A program made the position numbers and the translations under genes. The notes under the pieces were generated by a model. That model had not been told where the DNA came from. It made no database searches and saw only the letters and a list, made by a program, of their open reading frames with translations. DNA of 64,000 nt. It comes from Deltaproteobacteria bacterium (lineage in GTDB: Bacteria > JAGRBM01 > JAHCIT01). Positions 1-64,000 of the stretch are shown here, piece by piece. Position 1 is the first letter of the stretch, and the number at the start of each line of letters is the position of its first letter. The DNA is taken from positions 62,001-126,000 of the forward strand of contig JAHCIT010000004.1 of NCBI GenBank assembly GCA_026129095.1, given 5' to 3'.

Positions 1-482
1 CGGAGATCCCCGCGGGCGGGGTGAAGGCGGGGCTGATCGGCCCGGACTCCCTGAGCCACGTCTGGGAGCGGGTGGAGAAGACCGCCGCCGAACTGGAGAT
101 CCCGATCAAACCCCCTTCCCGTTTGCCAAACACGCACCTGGCGCTGGAGGCGGCCGTGGAACTCGGCCAGACGGAGACGGGAGCGCGGTTCCGCTCGCGG
201 GTGTTCGACGCGTTCTTTCTGGAGGACCGCGACATCGGGGCGCAGCCGGTCCTGCTGGACCTGGCCGCCGGGGCGGGGGCCGACACGGCCCGCCTCCGGG
301 AAGCCCTCGACGGGCGCGTCCACTTCGATACCGTCGAGAGCAACCGGGAGGCCGGATACGACGAGCTTGTGACCGGCGTCCCCACGATTCTGGCCGGGGG
401 CCTGAGGTCGCTCGGCGTGCAGCCGCTGGATACCTACCGGGGGCTGTTCGACCACTATCTCCGCAAGGCGGCCGACGCCTGA
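1..482 (+). CDS. DsbA/FrnE-family thioredoxin-fold oxidoreductase, 5' partial
   Basis: The frame is open to the window edge. 'PNTHLALEA', 'F..FF.E.RDIG...VL..LA' and the cis-Pro motif 'VTGVPT' are typical of DSBA/FrnE proteins. Confidence 0.75.
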   Translation, partial: EIPAGGVKAGLIGPDSLSHVWERVEKTAAELEIPIKPPSRLPNTHLALEAAVELGQTETGARFRSRVFDAFFLEDRDIGAQPVLLDLAAGAGADTARLREALDGRVHFDTVESNREAGYDELVTGVPTILAGGLRSLGVQPLDTYRGLFDHYLRKAADA

Positions 483-508
483 ATGGATACTCCAGGGAGC
501 CCACTTCA

Positions 509-1945
509 TTGATATTCTACGTACTCGACACCAACGTCCTGCTGTTCGACCCGCAAGCGATCGCCAAGTTCGGCTCCGAATACGTCGTCGTGCCGATCAC
601 GGTGCTGGAGGAGCTGGACACCTTCAAGCGCGACCAGACGGAACTGGGGCGGAACGCCCGCATGGTGATGCGCTACCTGGACGCGCTCCGCTCCAAGGGG
701 CTCATCAGCCACGGCGTCGAGCTCGAAGGGGGCGGGAAGCTGATCGTCGCCGTGGGGTTCGAGACGGATCTCCGCCTTCTCCCCGACGATCTCGACAGCC
801 ACAAGGCCGACAACCGGATCCTTTCGGTCGCCCTCGCCATCCAGCAGGGAAACCTCTTTTCGCAGTTCACCGCCGACGGCCCCTCCATCCTGAGGACGAG
901 CCGCCCGGATGTCTGCGTCGTCTCCCGCGATGTGAACCTCCGCATCAAGGCCGACGCCCTGGGCCTGAAGGCGAACGACTACCAGGTGGGCCCCACCCGG
1001 AACCTCGACGACCTCTACCGGCGCCTGAGGGAAATCCACGTGGAGCCGGAGACCATAGACCGGCTCTACCGCGAGGGGCAGATCCGCTACGAGCCGGAGG
1101 AAGGCGAGCCGCCGCTCGCCGTGAACGAGTGCGTCGCCCTCATTGACCGCTACGTGCCGAGCCACACGGCGCTGGCCCGCCAGCGGGAGAACGGCACCAG
1201 CGGGCTTTTCCTCGTCAAGCCGCCCAAGGAGTCGGTCTGGGGCGTGCGGCCCAGGAACCGCGAGCAGGTGTTCGCCATGGACCTGCTGCTCGACGACCGG
1301 GTATCGCTCGTCTCGCTCGTGGGGAAGGCCGGCACCGGCAAGACGCTGCTCGCCATCGCCTGCGCGCTCATGCGGACGGCCGACGACCACCGCTACCAGA
1401 AGCTCCTCGTCTCAAGGCCGATCTTCCCGCTGGGGCGCGACCTTGGCTACCTCCCCGGCGACGTGGACGAGAAGCTCAAGCCCTGGATGCAGCCCATCTT
1501 CGACAACGTGGAGTACCTGCTCGGCTCCGAGTCCGAGGGGTCATCGGGCAACGAGAGCGGCGGGGGCCGCCGCCGGGGCGGCGACTATGCCCGCGGCGGG
1601 CACAAGCGCCGCCGCTACCAGGACCTCATTGACCTCGGCATCCTGGAAATCGAGCCGCTCACCTACATCCGCGGCCGGACGATCCCGCACCAGTTCATGA
1701 TCGTGGACGAGGCGCAGAACCTCACGCCCCACGAGATCAAGACGATCCTCACCCGCGCCGGCGAGGGGACGAAGGTGGTCCTCACCGGCGACCCGCACCA
1801 GATCGACAACCCCTATGTCGATTCGATCTCCAACGGGCTTACCTACGTGATCGAGAAGTTCCGGGGCGAGGCCGTCGCCGGGCACATGGTCCTCACCCAC
1901 GGCGAGCGGAGCGAGCTGGCCGAGAAGTCGGCGAACCTGCTGTAG
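509..1945 (+). CDS. phoH: PIN-PhoH (PhoH2/YlaK-type) ATPase/RNase
   Basis: N-terminal PIN motif 'YVLDTNVLL', Walker A 'GKAGTGKT', 'YIRGRT', 'IVDEAQN' and 'GDPHQID'. TTG start follows an AGGGAG RBS. Confidence 0.92.
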   Translation: MIFYVLDTNVLLFDPQAIAKFGSEYVVVPITVLEELDTFKRDQTELGRNARMVMRYLDALRSKGLISHGVELEGGGKLIVAVGFETDLRLLPDDLDSHKADNRILSVALAIQQGNLFSQFTADGPSILRTSRPDVCVVSRDVNLRIKADALGLKANDYQVGPTRNLDDLYRRLREIHVEPETIDRLYREGQIRYEPEEGEPPLAVNECVALIDRYVPSHTALARQRENGTSGLFLVKPPKESVWGVRPRNREQVFAMDLLLDDRVSLVSLVGKAGTGKTLLAIACALMRTADDHRYQKLLVSRPIFPLGRDLGYLPGDVDEKLKPWMQPIFDNVEYLLGSESEGSSGNESGGGRRRGGDYARGGHKRRRYQDLIDLGILEIEPLTYIRGRTIPHQFMIVDEAQNLTPHEIKTILTRAGEGTKVVLTGDPHQIDNPYVDSISNGLTYVIEKFRGEAVAGHMVLTHGERSELAEKSANLL

Positions 1946-1954
1946 GGAAGCCCC

Positions 1955-2566
1955 TCAGTCCGCAATCGCCTTGCGGAAGGCGGGGCGGCCCGTTTGCCGC
2001 TTGGCGTATTCGGCCAGTTCCGGGTGGCCGCCGAGCAGTTCCATGGATTTCGCCCAGGAGAGCATCGAGCCCATCATGAGGTCCGCCACGGTGAACCTGC
2101 CGCCGACGAGGTATTCCTTCCCGGCGACGGCCTTCCTCAGCACGTCGAGCGCGGCGCCGAGCTTCTTTTTTGCCGCCTCGATGGCGGCTGGGTCGCGCTT
2201 GTCAGCCGGGGTCATCACCTGGAGCTTGAAGAGGTCGCCCAAGGGCGGCTCCACCGTCGCCACGCCGAACAGGATCCACTGGTAGTATTCGCCCCGCTCC
2301 GGCGTGCCGGGAAGGGGCGCGAGCCCCTTGTCCGGGTATTTGTCGGCCAGATGCAGGCAGATCGCCGCCGACTCGATCAGCGTCTGGCCGCCGTCCTTCA
2401 GTGCCGGCATCACGCCCAAGGGATGCACGGCGAGATATTCGGGCTTCTTGTGGCCGCCCGTGGCGAGGTCAATGCGGACCAGCTCGTAGGGAACACCGAG
2501 TTCCTCCAGAAGCCAGCGGGGGCGCGTCGCACGGGTGCGGGGGGCGTAATAGAGCGTAATGGACAT
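1955..2566 (-). CDS. Glutathione S-transferase family protein
   Basis: 'WLLEELGVPYE', 'HPLGVMPAL', 'ESAAICLHLA', 'YLVGGRFTVAD'. Confidence 0.93.
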   Translation of the reverse strand: MSITLYYAPRTRATRPRWLLEELGVPYELVRIDLATGGHKKPEYLAVHPLGVMPALKDGGQTLIESAAICLHLADKYPDKGLAPLPGTPERGEYYQWILFGVATVEPPLGDLFKLQVMTPADKRDPAAIEAAKKKLGAALDVLRKAVAGKEYLVGGRFTVADLMMGSMLSWAKSMELLGGHPELAEYAKRQTGRPAFRKAIAD

Positions 2567-2671
2567 GATCGTTCACTCTCCCGGCCGGAAGGTGAAATAA
2601 AACTCCGGCGCGGCTCCATTCGTGACGCCGGACCCTGTGGGAAGTCAAAGGGGGGATTTACGGGCGGACCG

Positions 2672-2863
2672 CTACTTCTTCCCCTGTCCCGGCCGGTGGG
2701 ACTTGCCGTGGGGGTTGCGGCGGGTGGCCTTCTTCTGGACGGCGTGGGCGTTCATCTTCGAGGCTGTCTTGAGCTTCGTGGCGGCGGCGCGCTTGGCGTG
2801 GCTCTTTTTCGGCGCCTTGCTCTTTTCGGAACTCTTGCGGATAAAGACCGACTTGCGGCTCAT
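2672..2863 (-). CDS. Small Lys/Arg-rich basic protein (63 aa), possibly nucleic-acid binding
   Basis: ATG at 2863 with a GGGAG RBS upstream. Sequence MSRKSVFIRKSSEKSKAPKK...PGQGKK, with host-like AAG/GCC codons. Confidence 0.6.
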   Translation of the reverse strand: MSRKSVFIRKSSEKSKAPKKSHAKRAAATKLKTASKMNAHAVQKKATRRNPHGKSHRPGQGKK

Positions 2864-2965
2864 CTGGATGGTTCTCCCTTTCAGCCAGTAGCTAGCACGG
2901 CAGGGGGCCGGTTTCACTGACAACCGTCAGTTGCCGCCCCGCCCCCGGCGCGCCCAGACTCCCCC

Positions 2966-3718
2966 ATGCCCCGCTGGAAGGATTTCGCCGCGCCGCTGCT
3001 CGACTGGCTGATCCCGGCCCGCTGCGCCTTCTGCACGAAAAACCCGGCGGCGCGGGGCAGCTCGCTCTGTCTGGGCTGCCGGCAAAGGCTGGAGCCCGTA
3101 CGGGAGCCCTGGTGTCCCCTCTGCGGCGAGCCCTGGCGCTTCGCCGCCACTGTTTCCATGAGCGACGCGGCCGCCTCGCACCCCTGTCCCCGCTGCCTGA
3201 AAAGCCCGCCCCCCTTCGAGCGGGTCCGCTCGGCGTTCGTCTACCGGGAGCCGCTGAAAGGGGCGGTCTCGCGGCTCAAGTTCGGGGGCGACCTCGCCCT
3301 CCTGCGCCCGCTGGAAGAGCTGTTCGGGGAGGCGTTCGGCGAGGTGGTGGAGCCGGGCGCGGTCATCGCCAGCGTTCCGCCCGCGCCGGGAAAGCTGAAG
3401 GAGCGCGGGTTCGACCTCGCCCACCGGCTCGCCCGGCGTCTGGCGGCCGTTCACGGCAGTTCCACCATCCGCACGGACCTCCTTGCCCCAACGGGCGAGG
3501 GGACCGAGCAGGCGGGGCTCAAGTACCGCGAGCGGGAGGCGAATGCGCGCCTGCGGTTCCGGGCGGCGGGTGCCCGCCTTGAGGGAACTCCCGTGGTCTA
3601 TCTGGTGGACGATGTCTGCACGACGGCGGCGACGCTCAGGGCCTGCGCCGCCATCCTGAAATCCCAGGGGGCGGGAACGGTGCGGGGGCTCACCCTCGCC
3701 CGGACGGTGCAGGAGTAG
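2966..3718 (+). CDS. comF: ComF-family competence protein (double zinc ribbon + PRTase)
   Basis: Four CxxC pairs, 'ERGFD' and the PRPP loop 'VYLVDDVCTTAATL'. Confidence 0.9.
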   Translation: MPRWKDFAAPLLDWLIPARCAFCTKNPAARGSSLCLGCRQRLEPVREPWCPLCGEPWRFAATVSMSDAAASHPCPRCLKSPPPFERVRSAFVYREPLKGAVSRLKFGGDLALLRPLEELFGEAFGEVVEPGAVIASVPPAPGKLKERGFDLAHRLARRLAAVHGSSTIRTDLLAPTGEGTEQAGLKYREREANARLRFRAAGARLEGTPVVYLVDDVCTTAATLRACAAILKSQGAGTVRGLTLARTVQE

Positions 3719-3724
3719 CGGCGC

Positions 3725-4993
3725 CTAGCGCGACCCGACGATCTCGATCGGGAAACCGTTCTCGGCGGCGTACTGCATCACGTTCAGCGCGATGGTGCGG
3801 TCCACGCCGATCGCCTTGGCCGTCTCGTTGTTGAGCGTGACCATGAGCTTGTCGGGGCTGGCGATGGTGATGAGGCCGGGGTCGGCTCCGCCGAGTACCC
3901 GGTTGGACAGGTCGCCCACCTTGCGGCCGATGTCGAACAGGTCGGGCGAGAGCCCCACGAGCGCGCCCGCCGTGACGAACGACCGCTCGAAGACGAAGAA
4001 CGGGATCTTGCGGTCGAGGGTGAACTTGAGGATCAGCTTTATCGTGTCGCCCCGGACGACGGTGCGGTCGGGGACGAGCCACAGGGCGTCAATGCCGCCC
4101 TCGAACTTGCGGAGCGCGTTCGCCAGATCGCTCGGGTCATCCACCCGGACGGGGAGGATCTCGAACCCCTGCGAGGGGGCGATGAAGCGGGCCTGCTCGA
4201 TGAGGTCGCCGGTGTTCTTGGGATCATAGAGGACGCCGACCTTCTGTATCTTGGGTACGACGCTCTTGAAGGTGACGAGCTGCGCCTTCACCGGCACGTC
4301 CAGCGACAGGCCGGTCATGTTCTTGGTCTTGAGGTCCTCGCGCTGGGGATTGGTTACCATCGAGAAGAGCACCGGGATGTTCTTCACATGGTCGCGGCAC
4401 AGGCGCGAGGCGCCCAGGCCCACCGTGACGATGAGGTCGGGCTTGTCGGTGGCCTTCACCAGCCGGTCCACGATGGTCCGGCCCTGGTTGTCGTCCCGGT
4501 TCATGTCGTAGATCTCGATTTCCGCCTTGAGGGCCGAGCGGATTCCCTCGACCACCTTGTCGTACCGGTCGATCTTCTCGGTCACGATGACCGAGACGCG
4601 CTTGGTGGAGATGACCTGCGGCTTCTCCGGCGAGGCGAACAGGACGAACTCCTCGGCGCGGCGGTTGACGGCGGAGATGTAGTATTCGAGCCCCTCAGGA
4701 GTGACGGCCTTGGCCTCGATATCCGCCTTGTAGTTCCCGCCCTTGATCTTCTGGAGGTAGAGCTGCGAGTAGCTGCGGTTGCCGGCGCGGCGGTAGAACA
4801 CCGAGGCGTATTCGAGCTGGCTGTCGGGCTCGATCGTGACGCTGATCGTGACCGGCTTGCCCCGCTCGGCGAACTCGATGCCGCGGTGGACGATCGTGAA
4901 GGGATTCTGGGCCATCGCCGGGACGGCAAGCGCCAGCATCCAGATCCATGTGGCACAAATCACGATCCTGCTGCGGATAGTCTCTTTCCTCAC
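3725..4993 (-). CDS. Secreted ABC-type substrate-binding-like protein with an extra N-terminal beta domain
   Basis: Signal peptide ending AMA. The C-terminal half has ABC_sub_bind-like motifs ('PDLIVTVG', 'NMTGLS', 'KVGVLYDP', 'DALWLVPD', 'GALVGL'). Confidence 0.75.
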   Translation of the reverse strand: MRKETIRSRIVICATWIWMLALAVPAMAQNPFTIVHRGIEFAERGKPVTISVTIEPDSQLEYASVFYRRAGNRSYSQLYLQKIKGGNYKADIEAKAVTPEGLEYYISAVNRRAEEFVLFASPEKPQVISTKRVSVIVTEKIDRYDKVVEGIRSALKAEIEIYDMNRDDNQGRTIVDRLVKATDKPDLIVTVGLGASRLCRDHVKNIPVLFSMVTNPQREDLKTKNMTGLSLDVPVKAQLVTFKSVVPKIQKVGVLYDPKNTGDLIEQARFIAPSQGFEILPVRVDDPSDLANALRKFEGGIDALWLVPDRTVVRGDTIKLILKFTLDRKIPFFVFERSFVTAGALVGLSPDLFDIGRKVGDLSNRVLGGADPGLITIASPDKLMVTLNNETAKAIGVDRTIALNVMQYAAENGFPIEIVGSR

Positions 4994-5334
4994 TGCACCA
5001 TGTCCTTCCGTCCGGCCGCGCTTTCACACTGGCCCCGTGCCGTCTCCCGGAACATCCCAGGCGCGTTACCGCCAACGCTTCCTTCCCGGATTCCGGAGCC
5101 CGTCGCACGGGTTACAAAACTGCTACAACGGGCAGTGTGCCGGACAGGGCTGAAACAGTCAACAATATTGACCAGTTAGCACCGGCCCCCCGGCACCCCC
5201 CTGACGCGCCGCTCCCCGGCCTGTTTCCGGGCCGTCAAATCTCGCCCCGGTCGTTGATTTGCCCGGCCCGGTCGCGGTAGAAAACTGCCTGTAGGCGAGA
5301 GCTATTCCGACCCAGAAGCGGACCCCCGTTTTCC

Positions 5335-7812
5335 ATGCCCGAATCCCAGACCCCGAACACGCACAGAACCCAGCCCATCAGCATCGAGGACGAGATGCGG
5401 AACTCGTACATGGCCTATGCCATGTCGGTCATCGTCGGCCGCGCCCTGCCCGATATCCGCGACGGGATGAAGCCGGTCCACCGCCGCATCCTCTATGCGA
5501 TGCTCCGCGAGGGGCTCACCTCCGACAAGAAGCACTCCAAGTGCGCCGGCGTCGTGGGCGAGGTGCTGAAGAAATACCACCCGCACGGGGACTCGGCCGT
5601 CTATGACGCCCTGGTCCGCATGGCCCAGCCCTGGAACCTGCGCTACCCGCTGATCGACGGACAGGGGAACTTCGGCTCGGTGGACGGCGACCCGCCGGCC
5701 GCCTACCGGTACACCGAGTCCAGACTGACGCCGCTTGCCGAAGCCCTTATGGAGGATATTGACCGGGAGACGGTCGATTTCACCCCGAACTTCGACGGTG
5801 CGGTGATGGAGCCGGTCGTGCTGCCCGGCAGGATTCCGAACCTGCTTATCAACGGCTCGGACGGCATCGCCGTCGGCATGGCGACCAAGATTCCGCCGCA
5901 CAACCTGACCGAGCTGTGCAATGCCATCTGTGAACTCATTGACAACCCGCAGGCCAGCATCGACGACCTGATGAAGCATGTGAAGGGGCCGGATTTCCCC
6001 ACCGCCGGGACCATCATGGGCCGCAACGGCATCGTGGACGCCTACCACACCGGCCGCGGCAAGGTGATCGTGCGCGCCAAGGCCGAGTTCGAGGAAGTCC
6101 GCAAGGACCGCGAGGCGATCGTCGTCACGGAAATCCCCTACCAGGTGAACAAGGCCCGGCTGATCGAGAAGATCGCCGACCTGGTGCGCGACAAGCGGGT
6201 CGAGGGCATCTCCGACATCCGCGACGAATCGGACCGCAGCGGCATGCGGATCGTCATCGAGCTGAAGAAGGACGCCAACGGCGGCGTGGTGCTGAACAAC
6301 CTGTACAAGCACACGCAGCTCCAGGACAGCTACGGCATCATCATGCTCGGCATCCGCGGCGGGCGCCCCTCTACGCTCTCGCTGAAGGAGATCCTCCAGG
6401 AGTTCATCAAGCACCGGTTCGAGGTCGTCACCCGCCGCACCGCCTTCCTGTTGCGTCAGGCCCGGCGCCGGGCGCATGTCCTCGAAGGGTTCAAGATCGC
6501 CCTCGACAACCTGGACGAGGTGATCGCGCTGATCCGGGGTTCGAAGAACCCGGACGACGCCCACCAGGGCCTCATGGCGAAGTTCGGCCTGAGCGACGTG
6601 CAGGCCAAGGAAATCCTCGAACTCCGCCTCCAGCGCCTCACCGGCATGGAGCGGCAGAAGATCCTCGACGAGCTGGCCGAGGTGATGAAGCTGATCGCCG
6701 AACTGGAGGCCATCCTCGCCGACGAGAAGAAGGTTTATGCCATCATCCGCACCGAGACGGTGGAGATGCGCGACCGGTTCGGCGACGAGCGGCGCACGCA
6801 GATCGCCGCGGCCGCCGGCGACATCGACGCCGAGGACCTCATCGCCGACGAGCCGATGGTCGTGACCGTGTCCCACCAGGGCTACATCAAGCGCAGTTCC
6901 ACGTCGCTCTACCGCTCGCAGCGGCGCGGCGGGAAGGGCGTCATCGGCGCCACCACGAAGGAGGAGGATTTCGTCGAGACGGTCTTCGCCTGCTCGACCA
7001 AGAGCTACCTCCTCATCTTCACCACCCTGGGCCGCATCTACTGGCTCAAGGTCCACGACATCCCGGAGGGCTCGCGCATCGCCAAGGGCAAGGCGATCGT
7101 GAACCTGGTGCAGATACGCTCCGGCGAGGGCGAGCGCATCGCCACGGTGATGCCGCTCCGCGAGTTCACGCCGGACCAGTTCCTGCTGTTCGTCACCAAG
7201 AAGGGCACGGTGAAGAAGACCTCGCTGGAGGACTTCTCCCGCCCCAGGCCGAGCGGGATCATCGCGCTCGGCATTGACGAGGGCGACGAGCTGAAGACCG
7301 TGCTCTCCTGCACCGCCGGCGACGAGATCATGATCGGCTCGCGCAAGGGGATGGCGGTCCGGTTCCCGAACGGCAAGGTGCGCCCGATGGGCCGCGCCGC
7401 CGTGGGTGTCCGCGGCATCGACCTCGATGACGACGACGAGGTGGTGGGTGCGGCCGCCGTCCGGGAGAGTTCGACCATCCTCACCGTCATGGCCAACGGC
7501 TACGGCAAGCGCACGCCGGTCGCCGAGTACCGGATCACCAACCGGGGCGGCAAGGGTGTCATCAACGCCAACGTCACGGAGAAGACCGGCCATGTGGTGT
7601 CGGTCGAGCGCGTCGAGGACGACGACCAGCTCATGCTCATCACCACCCACGGCAAGCTGATCCGCATCAACGTGAAGGAGATCAGCGTCATCGGCCGCAA
7701 CACCCAGGGTGTCCGGCTGCTGAACGTGGATGCGGGCGAGTCTGTCAGTTCCATCACCCGCGTTGCCGGCGAGAACGAGACGGCCGGCGACGACGCGGAC
7801 GGCGGAAGCTGA
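5335..7812 (+). CDS. gyrA: DNA gyrase subunit A
   Basis: '[22 protein letters not shown]', 'YHPHGD', catalytic 'AAYRYTE', GyrA-box 'QRRGGKG' and C-terminal pinwheel repeats. Confidence 0.98.
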
Positions 7813-7828
7813 CCGGCACGGCGGGCGC

Positions 7829-8686
7829 ATGGTTTCCGCCAGCAGGCTCCTCACGCCGGTCTCCCTGGGCGCCGCCCTCGCCCTTCTGTCGCTCCATGCC
7901 GCCTCCTGCGACCGCATGGGGCGCGACGTGCGGCTCCGGGAGCAGGCGCAGGCCGCGCTCCGGGCGTCGAAGCCCGCCGAGGCGGCCGACCTGTTCTTCC
8001 AGGCCTACGAGGCGAGCCCCCGCGGCCCCCACGCCGCCCGCAACCTCTATGACTTCGCCCGCACCGAGGAGCTGGAACTGAACCGGCCGGAGTTCGCCGT
8101 CGAGGTGTACGTCCGGTTCACGACCTCCTTTCCGAAAGACGCCCTGGCCCCGGAGGCACTGGAGCGGGCGGCGAGACTCTATTCCGAGCGGCTCGACAAC
8201 CCGCAGAAGGCCATTGATGTCCTGGTCCGGCTGGGGAACGACTACCCGGATTTCGCCCGTGCGGGGCAGGCGCGGCTCAACGTCGCCCGCGAATACGAGA
8301 AGATCGGCAACCGCGACCAGGCGTACGCCAAGTACGAGCAGTTTCTCCGCGACTTTCCCGGTTCGCCGCTGGCCCCGCGTGCGTGGTACCTGCTCGCCGC
8401 GCTCCAGTCCATGCAGGGGAGCTACCCGGAGGCGGTCAAGAGCCTCGACACGGCCGAGGCGGCCCTCTTTTCGGATCCCGGTATCGCCGCGTCCGAGGCA
8501 CCCGACTTCCTTGACCTCGTGCGGATCGAGCGGGCCCGCGCCCTAGAAAACATGGAAATGCCGGCCGAGGCGGTGGAGAGCTACCGGAGCGTCTCGGCCC
8601 ACTACCCCGGCGCCTCCGTGATCCGCGCCCGCATCGAGGCACTGGAGACGAAGCTCGCCGAAAAGGCCGAGAAGGGAACCCGGTAG
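7829..8686 (+). CDS. TPR-repeat lipoprotein (BamD/CpoB-like)
   Basis: Hydrophobic signal ending 'AASC', followed by repeated TPR helices ('FPKDALAPEAL', 'FPGSPLAPRAWY'). Start moved to ATG 7829, after the gyrA stop. Confidence 0.75.
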   Translation: MVSASRLLTPVSLGAALALLSLHAASCDRMGRDVRLREQAQAALRASKPAEAADLFFQAYEASPRGPHAARNLYDFARTEELELNRPEFAVEVYVRFTTSFPKDALAPEALERAARLYSERLDNPQKAIDVLVRLGNDYPDFARAGQARLNVAREYEKIGNRDQAYAKYEQFLRDFPGSPLAPRAWYLLAALQSMQGSYPEAVKSLDTAEAALFSDPGIAASEAPDFLDLVRIERARALENMEMPAEAVESYRSVSAHYPGASVIRARIEALETKLAEKAEKGTR

Positions 8687-8706
8687 GGTACGGACGCCGC
8701 CGGCCG

Positions 8707-10377
8707 TCAGGGCTCCTGTGGCGGCGCCAGCGGTCCGGGCGGCCTGCGCCGCTCCCGGCGTTCCTTCCGCTCGCCCGGTTCCCTGGGCGGCGCATCGGGA
8801 TCGAGCAGCCAGACCTGGTAGGTGCGGTCCTCGAACACCTTGCGGGCGCGGTGGTCGGCCTCAAGCTGCTTCGAGAACCGGTAGAAGGCCGGGAGCTTCC
8901 AGAGCGTCACGTAGCGGGCGTCGAACTTCCCCAGGACCGAATCCACGGGCCGCCGGGTCTTGCCCAGCACGATGTCCACGTAGTGAATGAACAGTTCCCG
9001 GTCCTTCGCGTAGAAGAAGGTGGGGTCCAGCGCGACCAGCGTCGTGAGCCACGGCGCGAAATACAGCAGCGGCGCGGAGTCGGCCCACTGGGCGGTGAAT
9101 ATCTTCTGCGGCTCCTTCACCGTGGCCGCCATCCACTGCGCCATCGCGTGCGGCGGCGAGGCGGGCGGCGCCTGCTTGCGGGCGTCGTGGGCGAAGTAGC
9201 CCGTGACGGGCAGGATCACGGCGAGTGCCATCGCGGCGTGGCGCGGCAGCACCCTGAAGGGGTTTCCGGCTTCGGCCCGCGACGCGAGCCAGGTCTTCCA
9301 GGTCAGTCCGAGCGCGAGGACGCTGAACGGCGCGGCCATTTCGTAGAGCCGCCGCATGACCGTGGAGCTCACGATGCAGAAGGCGAGCGCGATCGTGGCC
9401 GCCGTGAGCACCGGGCGGGTCCGCACCTCGCGTGAAACCACGAGCCAGGCGAGGCTGGCCGCCACCACGAGGTAGACCGGCCACTGCATGACGACGATCC
9501 GCAGGCCGGGGACGTGCAGTTCGCCACCCAGGGCCACCCGGAGCGCCTGGTTCCCGGCGGCGGTCGTGTGGAACGGAACGAGCACGTTCTGGACGAAAAA
9601 CAGGTGGAAGTTCACGGGGAAGTTCGGGTGGATCACCTGCCCTGCCGTCCACCCGGCGATGACCGCCACAAGCGGCTTCCAGTCGAACCGGCGGAGCAGC
9701 GTGCGGAAAGACACCCGGCCGTTTCCGCCGTTTTCGTCCACGCCTCCGGCCAGTCCCGGCACCAGCCCCCAGAACACCCACACCCCGGCGTAGAACGCCG
9801 CGATCCAGCCGCCCGTGTGGAACAGGCTGTAGAGCATCGCTGCCACAAAGAGCGCCGCCGGGCGGACACGCGACACCAGCATCCAGATGATGAGGACCGA
9901 AAAGCCGATTCCCCACAGGTGCGGACGGCACATGGCGAGCCGGACGGCGAGCGCCGAGCCGAGTGCGGTCAGCAGCAGCATGAACGCCCACGCCTCGCGG
10001 ACCCTGAGCCTCCAGAGCGCGAAGGCCAGCGCGAAAATGATGAACGCCTGTCCCATCAGCGCGCCGAAGCGGGCCGCCTGCGTCACGGGAAGCTGGTAGA
10101 CCGCCCCCAGGATGACGTGAAACAGGAACTCCTTGTCGGCGAACTTCTCCGAGACGATGGAGTACGGCCCCCAGGGGAAACTCTGGAGCGGGCCATTCGC
10201 AAACAGCTCGCGGGTGACGGCGAGGTGGTAGTAGACGTCGAAGTCGATGGGCTCGGAGACGTGGAACTGGATCGATGCGAAATAGGCGAGCGCCGCCAGC
10301 GAGGCGGCGATGAGGGCCGGAAGTTCGTGCCATTTCCGGCCGTCTGTCGGTGCTGAACCGGTCACGCTGGCGGGCAT
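8707..10377 (-). CDS. Polytopic membrane protein, GT-C glycosyltransferase-like
   Basis: An acidic 'DFDVYYH' loop follows the first TM, then many TM segments and a soluble C-terminal domain. Confidence 0.6.
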   Translation of the reverse strand: MPASVTGSAPTDGRKWHELPALIAASLAALAYFASIQFHVSEPIDFDVYYHLAVTRELFANGPLQSFPWGPYSIVSEKFADKEFLFHVILGAVYQLPVTQAARFGALMGQAFIIFALAFALWRLRVREAWAFMLLLTALGSALAVRLAMCRPHLWGIGFSVLIIWMLVSRVRPAALFVAAMLYSLFHTGGWIAAFYAGVWVFWGLVPGLAGGVDENGGNGRVSFRTLLRRFDWKPLVAVIAGWTAGQVIHPNFPVNFHLFFVQNVLVPFHTTAAGNQALRVALGGELHVPGLRIVVMQWPVYLVVAASLAWLVVSREVRTRPVLTAATIALAFCIVSSTVMRRLYEMAAPFSVLALGLTWKTWLASRAEAGNPFRVLPRHAAMALAVILPVTGYFAHDARKQAPPASPPHAMAQWMAATVKEPQKIFTAQWADSAPLLYFAPWLTTLVALDPTFFYAKDRELFIHYVDIVLGKTRRPVDSVLGKFDARYVTLWKLPAFYRFSKQLEADHRARKVFEDRTYQVWLLDPDAPPREPGERKERRERRRPPGPLAPPQEP

Positions 10378-10426
10378 CGTAGCCGAAGCGGCGGGGAAAG
10401 CACCCCTGTGCTAGCCTTTCCCCGTC

Positions 10427-11068
10427 ATGCCGCCTTTTTCAGACACGCTGGCCACGCTCCCGCCGCTGCCTGAGCCCGCCGCTGCGCTCGCCCGGCGGCT
10501 TCTGTGGCAGCTTCCCGTGCCGCTCCGGCCGGAGATCGCGGGCGTCATCGGCTTTGCCTGGCGCGTCCACCGCCATGAGCGGCGCGAGCCAGTGCCGGAA
10601 TCCTCGCCCAACCTGCCGTTCATCGTCCACCCCCTGAGGCTCGCCCTCTCGCTGGTGGAGGAAGCACGCGTCGTTCGCCCGCTGCCGCTCGTGGCCGCGA
10701 TCTGCCACGACACGCTGGAGCACGACCGGCGGCTCACCTTCACCGAGCTTGCCAGCGCCACCGGCACAAAGGCGGCGGAACTGGTCCTCGCCCTCTCGGT
10801 GCCGCACAAGCTCAATCCCGGCGAAAGCCCCGCCGCCTCGCGGGTCAACTACCTGCGGCAGGTGGTCCGGGCGGGCCCCGGCGCGCTGCTCGTCAAGGCG
10901 GCCGACCGGCTCGACAACCAGCGCCACCGGTTCCAGTCGGGGCCGGCGGAGCGCCGCCGCGTGATGCTCCGGCAGGACCGGGAGGACTGGCTCCCCCTGT
11001 TCCGGCAGCACCTCCCGCCGGAGGGCGCGGCGATTCTCCGGAGCCTCGAACTGATCTGCGGGATGTGA
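10427..11068 (+). CDS. Stand-alone HD-domain protein of the RelA/SpoT hydrolase (Mesh1/SAH) type
   Basis: 'PFIVHP', 'AAICHDTLE' and 'LVKAADRLDN' match RSH hydrolase motifs. No synthetase domain. Confidence 0.75.
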   Translation: MPPFSDTLATLPPLPEPAAALARRLLWQLPVPLRPEIAGVIGFAWRVHRHERREPVPESSPNLPFIVHPLRLALSLVEEARVVRPLPLVAAICHDTLEHDRRLTFTELASATGTKAAELVLALSVPHKLNPGESPAASRVNYLRQVVRAGPGALLVKAADRLDNQRHRFQSGPAERRRVMLRQDREDWLPLFRQHLPPEGAAILRSLELICGM

Positions 11069-11296
11069 GTTACCATCTTTATCACTCTCCGCCCCCGTGT
11101 CTTTACGGGCGCGGAGGAGCTATCCCGCCGGGATCACAAAGGAACGGGCGAACCGGCCGGAAACCGCCCGTGCCCGTTAAGCCCCCTCCCTTTTCCGGGG
11201 ATTTGCGGCGTATCCGCCCGTGGTTTTCGCAGCTTGCGCTTGCGTGAAAACGCCATAAAGACAGGCACGGAAATCCGCGGTTCCGCCCGGAAGAAC

Positions 11297-11342
11297 AGAC
11301 CAGGATCGGTCAGGATGGTCCATCCTGGGCCAGGATGGGCCA
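11297..11342. promoter_or_regulatory. 10-bp-phased CAGGAT(G) site array upstream of the virion cluster
   Basis: 11301 CAGGATCGGT, 11311 CAGGATGGTC, 11321 CATCCTGGGC (inverted copy), 11331 CAGGATGGGC. Confidence 0.5.
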
Positions 11343-11447
11343 CGCTCTTGAACAGCCCCGGAAAGTCCGGCATTAATCGCAACAGATCAGAAGTGCGCCC
11401 GGCGGCCAGCCGGGGGCGCGAAACCCCGAACATCCCCTGACACCCCC

Positions 11448-11674
11448 GGCCGCCTCACCCCGCGCCTGAACGGCGCGGCCCTCTCCAGGAACTGGAGAGG
11501 GCGGGGACGCAGTTCCACGCCTTTTCCTTCCCCCTCTCCGTGACCACGGAGAGGGAGATAGTGGGGGTGTGGTTTCCCCCTCTCCGGTTCCCGGAGAGGG
11601 GGCCGGGGGGTGAGGCCGCCTCACCCCGCGCCTGAACGGCGCGGCCCTCTCCAGGAACTGGAGAGGGCGGGGAC
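11448..11674. repeat. REP-like cluster: two identical 61-bp direct repeats (11448-11508, 11614-11674) flanking two further CCCTCTCC...GGAGAGGG hairpins
   Basis: Base-by-base identity of ggccgcctcaccccgcgcctgaacggcgcggccctctccaggaactggagagggcggggac. Four hairpins share the same stem. Confidence 0.9.
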
Positions 11675-11726
11675 CGGCACCGCCGGGGCGGCTGCTTTTC
11701 ATCAACCCCAGAAAAGGAAACCCCTC

Positions 11727-12044
11727 ATGGATACCGTCATCCACGGCTCCGGCGCACGGGCGCTCGGAGCGGCCATCATTGGCGGCGCGGTGCAGACGAT
11801 CCGCGACGCCATCGTTTCGCTCTCCGGTGACGCCGCGGACGGACCGGCCCGCCGCCGCCACTACAGGGCCATCGGGCCGGAAATCCGGTGGCTGGCGTCT
11901 GACGGGAACGGGCCGCTCTCCTTCGGCTGGCTGTGCGGGTGCCTCCGGCTGAACGCCGGGATGATCCGCCGCCGCGTCGCCCGCGAGCTTCTGGCCACCG
12001 GCGACCGGGAGCTGGAAAAGCTGGCGAAGCTGCTGGCCGCGTAG
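11727..12044 (+). CDS. Small phage-associated protein upstream of terL (positional small terminase or regulator candidate)
   Basis: ATG 11727 after an AAAGGA RBS, 105 aa. The pattern 'W..S....PLSF.WLC..L.L....IRR' is reminiscent of small uncharacterised phage-associated proteins; function not established. Confidence 0.55.
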   Translation: MDTVIHGSGARALGAAIIGGAVQTIRDAIVSLSGDAADGPARRRHYRAIGPEIRWLASDGNGPLSFGWLCGCLRLNAGMIRRRVARELLATGDRELEKLAKLLAA

Positions 12045-12057
12045 CCCCGAACCTGTC

Positions 12058-13290
12058 ATGGCAGGCGGCCTTCTCGTCCCCCACCCCCGCCAGCGGGAGT
12101 TCCTGGAGGCGGAGGAGAAGTTCGTCCTCTACGCGGGCGGCATCGGCAGCGGAAAGACCACGGCCGGGGCGATCCGGTTCCTCCGGCGCGCCCGGGACCA
12201 CGACACCAACGGCTACATCCTGGCGAACAGCTACGAGCAGCTCGACCGGGTGGCCGTGCAGGTGTTCATGTCGCTGGCCGAGGAGGGAGGCCACTCGCCC
12301 CGGCTCATCCGCAGCCGCCGCTCCATCGAGATGAAGGAGGCGCCGGCGAGGATCTTCTGGCACTCGACCGAGAACTACAACATGCTCCGCGGCGTCGAGA
12401 TGGGCTTCTTCTGGCTGGACGAGGCCCGCGACACGAGCCGCGAGGCGTGGCTGGTGCTCCAGGGAAGGCTCCGCCACCCTGGCGGGCCGCTCCGGGGCGA
12501 CCTTACCTCGACTCCGGCCGGCCTCGACCACTGGCTCTACGAGGAGTTCGCCTCGCCCGAGCGGCGGCCGGACACCCGGCTCGTCACGGGCACCTCCTAC
12601 GACAACGCCCTGAACCTGCCGCCCGGATATCTCGCCGGACTGGAAAATGCCTACACGGGCGACTGGTTCGAGCAGGAGGTGAACGCGCGGTTCGTGAACA
12701 CGGCGAGCGGCCGCTGCTACTACGCCTTCATCCGCCAGCGCCACGCCCATGAACCGGTCGCCCGCCACGCGGACCAGCCGGTGCATGTGGGCGTTGATTT
12801 CAACATCTCGCCCATGTCGGCGGTGTTCGCCCAGCACGACGGGGAAACCATCTCCGTTTTTACCGAATGGTCGGAGCGCAACTCCAACACGCCCCGGCTC
12901 GTTGACGCCATCAGCGCCATCGCCGGAAGCCGGTCGGTGCCCGTGCTGGTCTACCCGGACGCCTCCGGCGCGGCGAGACAGACGGCGGGGGATTCGGACC
13001 ACGCGCTGCTGAAGCGCGCCGGTTTCCAGGTGAACGCGCCCAGGTCCAACCCCGCCCAGCGCGACCGGGTGCAGACGGTGAACGTCGCCTTCAGCCGGAA
13101 CCGGCTCCGGATCGACCCCGCGGCGCGGCAGCTCATCCGCTCGCTGGAGGCGACCCGCTGGAAGGAGGGCAGGAACGAGATCGACAAGGGGCCGTCGGTG
13201 GAGCACCTCTCCGATGCCCTTGGCTACCTCGTCTGCCACCTGGAACCGGTCCTGTTGCCGAGGGTGAGTGTCAGTTCCCACAGGCTTTGA
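12058..13290 (+). CDS. terL: Terminase large subunit (PBSX/SPP1-like)
   Basis: Adenine-binding 'PHPRQ', Walker A 'GGIGSGKT', Walker B 'FFWLDE', coupling motif 'TSTP', and RNase H-like nuclease motifs 'GVDFN' and 'HLSDALGY'. Confidence 0.95.
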   Translation: MAGGLLVPHPRQREFLEAEEKFVLYAGGIGSGKTTAGAIRFLRRARDHDTNGYILANSYEQLDRVAVQVFMSLAEEGGHSPRLIRSRRSIEMKEAPARIFWHSTENYNMLRGVEMGFFWLDEARDTSREAWLVLQGRLRHPGGPLRGDLTSTPAGLDHWLYEEFASPERRPDTRLVTGTSYDNALNLPPGYLAGLENAYTGDWFEQEVNARFVNTASGRCYYAFIRQRHAHEPVARHADQPVHVGVDFNISPMSAVFAQHDGETISVFTEWSERNSNTPRLVDAISAIAGSRSVPVLVYPDASGAARQTAGDSDHALLKRAGFQVNAPRSNPAQRDRVQTVNVAFSRNRLRIDPAARQLIRSLEATRWKEGRNEIDKGPSVEHLSDALGYLVCHLEPVLLPRVSVSSHRL

Positions 13291-13300
13291 GGATATCCGC

Positions 13301-14701
13301 ATGCAGCTTCCCGAACTCCGCACCGCGGCCGACGCCGCGCCCGGCACGCTGAAGGCGCTCGCCGCCCATGTCCGCGCCCGGCGTCCCGCCTCGTACGACC
13401 GGCGGGTGGCCGAGGCGCGGGACTACTGGCACGACCGGTCGGGCGCACACCTGGCCGAGGACATCCGCAGCACCTTCAGCGACGGCGACATCCGGCAGAC
13501 GGTCGAGCGGAGCTCGATCACGCTGCCGCTGGTCCGGCGCGTGGTGCGGAAGCTGGCACGGCTCTACCACGCCGAGCCGGTGCGGCGCGTGCGCCCCGCG
13601 GGCGAATGCGCCGCCCACGAATCCTCAAGGGACGAAACGGAGCGGCGCTACCACCGGATCGCCACGGCGGGTGAACTCACCGAGACGATGCGGATGGCGC
13701 AGGAACTCTACACGCTGACGGGGCTTGTGTATGTCCGGGTTGGCTACGACCGGGGCATCTTCTTTGAAATCCTGGGAGGCGACGAGCTGCTGCCCGCCCT
13801 TCCCCCCGGCGCGCCCGCCAGCGATGTCGGCCGCTACCACTCGCTGCTCGTTCCTCGTACCGGCGGGGACGGCCGCGCCGAATACGTCTTCTGGTCGGAC
13901 CGGCTCCATTTCGTCTTCGACTCCGAGGGCCGCATCACCGGCGACTTCGGCGACCCGGCGCTGGAGAACCCGTACGGCCGGATCCCCTTCGTCCGTATTG
14001 ACGGCCGCACGGGGGAGCTTTTTCCCGATCCGCCGGAGTCCCTCGTCCGGGTGAACCGCGTCCTGAACTTCGCCCTGACGGAGCTTTTCTACACGATCAA
14101 GTTCCAGTGCTTTGGCCAGCCGGTGTGGGTGTCGGACGAGAACGTCGCGCCCGACTTCAAGGTGGGCGTGCAGCACCTCATCCATGTGGTGAAGCGCGAC
14201 CAGGCCGCCGCTGGGGATTTCCGCTTCGAGAGCCCCGACGCGCCGGTCGGGCCCGTGAAGGAAACCGTCTTCGAGGTGGCCCGCCTCGCGGCCCTGCTGG
14301 AGGGCGTCCCCGCCGACACGGTGGACGCACGCGGGCGGGTGGAATCGGGCGTCGCCAGGTGGCTCGCCCAGGCCGACAGCCGCGAGATCCACGCGGCCGA
14401 GGTGGCGAGGTTCCGCACGGCCGAGCGGCACATCTTCCGCACCGTGGCCGCCGTGCTCGCCCACCATGAACCCGGCGCGCCCCTCGGCACGGACCAGTTC
14501 ACCCTGGAGACCGATTTCGCCGATCCCGCCCCGCCGCTCAACCCCGGCGAGGAGCACGGCGCCGACGAGGCGGACCTGCGCCTGGGCGTCATCTCCCCGG
14601 CCGACCTGCTTCGCCGCCGCAACCCCGACCTCGCCCGTCTCTCCGAGGAGGAGATCCTCTCCCTGTGGAGACGGAACCGGGAACTGGCGCGGGAACCCTA
14701 A
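13301..14701 (+). CDS. Portal protein (SPP1 gp6-like)
   Basis: Follows terL, 466 aa, with 'ENPYGRIPFV', 'ESGVA' and C-terminal 'GVISPAD...NPDL'. GAGGA RBS before ATG 13301. Confidence 0.85.
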   Translation: MQLPELRTAADAAPGTLKALAAHVRARRPASYDRRVAEARDYWHDRSGAHLAEDIRSTFSDGDIRQTVERSSITLPLVRRVVRKLARLYHAEPVRRVRPAGECAAHESSRDETERRYHRIATAGELTETMRMAQELYTLTGLVYVRVGYDRGIFFEILGGDELLPALPPGAPASDVGRYHSLLVPRTGGDGRAEYVFWSDRLHFVFDSEGRITGDFGDPALENPYGRIPFVRIDGRTGELFPDPPESLVRVNRVLNFALTELFYTIKFQCFGQPVWVSDENVAPDFKVGVQHLIHVVKRDQAAAGDFRFESPDAPVGPVKETVFEVARLAALLEGVPADTVDARGRVESGVARWLAQADSREIHAAEVARFRTAERHIFRTVAAVLAHHEPGAPLGTDQFTLETDFADPAPPLNPGEEHGADEADLRLGVISPADLLRRRNPDLARLSEEEILSLWRRNRELAREP

Positions 14702-14712
14702 GGAGCAAACAG

Positions 14713-15150
14713 ATGCCAGACGACCCACTTGCCGGCCCCGGCGAAACGCCGGATGCCGCAGTCCCCGCGGGAACGGATACTCCCGCCGCCCCGCAGGACG
14801 GATGGGAAGAAGCCGCAAGGTCGCTTCTCGGTTCGCGCATCGCCCGGCTGCCGCAGCCCATGCAGGAGCTGGCGAAGTCGCTTCCCGGGGGGACCGCGCC
14901 CGGCGCGCTCGTGAAGTTCGTCGAGCAGGCCGAGGCGGCCGCTGCCGCCCTCGCTTCCGGCCCTCCGGTCCCGAAATCCACCGACGCACGGCGGACCGGG
15001 CACGGCGACGCGGGCCGGGCCGACGAACAGCTCTGGAACGAACTGATGCAGGACGGCCGGCGCGCGCTCGAACTCAGGCGCCGGCGGCCGGACCTCTATG
15101 ACGCCCTCCGCCAGCGGTTTGGCGGACGGCCCCGGACACGAAAGGACTGA
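14713..15150 (+). CDS. Capsid scaffolding protein (putative)
   Basis: Lies between portal and capsid, AAGGAG RBS. Low-complexity Pro/Ala N-terminus, helical body and a C-terminal 'RRRPDLYDALR' helix. Confidence 0.65.
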   Translation: MPDDPLAGPGETPDAAVPAGTDTPAAPQDGWEEAARSLLGSRIARLPQPMQELAKSLPGGTAPGALVKFVEQAEAAAAALASGPPVPKSTDARRTGHGDAGRADEQLWNELMQDGRRALELRRRRPDLYDALRQRFGGRPRTRKD

Positions 15151-15157
15151 TCCACCC

Positions 15158-16114
15158 ATGGCTTCCACGAAACTTTCCGACATCGTTGACCCGCAGGTGC
15201 TCGCCGACCAGGTGAGTGCCCTCTTCCCCGGACGCATCCAGCTGGAAGCGTGCGGCGCTGTTCTGGCCGAGACCAACGGCGATATCGCCTCTGGCGGAAC
15301 CCGCATCACGATCCCGCGCTGGAAGCGCGGCGGCGACATGGAACCCCTCTCGGACTCGGCGCCCCTGGGCATCGAGAAGGTGGACAGCGTGACCGAGCAG
15401 GGCGTGGTCGTCCGGCGCGGCAAGGCGTTCGGCGTCCACGACTTCGCCCGGCTGGTGTCACTGGACGACCCGCAGACCGAAATCGCCCGGCAGATCGCGG
15501 CGATCTTCGCCCGGCACCTGGACTCGACCCTGATTCACGTTCTGGAGGGGGCCATCCCCCCGGCCAACCGCCGGAACGTGGCCGTCACGAGCGGCTCGGC
15601 CATGAGGATCGGCAAGAGCAGCGTGCTGGACGCCATGTTCGCGCTCGGCGACAACGAGAGCGACCTCACGGCCGCCGTGATGCATTCAAAGGTGTTCAAG
15701 GACGCCTACGACCAGGGGCTCATCGTCTACTCGGACGTGCCAGCCGACGCCGTGAACCCCGGCGTCCGCTCCGGCCTCAAGGCGACGATCTTCGGCCGCC
15801 CGGTCTACGTGAGCGACCGGGTGCCGGTGGACACCACGGTACCGGACTACTTCGCCTACACGACCTTCTTCCTGGGGAGCCGGGCCCTGTACCTGGGCTA
15901 CCAGCGGGAGCTGACCATCGAGACCGACCGCGACGTGCTCACCAAGGAGGACATCATCTCCTTCGATGCCCACTTCGTCCCGCACCTGTTCGGCGTCGGC
16001 TGGACGGACGCGGCGAACAACCCCGGCAACGACGCCCTTGCCGACCCGGACAACTGGGACCTGAAGGCCGAGGATGCCAGGTCGGTGCGGGCGGTGGCGA
16101 TGGTGACGAACTGA
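15158..16114 (+). CDS. Major capsid protein, SPP1 gp13-like (HK97 fold, no fused delta domain)
   Basis: 'MASTKLSDIVDPQV', 'GGTRITIPRW', 'RRGKAFGVHDFARLVSLDDPQTEIARQIA', 'VMHSKV' and 'GRPVYVSD' resemble the SPP1-type coat. 318 aa. Confidence 0.9.
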   Translation: MASTKLSDIVDPQVLADQVSALFPGRIQLEACGAVLAETNGDIASGGTRITIPRWKRGGDMEPLSDSAPLGIEKVDSVTEQGVVVRRGKAFGVHDFARLVSLDDPQTEIARQIAAIFARHLDSTLIHVLEGAIPPANRRNVAVTSGSAMRIGKSSVLDAMFALGDNESDLTAAVMHSKVFKDAYDQGLIVYSDVPADAVNPGVRSGLKATIFGRPVYVSDRVPVDTTVPDYFAYTTFFLGSRALYLGYQRELTIETDRDVLTKEDIISFDAHFVPHLFGVGWTDAANNPGNDALADPDNWDLKAEDARSVRAVAMVTN

Positions 16115-16123
16115 ACTCCCGGA

Positions 16124-17542
16124 TCAGGCGGCCGGAACCCGCACCCGCACGGTGGTTCCACGGCCGGGCGCGCTGTCGAACGTGACGTTGCCGCCCTGCC
16201 GGGTGACGAGCTCATGGACGATGTAGAGCCCCAGCCCCGCGCCGTGACCCTCGCCGGCCTTCTGGAGCGTGGCGAACGGCTTGAAGAGCGACGCATGGAG
16301 CTGTTCGGGGATTCCGCGGCCGGTATCGGCCACCTCGATCTCGATCTCGTTTCCGCGAGGGCGGATCGTGAGCCGGACCGGCTCGCGGCTTTCCGACTGG
16401 GCGGCGTTCTCCAGCAGGTTCATCACGGCGGTCGTGACCGGCCTGCCGTCCACGAGCCGCACTGCCGCCTCCGGACCGCAGGCGATCTCCACGGCGGGGT
16501 ATTTCCTGCGGACATCCGTGAGGACCGACTCCACGGGAATCTGCGACGGGGCCTTTTCCAGGTGCTCGGCCAGCTCGTACAGACGGTCCACGATCGCCGC
16601 GGCGCGCCCGTGGCCCTTCAGCGCGAGCTGGAGCATGCCCAGGGCGGCCTGCCTGTCGTCGGCCGAGAGCGTCGCCGACTGCCCGATCTCGTCGGTGAGC
16701 GTCTGGAGGATGGAGCCGCTCGATGCCAGCGGATTCCTCAGCTCATGGGCCGCGCCCGTCACCAGCGAGCCCAGCGAGGCGAGCGCCTCGGCACGGATGA
16801 GCTGGTCCTTGGAGTCCTTCAGCAGGACGTAGGCCTCGGCGAGCGCCTCCTCCCGGTCGCGCCACCGCTTGACGATATAGACCGAGAGCACGATGCACTC
16901 GATCATGATGAACAGGAACGCGCCGCCCATCGCGACAAGCCAGGCGCCCGAAAGGCGGCCGTCCTCATAAGGGGCGCCGGCCATCAGCGGCGCGTAGGGG
17001 ATGTAACCGAACCGCTCGGCGATGGTCGTCCCGACAATGACGAGCGAGCCCACCGTCACGCCGATCATGGCATCGCGGATCTCGAACAGGAGCATGGCGA
17101 CGAAGGTTCCGCCCACGAACACCAGCCCGGCATAGGGACTCGTGAGCGGACCGGTACTGTAGGAACCGTAACCGAAAGTGCCGGAGTAGAAGACGATGGT
17201 CGCCAGCACGATGGCGTGGTTCTGCGGATCGCGCTTCCGGATGGCGAAACCCCAGATGAGGATGGCCGCCCAGACGATGTTCATGCTGAGCAGCGTCTTC
17301 ATGAACAGGGCGAGATACTCCCGGTTCATGTAGGCCGCGCCCTCCGCATCGCTGAGCAGAGGGGTGAAACTGAGGACGACGAAGAGGATGAACACCGCCG
17401 TCGTCCCGGCGATGAGCAGCGACTTGTCCACCGGACTCCAGTCCAGAAGGTGCATCAGCTGGCTGATGATCCGGTCCTGCCAGCGCATGTTCTTGCCGGT
17501 TGCTTCCAAAACGGTTCCTTTGCCTGCGGCGGAGTATGCCAC
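16124..17542 (-). CDS. Membrane sensor histidine kinase inserted antisense in the virion cluster
   Basis: About 6 TM segments, H-box 'AAHELRNPL', N-box 'NLLENA', 'DTGRGI', 'FKPFAT' and 'GAGLGLYI'. Alternative start ATG 17488. Confidence 0.92.
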   Translation of the reverse strand: MAYSAAGKGTVLEATGKNMRWQDRIISQLMHLLDWSPVDKSLLIAGTTAVFILFVVLSFTPLLSDAEGAAYMNREYLALFMKTLLSMNIVWAAILIWGFAIRKRDPQNHAIVLATIVFYSGTFGYGSYSTGPLTSPYAGLVFVGGTFVAMLLFEIRDAMIGVTVGSLVIVGTTIAERFGYIPYAPLMAGAPYEDGRLSGAWLVAMGGAFLFIMIECIVLSVYIVKRWRDREEALAEAYVLLKDSKDQLIRAEALASLGSLVTGAAHELRNPLASSGSILQTLTDEIGQSATLSADDRQAALGMLQLALKGHGRAAAIVDRLYELAEHLEKAPSQIPVESVLTDVRRKYPAVEIACGPEAAVRLVDGRPVTTAVMNLLENAAQSESREPVRLTIRPRGNEIEIEVADTGRGIPEQLHASLFKPFATLQKAGEGHGAGLGLYIVHELVTRQGGNVTFDSAPGRGTTVRVRVPAA

Positions 17543-17571
17543 GGGGCAAAGACGAAAAGGAAACCCTTTAA

Positions 17572-17955
17572 ATGGCGATAACGACCGAAACGATCGAAAG
17601 CCGCGACCCGGCGGTACGGGGCCGCCATCCGGCGGGAGCGGCGGACCACTCGGCCCAGATCACGGCCGCGCTCACGGAGCTGCGTCTGGACCTCGCGGCG
17701 AGGGGGCTCGCCTGGCAGGAGTTCGAGGGCGTGGACGGCGCGGGTGTCTATGACGGGACGAACCCGGAGCTGGACGCGCTGCACGAACTCATCGCCCTCG
17801 CCTTCATCCACCGCTCGCTCGCCGAAACCGCCGACGACCGGTGGGAGCGCGCCGCCCGCCACTACGAGCGGTGCTACCGCGAGCGCGTGGACACGCAGGA
17901 GTTCGCCACCTACCACGGCGCCGCCCACCAGCGGACGGCGCGGATTTTCCTGTAA
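17572..17955 (+). CDS. Head-tail adaptor/connector (putative)
   Basis: 127-aa helical protein and the first virion-strand gene after the MCP. 'WERAARHYERCY' helix and strong RBS. Confidence 0.55.
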   Translation: MAITTETIESRDPAVRGRHPAGAADHSAQITAALTELRLDLAARGLAWQEFEGVDGAGVYDGTNPELDALHELIALAFIHRSLAETADDRWERAARHYERCYRERVDTQEFATYHGAAHQRTARIFL

Positions 17956-17994
17956 CGGCACCGGCTGGTCCGGCCGGGGAAGGAACCGCCATCC

Positions 17995-18513
17995 ATGTCA
18001 TCCCAGACCGTGAAAAACGGATTCGCCGCGCTTGGCGTGACGGCGACATACAAGTCGGTGAACCTCGGCCCCACAGTGGGCGGCGCATCGCTCCGGATCG
18101 AGCGCGAGCTTGTCGAGATCCTCACCGACGAGCGCGGGCTGACGCCCGTGGACTACCTCACGCACGGCCTGAAGAAGGTGGACGTGACCTTAAGCCTCGC
18201 CCGCTGGTCGCTCATGAACTTCCAGGCGGCGTTTCCGGAGTTCACGCTCACGGGCTCTGGCGACGACCGCAAGCTCGACATCCGCGCCGACACCGGCACC
18301 TCGCTGGAGTCGAAGGCGGGGCAGCTCGTGCTGCATCCGGTGTCGCTCCTGGACGGCGACCGGACCTTCGATCTCACCTTCTGGAAGGCGGCCGTCATCT
18401 CGCCGCCGGAGCTGGCCTACCGGGGCGAGCAGGCCCCGGTGGAACTCACCTTCCGGGCGCTGCCCGATTCCAGCGGCCTGCTGCTCACGATCGGCGATCC
18501 GTCAGTCACCTGA
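17995..18513 (+). CDS. Major tail (tube) protein, siphovirus type
   Basis: The pattern 'LGPTVGG', 'D..G.TPV', 'LVLHP...D...D..FWKA', 'EL.Y', 'TFRALPD' matches non-contractile tail tubes. 172 aa. Confidence 0.8.
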   Translation: MSSQTVKNGFAALGVTATYKSVNLGPTVGGASLRIERELVEILTDERGLTPVDYLTHGLKKVDVTLSLARWSLMNFQAAFPEFTLTGSGDDRKLDIRADTGTSLESKAGQLVLHPVSLLDGDRTFDLTFWKAAVISPPELAYRGEQAPVELTFRALPDSSGLLLTIGDPSVT

Positions 18514-18569
18514 CAGCAGCCACCTGCCGGCCGCCGGATTTTCCAGTCCATGGACCAAGGAGGAAACCC

Positions 18570-18863
18570 ATGTCCCATCACGATCTTTCAGCCCTGCGGA
18601 GCCGCCTCACGGTGAAGCTCCGCCAGAAGACCTACAGTTTCGACGAGCCCACGCTCGCGCAGATCGCCGCGCTGGTGGAAGCGAGCCGCCCCGGATCGCA
18701 GCCCGTGGAGATGGCACTCCAGTTCCGCCACGCCCTCCGGGGCATGGTTCCGGAACTGACCGACGGAGATGCCGACTACCTGCTGACGCCGCGGGTATTC
18801 GAGGCGTTCCTCAAGATCCTCACCGGGGAGACCCGCGAAGACCCTCCCCGCGGGCGGAACTGA
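18570..18863 (+). CDS. Tail assembly chaperone (gpG-like)
   Basis: AAGGAGG RBS and ATG 18570, directly after the tube gene. 97 aa, ending ...EDPPRGRN. Confidence 0.7.
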   Translation: MSHHDLSALRSRLTVKLRQKTYSFDEPTLAQIAALVEASRPGSQPVEMALQFRHALRGMVPELTDGDADYLLTPRVFEAFLKILTGETREDPPRGRN

Positions 18864-19222
18864 ACGCGCTGGCCGGGATCGCCGCCAGGGCCGCCTTCAG
18901 GCTCGGCCTTTCGCCCGGTGAAACGCTGTCGCTTCCGCCCTCGTTCCTGAAAGCCCTGCTCGCCCGTGCCGACGAGCTTCACGCGGCCTCCCGGATGGAA
19001 TGGCTCGACATCCTCGCCGCCGCCGCGCTGGAACCCTGGCAGACGGGCAGCGGGCAGTCGGCCTACCGGCGGCTCCGGACCGTGCTCGCCAGCCGGTGCC
19101 CAGGCGACCCGGATACCGCCGCGCCGTCCACCGCCGGCGAGCTCATCGCCCTCTATGCCGCCGCCGTCCACCCCGGCCGGCTGGCCGAACTCGCGGGGGA
19201 GCTGAATCCATGTCCCACCTGA
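18842..19222 (+). CDS. Tail assembly chaperone extension (gpT-like), probably reached by -1 frameshift
   Basis: The -1 frame relative to 18570 is open across the gpG stop and reads PSPRAELNALAGIAARAAFRLGLSPGETLSLPPSFLKALL... The first ATG is only at 18995. Confidence 0.65.
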   Translation, partial: PSPRAELNALAGIAARAAFRLGLSPGETLSLPPSFLKALLARADELHAASRMEWLDILAAAALEPWQTGSGQSAYRRLRTVLASRCPGDPDTAAPSTAGELIALYAAAVHPGRLAELAGELNPCPT

Positions 19223-19632
19223 CGGAACTCACGGATCTCGTACAGACGGTGCTGGGGACGCTCGTTCCCGGCGACGGGCGTCTTGTGCCCGAACGCGGGG
19301 GCCTCACCCAGTCGGGCCGGACCTTCGACGTGCGGCCCGTGGGCGCCACCGTGCAGTCCTGGGAACGGCCGGGCGATGCGGCGAAGGCGAACCTCGGCGA
19401 AAGATTCGTCATCGAGATCCGGTTCGTCATGGCCGCGCAGGCCTCGGCAGTCCGGACGGCCGCCGTGGCCCACGCCTCGAATATCCTCTCCGGGCTCGCC
19501 GACACGGGGAACCTCCCTCCCGGCGGCACCCTCTCGCAGGTGATCCCCGGCGCGCCGGTCATCCGGACGAAGACGCCGCCCGGCGGCCCGGCCACGGTGA
19601 CGCTGGAACTGCCCGTGACGGTGTATTCGTAA
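19210..19632 (+). CDS. Putative tail completion/terminator protein
   Basis: 140 aa, GGGGAG RBS. N-terminal helix and terminal beta strand 'VTLELPVTVY' as in gpU-like proteins; the call rests on size and pattern. Confidence 0.45.
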   Translation: MSHLTELTDLVQTVLGTLVPGDGRLVPERGGLTQSGRTFDVRPVGATVQSWERPGDAAKANLGERFVIEIRFVMAAQASAVRTAAVAHASNILSGLADTGNLPPGGTLSQVIPGAPVIRTKTPPGGPATVTLELPVTVYS

Positions 19633-19647
19633 GTGACCACACCCCGG

Positions 19648-19765
19648 CAGGAAACCACACCCCCTGACCCCCTCTCCGCAGACGCAGAGAGGGGGGAACA
19701 GGAAGGAGCCTTTCCCGCCCCCTCTCCGTGACCACGGAGAGGGGGATGGGGGGAGTGGTTTCCTG
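19648..19765. repeat. REP-doublet/MITE-like palindromic element
   Basis: Ends CAGGAAACCAC / GTGGTTTCCTG are inverted. It contains two CCCCTCTCC..GAGAGGGG hairpins, and cccctctccgtgaccacggagaggg is identical to 11531-11555. Confidence 0.85.
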
Positions 19766-19807
19766 AAGGCGGAGAGTTTTTTCAGGTGAAGCAGAACGGA
19801 AACCCCC

Positions 19808-20491
19808 ATGCCCGACTCCCCTGAAACCTTTTTGGACCTTTCGCGGTCCGGCGATGCGGCCGGAGGCGTGGAAAGCCTGCGTGACCGCCTCGACCCGGAG
19901 GCGCTCCGCGAGGCGGCGCAGCTCATGGCCGAAATCCGGCGCGAAACCGTGCGGGCGTCGGACGTGCTCGTCAACCAGTTCCAGCGGCAGGCAGTGAGCC
20001 CCATCCGGCCGCTCGTGCAGGCGACGGCCGGTGCAATCGAGCAGATGTTCCGGGGACTGGTGGACGGCTCGGTGCGGAGCGGGCGTGCGTTCGCCGCCGT
20101 CATGCTGGACGCCGTGGGCAAGTTCGCCACCGCCCTCGGCCAGAGCATGATCGCCACGGCGAAGGTGCTCCAGGCGCTCATGGTGCTGAACATCCCGGCG
20201 ACGTTCGCCGGGGGGTTCGCCCTCATCGCCATCGGCTCGGCCCTGTCGGCCTTCGCGGCCGGGCTCGGCGGAAGCGCCGGTACGGCCACCAGTCCCGCAG
20301 CCCCGCCGGAGCCCGCGCCTGAAACACCGGACCGGCGCCTTCCGGCCGAACTCACCGTCAATCTCGTGAACAACGGCGGCGTCATCGGCATCGACAGCGT
20401 GCGCTCGTTCATCGTGGATACCATCCGCGACGCCATCGGCGACGACCGGCTGGTGGTGATCCAGGGGGCGTCCGGCATCCGGGCGATCTGA
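19808..20491 (+). CDS. Short tape measure protein (227 aa)
   Basis: Located after the chaperones. Ala/Gly-rich amphipathic helices, hydrophobic 'FAGGFALIAIGSALSAFA' and C-terminal 'LTVNLVNNG'. An in-frame stop just upstream (19787) caps its length. Confidence 0.65.
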   Translation: MPDSPETFLDLSRSGDAAGGVESLRDRLDPEALREAAQLMAEIRRETVRASDVLVNQFQRQAVSPIRPLVQATAGAIEQMFRGLVDGSVRSGRAFAAVMLDAVGKFATALGQSMIATAKVLQALMVLNIPATFAGGFALIAIGSALSAFAAGLGGSAGTATSPAAPPEPAPETPDRRLPAELTVNLVNNGGVIGIDSVRSFIVDTIRDAIGDDRLVVIQGASGIRAI

Positions 20492-20492
20492 A

Positions 20493-22040
20493 ATGCCAGT
20501 CCTCGCCAGCCGTCAGGCCCTGCTCGTTCCGTCCGTGGAACTGGAAGGGGAGCTGCGCTTCCGTCTGGACGGCGAGGACTGCACGGCGGTCCTCGCCCGT
20601 GCCTTTTATTCGCCGCCATCGCTGGCCGCCGCACTCCGGGCGGCCATGCGCGCCGCGCTGCCGGTTCTCGAAGACGAAGCGGCCTGCGGCTTCCGGCTCC
20701 ATTTCATTCTCGCGGCGGCACTTTCCGGCGGCGAGGCGGTGAACACCGGCGGCGCGCTCGCCTGGACGAACACGTCCGCGGGGCTTCCACTCACGATCCT
20801 CCACTCCAGTCCGCTGTCGCGGATCGAAACCCCGGACGGCTGGCCGCTGGTCGCGGGCGACGGGGCGCACGCCGATCTCGCCGTCGCGCCGGGAAACCGG
20901 GTCCAGTGGACCCATGCCGGAGACGCCGTGCCGAATCCCGTCCAGCCGTGCCAGTTCGTCTGGCCCCAGCTCCGGGGCCGCGCGCGGCTTTCGGAGCGGC
21001 GGATCACGGGCGACTTTTCCACACGCACCCACGCCCAGGCCGAGGACGGCCGCCTGTGGCCGGTGGCCAGGGGCGCACAGCGCCGGTGGGAGCTTTCCTT
21101 CGGGCCGCTCTCCGCCGCCGGCTGGCGGGCACAAGGCTGGGACCGGACCACCGGAAGTGGCGGCGCGCTGGAACAGGGCTCGATGATGACCTTCTTTCCC
21201 GATACTGGCCGCGAGACGGCCCTCCCCGTGCGGCCGCTGAACCGCACGATCGAGGTGGAACGGACCGTGCCGGGCTACCGGTCGGTGAAGCTCCAGCTCG
21301 CGGCGCAACCTGTACCCGATGGCGGCGGTTTCACCTACGGCCGGGAGTTTTCGGTCGAGACCGTCAGCGGCTCCCTGACGGAAACCTTCGGCGGCGACAC
21401 CGCCCACTTCAGCGCCGATGGCGGCGCGCTGAAACAGTCCGGCGCCACGCCCTCGCCGGCCTCGGTGTTCGTCCGGCTATGGCCGCTTGATGAAAGCCTC
21501 CACAGCTCGAACCTGCTGGCGAGCGTGAAGCTGTGGCGCACGTTCCCGTTCGTGGCCAGTGGCAGCGGATGGGAGGCCGGCATCGCGCTCTCGCACGCCA
21601 GCGGCAAGGCGGGCGTGGCCGTCACCGCGTCCGAAGGCCCCGCGCACCGGGAGCTCCGGGCCTGGGCCATTCACACCGACGGCAGCAAAAGCCCGCCCGT
21701 GACGCTCGGCGTCCTGCGCGGGAACATCCCCCGCTCGGAGGGGATGCAGGAGCGGCCGGACCGGAGGTTCATCGCCCGGTTCTGGTACGTGCCGCTCGGC
21801 AGCGGCGCGGCGCTGACTCGGGTGCGTGCCTGGTACAACGGCGAGGGCCCCTTCGACGGACAAGTCATGCACGGTTTCGACACCGGCGGCGGCGACCTCG
21901 CCTGGATGCCGGTATGCTCGAACGGAACCTCGCCAGCCTCGACGACCTGGTGGAAGGCGTTCCGGTTTCACGAGGACGCCTCCGGCTGGCTCGGCCCGGA
22001 CGGGCTGCCGCTCCTGCTGGGAAGCGTGGAGAATATATAG
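20493..22040 (+). CDS. Putative distal tail / tail-tip associated protein
   Basis: Coupled to the TMP (TGAAATG), 515 aa, beta-rich C-terminal half. Assignment is positional. Confidence 0.45.
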   Translation: MPVLASRQALLVPSVELEGELRFRLDGEDCTAVLARAFYSPPSLAAALRAAMRAALPVLEDEAACGFRLHFILAAALSGGEAVNTGGALAWTNTSAGLPLTILHSSPLSRIETPDGWPLVAGDGAHADLAVAPGNRVQWTHAGDAVPNPVQPCQFVWPQLRGRARLSERRITGDFSTRTHAQAEDGRLWPVARGAQRRWELSFGPLSAAGWRAQGWDRTTGSGGALEQGSMMTFFPDTGRETALPVRPLNRTIEVERTVPGYRSVKLQLAAQPVPDGGGFTYGREFSVETVSGSLTETFGGDTAHFSADGGALKQSGATPSPASVFVRLWPLDESLHSSNLLASVKLWRTFPFVASGSGWEAGIALSHASGKAGVAVTASEGPAHRELRAWAIHTDGSKSPPVTLGVLRGNIPRSEGMQERPDRRFIARFWYVPLGSGAALTRVRAWYNGEGPFDGQVMHGFDTGGGDLAWMPVCSNGTSPASTTWWKAFRFHEDASGWLGPDGLPLLLGSVENI

Positions 22041-22056
22041 AAGATGCCCAAATAGA

Positions 22057-22093
22057 CGGGCCGGAACCCCTCTTTTGGGGAAGTTCCGGCCCG
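22057..22093 (-). terminator. Intrinsic terminator for the minus-strand small gene
   Basis: Stem cgggccggaac / gttccggcccg. A T-rich tail (TCTATTT) follows only on the minus strand. Confidence 0.6.
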
Positions 22094-22137
22094 AAGGTGC
22101 GCCGCTTGCAGCAACCGGCGCGTGTCGAAGTCAGGAG

Positions 22138-22371
22138 TTACTTGGTCTTGGCCGCTTCCTTCTCGGCCTTCTTCTCGGCCTTCTCTTCTTTCTTCGCATC
22201 CTTGCTCTCGGCGGATGCCGGGGCGGCAGGGGTCGCCGGAGTGGCCGGCTTGCCTGCTTCGGCCGCCGGGGTGGCGGGCGTGGCCGGCTTGGCCGCTTCA
22301 GCCGCCGAGGCGATCAGGGGCGTGCCCGCGATCATTGCCGAGAGGAGTGCTGCTTCGATGGTGCGTTTCAT
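22138..22371 (-). CDS. Small secreted Ala/Pro/Lys/Glu-rich low-complexity protein
   Basis: AGGAG RBS, signal peptide ending ASA, tandem 'AAEAxKPATPATP' repeats and a KAEK tail. 77 aa. Confidence 0.75.
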   Translation of the reverse strand: MKRTIEAALLSAMIAGTPLIASAAEAAKPATPATPAAEAGKPATPATPAAPASAESKDAKKEEKAEKKAEKEAAKTK

Positions 22372-22624
22372 GGTCGGACTCCTTAAGTCCATTCACGTCC
22401 GGCATCCCGGAAGAACCGAAGACCCCGCTCATGTGTCCCCATGACACACGGTTTCGGAGCCTTCTCAGCGGTTTCCCTGGCGAACCGGAGCTGGAACATG
22501 AATACCGCAGCCGGATTAAAATTAGCGCGCTTTCAGATTAACACCGGAATAAGCCTACATTAATTGCCAGAACGGCAGCGGGATAGAGAACACCGGCAAC
22601 CTGCGGTCAACCCGGCGAGCCGGT

Positions 22625-23386
22625 TCAGGTTTCAGCCGGTGACGGCCGTTCTCTTGTTTCACTGCCCGAAACCCATGCCGCATCGTCCTCGCCCGCTTTC
22701 AGGCCGATGGTCCGCCGGAGAATCCGTTCCAGCACGATGAAGAACCGGGTAGTAGCCAGCACCGGGTTCAGCCACCCGACGGTGATGCAGTAGTAGGTAT
22801 CGAACGGCACGGTGTGGTGGATCTGGTGGTGGTCTGGCGGGAGGATGAGCCGCCACTTCTGGAGAAGCCGGACGAAACCGGGAACGGTGTCCGCATGGGC
22901 CCACTTGTGAAACTGGTTCGTGGCGAAGACGAACAGGCAGAGCCAGAGCGTGTGCGCCGTGGCGGCGAGGCCGAGGAGTCCCGCGCCTTCGGCCGGGAAC
23001 GACAGGAGCACTCCCGTCTGGAGCGGCACCGACACGATGCAGTTCGCACCGTTCGTCTCGATGAAGTCGTGCCGGGTAATACCCTTGGGGTCCACATGAT
23101 GCTCGCGGAACGGGCGGACGAAGTTCGGGCCGAAAACCGGCGTGTTCACCGTGCCGTAGCGGTCGGCCATCCAGTGAACGAAGCCGGAGACGAAATCGGC
23201 CAGCAGGTAGCCGCCGGGAACGGCCAGGATGAACACCGCCCACGCGGCGGGGCTGTCAATCCAGCGGGCGAGCCCCAGCGAGCGCGAGAACAGCGCCGCC
23301 GACAGCAGGAGGCACCCGGCGATGCCGGCGATCTCCAGCATCCGGTGGACAGGTGAATAGCTGTAGCTGCGCGTTTTCCCTCGCAT
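22625..23386 (-). CDS. carF: CarF/TMEM189-family plasmanylethanolamine desaturase
   Basis: 'DFVSGFVHWMADRYG', 'FREHH.DP..ITRHDFIETNG', 'TNQFHKWAH', 'HHQIHH' and 'YYCITVGWLNP'. Confidence 0.92.
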   Translation of the reverse strand: MRGKTRSYSYSPVHRMLEIAGIAGCLLLSAALFSRSLGLARWIDSPAAWAVFILAVPGGYLLADFVSGFVHWMADRYGTVNTPVFGPNFVRPFREHHVDPKGITRHDFIETNGANCIVSVPLQTGVLLSFPAEGAGLLGLAATAHTLWLCLFVFATNQFHKWAHADTVPGFVRLLQKWRLILPPDHHQIHHTVPFDTYYCITVGWLNPVLATTRFFIVLERILRRTIGLKAGEDDAAWVSGSETRERPSPAET

Positions 23387-23480
23387 GACCCTGGCAAAAA
23401 CCCCCGGTTGACCCTACCAGCCGGGACCATCTTCCGTCTGTTACGGAGATCACACCACCCCGATGCCCCGAAAGCGGGCC

Positions 23481-24020
23481 TCAGGGAGTGCCGATGCTCA
23501 CAAGCTGCGGCGTGCGCCGAAGGCGCGTGACATCGTAATCCTGCCCGCGGAGGCGGCCGAGGATGCCCTCGTAGACATCCGTGTCCAGAACTGGCGTGCG
23601 CGACAGCACCCACAGGTAGTTCCGGCCCGGATGGCCGACCACCGCCCAACGGTAGTCCGGGTCCAGGTCGATCACCCAGTAGCTGCCGTAAAAGGGCCAG
23701 AAGAAGGTCACCTTCAGCTTCGCGTTGGTCGCCGTGTCCACGACGCGGGCCGTCCCGCGGACGCTGCGGACGGGGCCGTCGAGGGTTTTCTCGCGGCACT
23801 GGTTGAAGACGCCGATCCGGCCGTCCGGCTCCAGCGTGTAGGTCGCCATCGAGGCGACGCAGCCTTTCTGGAAACGGTTGGGGAAGCTGGCGATCTCGTA
23901 CCAGTCGCCGAGATACCGCTGGAGGTCCACCTTCTCGACCGTGTGCAGCGGCTTGCCCGCGGCGCAGCCGCCGGGAAGCAGGGCGATGATCGAAGCGAGG
24001 AGCCGGATGAGGGTTCGCAT
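23481..24020 (-). CDS. blc: Outer-membrane lipocalin
   Basis: Lipobox 'PGGC', 'VDLQRYLGDWYEIA', 'KLKVTFFWPFYGSYWV' and 'YLWVLSRTP'. Start at ATG 24020. Confidence 0.93.
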   Translation of the reverse strand: MRTLIRLLASIIALLPGGCAAGKPLHTVEKVDLQRYLGDWYEIASFPNRFQKGCVASMATYTLEPDGRIGVFNQCREKTLDGPVRSVRGTARVVDTATNAKLKVTFFWPFYGSYWVIDLDPDYRWAVVGHPGRNYLWVLSRTPVLDTDVYEGILGRLRGQDYDVTRLRRTPQLVSIGTP

Positions 24021-24035
24021 GGGAGCAAGGATAAT

Positions 24036-25928
24036 ATGACCGCCTTCGACGATGCCATCGCCCGGCCGGAACTCCAGCCGGTGTGGGTCGTGGAGTTTCA
24101 CGCCCCCCGCCGTGCCATCGCCGCGCTCCCAGCCCACGGCGATGAACTCATCTGTCTTGAAGAAGGCGAGAGTTTCGGCGGCTTCCCGGCCACCGGCTAC
24201 CTGCTCATCGGCAATGACGAGAAGACGGGAGAAATCGTCCGCTACGTCGGGCGGAGCCCGGACGGCACGGCGATCACGGGACTGGTCCGCGGGCGGTTCC
24301 GGTCGGCGGCGCGGGAATGGCCCGGCGGAACGGTGGTGAGGGAGTGGGGCCTCGGCCGCGTCTTTTCGACGCTCCCCGTGGCGGCCTTCCCGGACGCGCT
24401 CCCCATCCTGCTGGACCCTGCCCTCAGCCCCCGGACGCTCGACGAAGAGCGGCTCACCTCGGCGGTGGGTTCGTTCACCTTCCGGCTGGCCGACATGGAC
24501 AGCTTTACCAGCACACTGATCGCGCTCACTCCGCTCCGGCGGCGGGGCGTGACGCTATGGCTGGGATTTCCCGGCATCACGGAGCCGGAAGGGTTCCGCG
24601 CCGTCGCACGCGGCCGGGTGCAGGAGGTGACGAGCGACGACGGCGGCGCGATCTGGCGGTTCCAGTGCCGGAGCCTGCTGGCCGACCTCAAGGACCAGCG
24701 GCTGTTCCTGGACCGCCGCTCGCGCCTCACCGGAGCCGTGACGGGCGTCCAGACGTCGCTGCCGGTCGCCGACACCGGAAGATATCTCCCCAATACCGGC
24801 GGCCTCGTCCGCCACGTCCGGGTCGGCGACGAGATTGTCTCCTACGCCGGGCGGAGTACCGCCAGCGGCGCGGGGAACCTCACCGGCTGCGTGCGCGGGT
24901 TGTTCCAGTCCGTCGCCGCCGCCCACGAAGCCGGAGACGAGGCGGTGCAGGTTTATGAACTCTCCGGGCACCCGCTCACGATCCTGCTGAACATCCTCGC
25001 CACGACCGAAACCGGCGGCAGTGGCCCCTACGACGACCCGGCCTTCCGGGGCGGAGCGGCGCTGGGACTTGATCCGGACCTGGTGAACACCGGGCAGATC
25101 GAGCAGACGCGGGACTCGCTGCTGCCTGCCCTTTTCGCCCGGTTCCTCATTGACCGGGAAACCGACGACGCGAAGCGGTGGATCGAGGAGGAACTCCTGC
25201 AAGCCTGCGGCGCGGCGCTCATCGAGGAGTCCGGCGGACGGCTATCGGTCCGGTTCATGGGGCCGCCCTCGCCCGCCGAGACGCCGGCCGTGCTGGACGC
25301 CGCGGCCCGGATCCCCGCAGGGGAGCGCATGGACCTGGGGCTCGGCCGAATCCGCAACGCGATCGAGATCCGCTACTCACGCGATCCGGTGGACGGCGTT
25401 TGTCTCGAACGGCTTCTCTACCTGGACGCCGATTCGGTGAGCCGCCACGGCGCGGCCCCAAAGCTCACGCTGGAGTTCGGCGGCCTGCACGGACCCTGGT
25501 CGCCGCTCGGCGATCACGGCGGCGACGCCCACGCGCTCAGGCTGGCCTCGCGGCTCGCCCTCCAGCTTTCGCATCCCCGGCCGCGCCTCCGGACCGGCGC
25601 GGCCTTCGGCCTTCTCACGGCCGGCATTGGCGACACGGCGGTGCTCGCCCACGGCCGCCTGCCTCCCGGCCAGCCGGACGAATCGCTCCCGCCGGAACGG
25701 GCGGCAAAAGACAGCCGGGCGCGGCTGGTGGAGATCGTCAGCACGCACCTCGACATGCAGACGGGCATGGCGGTTCTCGACGTGCGCGAGTCGCCCTTCG
25801 AGATGCTCCGGTACGCCTTCATTCACCGGAACGGCGCTCCGGATTTCGATGACGCGGACGTTCTGGACCGCCAGTACGCCCACCACGCCGGGGACAGCGG
25901 CCCGGACTATGCCATCTACCCCGCCTGA
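24036..25928 (+). CDS. Tail tip/hub protein (630 aa)
   Basis: AAGGA RBS and ATG 24036. Two copies of a phage-tail-type motif 'EI+.Y.G....+TG.VRG.F.S.A....G..V', plus 'DSVSRHG'. Confidence 0.7.
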   Translation: MTAFDDAIARPELQPVWVVEFHAPRRAIAALPAHGDELICLEEGESFGGFPATGYLLIGNDEKTGEIVRYVGRSPDGTAITGLVRGRFRSAAREWPGGTVVREWGLGRVFSTLPVAAFPDALPILLDPALSPRTLDEERLTSAVGSFTFRLADMDSFTSTLIALTPLRRRGVTLWLGFPGITEPEGFRAVARGRVQEVTSDDGGAIWRFQCRSLLADLKDQRLFLDRRSRLTGAVTGVQTSLPVADTGRYLPNTGGLVRHVRVGDEIVSYAGRSTASGAGNLTGCVRGLFQSVAAAHEAGDEAVQVYELSGHPLTILLNILATTETGGSGPYDDPAFRGGAALGLDPDLVNTGQIEQTRDSLLPALFARFLIDRETDDAKRWIEEELLQACGAALIEESGGRLSVRFMGPPSPAETPAVLDAAARIPAGERMDLGLGRIRNAIEIRYSRDPVDGVCLERLLYLDADSVSRHGAAPKLTLEFGGLHGPWSPLGDHGGDAHALRLASRLALQLSHPRPRLRTGAAFGLLTAGIGDTAVLAHGRLPPGQPDESLPPERAAKDSRARLVEIVSTHLDMQTGMAVLDVRESPFEMLRYAFIHRNGAPDFDDADVLDRQYAHHAGDSGPDYAIYPA

Positions 25929-25949
25929 TACCTGAAGGAGTCCTGTTCC

Positions 25950-26441
25950 ATGCCCGCCTATACCGCCATCACCGACGCCACGCTCACCGCCGGGCGGCCC
26001 ATCACCGAGACGCTGATGCGGACGATCCGGGACAACCTGGACCACCTCAAGAACGCGACGGACGGGCTCACCAGCAACGTGACCGTGACGGGCGGCCCCG
26101 GCACTCCGGCGACCGCGAGCACCTCCTATGTGACCGTCACGCGCAACCGGCTTTATCTCGAAGCCGGGACGTACACCTTCCGGGGACATGCCGAGATCAT
26201 GGTCCTCGACGGGAACTGCACCACCGACACGGCCCATGTCCGGCTGAGAATTGGCGGCGAGACGTTTCTTGAGGAAACGTCGGCCGCCTGCGCCGCTTTC
26301 GATGCCGTGAGCGGAGGGACCGCCGGGATCGCCGTCGCCACGGGCGGCTGGACCGACCTCGAAGTGCAACTGAAGACATCGAACGCCGCCAAACAGGCCG
26401 CCCACCGCCACATCACGGTGTCGTGGCTGAAGACGGCATAA
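25950..26441 (+). CDS. Putative short tail fibre protein
   Basis: AAGGAG RBS. N-terminal 'YTAITD...GRPITETLMRTIRDNLDHL' resembles fibre anchor segments, followed by a beta-rich domain. Confidence 0.6.
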   Translation: MPAYTAITDATLTAGRPITETLMRTIRDNLDHLKNATDGLTSNVTVTGGPGTPATASTSYVTVTRNRLYLEAGTYTFRGHAEIMVLDGNCTTDTAHVRLRIGGETFLEETSAACAAFDAVSGGTAGIAVATGGWTDLEVQLKTSNAAKQAAHRHITVSWLKTA

Positions 26442-26454
26442 GGAGAAACATGCC

Positions 26455-26844
26455 ATGCCCGAAACCAACATTGACCCCGACGTCCGGATCGAGGCCGCCT
26501 CGTTCACCGCCGACGGCGTGTACGTGGTCCGCGATCTGGACGGGCGGCCCCTGTCGTGGACGTTCAACGGCACGCTTCCCGGCCTTGGCTTCGGCGGCGG
26601 CACGATCGCTGTCGAGGCGACGAACCTCTCGGCCGCCGACACCGGCCTGTCCGGCGGGGACTGGAGCGCCGACACCGGAAACGGAATCTGGGAGCCGGTC
26701 ATGGCCGAGGACGCCCCCATCCTCATCACCGGCTCGGCGACCGGCTGGATCGACGCCCCGTTCCGGTTCGTCCGGTTCCGGCTGTCGGGGTCGAGCGAGC
26801 CGTCAATCCTGGGCCGTGTGCTGGCCGGTGTCCGCGGCCTTTAG
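26455..26844 (+). CDS. Small beta-sandwich virion accessory/decoration protein (putative)
   Basis: AAGGAG RBS. The pattern 'FGGGTIAVEATN...W...PFRFVRFRLSG' resembles small phage structural proteins. Confidence 0.5.
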   Translation: MPETNIDPDVRIEAASFTADGVYVVRDLDGRPLSWTFNGTLPGLGFGGGTIAVEATNLSAADTGLSGGDWSADTGNGIWEPVMAEDAPILITGSATGWIDAPFRFVRFRLSGSSEPSILGRVLAGVRGL

Positions 26845-26872
26845 GGATTTCCATACTTCAAGGAGACTGTTC

Positions 26873-27442
26873 ATGCCCGTTCCAGGACGAAAATCACCAG
26901 GCATCCCGGCCTTCCAGAAGGGCCAGCCAAACGGCGTCGCCCCGCTGGATGGCGGCGCAAAGGTTCCGGTGGAGAACCTGCCGGACGATACCGGCGGCAG
27001 CGCCACCTACGTCCCCTGGTATCCGTTCATCGCTTCGACCGCCCACGCCTTCAGCGTTGCGGGCAGCACGCCCACGGCGCGGAACAGCTCGCTCGTCGTG
27101 GACAGGGCCGGCAGTTACCGGCCGAAGCTCATGGTCCGGGTGTCGGCCGTCACCGGCAGCCCGACGCTGGTCCGGGTGACGGCGAACGTGGCGCTGTACG
27201 CGGTGAAACCGGACGGCACGAGCCGGACGCTCTACGCACAAAATGACGAGATCGCCGTCCACGACAATGGCAGCACTTACGCCACGAACGACTTCGCGGT
27301 GCTCACGGGCGGGGCGATTTCGCTCAACGCCGGAGAGACAATCATGCAGAACGGAAACTCCAACCCGTTCAGGTTCCTCTGCAACGGGAGCGGGACGCAG
27401 GTGGATGCCTTCTCGTCGGCCTTTTATCTGGAGAAGCAGTGA
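26873..27442 (+). CDS. Fibre/spike protein
   Basis: AAGGAG RBS and ATG 26873. Contains the phage fibre motif 'KGQPNGVAPLDGGAKVPVENLP'. Confidence 0.7.
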   Translation: MPVPGRKSPGIPAFQKGQPNGVAPLDGGAKVPVENLPDDTGGSATYVPWYPFIASTAHAFSVAGSTPTARNSSLVVDRAGSYRPKLMVRVSAVTGSPTLVRVTANVALYAVKPDGTSRTLYAQNDEIAVHDNGSTYATNDFAVLTGGAISLNAGETIMQNGNSNPFRFLCNGSGTQVDAFSSAFYLEKQ

Positions 27443-27732
27443 TGGATGATCTCGCCCGGACCGGAGTCGAGCTGGTCGTCACCACGGGAGCGGTGCTGAT
27501 CGGGGTCCTCAAGATGCTGCCGCCGCTGCTCCTGCGCGCCGTGGAGACCCAGATCGGGCGGCAGCCCGCCGCCCAGGGCCCCGAAGCCCTCACCCCCGTG
27601 GTCGCCTCGATGGACGGCCTGCGCTCGGAAATGGGCGCGCTCCGCCACGAACTGCGTGACCTGCGCGAAACCCTGACCGAGCACCGGATGGACACCGCCG
27701 AGCGGCTCACCCGGCTCGAATCCCTCAAGTGA
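27442..27732 (+). CDS. Holin-like single-TM coiled-coil protein
   Basis: TGATG overlap with the fibre gene, one hydrophobic segment, then heptads ending 'ERLTRLE'. Last gene of the module. Confidence 0.5.
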   Translation: MDDLARTGVELVVTTGAVLIGVLKMLPPLLLRAVETQIGRQPAAQGPEALTPVVASMDGLRSEMGALRHELRDLRETLTEHRMDTAERLTRLESLK

Positions 27733-27842
27733 CGCCGCCCCAGGCCATTTGCATCATTCCGGCACAGTGGTTAGGTTGCCCGCCATCATAAAATAAAAAC
27801 GGCCGGGCGAAGGCCCGCCATCCTGAAGGGGAAACTGTTCCA

Positions 27843-28382
27843 ATGGTTGTCAAGAACGCAAAAACGAAATCCATCCTGTCTGTATCCACCGCCGCCGCGC
27901 TGATGACGGCAGGGGCCCTCAGCTTCGGCAGCATCGGCTGCGGAAACAACGACCGCATCTACGGCTGTGGGGATGAGATCGACGGGGTCAATACCAGCGG
28001 AGTCACGCAGGCCTTCTTTTCCGCATACGACGGCGATGATGTGGAAACCTACTGGACCTGCGAGGTCGAGAAGATCGACGACGAACTGCCCGGCGAACTG
28101 CAACTGAACAATTTCCTGTTCTTCATGCTGGCCGACGGAACGGGAAGCTCCGAAGGCATCGGCGAGGTGCTGGAGTGGGAAGCTGGCGAGGAATGCGGAG
28201 AGCTTTCCGTTACCTCCAGTGACGAGAACTTCGGCACGTTCATCATCCGCGACATCGAGGTGGAGGGCGACGACCTGGAGGAGGCATCCTTCAACATGGC
28301 GGGCGACTTCAACTTCGGCGAAGGCGGCACCGCCAACGCGATGGAAGTCACCTGCGTGAAGCAGGAGTCCGTGGAAGAATAA
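27843..28382 (+). CDS. Highly acidic lipoprotein, unknown function
   Basis: Basic N-terminus, hydrophobic stretch and lipobox 'SIGC'. The mature part is D/E-rich. Confidence 0.7.
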   Translation: MVVKNAKTKSILSVSTAAALMTAGALSFGSIGCGNNDRIYGCGDEIDGVNTSGVTQAFFSAYDGDDVETYWTCEVEKIDDELPGELQLNNFLFFMLADGTGSSEGIGEVLEWEAGEECGELSVTSSDENFGTFIIRDIEVEGDDLEEASFNMAGDFNFGEGGTANAMEVTCVKQESVEE

Positions 28383-28413
28383 CCAGTCCGGCTTCCGGCC
28401 AGACCAACGCCAG

Positions 28414-28446
28414 ACGCCCGGCACCCCGAAAGGGGCCGGGCGTTTT
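28414..28446 (+). terminator. Intrinsic terminator between convergent genes
   Basis: acgcccggc-a-cccc-GAAA-ggggccgggcgt followed by TTT. Confidence 0.7.
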
Positions 28447-28448
28447 GC

Positions 28449-28991
28449 TTACCACTTCACGTGATAGGTGCAGGAGTCGGCCCCGAGCTTGCGGCAGGGG
28501 CAGGTGTCGTCGTGCTCGACGGTGACGCGCATCGAACCGGCCGGCTTGAACCGGTAGGCCATCGCCTCGATGATTCCCCGGTCGAAATCGCACGGATAGG
28601 GGTTCTCGCAGACCATCGTAGCCGAGCGCGGGCCGGTCTTCCGGTAACCGTAGCGGCCGATCTCACCCTTGCGGTGGTTCATGTGGTAGGCGACATCGAT
28701 GCTTTCGAGCGCCTGCTCGATCGTCTGGATATCCGGCGGGAAGTTGGCGTTCTCCGGGATCTTCATCCCGATGTTGTTCAGGGTGCGGGCGCCGATCTCG
28801 TCGGATATCCGCCGGAAGGAGATGAGCCACGACTGCTGGGAATACCACTGGCCGGGCCGGGGATCGGCAATGCCGTTGGTGGCAAGGATCTCGTGAGCCC
28901 GCTTCTTGAAGTAGCCCATGCCGTCCACGATCGCGAGGACGGTCTCCCCGTTGACCTCAACACCCTGCGCGAAGGCACGGAACTGCGCCAT
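28449..28991 (-). CDS. Stand-alone V4R-like small-ligand-binding protein
   Basis: 'CENPYPCDFDRGII' and 'CRKLGADSCTYHVKW'. GGAGGGG RBS before ATG 28991. Confidence 0.75.
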   Translation of the reverse strand: MAQFRAFAQGVEVNGETVLAIVDGMGYFKKRAHEILATNGIADPRPGQWYSQQSWLISFRRISDEIGARTLNNIGMKIPENANFPPDIQTIEQALESIDVAYHMNHRKGEIGRYGYRKTGPRSATMVCENPYPCDFDRGIIEAMAYRFKPAGSMRVTVEHDDTCPCRKLGADSCTYHVKW

Positions 28992-29351
28992 GACTTTCCC
29001 CTCCGAAAATCCCTGCCGCACCGTTGACACCGGAACCTGCGTCCCGGCGCGGCTCAGTTCATGGTTAACACTTTCGTAATCCAGACCCCGGTGTGTTTCA
29101 AGTCACAAAACCGGGTAAAAGTGGCCCTATGGCCTATTTTGATACATTTTATCCATTTTTCTCGTGATACGTCTCACATAGCAATTCTCTGCTTCTGGAA
29201 ATCTGCAAGGCGTGCTGAATCTGGCTCATCCAGTGCTGGCAGGCAGACGCCGCGAAACGGACATGGGCGGGCGCCACGTTCCCTTGTCTTTCCGCCGGGA
29301 AACCTTCCAAATGGAAAGGTCCGGCCGGAGAGGGGCCGCTTCCGTCCATTG

Positions 29352-30449
29352 ATGCCGATTTCCGTTTTGACATCGCGGCTCGCCGCAGCCCTTTGCCTCG
29401 CCGCGCTGGTTTCCGGCCCGGCTGCCTGCGCCCGGCGCGAATCGATCTACGTCGGCGTGCCCGCACTCCCGCCGCTGCCCGAGCAGCCCGACCGGCTGGG
29501 GCCGGGCGAGCACCGGATCCACCTGCACTTCCAGGGTTACGAGCGGTCGTACGTGATTCACGTGCCCTCCGGCTACCGGCCCGACGAGGCGTTGCCGCTC
29601 GTCATCATGCTCCACGGCGCCGGGGCCAAGGCCCGTAACACCAACCGGCAGACGAACTGGTCCGCCGTGGCCGAGGAACGGCGCTTTGCCGTGGTGCTGC
29701 CAGAGGGCACCGCCGCCATCAAGTCCCTGCCGGCCCGGTTTCTCGCCAATCCCCAGTCCTGGAACGACGGCAGCGGGCGCGGCCCGGCCGCCAGATCGAA
29801 CGAGAACGACGTGGGGTTCATCCACACCGTCATCACCGATGCCGGATCGCGGGTCACGATCGACCTGCACCGCATCTACGTGGCGGGCTTTTCCAACGGC
29901 GCGTCGATGGCCTTCCGCATCGCGGCCGAGCTGTCGAACAAGATCGCCGCCGCCGGAATCGTCGCCGGCCACTACCGCCTGAAGGGATACACGCCCGCCC
30001 GCAGCGTGCCGCTTATCTACATCGTGGGGACCGAAGACCCGCTGACTCCCCTGGACGGCGGCGAGATATCTCTCCCCTGGGGACTGTCAATGATCCAGCC
30101 GCCCGTCCGGGACACGATCGCCCAGTGGACGCGGCTGCTCGGCTGCGTGCGCGAGCCGGACGAGACGCACAAAAACGGCGAGGTGACGCTGTTCGCCTAC
30201 CAGACCTGCCGGGGCGGCGGCGAGGTCCACTACTATCTTGTCGAGGGCATGGGGCATGTGTGGCCCGGCGGCGACCCGATGCTGCCCGAATGGGCGGTGG
30301 GCAGGCCGAGCGACGCCATTGACGGCAGCCGCGTGATCTGGGACTTTTTCAGCCGTCACCAGCTCGCGCCCGGTGTCTTTCCGAGCTGGACGCCCCCGCA
30401 CCCCGGCGCGGACCACGCGCAGACGGTTCCGGCGGAGCCGGGCGGCTGA
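29352..30449 (+). CDS. PHB-depolymerase/LpqC-family secreted esterase
   Basis: 'PLVIMLHG', nucleophile 'GFSNG', 'GTEDPL', 'GMGHVWPG' and 'IWDFF'. Lipoprotein-like signal from ATG 29352. Confidence 0.88.
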   Translation: MPISVLTSRLAAALCLAALVSGPAACARRESIYVGVPALPPLPEQPDRLGPGEHRIHLHFQGYERSYVIHVPSGYRPDEALPLVIMLHGAGAKARNTNRQTNWSAVAEERRFAVVLPEGTAAIKSLPARFLANPQSWNDGSGRGPAARSNENDVGFIHTVITDAGSRVTIDLHRIYVAGFSNGASMAFRIAAELSNKIAAAGIVAGHYRLKGYTPARSVPLIYIVGTEDPLTPLDGGEISLPWGLSMIQPPVRDTIAQWTRLLGCVREPDETHKNGEVTLFAYQTCRGGGEVHYYLVEGMGHVWPGGDPMLPEWAVGRPSDAIDGSRVIWDFFSRHQLAPGVFPSWTPPHPGADHAQTVPAEPGG

Positions 30450-30547
30450 GGTTCCCCTTCGGTCCGCAAACGCCTATACTTCTTTTCACGGGTCGTTCAG
30501 GGGTGCCGGGTTCCGGAGGGGATCAGAAGCCGCGGGGAACAGCACGC

Positions 30548-31249
30548 TTGGGCCACACGATAGTTCACGTTGACGACGATCCCACGATACTGAGACTCGT
30601 TGCGATGGCCTTCGAGAAGTCCGGGCACCGGGTGGTGTCCCTCTCCGAGGCCCCTACCGCGCCCGCGAAGATCCGCGAGGCCCGGCCCGACCTCATCATC
30701 TGCGACATTTCCATGCCGGCGGTGGACGGGTTCCAGCTCATCGGCCAGATCCGCCGGCCGCCCGATCCCGTCGAGGCGCCGGTGGTGTTTTTCTCCGCCG
30801 TCGGCGGCGACGAGGTGGTCTGCCGGGCGTTCGAGCTGGGGGCCGTGGACTTCGTCCGCAAGCCCGCCAGCGTCGTCGAGCTCCTGGCCCGCGTCTCCGC
30901 CCGGCTTTCGCGCCCCGGCGCGGGCCGCAAGGCCGACCTTCGCGGGAACCTCTCCCTGATGACGGTCGCCGACCTCATCACCGCCGCCGAGAGCGCGAGA
31001 AAGTCGGCCGAACTGAAGGTCACCCACAACGGGCAGCCGAGCGAGATCCGGCTCCGCAACGGCCGCATCGTGTCGGCCAGCCACAACGGCGAGAGCGGCG
31101 AGCGGGCCCTCTACCGGATCATCGCCCTGCCCGATGGCGAGTTCGAGATGACGATCATCTCCGGCGATGGCATCGCCGGTCCGCTGGACCTGGAGCCCCG
31201 GTTCGCGCTGATGGAATCGGCCCGGATGAAGGACGAAGGGCTCATTTAG
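30548..31249 (+). CDS. Response regulator with a DUF4388-like output domain
   Basis: REC motifs 'VDDD', 'DISMPAVDG' and 'KP'. C-terminal 'LRGNLSLMTVADLI...GERALYRII...GEF'. Start uncertain (30503 or 30548). Confidence 0.85.
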   Translation: MGHTIVHVDDDPTILRLVAMAFEKSGHRVVSLSEAPTAPAKIREARPDLIICDISMPAVDGFQLIGQIRRPPDPVEAPVVFFSAVGGDEVVCRAFELGAVDFVRKPASVVELLARVSARLSRPGAGRKADLRGNLSLMTVADLITAAESARKSAELKVTHNGQPSEIRLRNGRIVSASHNGESGERALYRIIALPDGEFEMTIISGDGIAGPLDLEPRFALMESARMKDEGLI

Positions 31250-31375
31250 AACCAGCCCTGCCTGCCATCACCTGCGCGGCTGTTTCACATTGCGACAGTC
31301 CGCGGCGTTTTTTTCGCAAGGTTTGAAAAAATCCCTCCCCCGGCCCCGGTTCCCGGTTTACACTTCCGGCATCGT

Positions 31376-31756
31376 ATGGGCGAAGCCGCAAAGAAGCTGA
31401 ACCGCGTCCTGATCGTCGAGGACAACCAGTTCATGAAGACCTTCTACGAGAAGGCCCTCAAGGATCTTCCGGTGGAGTTCCTGTACGCGGGCGACGGCGA
31501 GGATGCAGTCCGCCTGACCCTCACCGAGCGGCCCGCGATGATATTGATGGACATCAACATTCCGAAAATGGATGGCGTCTCGGCCACGCAGCAGATCCGC
31601 AAGTCCGCCGGATGCGAAACCCTGCCGGTCATCGCCGTGAGCGCCCGCAGCCAGGACGCCTACACCCGTTCGGCGGGATTCAGCGAGTTCATTCCGAAGC
31701 CGGTCCATGTGAACGCGCTCCGCGACGCCGTGAAGCGGCATCTCAAGCTGGCCTAG
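31376..31756 (+). CDS. Single-domain response regulator (CheY/DivK-like)
   Basis: 'LIVEDN', 'ILMDINIPKMDG', 'IAVSA' and 'PKPV'. 126 aa. Confidence 0.92.
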   Translation: MGEAAKKLNRVLIVEDNQFMKTFYEKALKDLPVEFLYAGDGEDAVRLTLTERPAMILMDINIPKMDGVSATQQIRKSAGCETLPVIAVSARSQDAYTRSAGFSEFIPKPVHVNALRDAVKRHLKLA

Positions 31757-31776
31757 ACACTGTAGCGGTCCGGTGC

Positions 31777-33174
31777 CTATCCAGCCGGAAGCTCGACGTA
31801 GAAGCCCGCGCCTTCGCCCGACGCACGGTTCGTGTCGGCCCACACGCGGCCGCCGTGCAGTTCGCTGAGCCGCCGGACGATGTTGAGTCCGAGGCCCGTG
31901 CTGAGGGACGAGCGGCCCGCGCCCTTGCGGCGGCGGAGCAGCGCATCGGTATCGAACAGCGTCAGGGCGTCCTCGGGCGAGATGCCCGGCCCCGAATCGA
32001 GCACCGAAATGCGGACCCAGCCGGGGCCGGGGGTTTCCACCGCCACGCGAACCGTCCCGCCCTCTGGCGTGTAGGTGATGGCGTTCTGGACCAGGTTCGT
32101 CAGGATCTGGATCACCTTCGACTGGTCGCCCGTGACCTCGATGTCTTCAGGCGGGAGTTCCACCTGAAGGTCTATCTTCCGGAACTGGGCGGCGGCTTTC
32201 AGCGAATGGACCGATCCCTGCACGGTCCGGACGATGCTGAACCGGCTGCGGGAGAGCACGATCTGCCCGGCTTCGAGGCGGGCGAGGTCCAGCAGGTCGC
32301 GCACCAGCTCCATCATCCGGTCGCCCGATTCTCGGATCGATTTCAGGCTGCCCCGCACGCCCGCCATGTCGCCCGTGGCCACCCGCATCTCGGCCAGTTC
32401 CGTGTGTCCGGCAACTCCGGCCAGCAGGTTCTTCAGGTCATGGGAGCAGATGGCCGCCAGTTCCGTGCGGGAGCGGAACGCCTCCTGCGCCAGCCGGCGC
32501 CGCTTTTCGAGCGCATAGACGACGAGCCCGGCCATCATCACGCCGCCGAAGTTCACCAGATGCGCCACCGTGATGACGACAACAGGGTACGTCGGGATGC
32601 CGGCCGCATGGAGGTAGGGGTATTCGTGTCCCATGAGCGGCGAGTAGGGAATCACGCCCAGCCCCTCGGCGATGATGATCCCCGCATAGGCCCAGGTCGT
32701 CATGAAGGCGTATAAAAGCCCGGTCCAGATGCCGGCGAACAGAGTCCCCAGGATGACGAGCATCGGATAGAGGACGACCACCACCGTCGTCAGCGACCCG
32801 GTGAGATGCACACAGTAGGTAATGATGGCCGTGTCGAACACGCCCATCAGCATCACGATGGCGCGGGGCTGTATCCTCAGGAAAATCAGTGCCGCGCCGA
32901 CGACGCTGGCACCGGCGTAGGCCATGACCGCCGGGAGTTCGTCATAGAAGGCGGGCAGCATTGCCGCGGCCAGGACGATCCCGCCCGAAACCATGGCCCG
33001 GATCACCGAGGCGATCCGCTGCTGCCGGTAGAGGTCGTCGGAGTTGTCGGCGAAGTCGGTCGAGACCGACAGGAGGAACAGGAGACGTCCCAGCGTCCGG
33101 TCGAACAGCCTGAAACGCGGATCAGCCGCGGGAGGCGCAGGGAGCGGGAGCGTACGGTCTACCGATCCGGTCAC
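31777..33174 (-). CDS. Membrane sensor histidine kinase
   Basis: Multiple TMs, 'SHDLKN', 'NLVQNAITYT', 'DSGPGI' and 'GLGLNI'. Start estimated at GTG 33174. Confidence 0.9.
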   Translation of the reverse strand: MTGSVDRTLPLPAPPAADPRFRLFDRTLGRLLFLLSVSTDFADNSDDLYRQQRIASVIRAMVSGGIVLAAAMLPAFYDELPAVMAYAGASVVGAALIFLRIQPRAIVMLMGVFDTAIITYCVHLTGSLTTVVVVLYPMLVILGTLFAGIWTGLLYAFMTTWAYAGIIIAEGLGVIPYSPLMGHEYPYLHAAGIPTYPVVVITVAHLVNFGGVMMAGLVVYALEKRRRLAQEAFRSRTELAAICSHDLKNLLAGVAGHTELAEMRVATGDMAGVRGSLKSIRESGDRMMELVRDLLDLARLEAGQIVLSRSRFSIVRTVQGSVHSLKAAAQFRKIDLQVELPPEDIEVTGDQSKVIQILTNLVQNAITYTPEGGTVRVAVETPGPGWVRISVLDSGPGISPEDALTLFDTDALLRRRKGAGRSSLSTGLGLNIVRRLSELHGGRVWADTNRASGEGAGFYVELPAG

Positions 33175-33384
33175 ATCGGGCGTGGTGTTCTTGCCATTTT
33201 CCAGACAGCAGTACCCGTTCGCTGCCAGCCCCGCCCTTCCCAACCGGAGCCGCCGCAGAAAATCCCCAAGACCAGAACGATTCGGGACCAGTCTAAAGGG
33301 ACAGGTACCCGCATTAAAAGCCCCGGCTGTTTTTTCCGGAAAAATCCCCGCGCAAATATCTGTAATTGCTTTGATTTCTGGCAG

Positions 33385-33416
33385 TGTCACGCCCTGACAT
33401 ACGGTTTACTTACGGT
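33385..33416. promoter_or_regulatory. Operator-like sites in the divergent kinase/activator promoter region
   Basis: Palindrome TGTCA-cgccc-TGACA (33385-33399), then TACGGT repeated at 11-bp spacing (33400, 33411). Confidence 0.4.
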
Positions 33417-33443
33417 ATCCACAGGAATGGGAGGGTTTATCGC

Positions 33444-33791
33444 ATGGGAAACGGACGAAATCCCCTGCCGGCGCGGGACCGGATCGATCACGCGCCGTCA
33501 TCGCACCCAAGGGAGATGCCGGGCAAGACCGCCAGGGAACTGCGCGCCGAACGGGAGGAGGTGATCTGGCTCGACGCGAAGATCCAGTCGGAACTGGGAC
33601 CGGAGGACTATCTGCTCTGCCGGCTTCGCGCCACGGGTCACTCCTGGCAGCAGATCGCCGCCGCCGCGGAGGTCCGGTTCGGCGGCCAGTGGTCGCCCCA
33701 GCGGGCGGCCGCCCGGACCGGGCGGGCGCGGGACCGTCTCAGCCGCTATCTGGAGAAGCTGGCCGAACTGGACGGCGCCGGGGAGAGCTGA
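33444..33791 (+). CDS. Sigma-region-4-like / phage late-activator-like (RinA/ArpU-type) HTH protein
   Basis: GGAGG RBS and ATG 33444. The pattern 'L..EDYLLCRLRATGHSWQQIA......S...A......ARDRL' fits a sigma-4-type HTH. Confidence 0.6.
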   Translation: MGNGRNPLPARDRIDHAPSSHPREMPGKTARELRAEREEVIWLDAKIQSELGPEDYLLCRLRATGHSWQQIAAAAEVRFGGQWSPQRAAARTGRARDRLSRYLEKLAELDGAGES

Positions 33792-33796
33792 CACCC

Positions 33797-34075
33797 ATGA
33801 GCGGCTACATCGTGGGACACAAGGCGATCTGCCAATACCTCGGCTGCTCGCCGAGCACGCTCAAGCGGTGGATCCGCACGGAGGCACTTCCCGTCTGGCG
33901 GCTTGGGCCGGGGACGAAGGGGCGGGTAGGCACGACCGCCACCGCGCTGGAGCGGTGGCTCCAGCAGCGGCCGTCCGCCTCAGCCGCGCCGCCTAGCGGG
34001 AACCTGCGAACCAGCGGAGAAACAGGTCCAGGCTTACCGCGAATCCGGCACGCGGGGCGGCGCCGTAACGGCTGA
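33797..34075 (+). CDS. Excisionase/MerR-like HTH DNA-binding protein
   Basis: 'IVGHKAICQYLGCSPSTLKRWIRTEALPV...LERW'. The 3' end overlaps the convergent gene. Confidence 0.75.
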   Translation: MSGYIVGHKAICQYLGCSPSTLKRWIRTEALPVWRLGPGTKGRVGTTATALERWLQQRPSASAAPPSGNLRTSGETGPGLPRIRHAGRRRNG

Positions 34076-35069
34076 GATCAAGATACCAGTCCGGCACCGG
34101 GCCGCCGCTCTCGCGCAGTTGCCGGGAGAGCGTCTCAAGGCCGGTCTCGTACTCGGCGCCCGCGCCGATCCAGCCGAAGCCCTCCGGCGCGAAGATGTCG
34201 AACGACAGCGCCCGCCCCTGCGCGTCCCGTCTCACCAGCGCGTCGGCGGGAAGGGCCGGCGGGCGGTTCAGGAACACCGGCCGCTCCGGCGCGGCCGGGG
34301 ACGGCGGATCGTCATGGGCGGGGCGGGGGAACGGAGCCTTCACGAAGTTGAGCGGCACCGGGTTGCGGCCCAGCGTGCGGAGATCGTCGGCCTGCTCGGT
34401 GGCCAGCCGGTGGACCAGGTACGAGAGAAAATCCTCGGCCACGTTCATGGCGTCCTCGATCCCGGCGAAGGCGATCCGCGCCTCCACGTCCCATCCGGCG
34501 GCGGGACCGCCGCCGGAATCCCGCTGCACGGGAGCGATCGAGAACACCTTGCCAAGGGCCGGTGCGGCGGCGTCGAGGCGGCACGCCGCGCCGGGGCCGA
34601 ACCCGCGTGCGACCGTGCGTTCGGCCATCTCCACCTGCACGTATCCGTTCCAGTCGAAGTAGTCCCGGATATCCTTCCCGGCGGCGTTGCGGATGCGGAG
34701 CAGCGCCTGTCCCTCCGGCGTCCGGGCCCACAGGTGCCAGTGGGCTTCCGGGGAGGGCGAGGCCACGAGCGGCGGAGCCGCCTGGTACAGGCCGATACCG
34801 GTCACTTTCAGTTCCTGCCCGGCGGCGCCGTCCAGGACCTTGCCCGTCACGGCGAGCGAGCTTTCCGGCGTGAGATTCCGGGCCGCGTCCCACTGGTCCG
34901 GCGGGATGTCCCGGCTGGAGACGATGCACCGGACCTGGCCCGTGCCGTCGCGGACGGTGAGCAGCATGCCCCCCTCGCCCGCCGGAACGGCCGACACCAC
35001 CCAGCCCTTCAGCGTCACCACCCGGCCCGGGTACTGGCGAAGGTTCTGGATGTGGACGTGGCTGAACAT
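33993..35069 (-). CDS. Asparaginyl-tRNA synthetase-like paralog with degenerate catalytic motifs
   Basis: OB fold 'VTLKGWV...VRDGTG...ESSLAVTGKV', plus 'APEGFG' and 'WYLDLSRYG'. Motifs 2 and 3 are altered and the protein is only 358 aa. Confidence 0.75.
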   Translation of the reverse strand: MFSHVHIQNLRQYPGRVVTLKGWVVSAVPAGEGGMLLTVRDGTGQVRCIVSSRDIPPDQWDAARNLTPESSLAVTGKVLDGAAGQELKVTGIGLYQAAPPLVASPSPEAHWHLWARTPEGQALLRIRNAAGKDIRDYFDWNGYVQVEMAERTVARGFGPGAACRLDAAAPALGKVFSIAPVQRDSGGGPAAGWDVEARIAFAGIEDAMNVAEDFLSYLVHRLATEQADDLRTLGRNPVPLNFVKAPFPRPAHDDPPSPAAPERPVFLNRPPALPADALVRRDAQGRALSFDIFAPEGFGWIGAGAEYETGLETLSRQLRESGGPVPDWYLDLSRYGAAPRAGFAVSLDLFLRWFAGSR

Positions 35070-35075
35070 GGCCCC

Positions 35076-35921
35076 TTACTGGAAGGTATAGACGAGGTTC
35101 ACCGTGGTGCGGGTGTCGATATCCTTCTTGAACAGCAGCGGTGCCGGCGGGACAACACTCGTGTCCTGCGGCGGATCGGTCAGGTAGCGGATGTTGAACG
35201 CCACCTTGAGCGCAAGCCGGCCCACGATGCTGGCCGAGAGTGCCGTCGTCGAATCGGTGATGATCCCGCCACCGGATTTCGGGCCGAAGATGGTCGAGGC
35301 GACCTCGCTGAACTCCGCCGTGTCGCTGATCTTCCAGAGGAAGTTGAGCGCGGCGCGGCCAATGAAGTCGTCGTTGCGGATGGCGCCGAACGGCTTGGAG
35401 TGCCGTCCGCCGGGTCCGCCTTCGAGACTGAGCTGGACCTTCTCCTCGTCCACGATCCTGATGCCGTAGCCGCCCGTCTCGGTCACCTGGTATTCGAACC
35501 CGCTGAACTTGTCGTTGATGTATTCGCCTGTGCCGAACAGGTAGTGCCGCCGGGTCAGGCTGTAAGCCGACTTGCCGAACAGCTCGTACCGGCGGGCACT
35601 GGTCTTGGTCTGCCGGGTCGCCTGGTCGAAGCTCCGGGTATAGAGGGCCTTGAAATGGCCGTTGTGGATGAAACTTCCGTGGGCCAGCTCGCCGCTCGTT
35701 CCAGCGTTCAGGCTGGTGGACTTGGTATTACCGGTGGTGAGCAGAAGGCCCAGTTCCGCAGCGGCCTTCCATGTATAGGGCGGAGGAGGCGGCTCGGCTG
35801 CCGGAGTTTCGGCTGCTGGAGTTTCGGCCGCCGGCGGGGCCTCCCCCGCTTCCTGCGCGAAAGCCCGGACCGGGAGCCACATGCCCAGCGCCAGCATCAG
35901 TCCCGCTGCATAATGCTTCAT
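35076..35921 (-). CDS. DUF481/YdiY-family outer-membrane beta-barrel
   Basis: Signal peptide, 'LGLLLTTGNT', 'DKFSGFEY', 'LEGGPG' and terminal 'VNLVYTF'. Confidence 0.85.
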   Translation of the reverse strand: MKHYAAGLMLALGMWLPVRAFAQEAGEAPPAAETPAAETPAAEPPPPPYTWKAAAELGLLLTTGNTKSTSLNAGTSGELAHGSFIHNGHFKALYTRSFDQATRQTKTSARRYELFGKSAYSLTRRHYLFGTGEYINDKFSGFEYQVTETGGYGIRIVDEEKVQLSLEGGPGGRHSKPFGAIRNDDFIGRAALNFLWKISDTAEFSEVASTIFGPKSGGGIITDSTTALSASIVGRLALKVAFNIRYLTDPPQDTSVVPPAPLLFKKDIDTRTTVNLVYTFQ

Positions 35922-36069
35922 CGTCAAACGTCCCCGGATCATCCCTGAAAGTTCCTTCTGGTTTCATCCTTTTAATGGCTGAAACGTATCACGCCCATAG
36001 CACGGGGACCGTTCTGAAAACACCCCCCGCCACTCCCTTCTTTTCTCCCGCCTTGCTACACCCCTTCCT

Positions 36070-36921
36070 GTGACCACCGCCGACGCCGCCCTCCTGGGCC
36101 TGATCCAGGGACTCACCGAATACCTGCCCGTCTCGTCGAGCGGACACCTTGTGCTTGCCCAGCAGTACCTGGGACTCGACATCCCCCCCACGACCATCCT
36201 CGCCTTTGACGTGCTCCTGCATCAGGGGACGCTCGCCGCCGTCCTGTTCTTCTTCCGCCGCGAGCTGGTCCCCATGACCCGGCAGGCCGTGAGTCTGGCG
36301 CTCGCCGGACCGAAGGAGTGGAGGGGATCCGGCAGCCGCTGGCCCCTTGGGCACTTTGCCTGGATGGCCGTGATTGCCACGGTCCCGGCGATCATCGCTG
36401 CCGTCCTTCTGGGGGATTTCTTCGAGGAGGTGTTCGGCAGCGGGCGCTACCTGTGGATCGAGTTCGCCATCACGACGGCCTTCGTGCTCTGGGGACAGCG
36501 GGCGGCGCGAAGGCTGGCGGGTGGCAAGGGGCCCGGCCAGTTCGGCGTCAGGGAGGCTGGCATCACGGGCCTTCTGCAGGCGCTCGCCATCCTGCCGGCG
36601 GTTTCGCGCTCCGGGACCACCGTCGCCGGGGCGCTCGCCATGGGGCTGGAGCGGGAAACCGCCGCGCGGTTTTCCTTCATCATGTCCATACCGGCCCTGC
36701 TCGGCGCGGCGGTCTTCACGACCGGTCCGCTCATGGAGGGTTTCCGCAGCGGCGACATCACGATCGCGGCGGCCGCCGCCGGCACCGTCATTTCCGGCAT
36801 CACGGGATTTCTCACCTTGGGGTTCCTGGTCCGCATCATCCAGGGAGCCCGTTTGTACTGGTTCGCCGTCTACACGGGAGCCCTGTCGCTATTCCTGTTC
36901 GTCCGGGACGTGCTGATGTAG
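36070..36921 (+). CDS. uppP: Undecaprenyl-diphosphate phosphatase
   Basis: 'GLIQGLTEYLPVSSSGHL', 'SRSGTT' and 'AARFSFIMSIP'. Confidence 0.95.
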   Translation: MTTADAALLGLIQGLTEYLPVSSSGHLVLAQQYLGLDIPPTTILAFDVLLHQGTLAAVLFFFRRELVPMTRQAVSLALAGPKEWRGSGSRWPLGHFAWMAVIATVPAIIAAVLLGDFFEEVFGSGRYLWIEFAITTAFVLWGQRAARRLAGGKGPGQFGVREAGITGLLQALAILPAVSRSGTTVAGALAMGLERETAARFSFIMSIPALLGAAVFTTGPLMEGFRSGDITIAAAAAGTVISGITGFLTLGFLVRIIQGARLYWFAVYTGALSLFLFVRDVLM

Positions 36922-37030
36922 GGCCGGAAAAATTCCCCCCGAAAACCCTTGGTTCCGTGTAAAATGACGCTACTATCCCCCGCCCGGTGGTCCTGAAAGG
37001 CCACCCCGAGCACCTCACAAGGGAGGGACA

Positions 37031-37147
37031 ATGCTCCACTTCAATCCGTTCGTCGAGGAATACAACCCCAAGCCCGGCAAGAAGCGCCGCCGCCGGAAAG
37101 TGGGCAAGAAAAAGCGCGCCAACATGCGCAAGCGCCGCAAGAAGTAG
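37031..37147 (+). CDS. 38-aa extremely basic small protein (absent from the ORF track)
   Basis: AAGGGAGGGA RBS and ATG 37031. MLHFNPFVEEYNPKPGKKRRRRKVGKKKRANMRKRRKK*, with host-preferred codons. Confidence 0.75.
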   Translation: MLHFNPFVEEYNPKPGKKRRRRKVGKKKRANMRKRRKK

Positions 37148-37248
37148 CGCGCTGAACGGTACAAACGCACCGCCACCCCCTCACGGAACCATCCGCACGG
37201 GGAGTGGCGGCGCTGTTTTCTGGAGCCGCCGTCTCCCGGGCAGCCCCC

Positions 37249-39078
37249 CTACTCCAGCGGCTTTTCCAGCGCGGGCGGCTTGTCGAGTTTCGTGAAGAAC
37301 AGCTTTTCCTGGCCCGGCGTGAACGTGTCGGTGACATGGACGCTCGTGACGATGGAAAACTTCGTCTGCTTCACCTTCAGCCAGTCTTCCATCCGGAAAT
37401 ACATGCCGGGGACCGCGCCGGGGAACCGTTCGGGCGCGTCAATGAGGTCCGGGTCATCCACCAGGTAGGCGTGGAGCTTGATGGGGATTTCCGGCGGGAT
37501 GTTGATCCGCATGAGGAAGTAGGAGTTTTCCCAGCCGATCGCCGCGAACCGGTTTTCCTCCGGGATCGCGTTCACCTTTGCGATCTCCGGATTCTTCGGA
37601 TTGCCGGTGATCGTCAAGGGCTTGTCCATCCCGTTGGTATAGAAAGTCCCGCCCCGGAGATCGCGGAAATCCATTCCTGAATACATCTCGAACTTGGAGG
37701 CCACGGTCCCGATGGCGAACGGCGACCAGATGTCGAAGCCGTATTCGAGGCCATAGGGATAGAAGACCGTGTCGTTCCAGATCTTCGGCGACTGGAGGCC
37801 GAGGATCATCCGGATGCTGATCCCCTTGTGCAGGATCGCACGCACGGGCCCGTCGATCCACGCGGCCGTCTTGGAGCCGAAGTCGGTCTGGTTGCGGTTG
37901 AAGTCATAAAAACGGAAAAACGTCGAGGTGAGCCGTATCTTGAGGATGTCCACCCGGTTTTCCGAGAACTTGCCGTTGGGGAGCCGGACGGAAGCCCGGT
38001 CGATGGCAAACGGCGTGTCCTTGTTGAAGCCGATGGCGAACGAGGTCGCCTCCACCAGATCCTCGGCCACCTTGTAGGTCACGTAGTCGGTCCGGCTGTA
38101 GGCGGGGGCCTCGCCATCCCAGGCGGTGAGGTAGGCATAGCCGCGCTTTCCGTCCACGGGATCGCGGATCACCAGTTCGCGGATCACCGCCGGCCTGTTT
38201 CCCTTGTGGGCCGGGAACGCATCGAGGTTCTCCAGCCGGTCGCCGAGATCGAACGCCATGAACACCAGTTCGTCGTTGGCGTCGAAAAGGCCGCGGTCCT
38301 TGTCATGATCCTTGTCGGGGCCGTCGGTAAAAACGTATTCGCCCTTGGGGTGACGCTCGTCGATCTGGAGCGGGATGGGCTCGATCCCCCTCGCCCGGAT
38401 CGCGTGCAGCCGGATGGACGAAATCGGCCGTCCGAGGAACGGTCCGAGCTGCTCGCCAACGATCAGCACCGGCTCCACGTCGCGGTTGAGCGGCCTGACG
38501 AACGGCTTTCTCGGCGCGGGTGCCTCGGCCACCGGCGGAGGCGGCGCAGCCGGTGGAGCTTCAGCCGCTTTTACTGGTGCCGGAGCCGGTTGTGCGGGTG
38601 CGGCTGGCGGGGGTGCGGCTGATGCCGGAGCCTGCTGTGCCGGTGCGGCCGGTTTGGCGATAACCGTTTTTTCCGCCGCTGGTTCTGCCGCCGCCGGAGC
38701 GGCTTCGGGCACGGGAGTCTCTGCCGCAGCCACCTCTGCTGGAGCCGGAGCGGGAGAAGCGGCGGCTTCCGCGACCGGTTCAGTCGCCGTTCCGGTCGAG
38801 GGGTCTGGCGCGGCCTCCGGCGCAGCTTCGGCAGCGGCAACAGGTTCAGCGGGAACAGGCTCGGAGGCTGCCGGCGCTGGCGGGGTTTCCTCCACCGGGC
38901 GCTCCGGGGGCGGCGGAGCCATCTCTTCCCAGCTCGGCTCGCTTTCGGTGTAGCTCTTGTCGCCCTGCCCTGAAAACCATGAACAGGCCCCTAGCGATGC
39001 CAGTGCCAGCGCCGTCAGCGCCCGGCGTGCCGTAACCACCTTGCTTGCTTCTGCCGTCTTCTTCACGCTTCGTTCCAC
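37249..39078 (-). CDS. Lipoprotein with a long Pro/Ala/Glu linker and an unknown C-terminal domain
   Basis: Lipobox 'LGAC', a long low-complexity linker, then a globular domain ('IPLQIDE', 'DELVFM', 'DGPVR'). Confidence 0.75.
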   Translation of the reverse strand: MERSVKKTAEASKVVTARRALTALALASLGACSWFSGQGDKSYTESEPSWEEMAPPPPERPVEETPPAPAASEPVPAEPVAAAEAAPEAAPDPSTGTATEPVAEAAASPAPAPAEVAAAETPVPEAAPAAAEPAAEKTVIAKPAAPAQQAPASAAPPPAAPAQPAPAPVKAAEAPPAAPPPPVAEAPAPRKPFVRPLNRDVEPVLIVGEQLGPFLGRPISSIRLHAIRARGIEPIPLQIDERHPKGEYVFTDGPDKDHDKDRGLFDANDELVFMAFDLGDRLENLDAFPAHKGNRPAVIRELVIRDPVDGKRGYAYLTAWDGEAPAYSRTDYVTYKVAEDLVEATSFAIGFNKDTPFAIDRASVRLPNGKFSENRVDILKIRLTSTFFRFYDFNRNQTDFGSKTAAWIDGPVRAILHKGISIRMILGLQSPKIWNDTVFYPYGLEYGFDIWSPFAIGTVASKFEMYSGMDFRDLRGGTFYTNGMDKPLTITGNPKNPEIAKVNAIPEENRFAAIGWENSYFLMRINIPPEIPIKLHAYLVDDPDLIDAPERFPGAVPGMYFRMEDWLKVKQTKFSIVTSVHVTDTFTPGQEKLFFTKLDKPPALEKPLE

Positions 39079-39112
39079 TCCCTCAATATCATCAACCGCA
39101 CATCCATGTCCC

Positions 39113-39955
39113 TTACGGCTTTTCCGGGTCGGTCAGCTCCATCGGATCCTTGCCGTCGAACACGCACCGGAACCCCACGTCCGGCCGGGCCATTTCCGGC
39201 GGCAGCGACGCCCGTGCGGCCGCCCGGTAGGGCGACGGCCGGTTGTCGGCCGCCACGGTCCGGTACGAACCGCCCTTGATTACCTTCTGCTGGCCCGCTG
39301 GCGGGCCCTTGGGGTTCTGGGACGGCGAACGTCCGTAATAGACCGGATCGAACCAGTCGCCAACCCATTCGGCCACGTTTCCGGCCATGTCCATTAAACC
39401 GGTTTCGGTGGCTCCCCTGGGGAACGATCCCGCCGGGGCCACCTCGTCGTGCCGGTCGGTCCGGCCGAAGGCGAAGGGCTCGCCGTCGGCGAAGTTGCCG
39501 TGCGTCCACTCAAACTCGTTGCCCCAGGGGAACCGGTTGCCCGATGGCCCCCGCGCCGCGGCTTCCCACTCGGCCTCCGACGGGAGCCGCCCGCCCCACC
39601 ACAGGCAGAAATCCCGCGCCTGGAACCAGGAGACGCCCGCCACGGGAAGATCCGGGTTGCGGCGGTCGATGTATTCGCGGGGCTCGGTGCAGGCTCCGTC
39701 GGCAAGACAGCCCGCGTAGTCGGCATAGGTGACTTCGGTTTTCCTGATCTGGAAGTAGCCAAGCGTCACGCGCCGGACCGGCCGCTCGGCCGCAAGCCCC
39801 CCGGCATCGCCGGTCGTGTACTGGCCCGGCTTGATCGGCACCATCTCCCCCGGCGAGGGTGTACGGGGACGGTAGGCGTCCTCTTTCGCCTCCTGGGCGC
39901 GGAGGGGAAACGCGGAGACGGCCAGTGCCGCCGCTATGATCCAGATACTGTGCAT
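39113..39955 (-). CDS. Formylglycine-generating-enzyme (SUMF1/PvdO)-fold secreted protein
   Basis: 'TEVT', 'PVAGVSW', 'RLPSEAEWE.AARG', 'DMAGNVAEW', 'KGGS' and 'GFRC'. Start ATG 39955. Confidence 0.9.
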   Translation of the reverse strand: MHSIWIIAAALAVSAFPLRAQEAKEDAYRPRTPSPGEMVPIKPGQYTTGDAGGLAAERPVRRVTLGYFQIRKTEVTYADYAGCLADGACTEPREYIDRRNPDLPVAGVSWFQARDFCLWWGGRLPSEAEWEAAARGPSGNRFPWGNEFEWTHGNFADGEPFAFGRTDRHDEVAPAGSFPRGATETGLMDMAGNVAEWVGDWFDPVYYGRSPSQNPKGPPAGQQKVIKGGSYRTVAADNRPSPYRAAARASLPPEMARPDVGFRCVFDGKDPMELTDPEKP

Positions 39956-40046
39956 CCCTTTATATCCAGCCGGGGAACGGGCATGATCGACACCCGGCCG
40001 CCGGTAGTCAAGAAACCGGGCCCGAAATCGGCAGCCGGAAACATCA

Positions 40047-40811
40047 ATGAATCCAGCGTCTAAGCCCATCGCCAGCCCCGAACCCGCGAGCACCACCGTA
40101 CTCGTCCGGGACAGCGCAGAAGGAGCCCTCGAACTGTTCCTCACCGGCAGGCCGCTCACGATGGAGTTCGCCCCCGGCCAGCACGTCTTTCCGGGCGGCC
40201 GGATCGAACCCGGCGACGGACGGCCGGAAATCCTCGGCCGGCTCCAGGGGTTTGATCCCGCCGAGGCGGCACGCCTTGTCTCCTGCGGGGAGATTCCCGC
40301 CGGGGCGTTCTGGGTCGGGGCGATCCGGGAACTGTTCGAGGAGGCGGGGCTTCTCCTCGCGCTGGAACGGGGGGCGCCGCTCGCGCCGGAGCGGATCGCC
40401 GAGCTGGATCGCGCCTGGCGGCTCGAAGTCCAGCAGGGACGGACCGGCTTCGCCCAACTCCTGGAACAGTTCGACCTCGCACTCTCCGCTCCCCGGCTCC
40501 GTTTTTTCGATCACTGGTGCACGCCAGAGGGACGGCCCCGGCGGTTCGACACCCGGTTCTTCCTCACCGTGCTGGAGGAGCCCATCGAACTCGTCCACAC
40601 GCCGGGCGAGGCGGTCAGTTCCCTGTGGGTGCGGCCCGCAGACGCGCTGGATGCCGCCCGGCAGGGCCGGATCGGCCTCATGCCCCCCACCCGGCGGACA
40701 ATCGAGCGGCTCTCGCGCTACCGGACCGTGGAGGAACTGCTGGGGGGATACTCCAGCGACGAGTTCGCCCGCGACCTCGAACGCCGCCGCGGGCAGCCGG
40801 CGGTGGGTTAA
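40047..40811 (+). CDS. NUDIX hydrolase (NUDT19-like)
   Basis: 'VFPGG', 'AIRELFEEAG', 'W.TP...RRFDTRFF' and 'LMPPT'. Confidence 0.88.
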   Translation: MNPASKPIASPEPASTTVLVRDSAEGALELFLTGRPLTMEFAPGQHVFPGGRIEPGDGRPEILGRLQGFDPAEAARLVSCGEIPAGAFWVGAIRELFEEAGLLLALERGAPLAPERIAELDRAWRLEVQQGRTGFAQLLEQFDLALSAPRLRFFDHWCTPEGRPRRFDTRFFLTVLEEPIELVHTPGEAVSSLWVRPADALDAARQGRIGLMPPTRRTIERLSRYRTVEELLGGYSSDEFARDLERRRGQPAVG

Positions 40812-40827
40812 GGGTCATTTCAGAACC

Positions 40828-41406
40828 TCAGTACAGATAAACGACCGGGAACAGGATCATCCAGACGATCGTCACGAAGTGCCAGTAGATGCCGGCGGCA
40901 CTGATGCCGAAGTGGTTTTTCGCCGTGTACCGGCCCTGAAGGCTTCCCGCGAAGGCGTTGACGAGAAAGCCGATCCCCACGGCGACGTGCAGCATGTGGG
41001 CTCCGGTAAGCAGGTAGTAGGTTCCGCCGAAAATCCCCTGGCTGATCTTCACGTCCGTCACGGTCCATTCGTGGACCATCGCGGCCAGAAACACCGCGCC
41101 CATGAAGACGGCCATGCCGAGGCCGATCCGGGTGCCGCCCGTGTCGGCGCGCCGCACCGACACCTGGGCAAAGAGGAGCGCCGCCGAACTGGCCGCGATG
41201 ACCGCCGTGGCGACTGCCGGGACGGCGGTGCTCAGTTCGCTGGCGCCGAAGGGGGGCCAGACCCGGTGGGCTCCGCGCAGGTAGAAATACGACGAGATGA
41301 GGCCGGAGAACAGCATGATCTCCGTGATCAGCAGCATGATCATTCCCATCTCCCGGCCGGAGATGTTGAAGCCCGTTCGGGGCGGAATGCTCGCGTCAGG
41401 TACCAC
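40828..41406 (-). CDS. ctaE: Heme-copper oxidase subunit III
   Basis: 'EIMLFSGL', 'LTGAHMLHV' and 'YWHFV.IVW'. Confidence 0.9.
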   Translation of the reverse strand: MVPDASIPPRTGFNISGREMGMIMLLITEIMLFSGLISSYFYLRGAHRVWPPFGASELSTAVPAVATAVIAASSAALLFAQVSVRRADTGGTRIGLGMAVFMGAVFLAAMVHEWTVTDVKISQGIFGGTYYLLTGAHMLHVAVGIGFLVNAFAGSLQGRYTAKNHFGISAAGIYWHFVTIVWMILFPVVYLY

Positions 41407-41415
41407 GCGGATTTT

Positions 41416-41616
41416 TTACAGCATGTATTCGGGGTCTTCGACGTTTTCAGTGAACGACAGGCTGAAGCCCATCATTCCGAGCAGCGAGAAGAGCGCGACC
41501 ATGACGATGGCGTGCTCGCGTTCGGACGGGACGTCGGTGCCGAACAGCTTGACGAGGGCGACCACGGTCAGGATGAAAAAGAGGATGCCAGCGTAGCGGA
41601 GAAACTTGAAGGCCAT
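41416..41616 (-). CDS. Small two-TM protein in the oxidase cluster
   Basis: 66 aa with two hydrophobic segments, directly upstream of subunit III. Confidence 0.6.
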   Translation of the reverse strand: MAFKFLRYAGILFFILTVVALVKLFGTDVPSEREHAIVMVALFSLLGMMGFSLSFTENVEDPEYML

Positions 41617-41685
41617 AACAATTCCCGTTCCTTAAGGATCTTGGATTCCACCTGCCGCACGGCCCTTGCATGAAGGCCCCGGCGG

Positions 41686-42177
41686 TCAGGGCGCAAGCAG
41701 GAGCGATGTAGCCGGTCCCCGGTCCGGGGGCAACAGCGGGAGCTGGTAGAGCATGAGATACACCAGCACCCCGGTTATGGATACGTAGACCCAGATGGGG
41801 AACGCCCACCGGGCGATCCGCTTGTGCTCGGCGAACCGCTCCTTCAGGGCGAGGAACACCGCCCGGGGGACAAGGAACACGAGACTCATGGCGAGCACCG
41901 TGTGGGTGCCGAGCACCCACTGGTAAGCGGTCCTCAGCCATCCGCCGCCCGGATAGTAGGTGGTCCCGGTGAGCGTCATCCGGGTGACGTAGGAGATGAG
42001 GAACAGCGAGGCGACGGTGATGGCCGCCAGCATCAGCCTTTTGTGGGTCGCCCGGTCCCCCCGCCGGATGGCACGCCAGGCGGTCATGAGCAGGACGAAC
42101 GAGGTGAAGTTCAGGCAGGCATTGAGAAGCGCCAGCGTCGGGCCGATGCCTTCGGGCGGAAACCCCCGGTGCAGCAT
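41686..42177 (-). CDS. DUF420 (CtaM-like) membrane protein
   Basis: 'LNACLN', 'HKRLM', 'FLISY', 'HKRIARW..PIWVYVSITGVLVY'. Confidence 0.88.
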   Translation of the reverse strand: MLHRGFPPEGIGPTLALLNACLNFTSFVLLMTAWRAIRRGDRATHKRLMLAAITVASLFLISYVTRMTLTGTTYYPGGGWLRTAYQWVLGTHTVLAMSLVFLVPRAVFLALKERFAEHKRIARWAFPIWVYVSITGVLVYLMLYQLPLLPPDRGPATSLLLAP

Positions 42178-42887
42178 CAGCCGGCACCCATCTCGGCCAG
42201 CAGCGACCTGATATCCCGGCTCAGGTTTCCGAGCCCTTCCCGGTCGGTGACGTAGTAGCCCCGGATGCGGCCCTGCCAGTCCACCAGCACGAACCGCTCG
42301 CCGTGCATGATGTCATAGGCCTGCTCGAAGCTCGGCGCGTCGCGCCCGTCCTCGATCCCGCTCATGCCGGCATCCATGCTCATGCGGAAGCCCTTGACGA
42401 CGGTGCGTTCGATCTCCGGCAGCGGCCCGGTAAGGAAATGCCACCGGCCGAAGTCTGCCCCGTACTTGTCGCCGTACGCGGTGAGCCGTTCCGGTGTGTC
42501 CACCTTCGGGTCCACCGTGAACGAAGCGAGCAGGATGGGCAGACGTCCCGACCGGCTCTCCTTCTCGGCCTCGACGATCCACTTCTGCACGCCGGCCATC
42601 TTCTGCGTCAGCAGCGGGCAGGCTCCCTGGCAACTGGTGAAGATGAAGTTCGCCACCCAGATCCGCCCCCGGAAATCCTCCAGCGTCATCACCCGGCCGT
42701 CCTGCGCCGTGAGCGAGAACCCCGGCAGCGTGGCGAGCGGCGGCGGGGCGTCTCCGGTCCTTTTCTGCTGGAGCAGCCAGGCGGTCACCGGGACCGCGAG
42801 CACGAACAGGACGAACGCCGCCCACAGGAGCGGGCGGCCCCGCGGCGCGGCGGCGGTGTCGGGAGCAGGCAGGGTTTCCGTGGTCAT
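42177..42887 (-). CDS. SCO/SenC copper chaperone
   Basis: 'FIFTSCQGACP', 'TVDP..DTPERL' and conserved His 'IMHGERFVLVD'. Confidence 0.93.
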   Translation of the reverse strand: MTTETLPAPDTAAAPRGRPLLWAAFVLFVLAVPVTAWLLQQKRTGDAPPPLATLPGFSLTAQDGRVMTLEDFRGRIWVANFIFTSCQGACPLLTQKMAGVQKWIVEAEKESRSGRLPILLASFTVDPKVDTPERLTAYGDKYGADFGRWHFLTGPLPEIERTVVKGFRMSMDAGMSGIEDGRDAPSFEQAYDIMHGERFVLVDWQGRIRGYYVTDREGLGNLSRDIRSLLAEMGAG

Positions 42888-42924
42888 GGCGCTGTAACCT
42901 CCGGTGGCTGGCGGGAACGGGCCG

Positions 42925-43716
42925 TCATACCCGGCGGCGGCAGAACATCACCGCCGACGTCAGCATGAACAGGGTGAAGACGATCAGAATGATCATGTCG
43001 CGGGCGAGCATGACCTGGAGCTGCGGGCTCCCGCGGCTTCCGGCGATGGCGAGCCGGACGGCCTCCACCGAGTAGGTGACGGGATTGAGCTTCATCACCC
43101 ACTGCATCCACGGGCTTGCGCCCTCGACGGGGAAGGCCGCGCCGGAAAGGAGCCAGAGCGGCATCAGCACGATCATCATGATCGCGTGGTAGCCCTGCAC
43201 GTTGTCGATGACCCAGGCGATGACGAAGCCGAGCGCGGTCAGGCTCATCCCCGTGAGCAAAAGCGCCTGCCCCAGCACGAACCATTCGATGACGCCATAC
43301 GGATAGCCGGCCAGGGGGGCCAGCATGAGGAAAAACGCCGCCTGGAGCATCGCAACGGTGGTCGAGCCCAGTATCTTCCCCATCACCAGCGATGCACGCG
43401 ACGCCGGTGCGGCGATCACCGCCTGGAGGAAGCCCTCGTGCCGGTCCTCGATGACGGAGATCGTCGTGAAGATGGCCGTGAACAGCACGATCATCACCAC
43501 GACACCGGGGTAGAAGTAGGTGTGGTAGTCCATGTCCCCGGCCCCCGGAACCCGGAACGATCCCGCGAGCCCCGAACCCAGGACGAACCACATCAGCACC
43601 GGCTGGCCGAGCGCGCCCACCACGCGGCTCCGCTGGCGGAAGAAGCGAACCATGTCGCGCTTCCACAGCACGTAGACGGCTGACAGGTTCAGCCTGAGGG
43701 CGCTTTGTCCTTCCAT
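42925..43716 (-). CDS. ABC-2 type transporter permease
   Basis: 'EDRHEGFL...AAP', 'LSGAAFP' and 'LNPVTY'. Start ATG 43716 overlaps the ATPase stop. Confidence 0.9.
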   Translation of the reverse strand: MEGQSALRLNLSAVYVLWKRDMVRFFRQRSRVVGALGQPVLMWFVLGSGLAGSFRVPGAGDMDYHTYFYPGVVVMIVLFTAIFTTISVIEDRHEGFLQAVIAAPASRASLVMGKILGSTTVAMLQAAFFLMLAPLAGYPYGVIEWFVLGQALLLTGMSLTALGFVIAWVIDNVQGYHAIMMIVLMPLWLLSGAAFPVEGASPWMQWVMKLNPVTYSVEAVRLAIAGSRGSPQLQVMLARDMIILIVFTLFMLTSAVMFCRRRV

Positions 43717-44669
43717 CAGTCCCCGCCCTCCCCGGCTTCCGACAGGCTGTGTCCGGTCAGCCGCGCAAAGACGTCGGCCAGCGTCGGCGTGCGGATTCCC
43801 ACCGACCGGAACCGGCCGCGCGGGAACGCCTCCACCACGCGGGGCACCATCTTGTGCGCGTCCGGGCATTCGATGAGCAGCCCTTCGGGCGAAACCCGGC
43901 CCTTGAGCGACAGCGCCGCCTCGATCTCCGCCTGCGCGGCCTCAAGGCCGTCACCGTCAATGACGATGAGATCGTCCGACACCTGCTTCTTCAGCGCCGC
44001 CGGGGTTTCCACCGCCACGCACCGGCCCGAATCGAGAACGAGAAGCCGGTCGCAGTATTCGGCCTCCTCCGGGTGATGCGTCGTCAGCAGCACCGTGAGG
44101 CCGGTCGTCTCGCACAGCCGGCGGATCCGTTCCCACAGCCGCCGCAGCGTCGCCTGGTCGAGGCCCTGCGCCGGCTCGTCCATGACGAGGACGGCGGGGT
44201 TGTGCAGCAGCACGCGGGCCACTTCGAGGCGGCGGCGCATGCCGCCGGAAAACTCGGCCACCTTCCCGCCGGCCCGCCCGGTGAGGTCCATGAACTCCAG
44301 CACCTCGGCAATCCGCTTGCCTGCCTGTTCGCCGCGGATGCCATAGAGCGCCGCGCCGAAGGCGAGGTTTTCCCGCGCCGTAAGCTGGATATCCACCGAC
44401 GGCTTCTGAAACACGACGCCCAGTTTCGCCCGGTAGGACCACTCATCGGGGTGGACGGGTTTTCCGTTCAGGATGATCCGGCCTTCCCGGAGCGGCAGAA
44501 GGCCCGTGAGCAGGTGGAACGCCGTGCTTTTTCCCGCGCCGTTGGGGCCGAGAAAGCCGAACACCTCGCCGCGCATTACCTCGAACGAAAGGTGATCGAG
44601 CGCCAGACGGTCGCCGTAGCGGTGGGTCAGCCCCTCGGCCTGGAAACAGATGGTGGCGGTTTCGCTCAT
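43716..44669 (-). CDS. ABC transporter ATP-binding protein (DrrA-like)
   Basis: 'GPNGAGKST', 'FSGGMRRR', 'VMDEP' and 'TTH'. Confidence 0.93.
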   Translation of the reverse strand: MSETATICFQAEGLTHRYGDRLALDHLSFEVMRGEVFGFLGPNGAGKSTAFHLLTGLLPLREGRIILNGKPVHPDEWSYRAKLGVVFQKPSVDIQLTARENLAFGAALYGIRGEQAGKRIAEVLEFMDLTGRAGGKVAEFSGGMRRRLEVARVLLHNPAVLVMDEPAQGLDQATLRRLWERIRRLCETTGLTVLLTTHHPEEAEYCDRLLVLDSGRCVAVETPAALKKQVSDDLIVIDGDGLEAAQAEIEAALSLKGRVSPEGLLIECPDAHKMVPRVVEAFPRGRFRSVGIRTPTLADVFARLTGHSLSEAGEGGD

Positions 44670-44685
44670 GGCAGGCTGACCCTAC

Positions 44686-45543
44686 TTACAGGCGGCCCCC
44701 GCTGTCTGCAACGAGCGCCGCGAAAATCCCGACGAGGTAGACGAGCGAGAGGGCAAAGAGCTGGCGGGGCCAGGCGGGCGGCTGGGTTTCCTTCAGTCCC
44801 TTGAGGCCCCAGACGAAGAACGCCGTGCCAAGGCCCACCGCCGTCAGGAGATAGAGGGCCCCTGCCACGCCCAGCATGAACGGCAGCAGGCTCACTGGCA
44901 CCAGCACCGCCGACCACAGGACGATCTGGAGCCGGGTTTTCCGCTCGCCGGTTTCGTGCGGCATCAGCACAAGGCCGGCGCGGGCGTATTCGTCGGAACG
45001 GAACAGCGAGATCGCCAGGAAGTGCGGTACCTGCCAGACGAACATGATCGAAAAGAGCACGATGCCCGGCAGTTCGAGCCGTCCCGTCGCCGCCGTCCAG
45101 CCGATGAGCGGCGGCATCGCACCGGGAATGCTGCCCACAAGAAGCGCGAACGAGGTCTTCTGCTTGAGCGGCGTGTAGACCAGCACATAGGAGATGAGCG
45201 ACAGCGCGGCGAGCAGGCCCGACAGGACATTCACGCCGAACGTCATGACGGGAATCCCGGCGGCTGCGAGGCCCATGCCGAAATAAAGCGCCGTCCGGGG
45301 CAACAGGAGGCGGGCCGGCAGGGGCCGCCCGCGGGTCCGCTCCATGCGGGCGTCGATGTCCCGCTCCAGGTACATGTTGAGCGCGTTCGCCCCGCCCACG
45401 ACGAGTCCCATTCCGAGAAGGCACCCAAGCAGCACGCCGGGCCCAGGCGCCTGCGGGGCGATGTAGGCACCGACGGCCACCGCTCCCAGCGCCGTCACCA
45501 GGATGCGCGGCTTGGTGAGCGCGACGAGCGCCTTCAGGTCCAT
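44686..45543 (-). CDS. ctaB: Protoheme IX farnesyltransferase (heme O synthase)
   Basis: 'LTKPR', 'N...ERDID..MERT..RPLP', 'GAMPPLIGW' and 'WQVPHF'. Confidence 0.95.
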   Translation of the reverse strand: MDLKALVALTKPRILVTALGAVAVGAYIAPQAPGPGVLLGCLLGMGLVVGGANALNMYLERDIDARMERTRGRPLPARLLLPRTALYFGMGLAAAGIPVMTFGVNVLSGLLAALSLISYVLVYTPLKQKTSFALLVGSIPGAMPPLIGWTAATGRLELPGIVLFSIMFVWQVPHFLAISLFRSDEYARAGLVLMPHETGERKTRLQIVLWSAVLVPVSLLPFMLGVAGALYLLTAVGLGTAFFVWGLKGLKETQPPAWPRQLFALSLVYLVGIFAALVADSGGRL

Positions 45544-45554
45544 CGCCGGGGGTG

Positions 45555-46499
45555 TCAGATCGCTTCCGATGGCCGTGCCCCTCCCGTGACCGTTTCAGCC
45601 GCCAGCGGCGTTCCGAACCGGTTTGCCTCGCGGCTCACCATCCAGGCGGCGACGTGAAGCGCCAGCAGCGCCGCCCCGCCGGCAAGGTGGGCTGTCACCG
45701 TGACCAGTTCGAGCCGCGTGAAGACGCTCGCAATGCCGAGCCCCGCCTGTACCGCGAGCATCACCAGCAGCGCCACGCGCAGCGTCCTGAAGGCACGGTG
45801 GAGGGGGGCCTCCCGGCGGATCACGAGAACGAGCATCACCACGGCGGCGATGACAAGGAGCGCGCCAATCCGGTGGCCCATGTGGACCCAGACGGCTCCG
45901 GCAGGCCAGGCCGTCTCGCCGCACAGGGGAAAGCCGGTGCAGGCGAGCCCCGCGTTCGTGTGGCGGACGACCGCGCCGAGAACGATCTGCACGTAGACGA
46001 CGGCGGTGGAGACGGCCGTCCAGCGGCGGATGGCCGGAAACGGATGCAGTTCGCCCTCCGGCACGCCGGCGACGGGGCGGCCCGGCCGGGTGAGAAAGGC
46101 AATCACGACGAGCAGGCCGAAGTAGACCATCGCCGTGCCCAGGTGCGCGGTCGAGACGGCCGGCGGAAGCCGCCAGATCACCGTCGCCGCTCCGAGCAGG
46201 CCCTGAAGAATGACCAGCACGGCGGCCGTGACGCCGAGCCACCGGAGGGCCGGGTTTTCCCGGAATCCCGTCCAGATGAGGCCGGCCAGGACGAGCGTCA
46301 TCAGTCCCACGGCGGAGGCGACGAGCCGGTGCCCGTGCTCATAGAAGACGAGGCCCGTCATCTCCGGCATCAGGGTGCCGTGGCAGGTGGGCCAGTCCGG
46401 GCAGGCGAGCGAGGCGCCCGTGCCATGCACAAGGCCGCCCACGATCAGCAGAAAGAAGGTCGCCACCACGGTGGCCAGAGCGGTTCGGTACGCCCACAT
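45555..46499 (-). CDS. ctaA: Heme A synthase
   Basis: 'CPDWPTC', 'EHGHR', second Cys pair 'CTGFPLC', 'HMGHR' and 'TAHL'. Confidence 0.93.
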   Translation of the reverse strand: MWAYRTALATVVATFFLLIVGGLVHGTGASLACPDWPTCHGTLMPEMTGLVFYEHGHRLVASAVGLMTLVLAGLIWTGFRENPALRWLGVTAAVLVILQGLLGAATVIWRLPPAVSTAHLGTAMVYFGLLVVIAFLTRPGRPVAGVPEGELHPFPAIRRWTAVSTAVVYVQIVLGAVVRHTNAGLACTGFPLCGETAWPAGAVWVHMGHRIGALLVIAAVVMLVLVIRREAPLHRAFRTLRVALLVMLAVQAGLGIASVFTRLELVTVTAHLAGGAALLALHVAAWMVSREANRFGTPLAAETVTGGARPSEAI

Positions 46500-46663
46500 G
46501 ATTCCGTTGAAGAAGGAACTCCCGCAGGCCCCTGGGGGCCCGCCCTTAGAAGATTAACGCGCACCGCCAGCGGGCGCCGGGTTTCCCTAACCCCCGGCAA
46601 CCCGTGAGACAAGTTGGGTTTCTGACGGAGGCAGAGCAAGATTTTCCTTGCCTACGGCCCCCA

Positions 46664-46680
46664 TGAACCGGTTAGGTTCA
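46664..46680. promoter_or_regulatory. Palindromic operator-like site upstream of the SDR gene
   Basis: TGAACC-ggtta-GGTTCA inverted repeat in the divergent intergenic region. Confidence 0.45.
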
Positions 46681-46713
46681 CGCCTGCCTGATCCAGGCAG
46701 GGAGTCAACGACC

Positions 46714-47529
46714 ATGACCGCTTCTTCCGCTTCGGCAGCCTCGGCCGCGCCACAGATTGACCTCACCGGACAGAAGGTGCTCGTCACCGGGGGTTCACGC
46801 GGCATCGGGCGCGGCATCGCGCTGGCCTGCGCCCGCGCCGGAGCCGACGTGGCGGTGAACTACGTGAAAAGCGCCGAGGCCGCGGCGGAGACAGTGGCCG
46901 AAATCCAGAAGCTCGGCCGCAAGGCGACGGCCCTCCAGGGGGACATGTCGAAACCGGCCGACGTCAAGCGCGTCTTCGCCGGGGCAAAAGAGTTCCTGGG
47001 CGGGCTGGACGCGGCCGCCATCAACGCGGGCATCGCCTCCAAGGCGGTGTTCGTGCGCGAGACGGCCGACGAGGAGATCGAGCGGGTGTTCGCCGTGGAC
47101 CTGCTCGGCGCGTATTACTGCGCCCGCGAGGCGGCGGCGATCTTCCACGAGCAGAAGCACGGCCTTATCGTGATGATCTCCAGCGTGCTGGCTCAGACCC
47201 GCAGCGCCAAGATGGGCCCCTACGCCGTCGCCAAGGCGGCCCTCGAAGGGCTGATGACCATGCTGGCCCGCGAGGAGGCCCAGGCCCGCGTCCGCGTGAA
47301 CAATATCCTGCCGGGGCTGGTCAATACCGACATGGGCCTCAAGGTGGTCAAGCCGATGGGGTTCAAGGAAGTGAGCCAGCTGGGGCCGGCCTTTCCGCTG
47401 GGCCGCGTCTGCGAACCCGAGGATATCGGCAACCTGTTCGCTTTCCTCGCTTCTCCCGCCGGTTCCTACATTACCGGCCAGTCGATCATGGTCGAGGGTG
47501 GCTCGACGCTGGTGAAAGGGATGTTCTAG
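46714..47529 (+). CDS. Short-chain dehydrogenase/reductase (FabG-like)
   Basis: 'TGGSRGIG', 'NAG', catalytic 'YAVAK' and 'YITGQ'. GGGAG RBS. Confidence 0.93.
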   Translation: MTASSASAASAAPQIDLTGQKVLVTGGSRGIGRGIALACARAGADVAVNYVKSAEAAAETVAEIQKLGRKATALQGDMSKPADVKRVFAGAKEFLGGLDAAAINAGIASKAVFVRETADEEIERVFAVDLLGAYYCAREAAAIFHEQKHGLIVMISSVLAQTRSAKMGPYAVAKAALEGLMTMLAREEAQARVRVNNILPGLVNTDMGLKVVKPMGFKEVSQLGPAFPLGRVCEPEDIGNLFAFLASPAGSYITGQSIMVEGGSTLVKGMF

Positions 47530-47658
47530 GGGCCCCCCGCCGGGCAATTGTTACAACCGGTACCGGCCGGCGTCTTTCCCGTTTCAGATAGTTATTTCAA
47601 TCAGTTAGCCAGACCACGGGTAACGGCCCCCTTTTGCCGTTCCAGATTCACCACCCCG

Positions 47659-47680
47659 CCGTCACAGTTTCGTCACAACT
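47659..47680 (+). promoter_or_regulatory. Pho box-like tandem repeat
   Basis: CGTCACA at 47660 and 47671 (11-bp period), upstream of pstCAB-phoUBR. Confidence 0.6.
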
Positions 47681-47876
47681 GTTTCTTAGTGTCTGCCCGG
47701 TCCGGAAAGGCCGGACCCGCCAGGTTCCTTATATCAGGAGTAGCCGAGCTGTCTTGCCGCCTCGCCAACAGACCGGACAGAACATGGGCAGTGAAACCAC
47801 CCGCCAGGAAACCGGCCCCGGTAAAACCGGGGGTTTTCCGCCGCCTGCGGGCGGCGTGGCTCCGGAGCATCCGCCC

Positions 47877-50144
47877 ATGAGCGACGCCAACGGCACGCCC
47901 GGACAGCCACCGCCGCTGGAAAAAATGGGGCGCCATGCACACCGGCGGAGACTGATCGACCGGACAGCGGCCATCCTCGTCCAGTTCGGCGGCCTGGGGA
48001 TCATCGCCAGCATCCTCGGCATCCTGCTGTTCATCGTCTTTACGGTGCTGCCGCTCCTCAAGGCCGCCGAAGTCACCCAGGACCATGTTTACGACATTCC
48101 CGCCCACGCCAACGGAGCGCTGCTCGGGGACGAATACAACACCCATGTGGCCATGATGGGGCCCGACGGCGTGATCCGGGTGATCAACATCGAAACGGGC
48201 GCCGAGGAAACCACCCATTCCATCCCGCTGGAACCGCTGCTCCCGGAGATGCCGCCGCCGAAGATCGTCTCGTCGGCCACCATTCCCGGCACGCAGATCT
48301 TCGCCGCCGCCACGTCCGACGGCCGCATCGCCATCCAGCCGGTTGACTGGGACGTGAGCTTCGAGGGTAGCACCCGCGTCATCACCCCCGGCTTCCCGGA
48401 AACGATCGAGCTGCTGATGGACGGTGAGGGCCGCCCGTTCGGCGTGTATACCGCCCATCACAGCAAGCGGTACGGCATCACCACCGCCGTCGCCCAGCTT
48501 GCGGACGGGACAATCTCCATCGTCCGGCGCGTGACCGAGAAAAACAGCTTCACGGGCGAAGTCGAGGAGAGTATTGACGAGTACGCCGCCGAATCCCCCT
48601 ACCACCTTACGGTCCTGATGCTCGACGAGGAGCAGCGCGACCTCTACGGCGGAACGAGCGAGGGTCAGATCGTCTACTGGCGGCTGGCCGAGGGGCAGCC
48701 GGGCGAGCCCGAAGTGGTGTCGGCCGGGCCGTCCGCCGTCACGGCGCTTTCCATGCTGATCGGCGGCCGCTCGCTGGTGGCCGGGCAGGCGAACGGGAAC
48801 GTGAGCATCTGGTTCCGGGTCCGGCCGGAACAGGACTCCAACGAGTTCCGGCTGACCCGGATCCGCGACTTTCCCAGCCATCCGGGCCCCATCGCGATGC
48901 TGGCGCCTTCCAAGCGGGACCGGGCGTTCCTCGTCATTGACCAGACGGGACTGATCTCGCTCAACTTTTCCACCTCCGAGCGCACCCTGTGGCAGGGCCG
49001 GTCCGTGCTGGACGCGCCCACCGGCATGTATTTCTCGCCCAAGTCGGACTACGCCTATGTCGCCGAACCGGGGAAGCTCGCCGGCTACCGGATCAAGAAT
49101 CCCCACCCGGAAGTGAGCTGGAAGGCCCTGTTCGGGAAGATCTGGTACGAGGGCTACACCAAGCCGGACTACACCTGGCAGTCAACGGGCGGAACCGATG
49201 ACTTCGAGAGCAAGATCAGCCTGCTGCCCCTGCTCGTCGGCACGCTGAAGGGAACCTTCTACTCGCTGATCCTCGCCATTCCGCTGGCCGTCTTCGGCGC
49301 CATGTTCGCCTCCCAGTTCATGCACCCGACGATCAAGGGCTATGTGAAGCCGATGGTCGAAACGATGGCCTCGCTCCCCAGCGTCGTCCTGGGGTTCCTG
49401 GCCGGCCTGTGGCTCGCGCCCCTGCTCCAGAAGATCTTCCCCGGTTTCATCGCCATGTTCATCGTCCTGCCGCTCGTCGCCGTGGCCGCGAGCCGCGTCT
49501 GGATGGCCCTTCCCCGCGCCATCCGGAACCGTTACCCGGCCGGGGTCGAGGTGGCCATCATGGCCGTCCTGCTGGTCAGCACCATCTGGGCCTGCGTCGA
49601 GATGAGCCCGGCCATCGAAAAGCTCGTGTTCGGCGGGAACTTCGAGCGGTGGCTCGACCGCACGCTCGGCATCCGGTACGATCAGCGCAACGCCGTCGTC
49701 GTGGGACTGGCGATGGGCTTTGCTGTCATCCCGATCATTTTCGCGATTTCCGAGGATGCGCTCTCGAACGTCCCGAGGCACCTGACCAGCGCGTCGCTGG
49801 CGCTTGGCGCGAGCCGCTGGCAGACCGTGACGCAGGTGGTGCTGCCCACGGCGAGCCCCGGCATCTTCTCGGCCATCATGATCGGCTTCGGCCGCGCCGT
49901 GGGCGAGACGATGATCGTGCTCATGGCCACCGGAAACACCCCGATCATGGACTGGGACATGTTCGCCGGTTTCCGCACCCTGTCAGCGAACATCGCCGTC
50001 GAGATACCCGAGGCGCCGATCGGCGGGACGCTCTACCGGACGCTGTTCGTCGCGGCTCTCCTGCTGTTCATGCTGACCTTCACCGTCAACACGCTGGCCG
50101 AACTGATCCGCCAGCGCCTGCGCGAGCGTTACGCCAAGCTCTAG
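47877..50144 (+). CDS. pstC: Phosphate ABC permease PstC, long form with a beta-propeller-like insert
   Basis: 'GTLKGTFY', 'ASLPSVVLGF', 'GRAVGETMIVLMATGN' and 'TLSANIA'. Start uncertain (47784 or 47877). Confidence 0.92.
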   Translation: MSDANGTPGQPPPLEKMGRHAHRRRLIDRTAAILVQFGGLGIIASILGILLFIVFTVLPLLKAAEVTQDHVYDIPAHANGALLGDEYNTHVAMMGPDGVIRVINIETGAEETTHSIPLEPLLPEMPPPKIVSSATIPGTQIFAAATSDGRIAIQPVDWDVSFEGSTRVITPGFPETIELLMDGEGRPFGVYTAHHSKRYGITTAVAQLADGTISIVRRVTEKNSFTGEVEESIDEYAAESPYHLTVLMLDEEQRDLYGGTSEGQIVYWRLAEGQPGEPEVVSAGPSAVTALSMLIGGRSLVAGQANGNVSIWFRVRPEQDSNEFRLTRIRDFPSHPGPIAMLAPSKRDRAFLVIDQTGLISLNFSTSERTLWQGRSVLDAPTGMYFSPKSDYAYVAEPGKLAGYRIKNPHPEVSWKALFGKIWYEGYTKPDYTWQSTGGTDDFESKISLLPLLVGTLKGTFYSLILAIPLAVFGAMFASQFMHPTIKGYVKPMVETMASLPSVVLGFLAGLWLAPLLQKIFPGFIAMFIVLPLVAVAASRVWMALPRAIRNRYPAGVEVAIMAVLLVSTIWACVEMSPAIEKLVFGGNFERWLDRTLGIRYDQRNAVVVGLAMGFAVIPIIFAISEDALSNVPRHLTSASLALGASRWQTVTQVVLPTASPGIFSAIMIGFGRAVGETMIVLMATGNTPIMDWDMFAGFRTLSANIAVEIPEAPIGGTLYRTLFVAALLLFMLTFTVNTLAELIRQRLRERYAKL

Positions 50145-50156
50145 GACCGGAAGCCC

Positions 50157-51803
50157 ATGTTCAAGCGCAAAGACAAAGCCTCCGCGGAAACCGGCACGAC
50201 CTTCATCTGGCTGTGCGCCGGAGCCCTGGGCCTGAACATCCTCGGCATCGGCGGACTGCTGCTCCTCATCGCCATCAACGGGATGGGGCATTTCTGGCAG
50301 AAGGAACTCGTCACCGCCGAGATGCTGGACGGATCGAAACTGATGGGCGAGGTCCACAACCGCGAGCGCAATCCGCCCGCCGAGGGGGAGGACCCGCTGG
50401 AGACCGGCTTCCGCAAGCAGATGAAGGTCGGCAACCGCGACGTGACCGGGGCCGATTTCCGCTGGGTGGACGAACGGCAGATGCGCGGCGTCCGCCAGGA
50501 TCCGTGGGCATTTGTTCTGGAACGGCTCGAATGGGGCAACTTCTACGGCACGATGGCCGAGTTCCGGCGCGAAGGCGAGACGCTAGCCACCGATCCGGAG
50601 GCCATCTGGAAGCTGTTCGAGCCGTCCCATCGCGAAAAGCGGGCCCTCTACGCCAAGGTCAGGAAGATCGAGAAAAAGGACATCGGCGACGTCAACCACG
50701 AGCTGGAGCAGCTCCGCCTCGCCGAGCGGCGCCTTGCCATGAAGCCGCCGCCGGAAGCCGGGCTCGCCCGCCGGAAGGCGGAGATCGAGAATCGCCGGCA
50801 GGCGGCCAACGAGCGGTTCAGCCAGATCGCCGGCGAGCTGCGCGAACTGCGCGGCCAGCTAGCGAGCGATGTCGTGGTGATGGAAACCGCCGACGGCCGC
50901 CGCAAGGAGATCGCCGTCGGCACCATCGTTCGCGCCATTCCGGCCAACCAGCTTTCAGCCGCCGGGAAGGCCGGACTCTACCTGGACCGGACATGGGAGT
51001 TCATCTTCGACGACCCCCGCGAATCCAACACCGAGGGCGGCATCTTCCCGGCCATTTTCGGGACCGTGATGATGGTGTTCATCATGTCGTTCATTGTCGT
51101 CCCGTTCGGCGTGCTGGCGGCAATCTACCTGCGGGAATACGCCAGGCAGGGGCCGCTCGTCCGGATCGTGAATATCGCGGTCAACAACCTGGCCGGCGTG
51201 CCGTCCATCGTGTTCGGCATCTTCGGGCTCGGATTCTTCGTCTATGGCATCGGCGGAAGCATCGACAAGCTGTTCTTCCCGGAATCCCTGCCGACGCCGA
51301 CATTCGGCACCGGCGGCATCCTGTGGGCCAGCCTCACGCTGGCGCTTCTCACCCTGCCCGTCGTCATCGTGGCGACCGAGGAGGGGCTCGCCGCCGTGCC
51401 GCGGATCGTCCGCGAGGGATCGCTCGCGCTCGGTGCGACCAAGTTCGAGACGATCTGGAAGGTGGTGCTGCCCGCATCGGCCCCGGCGATCCTGACCGGC
51501 ATGATTCTTGCCATGGCGCGGGCCGCTGGCGAAGTCGCGCCGCTCATGATCGTCGGCATGGTGAAGCTGGCGCCGTCGCTGCCGCTGGACGGGTACGCCC
51601 CGTTCATCCACCTGGAGCGGAAGTTCATGCACCTGGGGTTCCACATCTATGACGTGGGGTTCCAGAGCCCGAACGTGGAGGCGACCAAGCCGCTGGTGTT
51701 TGCCACGACGCTGCTGCTCATCGGGCTGGTCACCGTCATGAACATCTCGGCCATCTACATACGCAACCGGCTGCGCCGCAAGTACACGACGAGCGCCGTC
51801 TAG
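50157..51803 (+). CDS. pstA: Phosphate ABC permease PstA, long form
   Basis: 'GGIFPAIFGT', 'NLAGVPSIVFG' and 'ARAAGEVAPL'. Confidence 0.95.
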   Translation: MFKRKDKASAETGTTFIWLCAGALGLNILGIGGLLLLIAINGMGHFWQKELVTAEMLDGSKLMGEVHNRERNPPAEGEDPLETGFRKQMKVGNRDVTGADFRWVDERQMRGVRQDPWAFVLERLEWGNFYGTMAEFRREGETLATDPEAIWKLFEPSHREKRALYAKVRKIEKKDIGDVNHELEQLRLAERRLAMKPPPEAGLARRKAEIENRRQAANERFSQIAGELRELRGQLASDVVVMETADGRRKEIAVGTIVRAIPANQLSAAGKAGLYLDRTWEFIFDDPRESNTEGGIFPAIFGTVMMVFIMSFIVVPFGVLAAIYLREYARQGPLVRIVNIAVNNLAGVPSIVFGIFGLGFFVYGIGGSIDKLFFPESLPTPTFGTGGILWASLTLALLTLPVVIVATEEGLAAVPRIVREGSLALGATKFETIWKVVLPASAPAILTGMILAMARAAGEVAPLMIVGMVKLAPSLPLDGYAPFIHLERKFMHLGFHIYDVGFQSPNVEATKPLVFATTLLLIGLVTVMNISAIYIRNRLRRKYTTSAV

Positions 51804-51830
51804 GAACACTCAAGCGAAAAGGGACAACGA

Positions 51831-52664
51831 ATGGAAACCGGTACCGTATCAAGCGAAGCGCTCCAGAACACATCCATCGCCGTCAATCCCGACGCCATCC
51901 TGAAGCTCGCCAACCCCTGCCTGAACGTGGATGACCTGTCGCTGTGGTACAGCCAGGCGCAGGCGCTCTACAACATCAACATCCAGATCCCGAAGAACAA
52001 GGTCGTCGCCTTCATCGGCCCCTCTGGCTGCGGGAAATCCACGCTGCTGCGCTGCTTCAACCGCCTGAACGACCTGATCGACGGACTCAGGGTGACTGGC
52101 GACATCACTTTCAACGGGCAGAGCATCTACGACCCCGAACTGGACATCAACCACCTGCGCAAGCGGATCGGCATGGTGTTCCAGAAGTCCAACCCGTTCC
52201 CGAAGTCCATCTACGAGAACATCGCCTACGGCTGCCGCATCCACGGCATCAACGACAAGGCGCGCCTGGACGAGATCGTCGAGAAGAGCCTGCGCGGCGC
52301 CGCCCTGTGGGACGAGGTGAAGGACCGGCTGGACGACAGCGCGCTGGGCCTGTCAGGCGGCCAGCAGCAGCGTATCTGCATCGCCCGCGCCATCGCCGTC
52401 GAGCCGGAGGTGATCCTGCTGGACGAGCCCTGTTCGGCACTCGACCCCATTTCGACGACCAAGATCGAGGAACTGATGGAAGACCTCAAGAGCCGGTATG
52501 CCATCGTCATCGTCACCCACAACATGCAGCAGGCGGCCCGCATTTCCGACTATACTGCCTTCATGCTGATGGGCGGGCTGATCGAATACGGGCTGACCAA
52601 GGATCTGTTCACCAATCCGAAGGACAAGCGGACCGAGGACTACATCACCGGCCGCTTCGGCTGA
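51831..52664 (+). CDS. pstB: Phosphate ABC ATPase
   Basis: 'GPSGCGKST', '[10 protein letters not shown]', 'LSGGQQQR' and 'YITGRFG'. Confidence 0.97.
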
Positions 52665-52681
52665 CAGGGAGACAAACCGCC

Positions 52682-53382
52682 ATGCCAACGCGGGAACACA
52701 GCAGCAAGCATTACGAGCAGGAACTCCTGCACCTGCGCGAGCGGGTTCTGGCCATGGGCGCCCGCGTCGAGCGGATGGTGGGCGGCGGCATGCGCGCCCT
52801 CGTCCAGCGGAACGAGGATCTCGCCCGCGAGATGATCGCGCTCGACAACGAGGTTGATCACGACGAGCAGGAGATCGACGAGCTGTGCCTCCAGCTTCTC
52901 GCCCAGCGGCAGCCGGTGGCGAGCGACCTCAGGTTCATCACCCTCTGCATGAAGATCGTGACCGACCTGGAGCGGATGGGCGACCTGGCGGTGAACCTCT
53001 GCGAGCGGGCGATGGAGCTGATGGAGGAACCGCTGCTGAAGCCCCTCATCGACCTGCCCCGCATGGGCGATCTGGCGCAGCAGATGGTCCACACGGCCCT
53101 CGATTCGCTCATCGACGGAAATGTGGAGCAGGCGACCAAGGTGCTCGAGTCCGACGACGCGGTGGACGACCTTTACGAGCAGATCTTCCGCGAGCTCATC
53201 AGCTTTATCCTCGAAGACCCCCGGACCGCCAAGCGGGCCATCGGCCTGCTGTTCGCCGCCAAGCACCTGGAGCGGATCGGCGATCACGCCACCAATATCG
53301 CCGAAATGGTGATTTTCTGGGTCAAGGGGAAGGATGTCCGGCACGGCGCCGGGCTGGCGGCCGAGAACAAGACGCAGGGATC

Positions 53383-53386
<4 letters not shown>
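52682..53386 (+). CDS. phoU: Phosphate signalling protein PhoU
   Basis: 'QPVASDLR', 'DLERMGD' and 'LERIGDHATNIAE'. Confidence 0.96.
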
Positions 53387-54080
<694 letters not shown>

Positions 54081-54084
<4 letters not shown>

Positions 54085-55853
54085 AACTGCATCTCAAGAT
54101 CGCGCTTGCCGCACTCGCCGTCTCGGCAGTCGCGCTGGTTGCCGGGTATGCGTACGTCGTACCGGTGTTCCGGCAGAACCTCATACGGACCGCCAAGTCC
54201 GCGCAGGAAGAACGGCTCCGCACACTCTGCCATCTGCTGGAACTCCGCCCCCACGAGCGGCTCACCCCGGAGGAGCTTCAGCCCTACGTGAGAGGCTACG
54301 CCGGTGGCGGGGCCGCCCGGTTCCTGATCCTCGACGAAAAGGGACTGGGCATCGCCGACAGCCTGGCGGCGGCGAGCCGGATCATCCAGCCCGAGAGCTT
54401 CCTCTCCCGGCCCGAGGTCCAGGAGGCACTGGCGGCGCCGGAGCCCGCCAGCATCATCCATCACGCCACGGCACCCTACAGCACGCTCTATCTGGCCCGC
54501 CGGTTCCGGCTGGCCGATCGCACCGGCGTCGTCCGGATGATCTACCCGCTGGACGACATCGAGACCGCGGTGGGCCGGGTACGGAACATCCTCTGGGTGG
54601 CCGGGCTTTTCTCGCTTACGCTGGCAGGCGCCCTGGGGCTCCTCATCTCGCGCTGGATCACCGCTCCGGTCCGCGAGGTCGCCGAGGCCACCGACCGGAT
54701 CGCCGAGGGCGACTTCACCGCCCGCGTGCGGAGCCGGGCCGATGACGAGGTGGGCGTGCTGGCGCGCAACTTCGACCGCATGGCCGAGCGGCTGGAACTG
54801 ACGATTTCCGCCTATCAGGCGGAGCGGGAACAGGCCGAGCGCATCCTCTCCACCGTTCAGGAAGGACTGATCCTGCTCGACCGGGACAACCGGATCGTCT
54901 CGGCCAACCAGGCGTTCGGACGGCTGTTCAGCGCCGGCGTCGCGGGGATGCCGGGCCGCTCGCCGGTGGAGATCGTCCGCACCGACCGGATCGAGGACGC
55001 CGTGGAGGCGCTCTCGGAGGGACGCGAGCAGTACGAGGGCGAGTTCACGCTGGAGGGGCCCGGTCCGGAGCGCATGTTCGAGCTGTCGGCCGCCCCGATC
55101 CGCGAGCAGGGAGAACGCACGGGCGCGGTCATGGTGTTCCGCGACGTGACGCGCACGAGGCGGCTGGAGCGGATCCGGCGGGATTTTGTCGCCAACGTGA
55201 GCCATGAACTGCGAACCCCTCTCACCTCCATTCATGGCTATGCCGAGACGCTCGCGGCGCGCATCGAGGGCAACGAGACCTACAGCAACTTCGTGCAGGC
55301 GATCCTGCGGAACTCCGAACGGCTCACGACGCTGGTGAACGATCTTCTCGACCTCTCGCGCATCGAGCGGCCCGATTTCCGCCTCGAACTCCGCGAGGAA
55401 GACCTCCGCTCGCTCGTCGCCGCCAGCGTCGAGGGCCAGCAGCGGGCGGCGCAGGCCAAGCGCATCTCGCTGGAGTTCGCCCCCGGCGGCTTTCCGCACC
55501 GCCTTTCCTTCGACCGCAACCGGATCGAGCAGGTGATGACGAATCTCCTCGACAACGCCATCAAATACACGCCGGAAGGGGGCTCCGTCCGGGTGGCGAC
55601 CTCGCTGGCGGCTGGAGAGATCACGGTCTCTGTCGCCGATACCGGCCCCGGAATCCCCGACGAGGACCGCAACCGCGTGTTCGAGCGTTTCTACCGGGTA
55701 GACAAGCACCGGTCGCGGGAACTGGGCGGAACGGGGCTGGGACTCGCCATCGTCAAGCACATCGTCACCCTCCACCGGGGCCGGGTCGGCGTGGACAGCG
55801 CCGAGGGGTCCGGCTCGCGCTTCTGGTTCACGCTTCCGGCCTCCGCGGCCTGA
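54081..55853 (+). CDS. phoR: Sensor kinase PhoR (HAMP-PAS-HisKA-HATPase)
   Basis: 'DFVANVSHELRTPLT' and 'FERFYRVDK.RSRELGGTGLGLAIVKH'. Confidence 0.93.
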
Positions 55854-55893
55854 CGGGTTTTTTCTGCCGGTTCCCCGTCTACACTCAGGCCGT

Positions 55894-56901
55894 ATGGAAC
55901 CTGCCGACAATGCACCGCCGAAAGCGAAATCCGGCAGCGGCTACGCCTACGGCCGCTACCGGCAGCCGATTCCCCTTCCCGACATCTCCGCCCCCGGCCT
56001 CATGGGAGCCATGCGCCTCAAGGAGTGGCACTACACCTCCGTCGTGACCGGCCAGTGGTTCTTCGCCTTCGCCGTGGTGAACCTGGGCTATGCCGCCAAG
56101 TGCTTCGCCTACCTCGTGGACCGGGAGCGTCCGGCCAACGCGCCGGAATACTCGGAGCTTTCGCCGATGGGCCGGGCGGTGAAGTTCGCGCCGTCATCGG
56201 TCAGCGGCGAAACCCGGTGGGAGGCCGGGAGAAACCGCCTCGTCGCCGGGCACGGCGGCGACCGGTGGCAGATCGAGGTTGATCTGCCGCTGGGGCCTTC
56301 GCGGGTGACCGGCAGCTTCAACTTCGCGGGCGGCGACGCGCTCGCCCTGCTGCACCGGCTTGCGAATGGCCAGCCCGCCTACACGCACAAGGCGGCCGGG
56401 ATTGCCGCCTCGGGCTCCATCCAGTGGAACGGCCAGACGATCAGCCTGGACGGCGGCGTCGCCACGCTCGACTGGACCCGCTCGGTGGCGCTCCGCGAGA
56501 CGGCATGGAAATGGTGCTCGCTGGCGGGGTTCCTGCCGGACGGCCGCCGCATCGGCCTCAATCTCTCGGCCGATGTCTATGACGGCCCCGGCGGCAGTTC
56601 GCAGGAAAACGGCCTCTGGATAGACGGGCGATTGTACCTTCTGGGCGGCGTCGAGTTCGCCCTGCCGGGCGATCCGCGCCGGGAGCCGTGGATCATCCGC
56701 AGCCGCAGCGGGACGGAAGTGGAACTTGAGTTCCTTCCGCTTGGCACCCGCGAGGAACACCTGAACCTGGGCGTGATCCGCAGCGATTTCATCCAGCCCT
56801 ACGGAACCTTCCGGGGCCGGCTGGCGGCAGCAGGTGACGTGGCGCCGGTCCCCGTGGACGGGCTATTTGGCGTCGTGGAAAAGCACCTGAGCGTCTGGTG
56901 A
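55894..56901 (+). CDS. DUF2804-family protein
   Basis: 'RLKEWHY', 'YTHK', 'LDWTR', 'W.W', 'ENGLWIDG', 'F.QPYG.F.G' and 'GVVE.H...W'. Confidence 0.8.
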   Translation: MEPADNAPPKAKSGSGYAYGRYRQPIPLPDISAPGLMGAMRLKEWHYTSVVTGQWFFAFAVVNLGYAAKCFAYLVDRERPANAPEYSELSPMGRAVKFAPSSVSGETRWEAGRNRLVAGHGGDRWQIEVDLPLGPSRVTGSFNFAGGDALALLHRLANGQPAYTHKAAGIAASGSIQWNGQTISLDGGVATLDWTRSVALRETAWKWCSLAGFLPDGRRIGLNLSADVYDGPGGSSQENGLWIDGRLYLLGGVEFALPGDPRREPWIIRSRSGTEVELEFLPLGTREEHLNLGVIRSDFIQPYGTFRGRLAAAGDVAPVPVDGLFGVVEKHLSVW

Positions 56902-59900
56902 CAGGGCCACGCGCCCGCCGTCCACCACCCGGTCCCACAGGCCGCTGTCCCAGCCGGGATGGCCCTCCAGCGTGAGCGCCGCGTGGCTGGTTCCACCGGA
57001 ACCGCCCTGGGCCGCCTGCGTGTCGAACTTCTGGAGCGAGCGGTCCATGATCTGCGCGAAGGCGCCGATCACGTTCGGGTCGCGCCGCTTGTCGAGATAG
57101 CCCCGGTCGGCCGCTACCGCCTGCGCGTCCAGCACCGCCAGAAACACCCCCTGCTGCGCCAGCACCCGGTAGGCGCGGACAAAGGCGTTCATCGAGGGGC
57201 GGCCCGTGCGGGGCTCACGGGCCGCGTAGATCTTCCGGGCCGCCGGGAGCGACTGCTCCAGGTAGCTCGTCTGGCCGTTCAGCTGCATCGTCTTGAACGG
57301 ATAGGCCATCAGCCGGTGGAGCCGCGGCCGGTTCTCGGCCTCCAGCACCTTGCGGATCTTGAGGCGGTTTTCCTTCACGACCGGTGCGATGGTGTGGGTG
57401 AGGCCATAGATCACCGCATCGGCCGGGGTGACATCCCGCGCATCGGGGCGCACCACCACCGCCAGCGAATCCTGGAGGACGTTCCGGTAGCGGCCGTCAA
57501 TATCCACCCACTTCTGGATGAACCGGACACCGTTCACCATCGTCCCCTTCTGGAGCCATTCCGACAGCAGCCGGTTGAACGACAGGGCGAGGTTCGCATC
57601 GGCGGTCAGGTAGGCTCGGATATAGGGAACGAGCACGCGCAGGTCGCCGTTCTTCGGGTCGGCGTCCATGAACCGGGCGAACTCGCGGGCGATGGTGCCC
57701 TTCTCGTCGCAGGCGATGAGGTCGCCGAAGTTGTTGTCCAGCTCGCGCAGCTTCAGGCCCGGAGGCGGGTCCACCAGGACGCCGCCCATCCAGATCAGCA
57801 CGCGCTCCAGCTTCTTCCGGTTCTCGGCCGTCCCGACCAGCTTCTTGATCAGGTTGAGCCACGGCTTGATGATCCGGTCCTTCTTGTGCGGCGGCTTCCT
57901 CAGCAGGTTGGCGAAGCCGTCGAGAAACGCGGTGAGCGCCTTCTTGTTCGGGTCGCTGGGGAGGCGCGTGTCGCGCACGGCGCGCAGGGTTTCGACGAAG
58001 TTCTCGAAGATGCCCTCGTCGAACAGCACAACCATGAGCGGATCGTTCAGGCCCGCGGCGCCGGAGATGTAGACCGCGTGAAGCATGTCCACCAGATACG
58101 GCGCGTCGCCGCGCTTGGCCAGTTCCTGCACCATGCGGAAGGTCGACTCGATGGGCGCGTCATTCAGCATGGCCTTGATCGGCTCAGGGTCGTCCACCAG
58201 CTTGTCGAGGATATTGGGCTCGCAGAACAGGTTGCCCACCTTCGCCATGCGCCGCATGAGGTCGTACATGCCGGCCATGCGCTTGGCCGTGCCGCTGGAC
58301 AGTTCCTTGGACGCCTCGAACGCCGCAACGGCGAGGTTGTCCACGGGGAACTTGATCGGAACGCCCGGCATGTTGAACGTGATGATGACATCCGTGAATG
58401 CCACCGGGATTCCGCAGTTGAGCGGCGTGTAGGCGATATCCAGCAGGCGCAGCATGCGGGTGGCATCGCTCGGGTATTTCGGCGGCCGCGCCAGGACGCG
58501 CTTCTTCTGGTCAACCGTGTGGTACTTGAACAGGTCGCCCATCCGGCGGCGCTGCTCGGCGGTGAGGCCGTCGAGGAACGTGTCCGTCACCACCTCCAGC
58601 GAGTTCTTGCCCTGTGCGTCCTTGGTGAGCAGCCGGTTCACGCCGTCCAGGATCACGTCGAGATAGGTCGCATTGGGGAAGTTCTTGTGCGGTTCCAGGA
58701 AGCCGTTGATGGCGAGCAGCATCGTGTAGGGGACCGGGCGGCCGTCGATATCCTTCGCCGTCAGTATCTTGCCCACGTCGGTCAGGATCTTGTCGAACAC
58801 GTCGGCATGCGCCAGCACCCGCACAGCCTCAAGCATGTCGTCGATGTCGTCGTAGCGGAGCGCCCAGGAGAGCGATTCCATCGAGTCGTAGTCGAGGGAG
58901 TCGCGCATCAGGAACAGCGCCGTCTCGGTGATCTCCAGCGCGTTGGGATCCTTGACGTAGTGGGCGATGAACGCGCCCCAGTTCTCCATCAGCTTTTCCA
59001 GCGGGCGGCCACGCTTGGGATCGACCATGCAGGCCAGCGGGGCGCGGGAGACGGAGGCGAAGCTCTTGCCGTTCCGTATCTCGATCAGGTTGTAGAGCAG
59101 GCGCGGCGGCAGCTTGTGGGCGTTGTGCTCGCGGACGATCTTCGACTGGAAGTCGATCATCGCGTCGAACTCGGATGGCGGCAGATTGAAAAACGGCTGC
59201 AGGAAATCGATCGGCAGGTCGTACAGCTCGCTGCCCGGCTGGCCCGATGCCGTGAGGGTCATCGTGCCCAGTTCGTACAGGGCGCCATACAGGCGGCGCG
59301 AATCCTTGTAGTTGATGAAGACGTCCAGCACGAAGGCGATGTCGGTCAGCTGCGACCAGCCGGTGCGGTCCGGCCTGGACAGCTCAAGGCCCAGCAGTTC
59401 GAGCACCTCGAACGTCCCTGCCTTGTGGGCCCCCGCCAGCGCCTCGGCCAGTTCCTGGTAGATGCCGCTCCGCGCGAGGTCGCGGTTCACCTCGTAGTAC
59501 ATCTTCACTTCGGGGCTCTTGTAGATATCGGGCCAGATGCCGTCGAGGACATCGTAGGCCGCCATCAGGTGCCCGTTCGCCGGACGGACGGGATTCGCCG
59601 TCGTGTCCTCGCGAAGCGGATTGAGCCGGGTCCAGATCGGTTTCCAGCGGCCCGCCTGGTCGATGTCGCGGACCATCGGCTCGACAAGGCGCGCGCGGAT
59701 CGTCGCGTCCTCGTTCCAGGCCCGTTCCCATTCCCTGAGCAGCCGCTCGATGGGGTTCACCTTGATCTCGAAGGCGATCTTCAGCTCCGACCGGTTGCCG
59801 AACTTGTCAGCCGCCTGGATCAGCAGTTCCTGCGGGCCGGAGTTCCCCGCCCGGGAAGACAGCGGCGTGCCGGACCGGAACGGCCGGTTGTTGAGGGTCA

Positions 59901-61152
59901 CGATGACCGAGGCGGCGTCGAGGTTCGGATCCTCCACCTTGATGATCGGGCGCGTCTCCGTCATGGTCGCGCCGTCTTCCACGCCCCCTACCGAGATCAC
60001 CGGCGGATTCGTGTCGGTCGCGATGGCGACCTTGATCGTGTCGGCGTTGCCCGCCGCGTCGGTGATCTTCACCGTCAGGCGGTGCGATCCGTCGGGCAGC
60101 TCGGTCATGGGGAACTGGAACTGCCCCGGCGAGACCGGAAAGGTCTGGGTGACGAGCGTCTCGGGGTTATCATCCAGCGTCGCCTCGATGCTGAAAGGGG
60201 CCTTGGTGGAGCCCACGCTCACCGTGAGCGGCAGCGCCCGCACCAGCTCACCGGGCTTGGGCGACAGCACCGATACCTGCGGACGGGAGGCGTCGAACTC
60301 GACGCGAATCCGCTTCGGCGGGGAGCGGTTGGCCGACGGGTCCACGGCGTAGACGGCAATCTCGTTGATCGCGGCCTGGAGCGGCACCACGGCCCGGAAC
60401 TCGCCGTCCTTCACCACCGCCGGGACGTTATCGACAAATACCTTCGCCTTGGGGTCGTCCACCTTGCCGACGAACTCGATCTCGCGGTTGTTGGTGAAGG
60501 TACCGTCCTTGGGCTCGACGATCTCGATGACCGGCGGGCGGGTGTCCTTGATGATCCGGATGGCGGAGGTTTCCCGCCGCCCCTTCACATCGGCCCGGGC
60601 GGTAACGATGTTGATCCCTTCCTGGATCTCGACCTTCGAGCTGACGAAGAAGTCGCCCACCTTCTGCGCGGGCTGGTCGTTGATTGTCATCCGGTCCACG
60701 CCAGAAGGCGCGATCGCCTTGACGCTGATCCAGGTCTGCTTGGTTTCCGTGCCATCCTGGGGCTCCATGATCCGGACCGACGTCTGGGCCACCTTCTCGA
60801 ACCGGCGCTCGACGGTGGAGCTGACGGTCCCCTTGCTGGCGATCACCTCGATCAGGTTCGGTCCGGGCTTGAGCGTCACGTTTTCGACCACGAACTGCCC
60901 GTTGCGGGCGGGCCCCTGGACGAGGTGCTCGACGCTGTTCACGCGGCAGACGAGCTGGGCCGTAGGGTCGATCACCTTGCCGGCAATCGTGATGACTTCG
61001 TCGGGGATGAGGTCGTCTTCCTCGGGATACTGGATCTCCGCCGCCAGCCGGGCATCGAACCGGAGATCAAGTACGGTGATCTTCTGCGGGGCGGATGCAC
61101 ACGCGCCCACGACGAGGCCCACGAACAGGGCGGCTAACCATTCACGTTTCAT
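56863..61152 (-). CDS. 1429-aa lipoprotein with tandem Ig-like repeats and a long helical C-terminal region
   Basis: Lipobox 'VGAC' and repeats 'DT.PP.I....P.DG' and 'D.AGN'. Host-like codon use on the minus strand. Confidence 0.8.
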   Translation of the reverse strand: MKREWLAALFVGLVVGACASAPQKITVLDLRFDARLAAEIQYPEEDDLIPDEVITIAGKVIDPTAQLVCRVNSVEHLVQGPARNGQFVVENVTLKPGPNLIEVIASKGTVSSTVERRFEKVAQTSVRIMEPQDGTETKQTWISVKAIAPSGVDRMTINDQPAQKVGDFFVSSKVEIQEGINIVTARADVKGRRETSAIRIIKDTRPPVIEIVEPKDGTFTNNREIEFVGKVDDPKAKVFVDNVPAVVKDGEFRAVVPLQAAINEIAVYAVDPSANRSPPKRIRVEFDASRPQVSVLSPKPGELVRALPLTVSVGSTKAPFSIEATLDDNPETLVTQTFPVSPGQFQFPMTELPDGSHRLTVKITDAAGNADTIKVAIATDTNPPVISVGGVEDGATMTETRPIIKVEDPNLDAASVIVTLNNRPFRSGTPLSSRAGNSGPQELLIQAADKFGNRSELKIAFEIKVNPIERLLREWERAWNEDATIRARLVEPMVRDIDQAGRWKPIWTRLNPLREDTTANPVRPANGHLMAAYDVLDGIWPDIYKSPEVKMYYEVNRDLARSGIYQELAEALAGAHKAGTFEVLELLGLELSRPDRTGWSQLTDIAFVLDVFINYKDSRRLYGALYELGTMTLTASGQPGSELYDLPIDFLQPFFNLPPSEFDAMIDFQSKIVREHNAHKLPPRLLYNLIEIRNGKSFASVSRAPLACMVDPKRGRPLEKLMENWGAFIAHYVKDPNALEITETALFLMRDSLDYDSMESLSWALRYDDIDDMLEAVRVLAHADVFDKILTDVGKILTAKDIDGRPVPYTMLLAINGFLEPHKNFPNATYLDVILDGVNRLLTKDAQGKNSLEVVTDTFLDGLTAEQRRRMGDLFKYHTVDQKKRVLARPPKYPSDATRMLRLLDIAYTPLNCGIPVAFTDVIITFNMPGVPIKFPVDNLAVAAFEASKELSSGTAKRMAGMYDLMRRMAKVGNLFCEPNILDKLVDDPEPIKAMLNDAPIESTFRMVQELAKRGDAPYLVDMLHAVYISGAAGLNDPLMVVLFDEGIFENFVETLRAVRDTRLPSDPNKKALTAFLDGFANLLRKPPHKKDRIIKPWLNLIKKLVGTAENRKKLERVLIWMGGVLVDPPPGLKLRELDNNFGDLIACDEKGTIAREFARFMDADPKNGDLRVLVPYIRAYLTADANLALSFNRLLSEWLQKGTMVNGVRFIQKWVDIDGRYRNVLQDSLAVVVRPDARDVTPADAVIYGLTHTIAPVVKENRLKIRKVLEAENRPRLHRLMAYPFKTMQLNGQTSYLEQSLPAARKIYAAREPRTGRPSMNAFVRAYRVLAQQGVFLAVLDAQAVAADRGYLDKRRDPNVIGAFAQIMDRSLQKFDTQAAQGGSGGTSHAALTLEGHPGWDSGLWDRVVDGGRVALSPDAQVLFHDAK

Positions 61153-61285
61153 TGATTAAAATTCTACTTCCTTATGATTAACTGGCGGCAAAAGTGCGAT
61201 GAAGTTTTAAAGGTTCGGGCCACGCCTCGCAAGGCTGCCACGCCATTTTACAGGGATTTTCATGGGAGCGGCCCCGAATCCGGGC

Positions 61286-64000
61286 TCAATGCGCGCCTGC
61301 CCAGTCGCGGGCAGCTTTGGTTTCGACGAGAAGCGGCACGTCCAGCTTCACGACCGACGACATGACCTCCGCCGCGATCTTGCGGACCTTTTCCGCCTCG
61401 GCGGCGGGGGCCTCGAACAGCAGTTCATCGTGGACCTGCAGAATCATGCGGGCCTTGAATCCGTGGACCGGGAGTTTCCTGTACAGCTCGATCATCGCCA
61501 CCTTGATGATGTCGGCGGCGGTCCCCTGGATCACGGTGTTGCAGGCAGCCCGCTCGGCGAAGGACCGCTCCTGGAAGTTCTTCGACGTCAGGGTGGGCAG
61601 GTAGCGCCGGCGGCCGAGGAGCGTCGTCACATAGCCATTCGTGCGGGCTTCCTCGACGGTCCGGTCGAAAAACGCTTTCACCCCGGCATAGCGGCGGAAA
61701 TAGGCGTCAATATAGCTTTGCGCCTCCTTCGGGGTGACGTCGAGGGATTTGCCGAGCGACTGGGCTCCGATCCCGTAGATGACACTGAAGTTGATCGTCT
61801 TGCCCGCCCCACGCTGTTCGCGGGTGACCTCCTCCGGCCGGACGCCGTACATCTCGGCCGCCGTAAGGCTGTGGATGTCCGTACCGTCCCGGTAGGCCGC
61901 CACCAGCGCCGGGTCGCCAGTGACATGGGCGAGGATACGCAGTTCCACCTGCGAGTAGTCGGCCGACACCAGCACCGAGTCCTTGGGCGCGATGAACGCC
62001 TCGCGGATCCGGCGGCCGTCCTCGGTCCGGGCGGGGATGTTCTGGAGGTTCGGTTCCGACGACGAGAGGCGGCCCGTTTCGGCCACTGCCTGGTTGAACG
62101 AGGTGTGAATCCGGCCGGTCTTTGCGTTCACCATCCTCGGCAGGGCGTCGATGTAGGTGCCTTTCAGCTTGGAGAGGCCCCGGTAGTCGATCAGCAGCCG
62201 GGGCAGTTCGTGCTCCTCGGCCAGCTTTTCCAGCACCTCCTGGTCGGTGGAGTAGCCGGTCTTGGTCTTGCGGGCCGTCGGCAGCTTCAGCCGCTCGAAC
62301 AGGACCGTCTGGAGCTGCTTGGGCGAGTCCACGTTGAACTCGCCGCCAGCCATCCCGTAAATCCGGCCCAGAAGTTCCTGCATCCGGCGGCCGAACTCCT
62401 GCGACATCTCCGCGAGCTTGCCGGTATCGACAAGAACGCCCCGCTCCTCCATGTCGATCAGCACGTCCACCAGCGGCATCTCCACCTGGCTGAACAGGTC
62501 CAGCACCCCCTCGGACTTCAGGCGCGGGTCCAGAATCCCGTAAAGGCGCATGACCGCGTCGGCGTCCTCGGCGGCGTATTCGGTGGCGCGGGGTATCTCC
62601 ACCTGGTCGAACGTCACCTGGTGCTTTCCGGTTCCGGTCACCTCCTGGTAGGAGAGCATCTTGTGCTTGAGAAAATCGAAGGCGAGCTGGTCGAGGCCGT
62701 GGGACCGGCGGCCGGGGTCGAGCACGTAGCTGGCCAGCATCGAATCCCAGTCGAAACCCCGGCAGTGGATTCCGTACCGGAGCAGCACGCGCCGGTCATA
62801 TTTAACGTTCTGGCCGAGCTTGAGGATTTCCGGGTCTTCCAGCACGGGCCTGAGCAGCGCGAGGGCCCGGTCCCTCGGTATCTGGGCCGGGACGCCCAGA
62901 TAGCGGTGCGCCACCGGCACGTACCAGGCCTTGCCCGGTTTTGTGGAGAGCGAGAACCCGACCAGTTCGGCCTGCAGTTCGTCCAGCGAGGTCGTCTCCG
63001 TATCGAACGCCGCCACCTTCGCCTTGCGGACCTCGTCCAGCACGGCCTTCAGCGCCTTTTCGTCCAGCACGGTTTCGTACCGGTCCCGGCGGAACCCCTT
63101 GTAATCATCCTCGGAGGACATCTCCCGGATGAGCGCCGTGAAGTCCATCTCCCGGAAGAAGGCGACCATCCGGGCCGGGTCGGGCTCCCTGGCGGCGAGT
63201 TCATCCAGTTCCGCCTTCAGGGGAACATCGTCCCGGCAGGTGGCGAGCTTCTTCGAGAGCACGGCCATCTCGCGGCCCGCCTCCAGCTTCTCCCTCAGGC
63301 CCTTCTTCTCGATCCTGCCGGTGTTTTCGAGGAGTTTTTCGAGCGAGCCGTACTCCTGGATCAGTCCCGGCGCGGTCTTTTCCCCGACACCCTTCACGCC
63401 GGGGATGTTGTCCGTGCTGTCGCCGATGATCGCCTGCACGTCCACCACCAGTTCCGGCGGAACGCCGAACTTCTCGATCACCTGCTCGCGGCCGATGGCG
63501 CGGTCCTTCATTGGATCCCACATGGAGACGTGATCGTCCACGAGCTGCATCAGGTCCTTGTCGGACGAGACGATGACCGTGTCGATTCCCATTCTGGCGA
63601 ACCGCCGCGCCAGCGTGGCGATGATGTCATCCGCCTCGAAACCCTTGAGTTCCAGCACCGGGAGGTTGAACGCATCGGTGGCCGCCCGGCGGCAGAGGTC
63701 GAACTGGGGAACGAGCTCCGGGTCCGGCTCCTTCCGGTTCGCCTTGTATTCGGGATAAATCTCCTCGCGGAACGTGGGCCCGCTCGCGTCGTTCACGCAG
63801 GCGATGTAACGGGGGTGAAAGGACTTCTTCAGCTTCAGGATCATCCGGCAGAAGCCCAGCACGGCGTTCGTGGGCATTCCCCTGGCATTCGACATGGGCG
63901 GCAGCGCGTGGAATGCCCGGAACACGTAGGCCATCGTGTCGATGAGATAGACCTTGGGCTTGTCGTCCGGTGACGGTTCCAGGATGGCATTACCTCTGGG
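61286..64000 (-). CDS. polA: DNA polymerase I, start at or beyond the window edge
   Basis: 'KVYLIDTMAYVFRAFHA', 'EADD', 'FDTET', motif A 'ADYSQVELR', motif B 'K.INF..IYG' and motif C 'QVHDEL'. The frame is open to 64000. Confidence 0.98.
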   Translation of the reverse strand, partial: PRGNAILEPSPDDKPKVYLIDTMAYVFRAFHALPPMSNARGMPTNAVLGFCRMILKLKKSFHPRYIACVNDASGPTFREEIYPEYKANRKEPDPELVPQFDLCRRAATDAFNLPVLELKGFEADDIIATLARRFARMGIDTVIVSSDKDLMQLVDDHVSMWDPMKDRAIGREQVIEKFGVPPELVVDVQAIIGDSTDNIPGVKGVGEKTAPGLIQEYGSLEKLLENTGRIEKKGLREKLEAGREMAVLSKKLATCRDDVPLKAELDELAAREPDPARMVAFFREMDFTALIREMSSEDDYKGFRRDRYETVLDEKALKAVLDEVRKAKVAAFDTETTSLDELQAELVGFSLSTKPGKAWYVPVAHRYLGVPAQIPRDRALALLRPVLEDPEILKLGQNVKYDRRVLLRYGIHCRGFDWDSMLASYVLDPGRRSHGLDQLAFDFLKHKMLSYQEVTGTGKHQVTFDQVEIPRATEYAAEDADAVMRLYGILDPRLKSEGVLDLFSQVEMPLVDVLIDMEERGVLVDTGKLAEMSQEFGRRMQELLGRIYGMAGGEFNVDSPKQLQTVLFERLKLPTARKTKTGYSTDQEVLEKLAEEHELPRLLIDYRGLSKLKGTYIDALPRMVNAKTGRIHTSFNQAVAETGRLSSSEPNLQNIPARTEDGRRIREAFIAPKDSVLVSADYSQVELRILAHVTGDPALVAAYRDGTDIHSLTAAEMYGVRPEEVTREQRGAGKTINFSVIYGIGAQSLGKSLDVTPKEAQSYIDAYFRRYAGVKAFFDRTVEEARTNGYVTTLLGRRRYLPTLTSKNFQERSFAERAACNTVIQGTAADIIKVAMIELYRKLPVHGFKARMILQVHDELLFEAPAAEAEKVRKIAAEVMSSVVKLDVPLLVETKAARDWAGAH

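Follow-up and report, generated by a model that had tools for sequence, protein, structure and literature searches.

The window analysed here, a stretch of 64,000 nucleotides, carries a phage-like cluster at positions 11727-27732. The cluster runs from the ATG of a terS-like gene (11727) to the stop codon of the last plus-strand open reading frame (ORF; 27732), and these are the limits that a first-pass annotation of the same DNA had given. That annotation had also described flanks of core genes, and these are indeed present as gyrA (5335-7812), uppP/BacA (36070-36921), and polA (61286-64000, minus strand). Two response regulators and one kinase lie downstream of the cluster (Pfam). The features of the locus, in order of position, are as follows.

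11448-11674, no strand: REP-like cluster of GC-rich hairpins (CCTCTCC-N7-GGAGAGG), upstream of the terS-like gene
11727-12044, plus: terS-like small protein, 105 aa, named from position only, directly upstream of terL
12058-13290, plus: large terminase (TerL), 410 aa, from Pfam and PHROG profiles
13268-14701, plus: portal, SPP1 gp6-like, 477 aa, from the ESM Atlas; the start may be the ATG at 13301
14713-15150, plus: short scaffold-like protein, 145 aa, named from position only
15158-16114, plus: major capsid protein (MCP), SPP1 gp13-like, 318 aa, from PF20036 and phrog_247
16124-17542, minus: host histidine kinase, 472 aa, HisKA and HATPase_c domains (Pfam)
17572-17955, plus: p127, candidate head-tail connector, from position only, between the MCP and tube genes
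17995-18513, plus: tail tube protein, 172 aa, phrog_2175 at 2.4e-21
18570-19222, plus: tail assembly chaperone G (18570-18863) with a -1 frame extension (18863-19222), together G/GT
19210-19632, plus: p140, tail completion or connector candidate, with its own ATG and a GGAG motif
19648-19765, no strand: REP-like hairpin pair, between p140 and p227
19808-20491, plus: p227, short tape-measure-like protein, from position and composition
20493-22040, plus: p515, weakly distal-tail-protein-like, from ESM Atlas leads
22138-22392, minus: gene for an 84-aa secreted protein (signal peptide, Lys/Glu/Pro-rich tail)
22625-23386, minus: lipid desaturase, PF10520 at 3.5e-56
23481-24137, minus: Blc-like lipocalin, PF08212 at 8e-52; the start is probably near 24000
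24036-25928, plus: tail hub (baseplate hub/Tal, T5 pb3-like), 630 aa, from AF2 fold, Foldseek, and profile
25950-26441, plus: p163, tail-tip accessory protein, kept in G001 and G003
26455-26844, plus: p129, with coding signal, 61% identical in G001
26873-27442, plus: p189, fibre-like, from a short N-terminal tail-fibre PHROG motif only
27439-27732, plus: p97, small protein, holin-like by eye only

This map keeps the TerL, portal, tube, and chaperone assignments of the first-pass annotation, but the MCP and scaffold labels had been swapped and the cluster had been said to lie entirely on one strand. The frame plot and Pfam place four minus-strand genes inside it, those of the histidine kinase, the secreted peptide, the desaturase, and the lipocalin. 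The 455-aa plus-strand ORF at 16214-17581, taken for the MCP, is a shadow of the histidine kinase gene (frame plot, Pfam), and the ORF at 15158-16114, taken for the scaffold, is the actual MCP. Similarly, the 821-aa ORF at 23463-25928 is not one gene, its 5' quarter being a shadow of the lipocalin gene, and the ORF at 26423-27442 divides into two genes, 26455-26844 and 26873-27442. The clear ribosome-binding sites and host-like GC-rich codons noted at first sight are borne out, with an AAGGA/GGAG-type motif 8-16 nt upstream of 13 of the 16 plus-strand starts and a GC3 (0.82-0.92) that ranks in the 83rd-99th percentile among 2689 crude ORFs from this genome.

A search at the scope of the phylum gave six species genomes: the family set of four (this genome, G001, G002, and G003), G004 from another family, and G005. 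Because the phylum holds only these six in the search, the earlier guess of a Myxococcota lineage does not fit.

The head and packaging genes are the best recognised, and the only Pfam names found across the phage genes of the cluster are Terminase_6N/6C/3 and Gp13-like. TerL matches Terminase_6N (5.8e-15), Terminase_6C, and phrog_2 (9e-38), and the five orthologues show no variation in its Walker A, Walker B, and TSTP motifs or in three nuclease Asp columns. The MCP matches PF20036 Gp13-like at 1.9e-14 and phrog_247 at 2.7e-46. The portal has a feature score of 0.98 and a TM of 0.75-0.77 to SPP1_portal clusters in the ESM Atlas, with no match in Pfam or PHROG and none in the PDB by sequence profile. 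The scaffold-like gene, which gave no family match in profile searches, shows coding signal, has an ATG with an AAGGAG motif upstream, and is kept in all five cluster-bearing genomes at 37-64% identity. No prohead protease was recognised among the cluster ORFs (Pfam). The SPP1-type head claimed earlier is retained, with a gp13-type MCP, an SPP1-type portal, and no recognisable protease, and with the scaffold moved to another ORF. Orthologues of the terS-like gene occur in all three other family genomes (34-43% identity in two aligned pairs), and its product has no match in Pfam, PHROG, or NCBIfam; the upstream part of a longer version of this ORF is a REP copy. At the same position G004 has a different small protein, HTH-like by eye.

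Among the neck and tail genes, the tube protein has a homologue in Pseudomonas phage nickie, where two small ORFs separate it from the tape measure gene downstream. The GT extension has no start codon of its own, and the -1 overlap is kept in all four family genomes, with an X XXY YYZ heptamer near the end of G in three of them, this genome being the exception. The candidate connectors number only two: p127, which is kept in 5/5 cluster-bearing genomes and has no significant match to families or the PDB, and p140, which is present in all four family genomes under weak constraint (apparent omega 0.62-1.01). Siphoviruses and RcGTA use at least three connector proteins. The tape measure candidate p227 is encoded downstream of the chaperone, with the Dit-like gene as its next neighbour, and combines a helical N-terminus with a hydrophobic centre rich in Gly and Ala; its sole match to a tape measure family, phrog_2854, is non-significant (E 0.29). 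Atlas scores for p515 are at most 0.83, its N-terminal 270 aa lying near small viral tail proteins (DUF2460 and Sipho_tail clusters), and the p515 query found no match in G004 or G005. As first noted, there is no sheath, in that no cluster ORF matched a sheath family in profile searches, and the tube, the G/GT chaperone, and the T5-type hub together indicate a non-contractile tail.

The hub has 752 homologues, a profile match to the tail-tip minor tail protein of phage Chi (9e-9), and an AF2 model with a pLDDT of 89.4. Its top Foldseek matches are the tail-tip hubs of T5 and DT57C (4e-12), lambda J, and gp27/VgrG hubs; the RcGTA virion chain 6tba_8A appears only at rank 45 (E 3.4e-5), as just another of many gp27-like hubs. 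In G001, an in-frame TAG takes the place of a conserved Tyr codon in the hub gene. Beyond the hub, p163 matches phrog_48 'tail protein' weakly (E 0.054), the N-terminus of p189 matches phrog_28171 (6.6e-6) and phrog_7389 (1.3e-5), and p97 has a single hydrophobic helix at its N-terminus and ends in a coiled coil. This distal fibre region differs by genome: p189 has no match in G001, p97 has neither a family match nor a counterpart in the relatives, and other ORFs stand here in G001 and G003. No endolysin was recognised in the cluster.

The genes embedded on the minus strand are shared to different degrees. The 84-aa secreted-protein gene is at the identical site in all four family genomes, the kinase in three (this genome, G001, and G002; G003 and G004 lack it here), the lipocalin in two (this genome and G003), and the desaturase in this genome only. 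The REP-like hairpin has 45 copies in the genome, compared with 0-2 for five scrambled controls, and four of the five copies in the window lie in the cluster at 11448-11674, which includes a perfect 61-nt direct duplication.

Functions by which such an element might move or copy itself had been reported as missing, and the wider search agrees. None of the seven tyrosine and two serine recombinases of the genome is on the 335-kb contig, no tRNA occurs in the window, and the two borders have no direct repeat in common longer than 12 nt, a length also reached by the shuffle maximum, so that no att-like repeat is seen. With regard to replication and lysogeny genes, 23 flanking ORFs were host-type or without match in Pfam. 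TerL is the sole Terminase_6N gene of the genome (PF03237 search), and the genome therefore has no obvious helper prophage. The locus with its embedded host genes stands in one piece on independent metagenome contigs, contig depth over the cluster equals that over the flanks in two DNA runs, and no contig bridging an empty site was found among the metagenome contigs examined. Three known kinds of element were considered and set aside: an intact SPP1-like siphovirus or prophage, as the structural genes stand by themselves between host genes, the borders show no att-like repeat, and the contig is free of recombinases; a tailocin or PBSX-like contractile particle, as the cluster has conserved genes for a head and for packaging and none of its ORFs matches a sheath family; and a phage-inducible chromosomal island or capsid-forming satellite, as there is no integrase and the cluster has tail genes of its own.

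The cluster is inherited vertically. The MCP gene is found in 5/6 genomes of the phylum, one copy per genome, with TerL, portal, and hub also in G004; the queries matched no cluster gene in G005, which is 93% complete. Gene order is identical across the genomes that carry the cluster. The downstream flank is common to G001, G002, G003, and this genome, the upstream flank differs between genera, and that of G004 maps 30 kb away on the same contig. An orthologous cluster in relatives is thus documented by its occurrence, its shared embedded genes, and its shared downstream flank; conservation in close relatives is qualified by G005 and by the G001 hub TAG. Divergence follows that of the host. 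In the sister genus, the MCP is 79-80% and GyrA 82-84% identical, and in the other family 51% and 65%, respectively. Well-conserved cluster genes are 54-80% identical in the sister genus versus 58-85% for flanks and GyrA, lower values (37-50%) being those of the terS-like gene, the GT extension, p140, and p515; for G004, cluster genes are at 37-51% versus 38-67% for host comparison genes. Congruence of the TerL/MCP and host trees, which the earlier reading had proposed as a check, is compatible with the data but weakly tested, since the host grouping is not rejected (p-AU 0.13) in a star-like tree of five taxa that leaves the branching order within the family unsettled.

The cluster is also under purifying selection. 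Apparent omega is 0.18-0.56 in 12 of the 15 cluster gene segments, compared with 0.11-0.36 in flanking host genes, and higher in the terS-like gene (0.62-0.83), the GT extension (0.40-0.80), and p140; dS is saturated, and these values are therefore upper bounds. With omega below 1 in most segments and invariant TerL motifs, the selection that the earlier reading suggested looking for is evident. Across four to five genomes, in which 20-60% of residues have diverged, about 13 kb of ORFs remain unbroken.

The nearest phages are distant, with identities of at most 33% for the MCP and 31% for TerL among 50,697 phage records and a best match of 37% in IMG/VR, so that no close free phage carrying these genes emerges; in a set of 5.8 billion proteins, the MCP query returned four proteins at E<=1e-10. 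SPP1 and the cluster nevertheless have matching MCP (PF20036 Gp13-like) and portal (SPP1_portal-like) families and a protease-free head, and SPP1-like siphoviruses also have in common with it a TerL of the Terminase_3/Terminase_6N type (broad phage families), a siphovirus tail, and a G/GT chaperone. Unlike SPP1, to which identity is at most 33%, the cluster has no replication, lysis, or early genes and fewer connectors, and its tape-measure candidate has 227 aa compared with about 1000 aa in SPP1.

A gene transfer agent (GTA) is defined by particle production, random packaging of host DNA, and transfer, and its production is under host regulators, with release via lysis of a subpopulation. RcGTA genes run in the order terS, terL, portal, head proteins, connector, tube, frameshifted chaperone, and short tape measure, followed by distal tail, hub, and fibres; the tail is short and non-contractile, and the head has an HK97-type capsid with a prohead protease. 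The present cluster, which is known from its genes, resembles RcGTA in being a head-tail set of about 15-16 kb with matching gene order, GC-rich and vertically inherited, with no integration or replication genes, a presumably short non-contractile tail, and accessory functions apparently elsewhere. It differs in that its head is of the SPP1 gp13/gp6 type and comes with a gene for a scaffold-like protein but none for a prohead protease, in being interrupted by host genes, in a hub closest to T5 pb3, and in its host, which belongs to a different, tiny phylum; the RcGTA-type Pfam families have no match in the cluster, which shows neither a protease nor an RcGTA-type tail family. VSH-1 of Brachyspira hyodysenteriae is a divided GTA whose head, tail, and lysis genes are kept by the host with non-GTA genes between them. 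By description, the cluster is likewise a host-kept, phage-derived gene set split by non-GTA genes, although VSH-1 belongs to another host phylum and its function has been demonstrated experimentally. PBSX-type elements are chromosomally fixed, non-propagating sets of particle genes that would package host DNA, and they have a contractile tail with a sheath; the cluster, also fixed and phage-derived, has no recognised sheath.

The general GTA features used in the comparison with RcGTA are those given in two accounts (PMC11841831; PMC9662315). In the first, GTAs are described as core head-tail clusters with accessory genes elsewhere, the known ones packaging random host DNA in amounts of 4-14 kb, too small for all the production genes, and the DNA-binding domain of the GTA small terminase as undetectable (PMC11841831). 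RcGTA-type TerL is placed with headful packagers (PMC7947584), and independent GTA origins are put at a handful, with genes established for three (PMC9662315).

Judged by its genes and their distribution, the cluster appears to be a vertically inherited, domesticated head-tail element, and distribution, divergence, omega, and the absent recombinase, att site, and tRNA agree with the core idea first proposed, that of a structural-only, phage-derived, host-kept cluster. We give an even chance to its being what is left of an SPP1-like siphovirus, domesticated, fixed in the chromosome, and acting as a GTA of independent origin. This uncultured bacterium probably makes GTA-like particles, because it has old, host-inherited head-tail genes without genes for copying or moving themselves. 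The cluster would have been inherited since before the split of the two families as three plus-strand blocks: a head/packaging block (terS-like, TerL, portal, short scaffold, and MCP), a neck/tail block (connector, tube, G/GT chaperone, p140, short tape measure, and Dit-like), and a tip block (hub, three small tip or fibre proteins, and a small membrane protein). Host genes would have come to lie between these blocks and host REP elements in intergenic regions, in an element with no apparent means of excision, replication, or lysogeny control. The blocks would be expressed in a fraction of cells under host control. Procapsids would assemble without a protease, as in SPP1, and the terminase, with its catalytic residues intact, would fill them with available DNA, that is, the host chromosome. 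Short non-contractile tails, predicted from the 227-aa tape measure to be roughly 35 nm long, would join the heads, and the particles might then be set free and pass their DNA to kin. Several points weigh against this reading: a head of SPP1 size would have room for the entire 16-kb cluster, unlike the heads of known GTAs; connectors are few and no endolysin was recognised; the terS-like, scaffold, tape-measure, and Dit names come from position or weak leads; the terS-like gene, the GT extension, and p140 look loosely constrained; the G001 hub gene carries a TAG; G005 gave no match; and the G/GT site here lacks a canonical slippery heptamer. Somewhat less probable is the fuller reading of a further GTA origin from an SPP1-like siphovirus, fixed in a candidate phylum of six genomes and with envelope and signalling genes built in; it would make the cluster a new viriform family, whose production may be governed by the histidine kinase encoded between head and tail genes.

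An unlikely alternative is that the element is domesticated and makes particles whose selected function is not gene transfer, such as a PBSX-like killer, DNA release, or kin discrimination. All evidence for domestication fits this equally well and no sequence feature marks DNA delivery as the selected function, and the variable distal fibre genes, with p189 and p97 unmatched in G001, are what would be expected if target recognition were under diversifying pressure. However, the conserved terminase catalytic motifs and portal argue that DNA packaging itself is under selection, and classical killer particles have contractile tails or are headless tailocins, whereas this tail is non-contractile with a T5-type hub.

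It is improbable that the cluster is an ancient, functionless prophage in slow decay, its conservation reflecting that slowness or selection on a few genes. The nonsense codon in the G001 hub, the empty-handed search of G005, the few connectors, the lack of a recognisable endolysin, the inserted REP elements, and the omega of 0.6-1.0 in three small genes would suit such decay, and the opposite-strand host genes that split the structural genes could be a mark of it too. The long intact ORFs across divergent genomes, omegas similar to those of the flanks, the invariant TerL motifs, and a frameshift arrangement kept throughout the family speak against it. A still-mobile temperate phage or helper-dependent satellite, with its other modules elsewhere or unrecognisable and with separate entries at a preferred site, is most improbable, for although many cluster ORFs of no known family could hide novel functions, the upstream flank varies by genus, and the cluster tree is poorly split within the family, there is no recombinase on the contig, no att-like repeat at the borders, no tRNA in the window, no close relative in IMG/VR or among cultured phages, and no empty-site contig, and shared host genes are embedded at matching internal sites in single-copy clusters whose depth equals that of the flanks and whose divergence scales with that of host genes.

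If the cluster is indeed a GTA, it would represent a new origin with a different head type in a phylum without a cultured member, and the domestication of headful siphoviruses into host-serving particles would be commoner than thought. It would provide a second, unrelated system for asking which changes make a phage a GTA, candidates being host regulators, protease loss, a short tape measure, and changes to the small terminase, and it would indicate a route of gene exchange in otherwise little-known bacteria of soil and activated sludge. Even if it proves not to be a GTA, the cluster clearly exemplifies a complete head-tail module that selection has kept over the long term, and such persistence needs explanation.

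Two further observations concern the embedded host genes. Full-length relatives of the histidine kinase, at 40-45% identity, are encoded elsewhere in G004 and G005, and metatranscriptome contigs reach their highest depth within a 20-kb stretch on the 84-aa secreted-protein gene.

The phage-like head-tail genes at 11727-27732 of the window fit a phage-derived module inherited vertically. The window corresponds to positions 62001-126000 of contig C18 of the source genome (G000), which is assembled at 3.67 Mb in 23 contigs and is 96.65% complete and 0.41% contaminated. The G+C content of the DNA is 64-71% and long ORFs occur in every frame; genes were therefore called by the third-position GC signal, which gives the following map.

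Genes of the cluster, with the basis of each name in brackets; "candidate" denotes assignment by position, composition or weak leads
11727-12044, plus: terS-like gene (candidate)
12058-13290, plus: terL (Pfam, PHROG)
13268-14701, plus: portal (ESM Atlas)
14713-15150, plus: p14, scaffold (candidate)
15158-16114, plus: major capsid protein, MCP (PF20036, phrog_247)
16124-17542, minus: histidine kinase (HisKA, HATPase_c)
17572-17955, plus: p127, connector (candidate)
17995-18513, plus: p172, tail tube (phrog_2175)
18570-18863, with a -1 frame continuation to 19222, plus: p117, chaperone G (overlap arrangement)
19210-19632, plus: p140, connector (candidate)
19808-20491, plus: p227, tape measure (candidate)
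20493-22040, plus: p515, possible distal tail protein, Dit (weak; Atlas leads of 0.83 or less)
22138-22392, minus: secreted Lys/Glu-rich peptide gene (84-aa ORF, signal peptide)
22625-23386, minus: desaturase (PF10520)
23481 to about 24000, minus: lipocalin (PF08212)
24036-25928, plus: hub (profile, AF2, Foldseek)
25950-26441, plus: p163
26455-26844, plus: p129
26873-27442, plus: p189 (N-terminal fibre motif)
27439-27732, plus: p97, membrane helix (candidate)

This map departs from the first-pass annotation in several places. The 455-aa ORF that had been called the MCP (16214-17581, plus) is, by its GC pattern, a shadow frame of the histidine kinase on the opposite strand, and the ORF that had been called the scaffold is the true capsid gene (PF20036 Gp13-like, 1.9e-14; phrog_247, 2.7e-46). 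The first 190 codons of a supposed 821-aa ORF at 23463-25928 overlie the lipocalin gene, the ORF at 26423-27442 is two genes and not one, and the cluster, described as lying on a single strand, has four minus-strand genes between its plus-strand ones.

Among the head and packaging proteins, TerL can be named from both Pfam and PHROG, and it is the only Terminase_6N gene of the genome. Its putative Walker A, Walker B, TSTP and three nuclease aspartate columns, which we take to be the ATPase motifs, coupling motif and nuclease residues so named, are invariant in all five orthologues. The ESM Atlas sets the portal among SPP1_portal clusters (score 0.98, TM 0.75-0.77); it has no match in Pfam, PHROG or the PDB by sequence. 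In public gene calls the MCP starts at Met21, giving 318 aa. In G004, a genome of the second family of the phylum, a small ORF upstream of TerL (L036, 13728-14144) appears by eye to be HTH-like, of the sigma-70 region 4 type. Its sequence fails to align with that of the terS-like protein in the family of G000, which suggests that the small terminase was replaced.

The tail genes point to a non-contractile tail. The full-length match of p172 to phrog_2175 (2.4e-21), together with gene order in Pseudomonas phage nickie, where a homologue stands in the place of the tube gene and is followed by two small ORFs and then the tape measure gene, identifies p172 as the predicted tail tube protein. Its AF2 model, from a four-sequence alignment, is of low confidence (pLDDT 31.7), and profile searches of the PDB found no significant match for the portal, p515, the tube or p127. 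In all four genomes of the family, the ORF after p117 lies in the -1 frame, is without a start codon and runs across the end of p117, so arranged that the pair can be read as the G/GT tail assembly chaperone; a canonical slippery heptamer is present at the overlap in three of the four and absent in G000. The hub has 752 homologues among 1.84 billion representatives, and its profile (56 sequences) has PDB matches to the tail-tip protein of phage Chi (9e-9) and to a J-domain protein (7.5e-4). Its AF2 model is confident (pLDDT 89.4, pTM 0.89), and its top Foldseek matches are the tail-tip hubs of T5 and DT57C (4e-12 to 1e-9), followed by lambda J and the gp27, Mu gp44 and VgrG hubs, with an RcGTA virion chain at rank 45. 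The fibre motif of p189 was found by PHROG at 1.3e-5. For the small ORFs, PHROGs at E up to 5 returned non-significant matches only, and an NCBIfam search with 10 proteins returned a single family, whose score of 11.3 bits (E 0.05) falls short of its curated cut-off of 1400.

Two further observations concern the relatives. At the distal end of the cluster, the three genomes of the sister genus (G001-G003) share a conserved ORF of some 160 aa whose C-terminal segment is hydrophobic (L008 9576-10064 in G001; L049 1718-1891 in G002; L035 1008-1433 in G003), which could be a holin-like or fibre-associated gene; a counterpart in G000 was not found. In G004, the p127 homologue is followed by a gene for a 178-aa product (L005, 2407-2943) that is unrelated to the tube protein of the family of G000 (26% identity, poorly aligned), so that the two families differ in their neck region.

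A gene set with TerL intact at its catalytic residues, a portal, a capsid protein and a non-contractile tail that looks complete implies tailed particles filled with DNA, and because the cluster has no means to replicate or excise its own DNA, the predicted particles would carry host DNA. Tailed particles carrying host DNA are the working definition of a gene transfer agent (GTA) (PMC11841831, PMC9662315). A GTA-like nature of the cluster would agree with the view that GTAs arise from headful packagers (PMC7947584). Among the rival explanations of this gene set, a role of the particles as killers ranks first. The cluster does not belong to the RcGTA family, since its head is of another type and none of the RcGTA-type families was matched; its likeness to RcGTA is one of architecture and evolutionary mode. 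A narrow literature search found neither an SPP1-type head in any reported GTA nor any GTA reported from a candidate phylum.

The distribution of the cluster bears on its inheritance. The first-pass annotation had proposed a search for orthologous clusters in relatives, and these are present, in the same gene order, in five of the six species genomes that make up the phylum-wide search (G000; G001-G003; G004 and G005 of the second family). The MCP profile finds one copy in each of the five, and G004 also holds TerL (46%), portal (42%), p14, p127 and hub (36-37%) over four short contigs; in G005 (93% complete, 480 contigs), five cluster queries gave no match. Identity to G000 in the sister genus is 54-80% for the cluster, a figure for well-conserved genes only, 58-85% for host flanks and 82-84% for GyrA, and the terS-like protein, GT extension, p140 and p515 are 30-50% identical. 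In G004 the cluster is 37-51% and the host flanks 38-67% identical, and GyrA is 65-66% identical in G004 and G005. Within the family, the tree built from six concatenated proteins is star-like and, as a weak test, does not reject a sister-genus clade (p-AU 0.13).

The downstream flank (p193m, esterase, response regulator and kinase) is shared with G001 and partly with G002 and G003. The upstream flank differs: its sister-genus version matches contig C19 of G000, and that of G004 matches genes 30 kb downstream on C18 (the contig of the window) and, in addition, C2 and one gene on C1. The flank gene p193m (28449-29030, minus) has the same five-of-six distribution as the cluster. It encodes a Cys-rich protein of about 180 aa without a Pfam family, with 60-78% identity among the best 120 of 1412 matches, and Bacillota, Spirochaetia and Pirellulales are among the few sources named; as a member of so widespread a family, it was dropped as a cluster-linked gene.

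Selection was estimated as omega by the Nei-Gojobori method, and since dS is saturated (0.5-1.7) the apparent values are upper bounds. They are 0.22-0.26 for the MCP, 0.18-0.28 for the tube, 0.19-0.42 for the portal, 0.22-0.41 for p127, 0.21-0.44 for p14, 0.21-0.48 for p117, 0.28-0.44 for p227, 0.30-0.43 for the hub, 0.42-0.51 for TerL, 0.42-0.56 for p515, 0.42 for p129, 0.50 for p163, 0.40-0.80 for the GT extension, 0.62-0.83 for the terS-like gene and 0.62-1.01 for p140, with 0.11-0.36 for flanking host genes. Slow decay of the module, the second-ranked rival, is to be weighed with these values and with an in-frame TAG in the G001 hub (L008, 4312-4314), which takes the place of a Tyr codon that the other three genomes conserve. 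The sequence past this TAG is still well conserved, and the TAG may represent a recent nonsense mutation, a read-through codon or an error of assembly.

Mobile functions are lacking from the neighbourhood, as had been noted from the sequence: all recombinases of G000 (seven tyrosine, two serine) are on contigs other than C18, the window has no tRNA, and no direct repeat common to both cluster borders exceeds 12 nt, the maximum among shuffles. Pfam likewise bears out the core genes reported in the flanks, GyrA, BacA/UppP and PolA. GyrA lies upstream with PhoH/PIN, GST, double-zinc-ribbon, ABC binding, TPR and HD proteins; downstream are an esterase, two response regulators, a kinase, an aaRS-like protein, DUF481, BacA/UppP, an FGE-sulfatase, permeases, a PAS kinase and PolA. 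Three flanking ORFs have no Pfam match. The closest known phages are distant: among 50,697 phage records, the best matches are 33% for the MCP (Bacillus, Terrisporobacter and Acinetobacter siphoviruses) and 31% for TerL (Kagunavirus and Jersey-like phages), and a word-indexed search of 5.8 billion proteins returned only four MCPs at E<=1e-10, all from the family of G000. Pattern scans with the MCP alignment, which depend on short exact patterns, gave distant matches only in IMG/VR (37% at best) and only the three sister-genus genomes in a genome collection. An unrecognised mobile phage ranks third and last among the rivals.

Host genes and repeats are embedded in the cluster. The kinase (HisKA 1.7e-5, HATPase_c 1e-25) lies between MCP and p127 in three of the four family genomes (G000, G001, G002); in G003 and G004 the two genes abut without it, and full-length relatives with 40-45% identity are found at other sites in G004 and G005. 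The conserved downstream flank holds, at 30503-33390, a further kinase and two response regulators, of which one carries DUF4388. Between p515 and the hub, the lipocalin (8e-52) is present in two of the four family genomes, the adjoining desaturase (3.5e-56) in one, and the secreted-peptide gene, whose product has a Pro-Ala-Thr / Lys-Glu-rich tail, in all four, with two copies in G002. A REP-like GC-rich hairpin, CCTCTCC-N7-GGAGAGG, has 45 copies in the genome, compared with 0-2 for five scrambled controls; they are on C11, C12, C17, C18 and C22, mostly on the higher-GC C18 (21) and C11 (15), and they are frequent at the ends of contigs, points at which assemblies break. The five copies in the window are all in two intergenic regions of the cluster, 11448-11674 and 19648-19765. 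The GC3 of the cluster (0.82-0.92) is at the top of the genome range and the same as that of neighbours such as gyrA; over the 23 contigs, G+C is 0.59 to 0.665 and mean GC3 0.69 to 0.86. The hairpins and GC3 can be read as signs of long chromosomal residence. The data fit a head-tail module of phage origin that was acquired before the two families of the lineage diverged and whose mobile functions were lost or never kept. On this reading, purifying selection has acted on it during its transmission with the chromosome, and REP elements and host genes have become established in the gaps between its blocks.

As side observations, the GC-rich contigs are C18, C22, C11 and C15, flank homologies place C18, C19 and C2 in one lineage, and similar hairpin-like sequences were seen by eye in intergenic translations of G001, perhaps also of G002, at other positions. 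Rfam at gathering thresholds gave no match over the whole window, and scans for promoter-like sites (one, with 0.9 expected) and terminator-like sites (16, with 9.3 +/- 3.0 expected) were uninformative.

In two DNA runs from different studies (soil and activated sludge), which may include the source sample and whose independence is uncertain, contigs of 8-13 kb carry the locus at at least 99% identity, including the kinase and the lipocalin island, with equal depth over cluster and flanks. Contig joints were rejected as excision events, their sides being 20-30 nt and several of the better-supported ones lying at REP hairpins. Even cover of cluster and flanks in one RNA-library run may be DNA and was not counted as transcription. 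In a metatranscriptome run, where stretches without contigs are uninformative, short contigs lie on the MCP, p515, secreted-peptide and desaturase genes and on the flanks; depth over 20 kb is highest on the secreted-peptide gene (contigs 21960-22159 and 22181-22408, depth 21-37), and these contigs give no more than a hint that the locus is transcribed.
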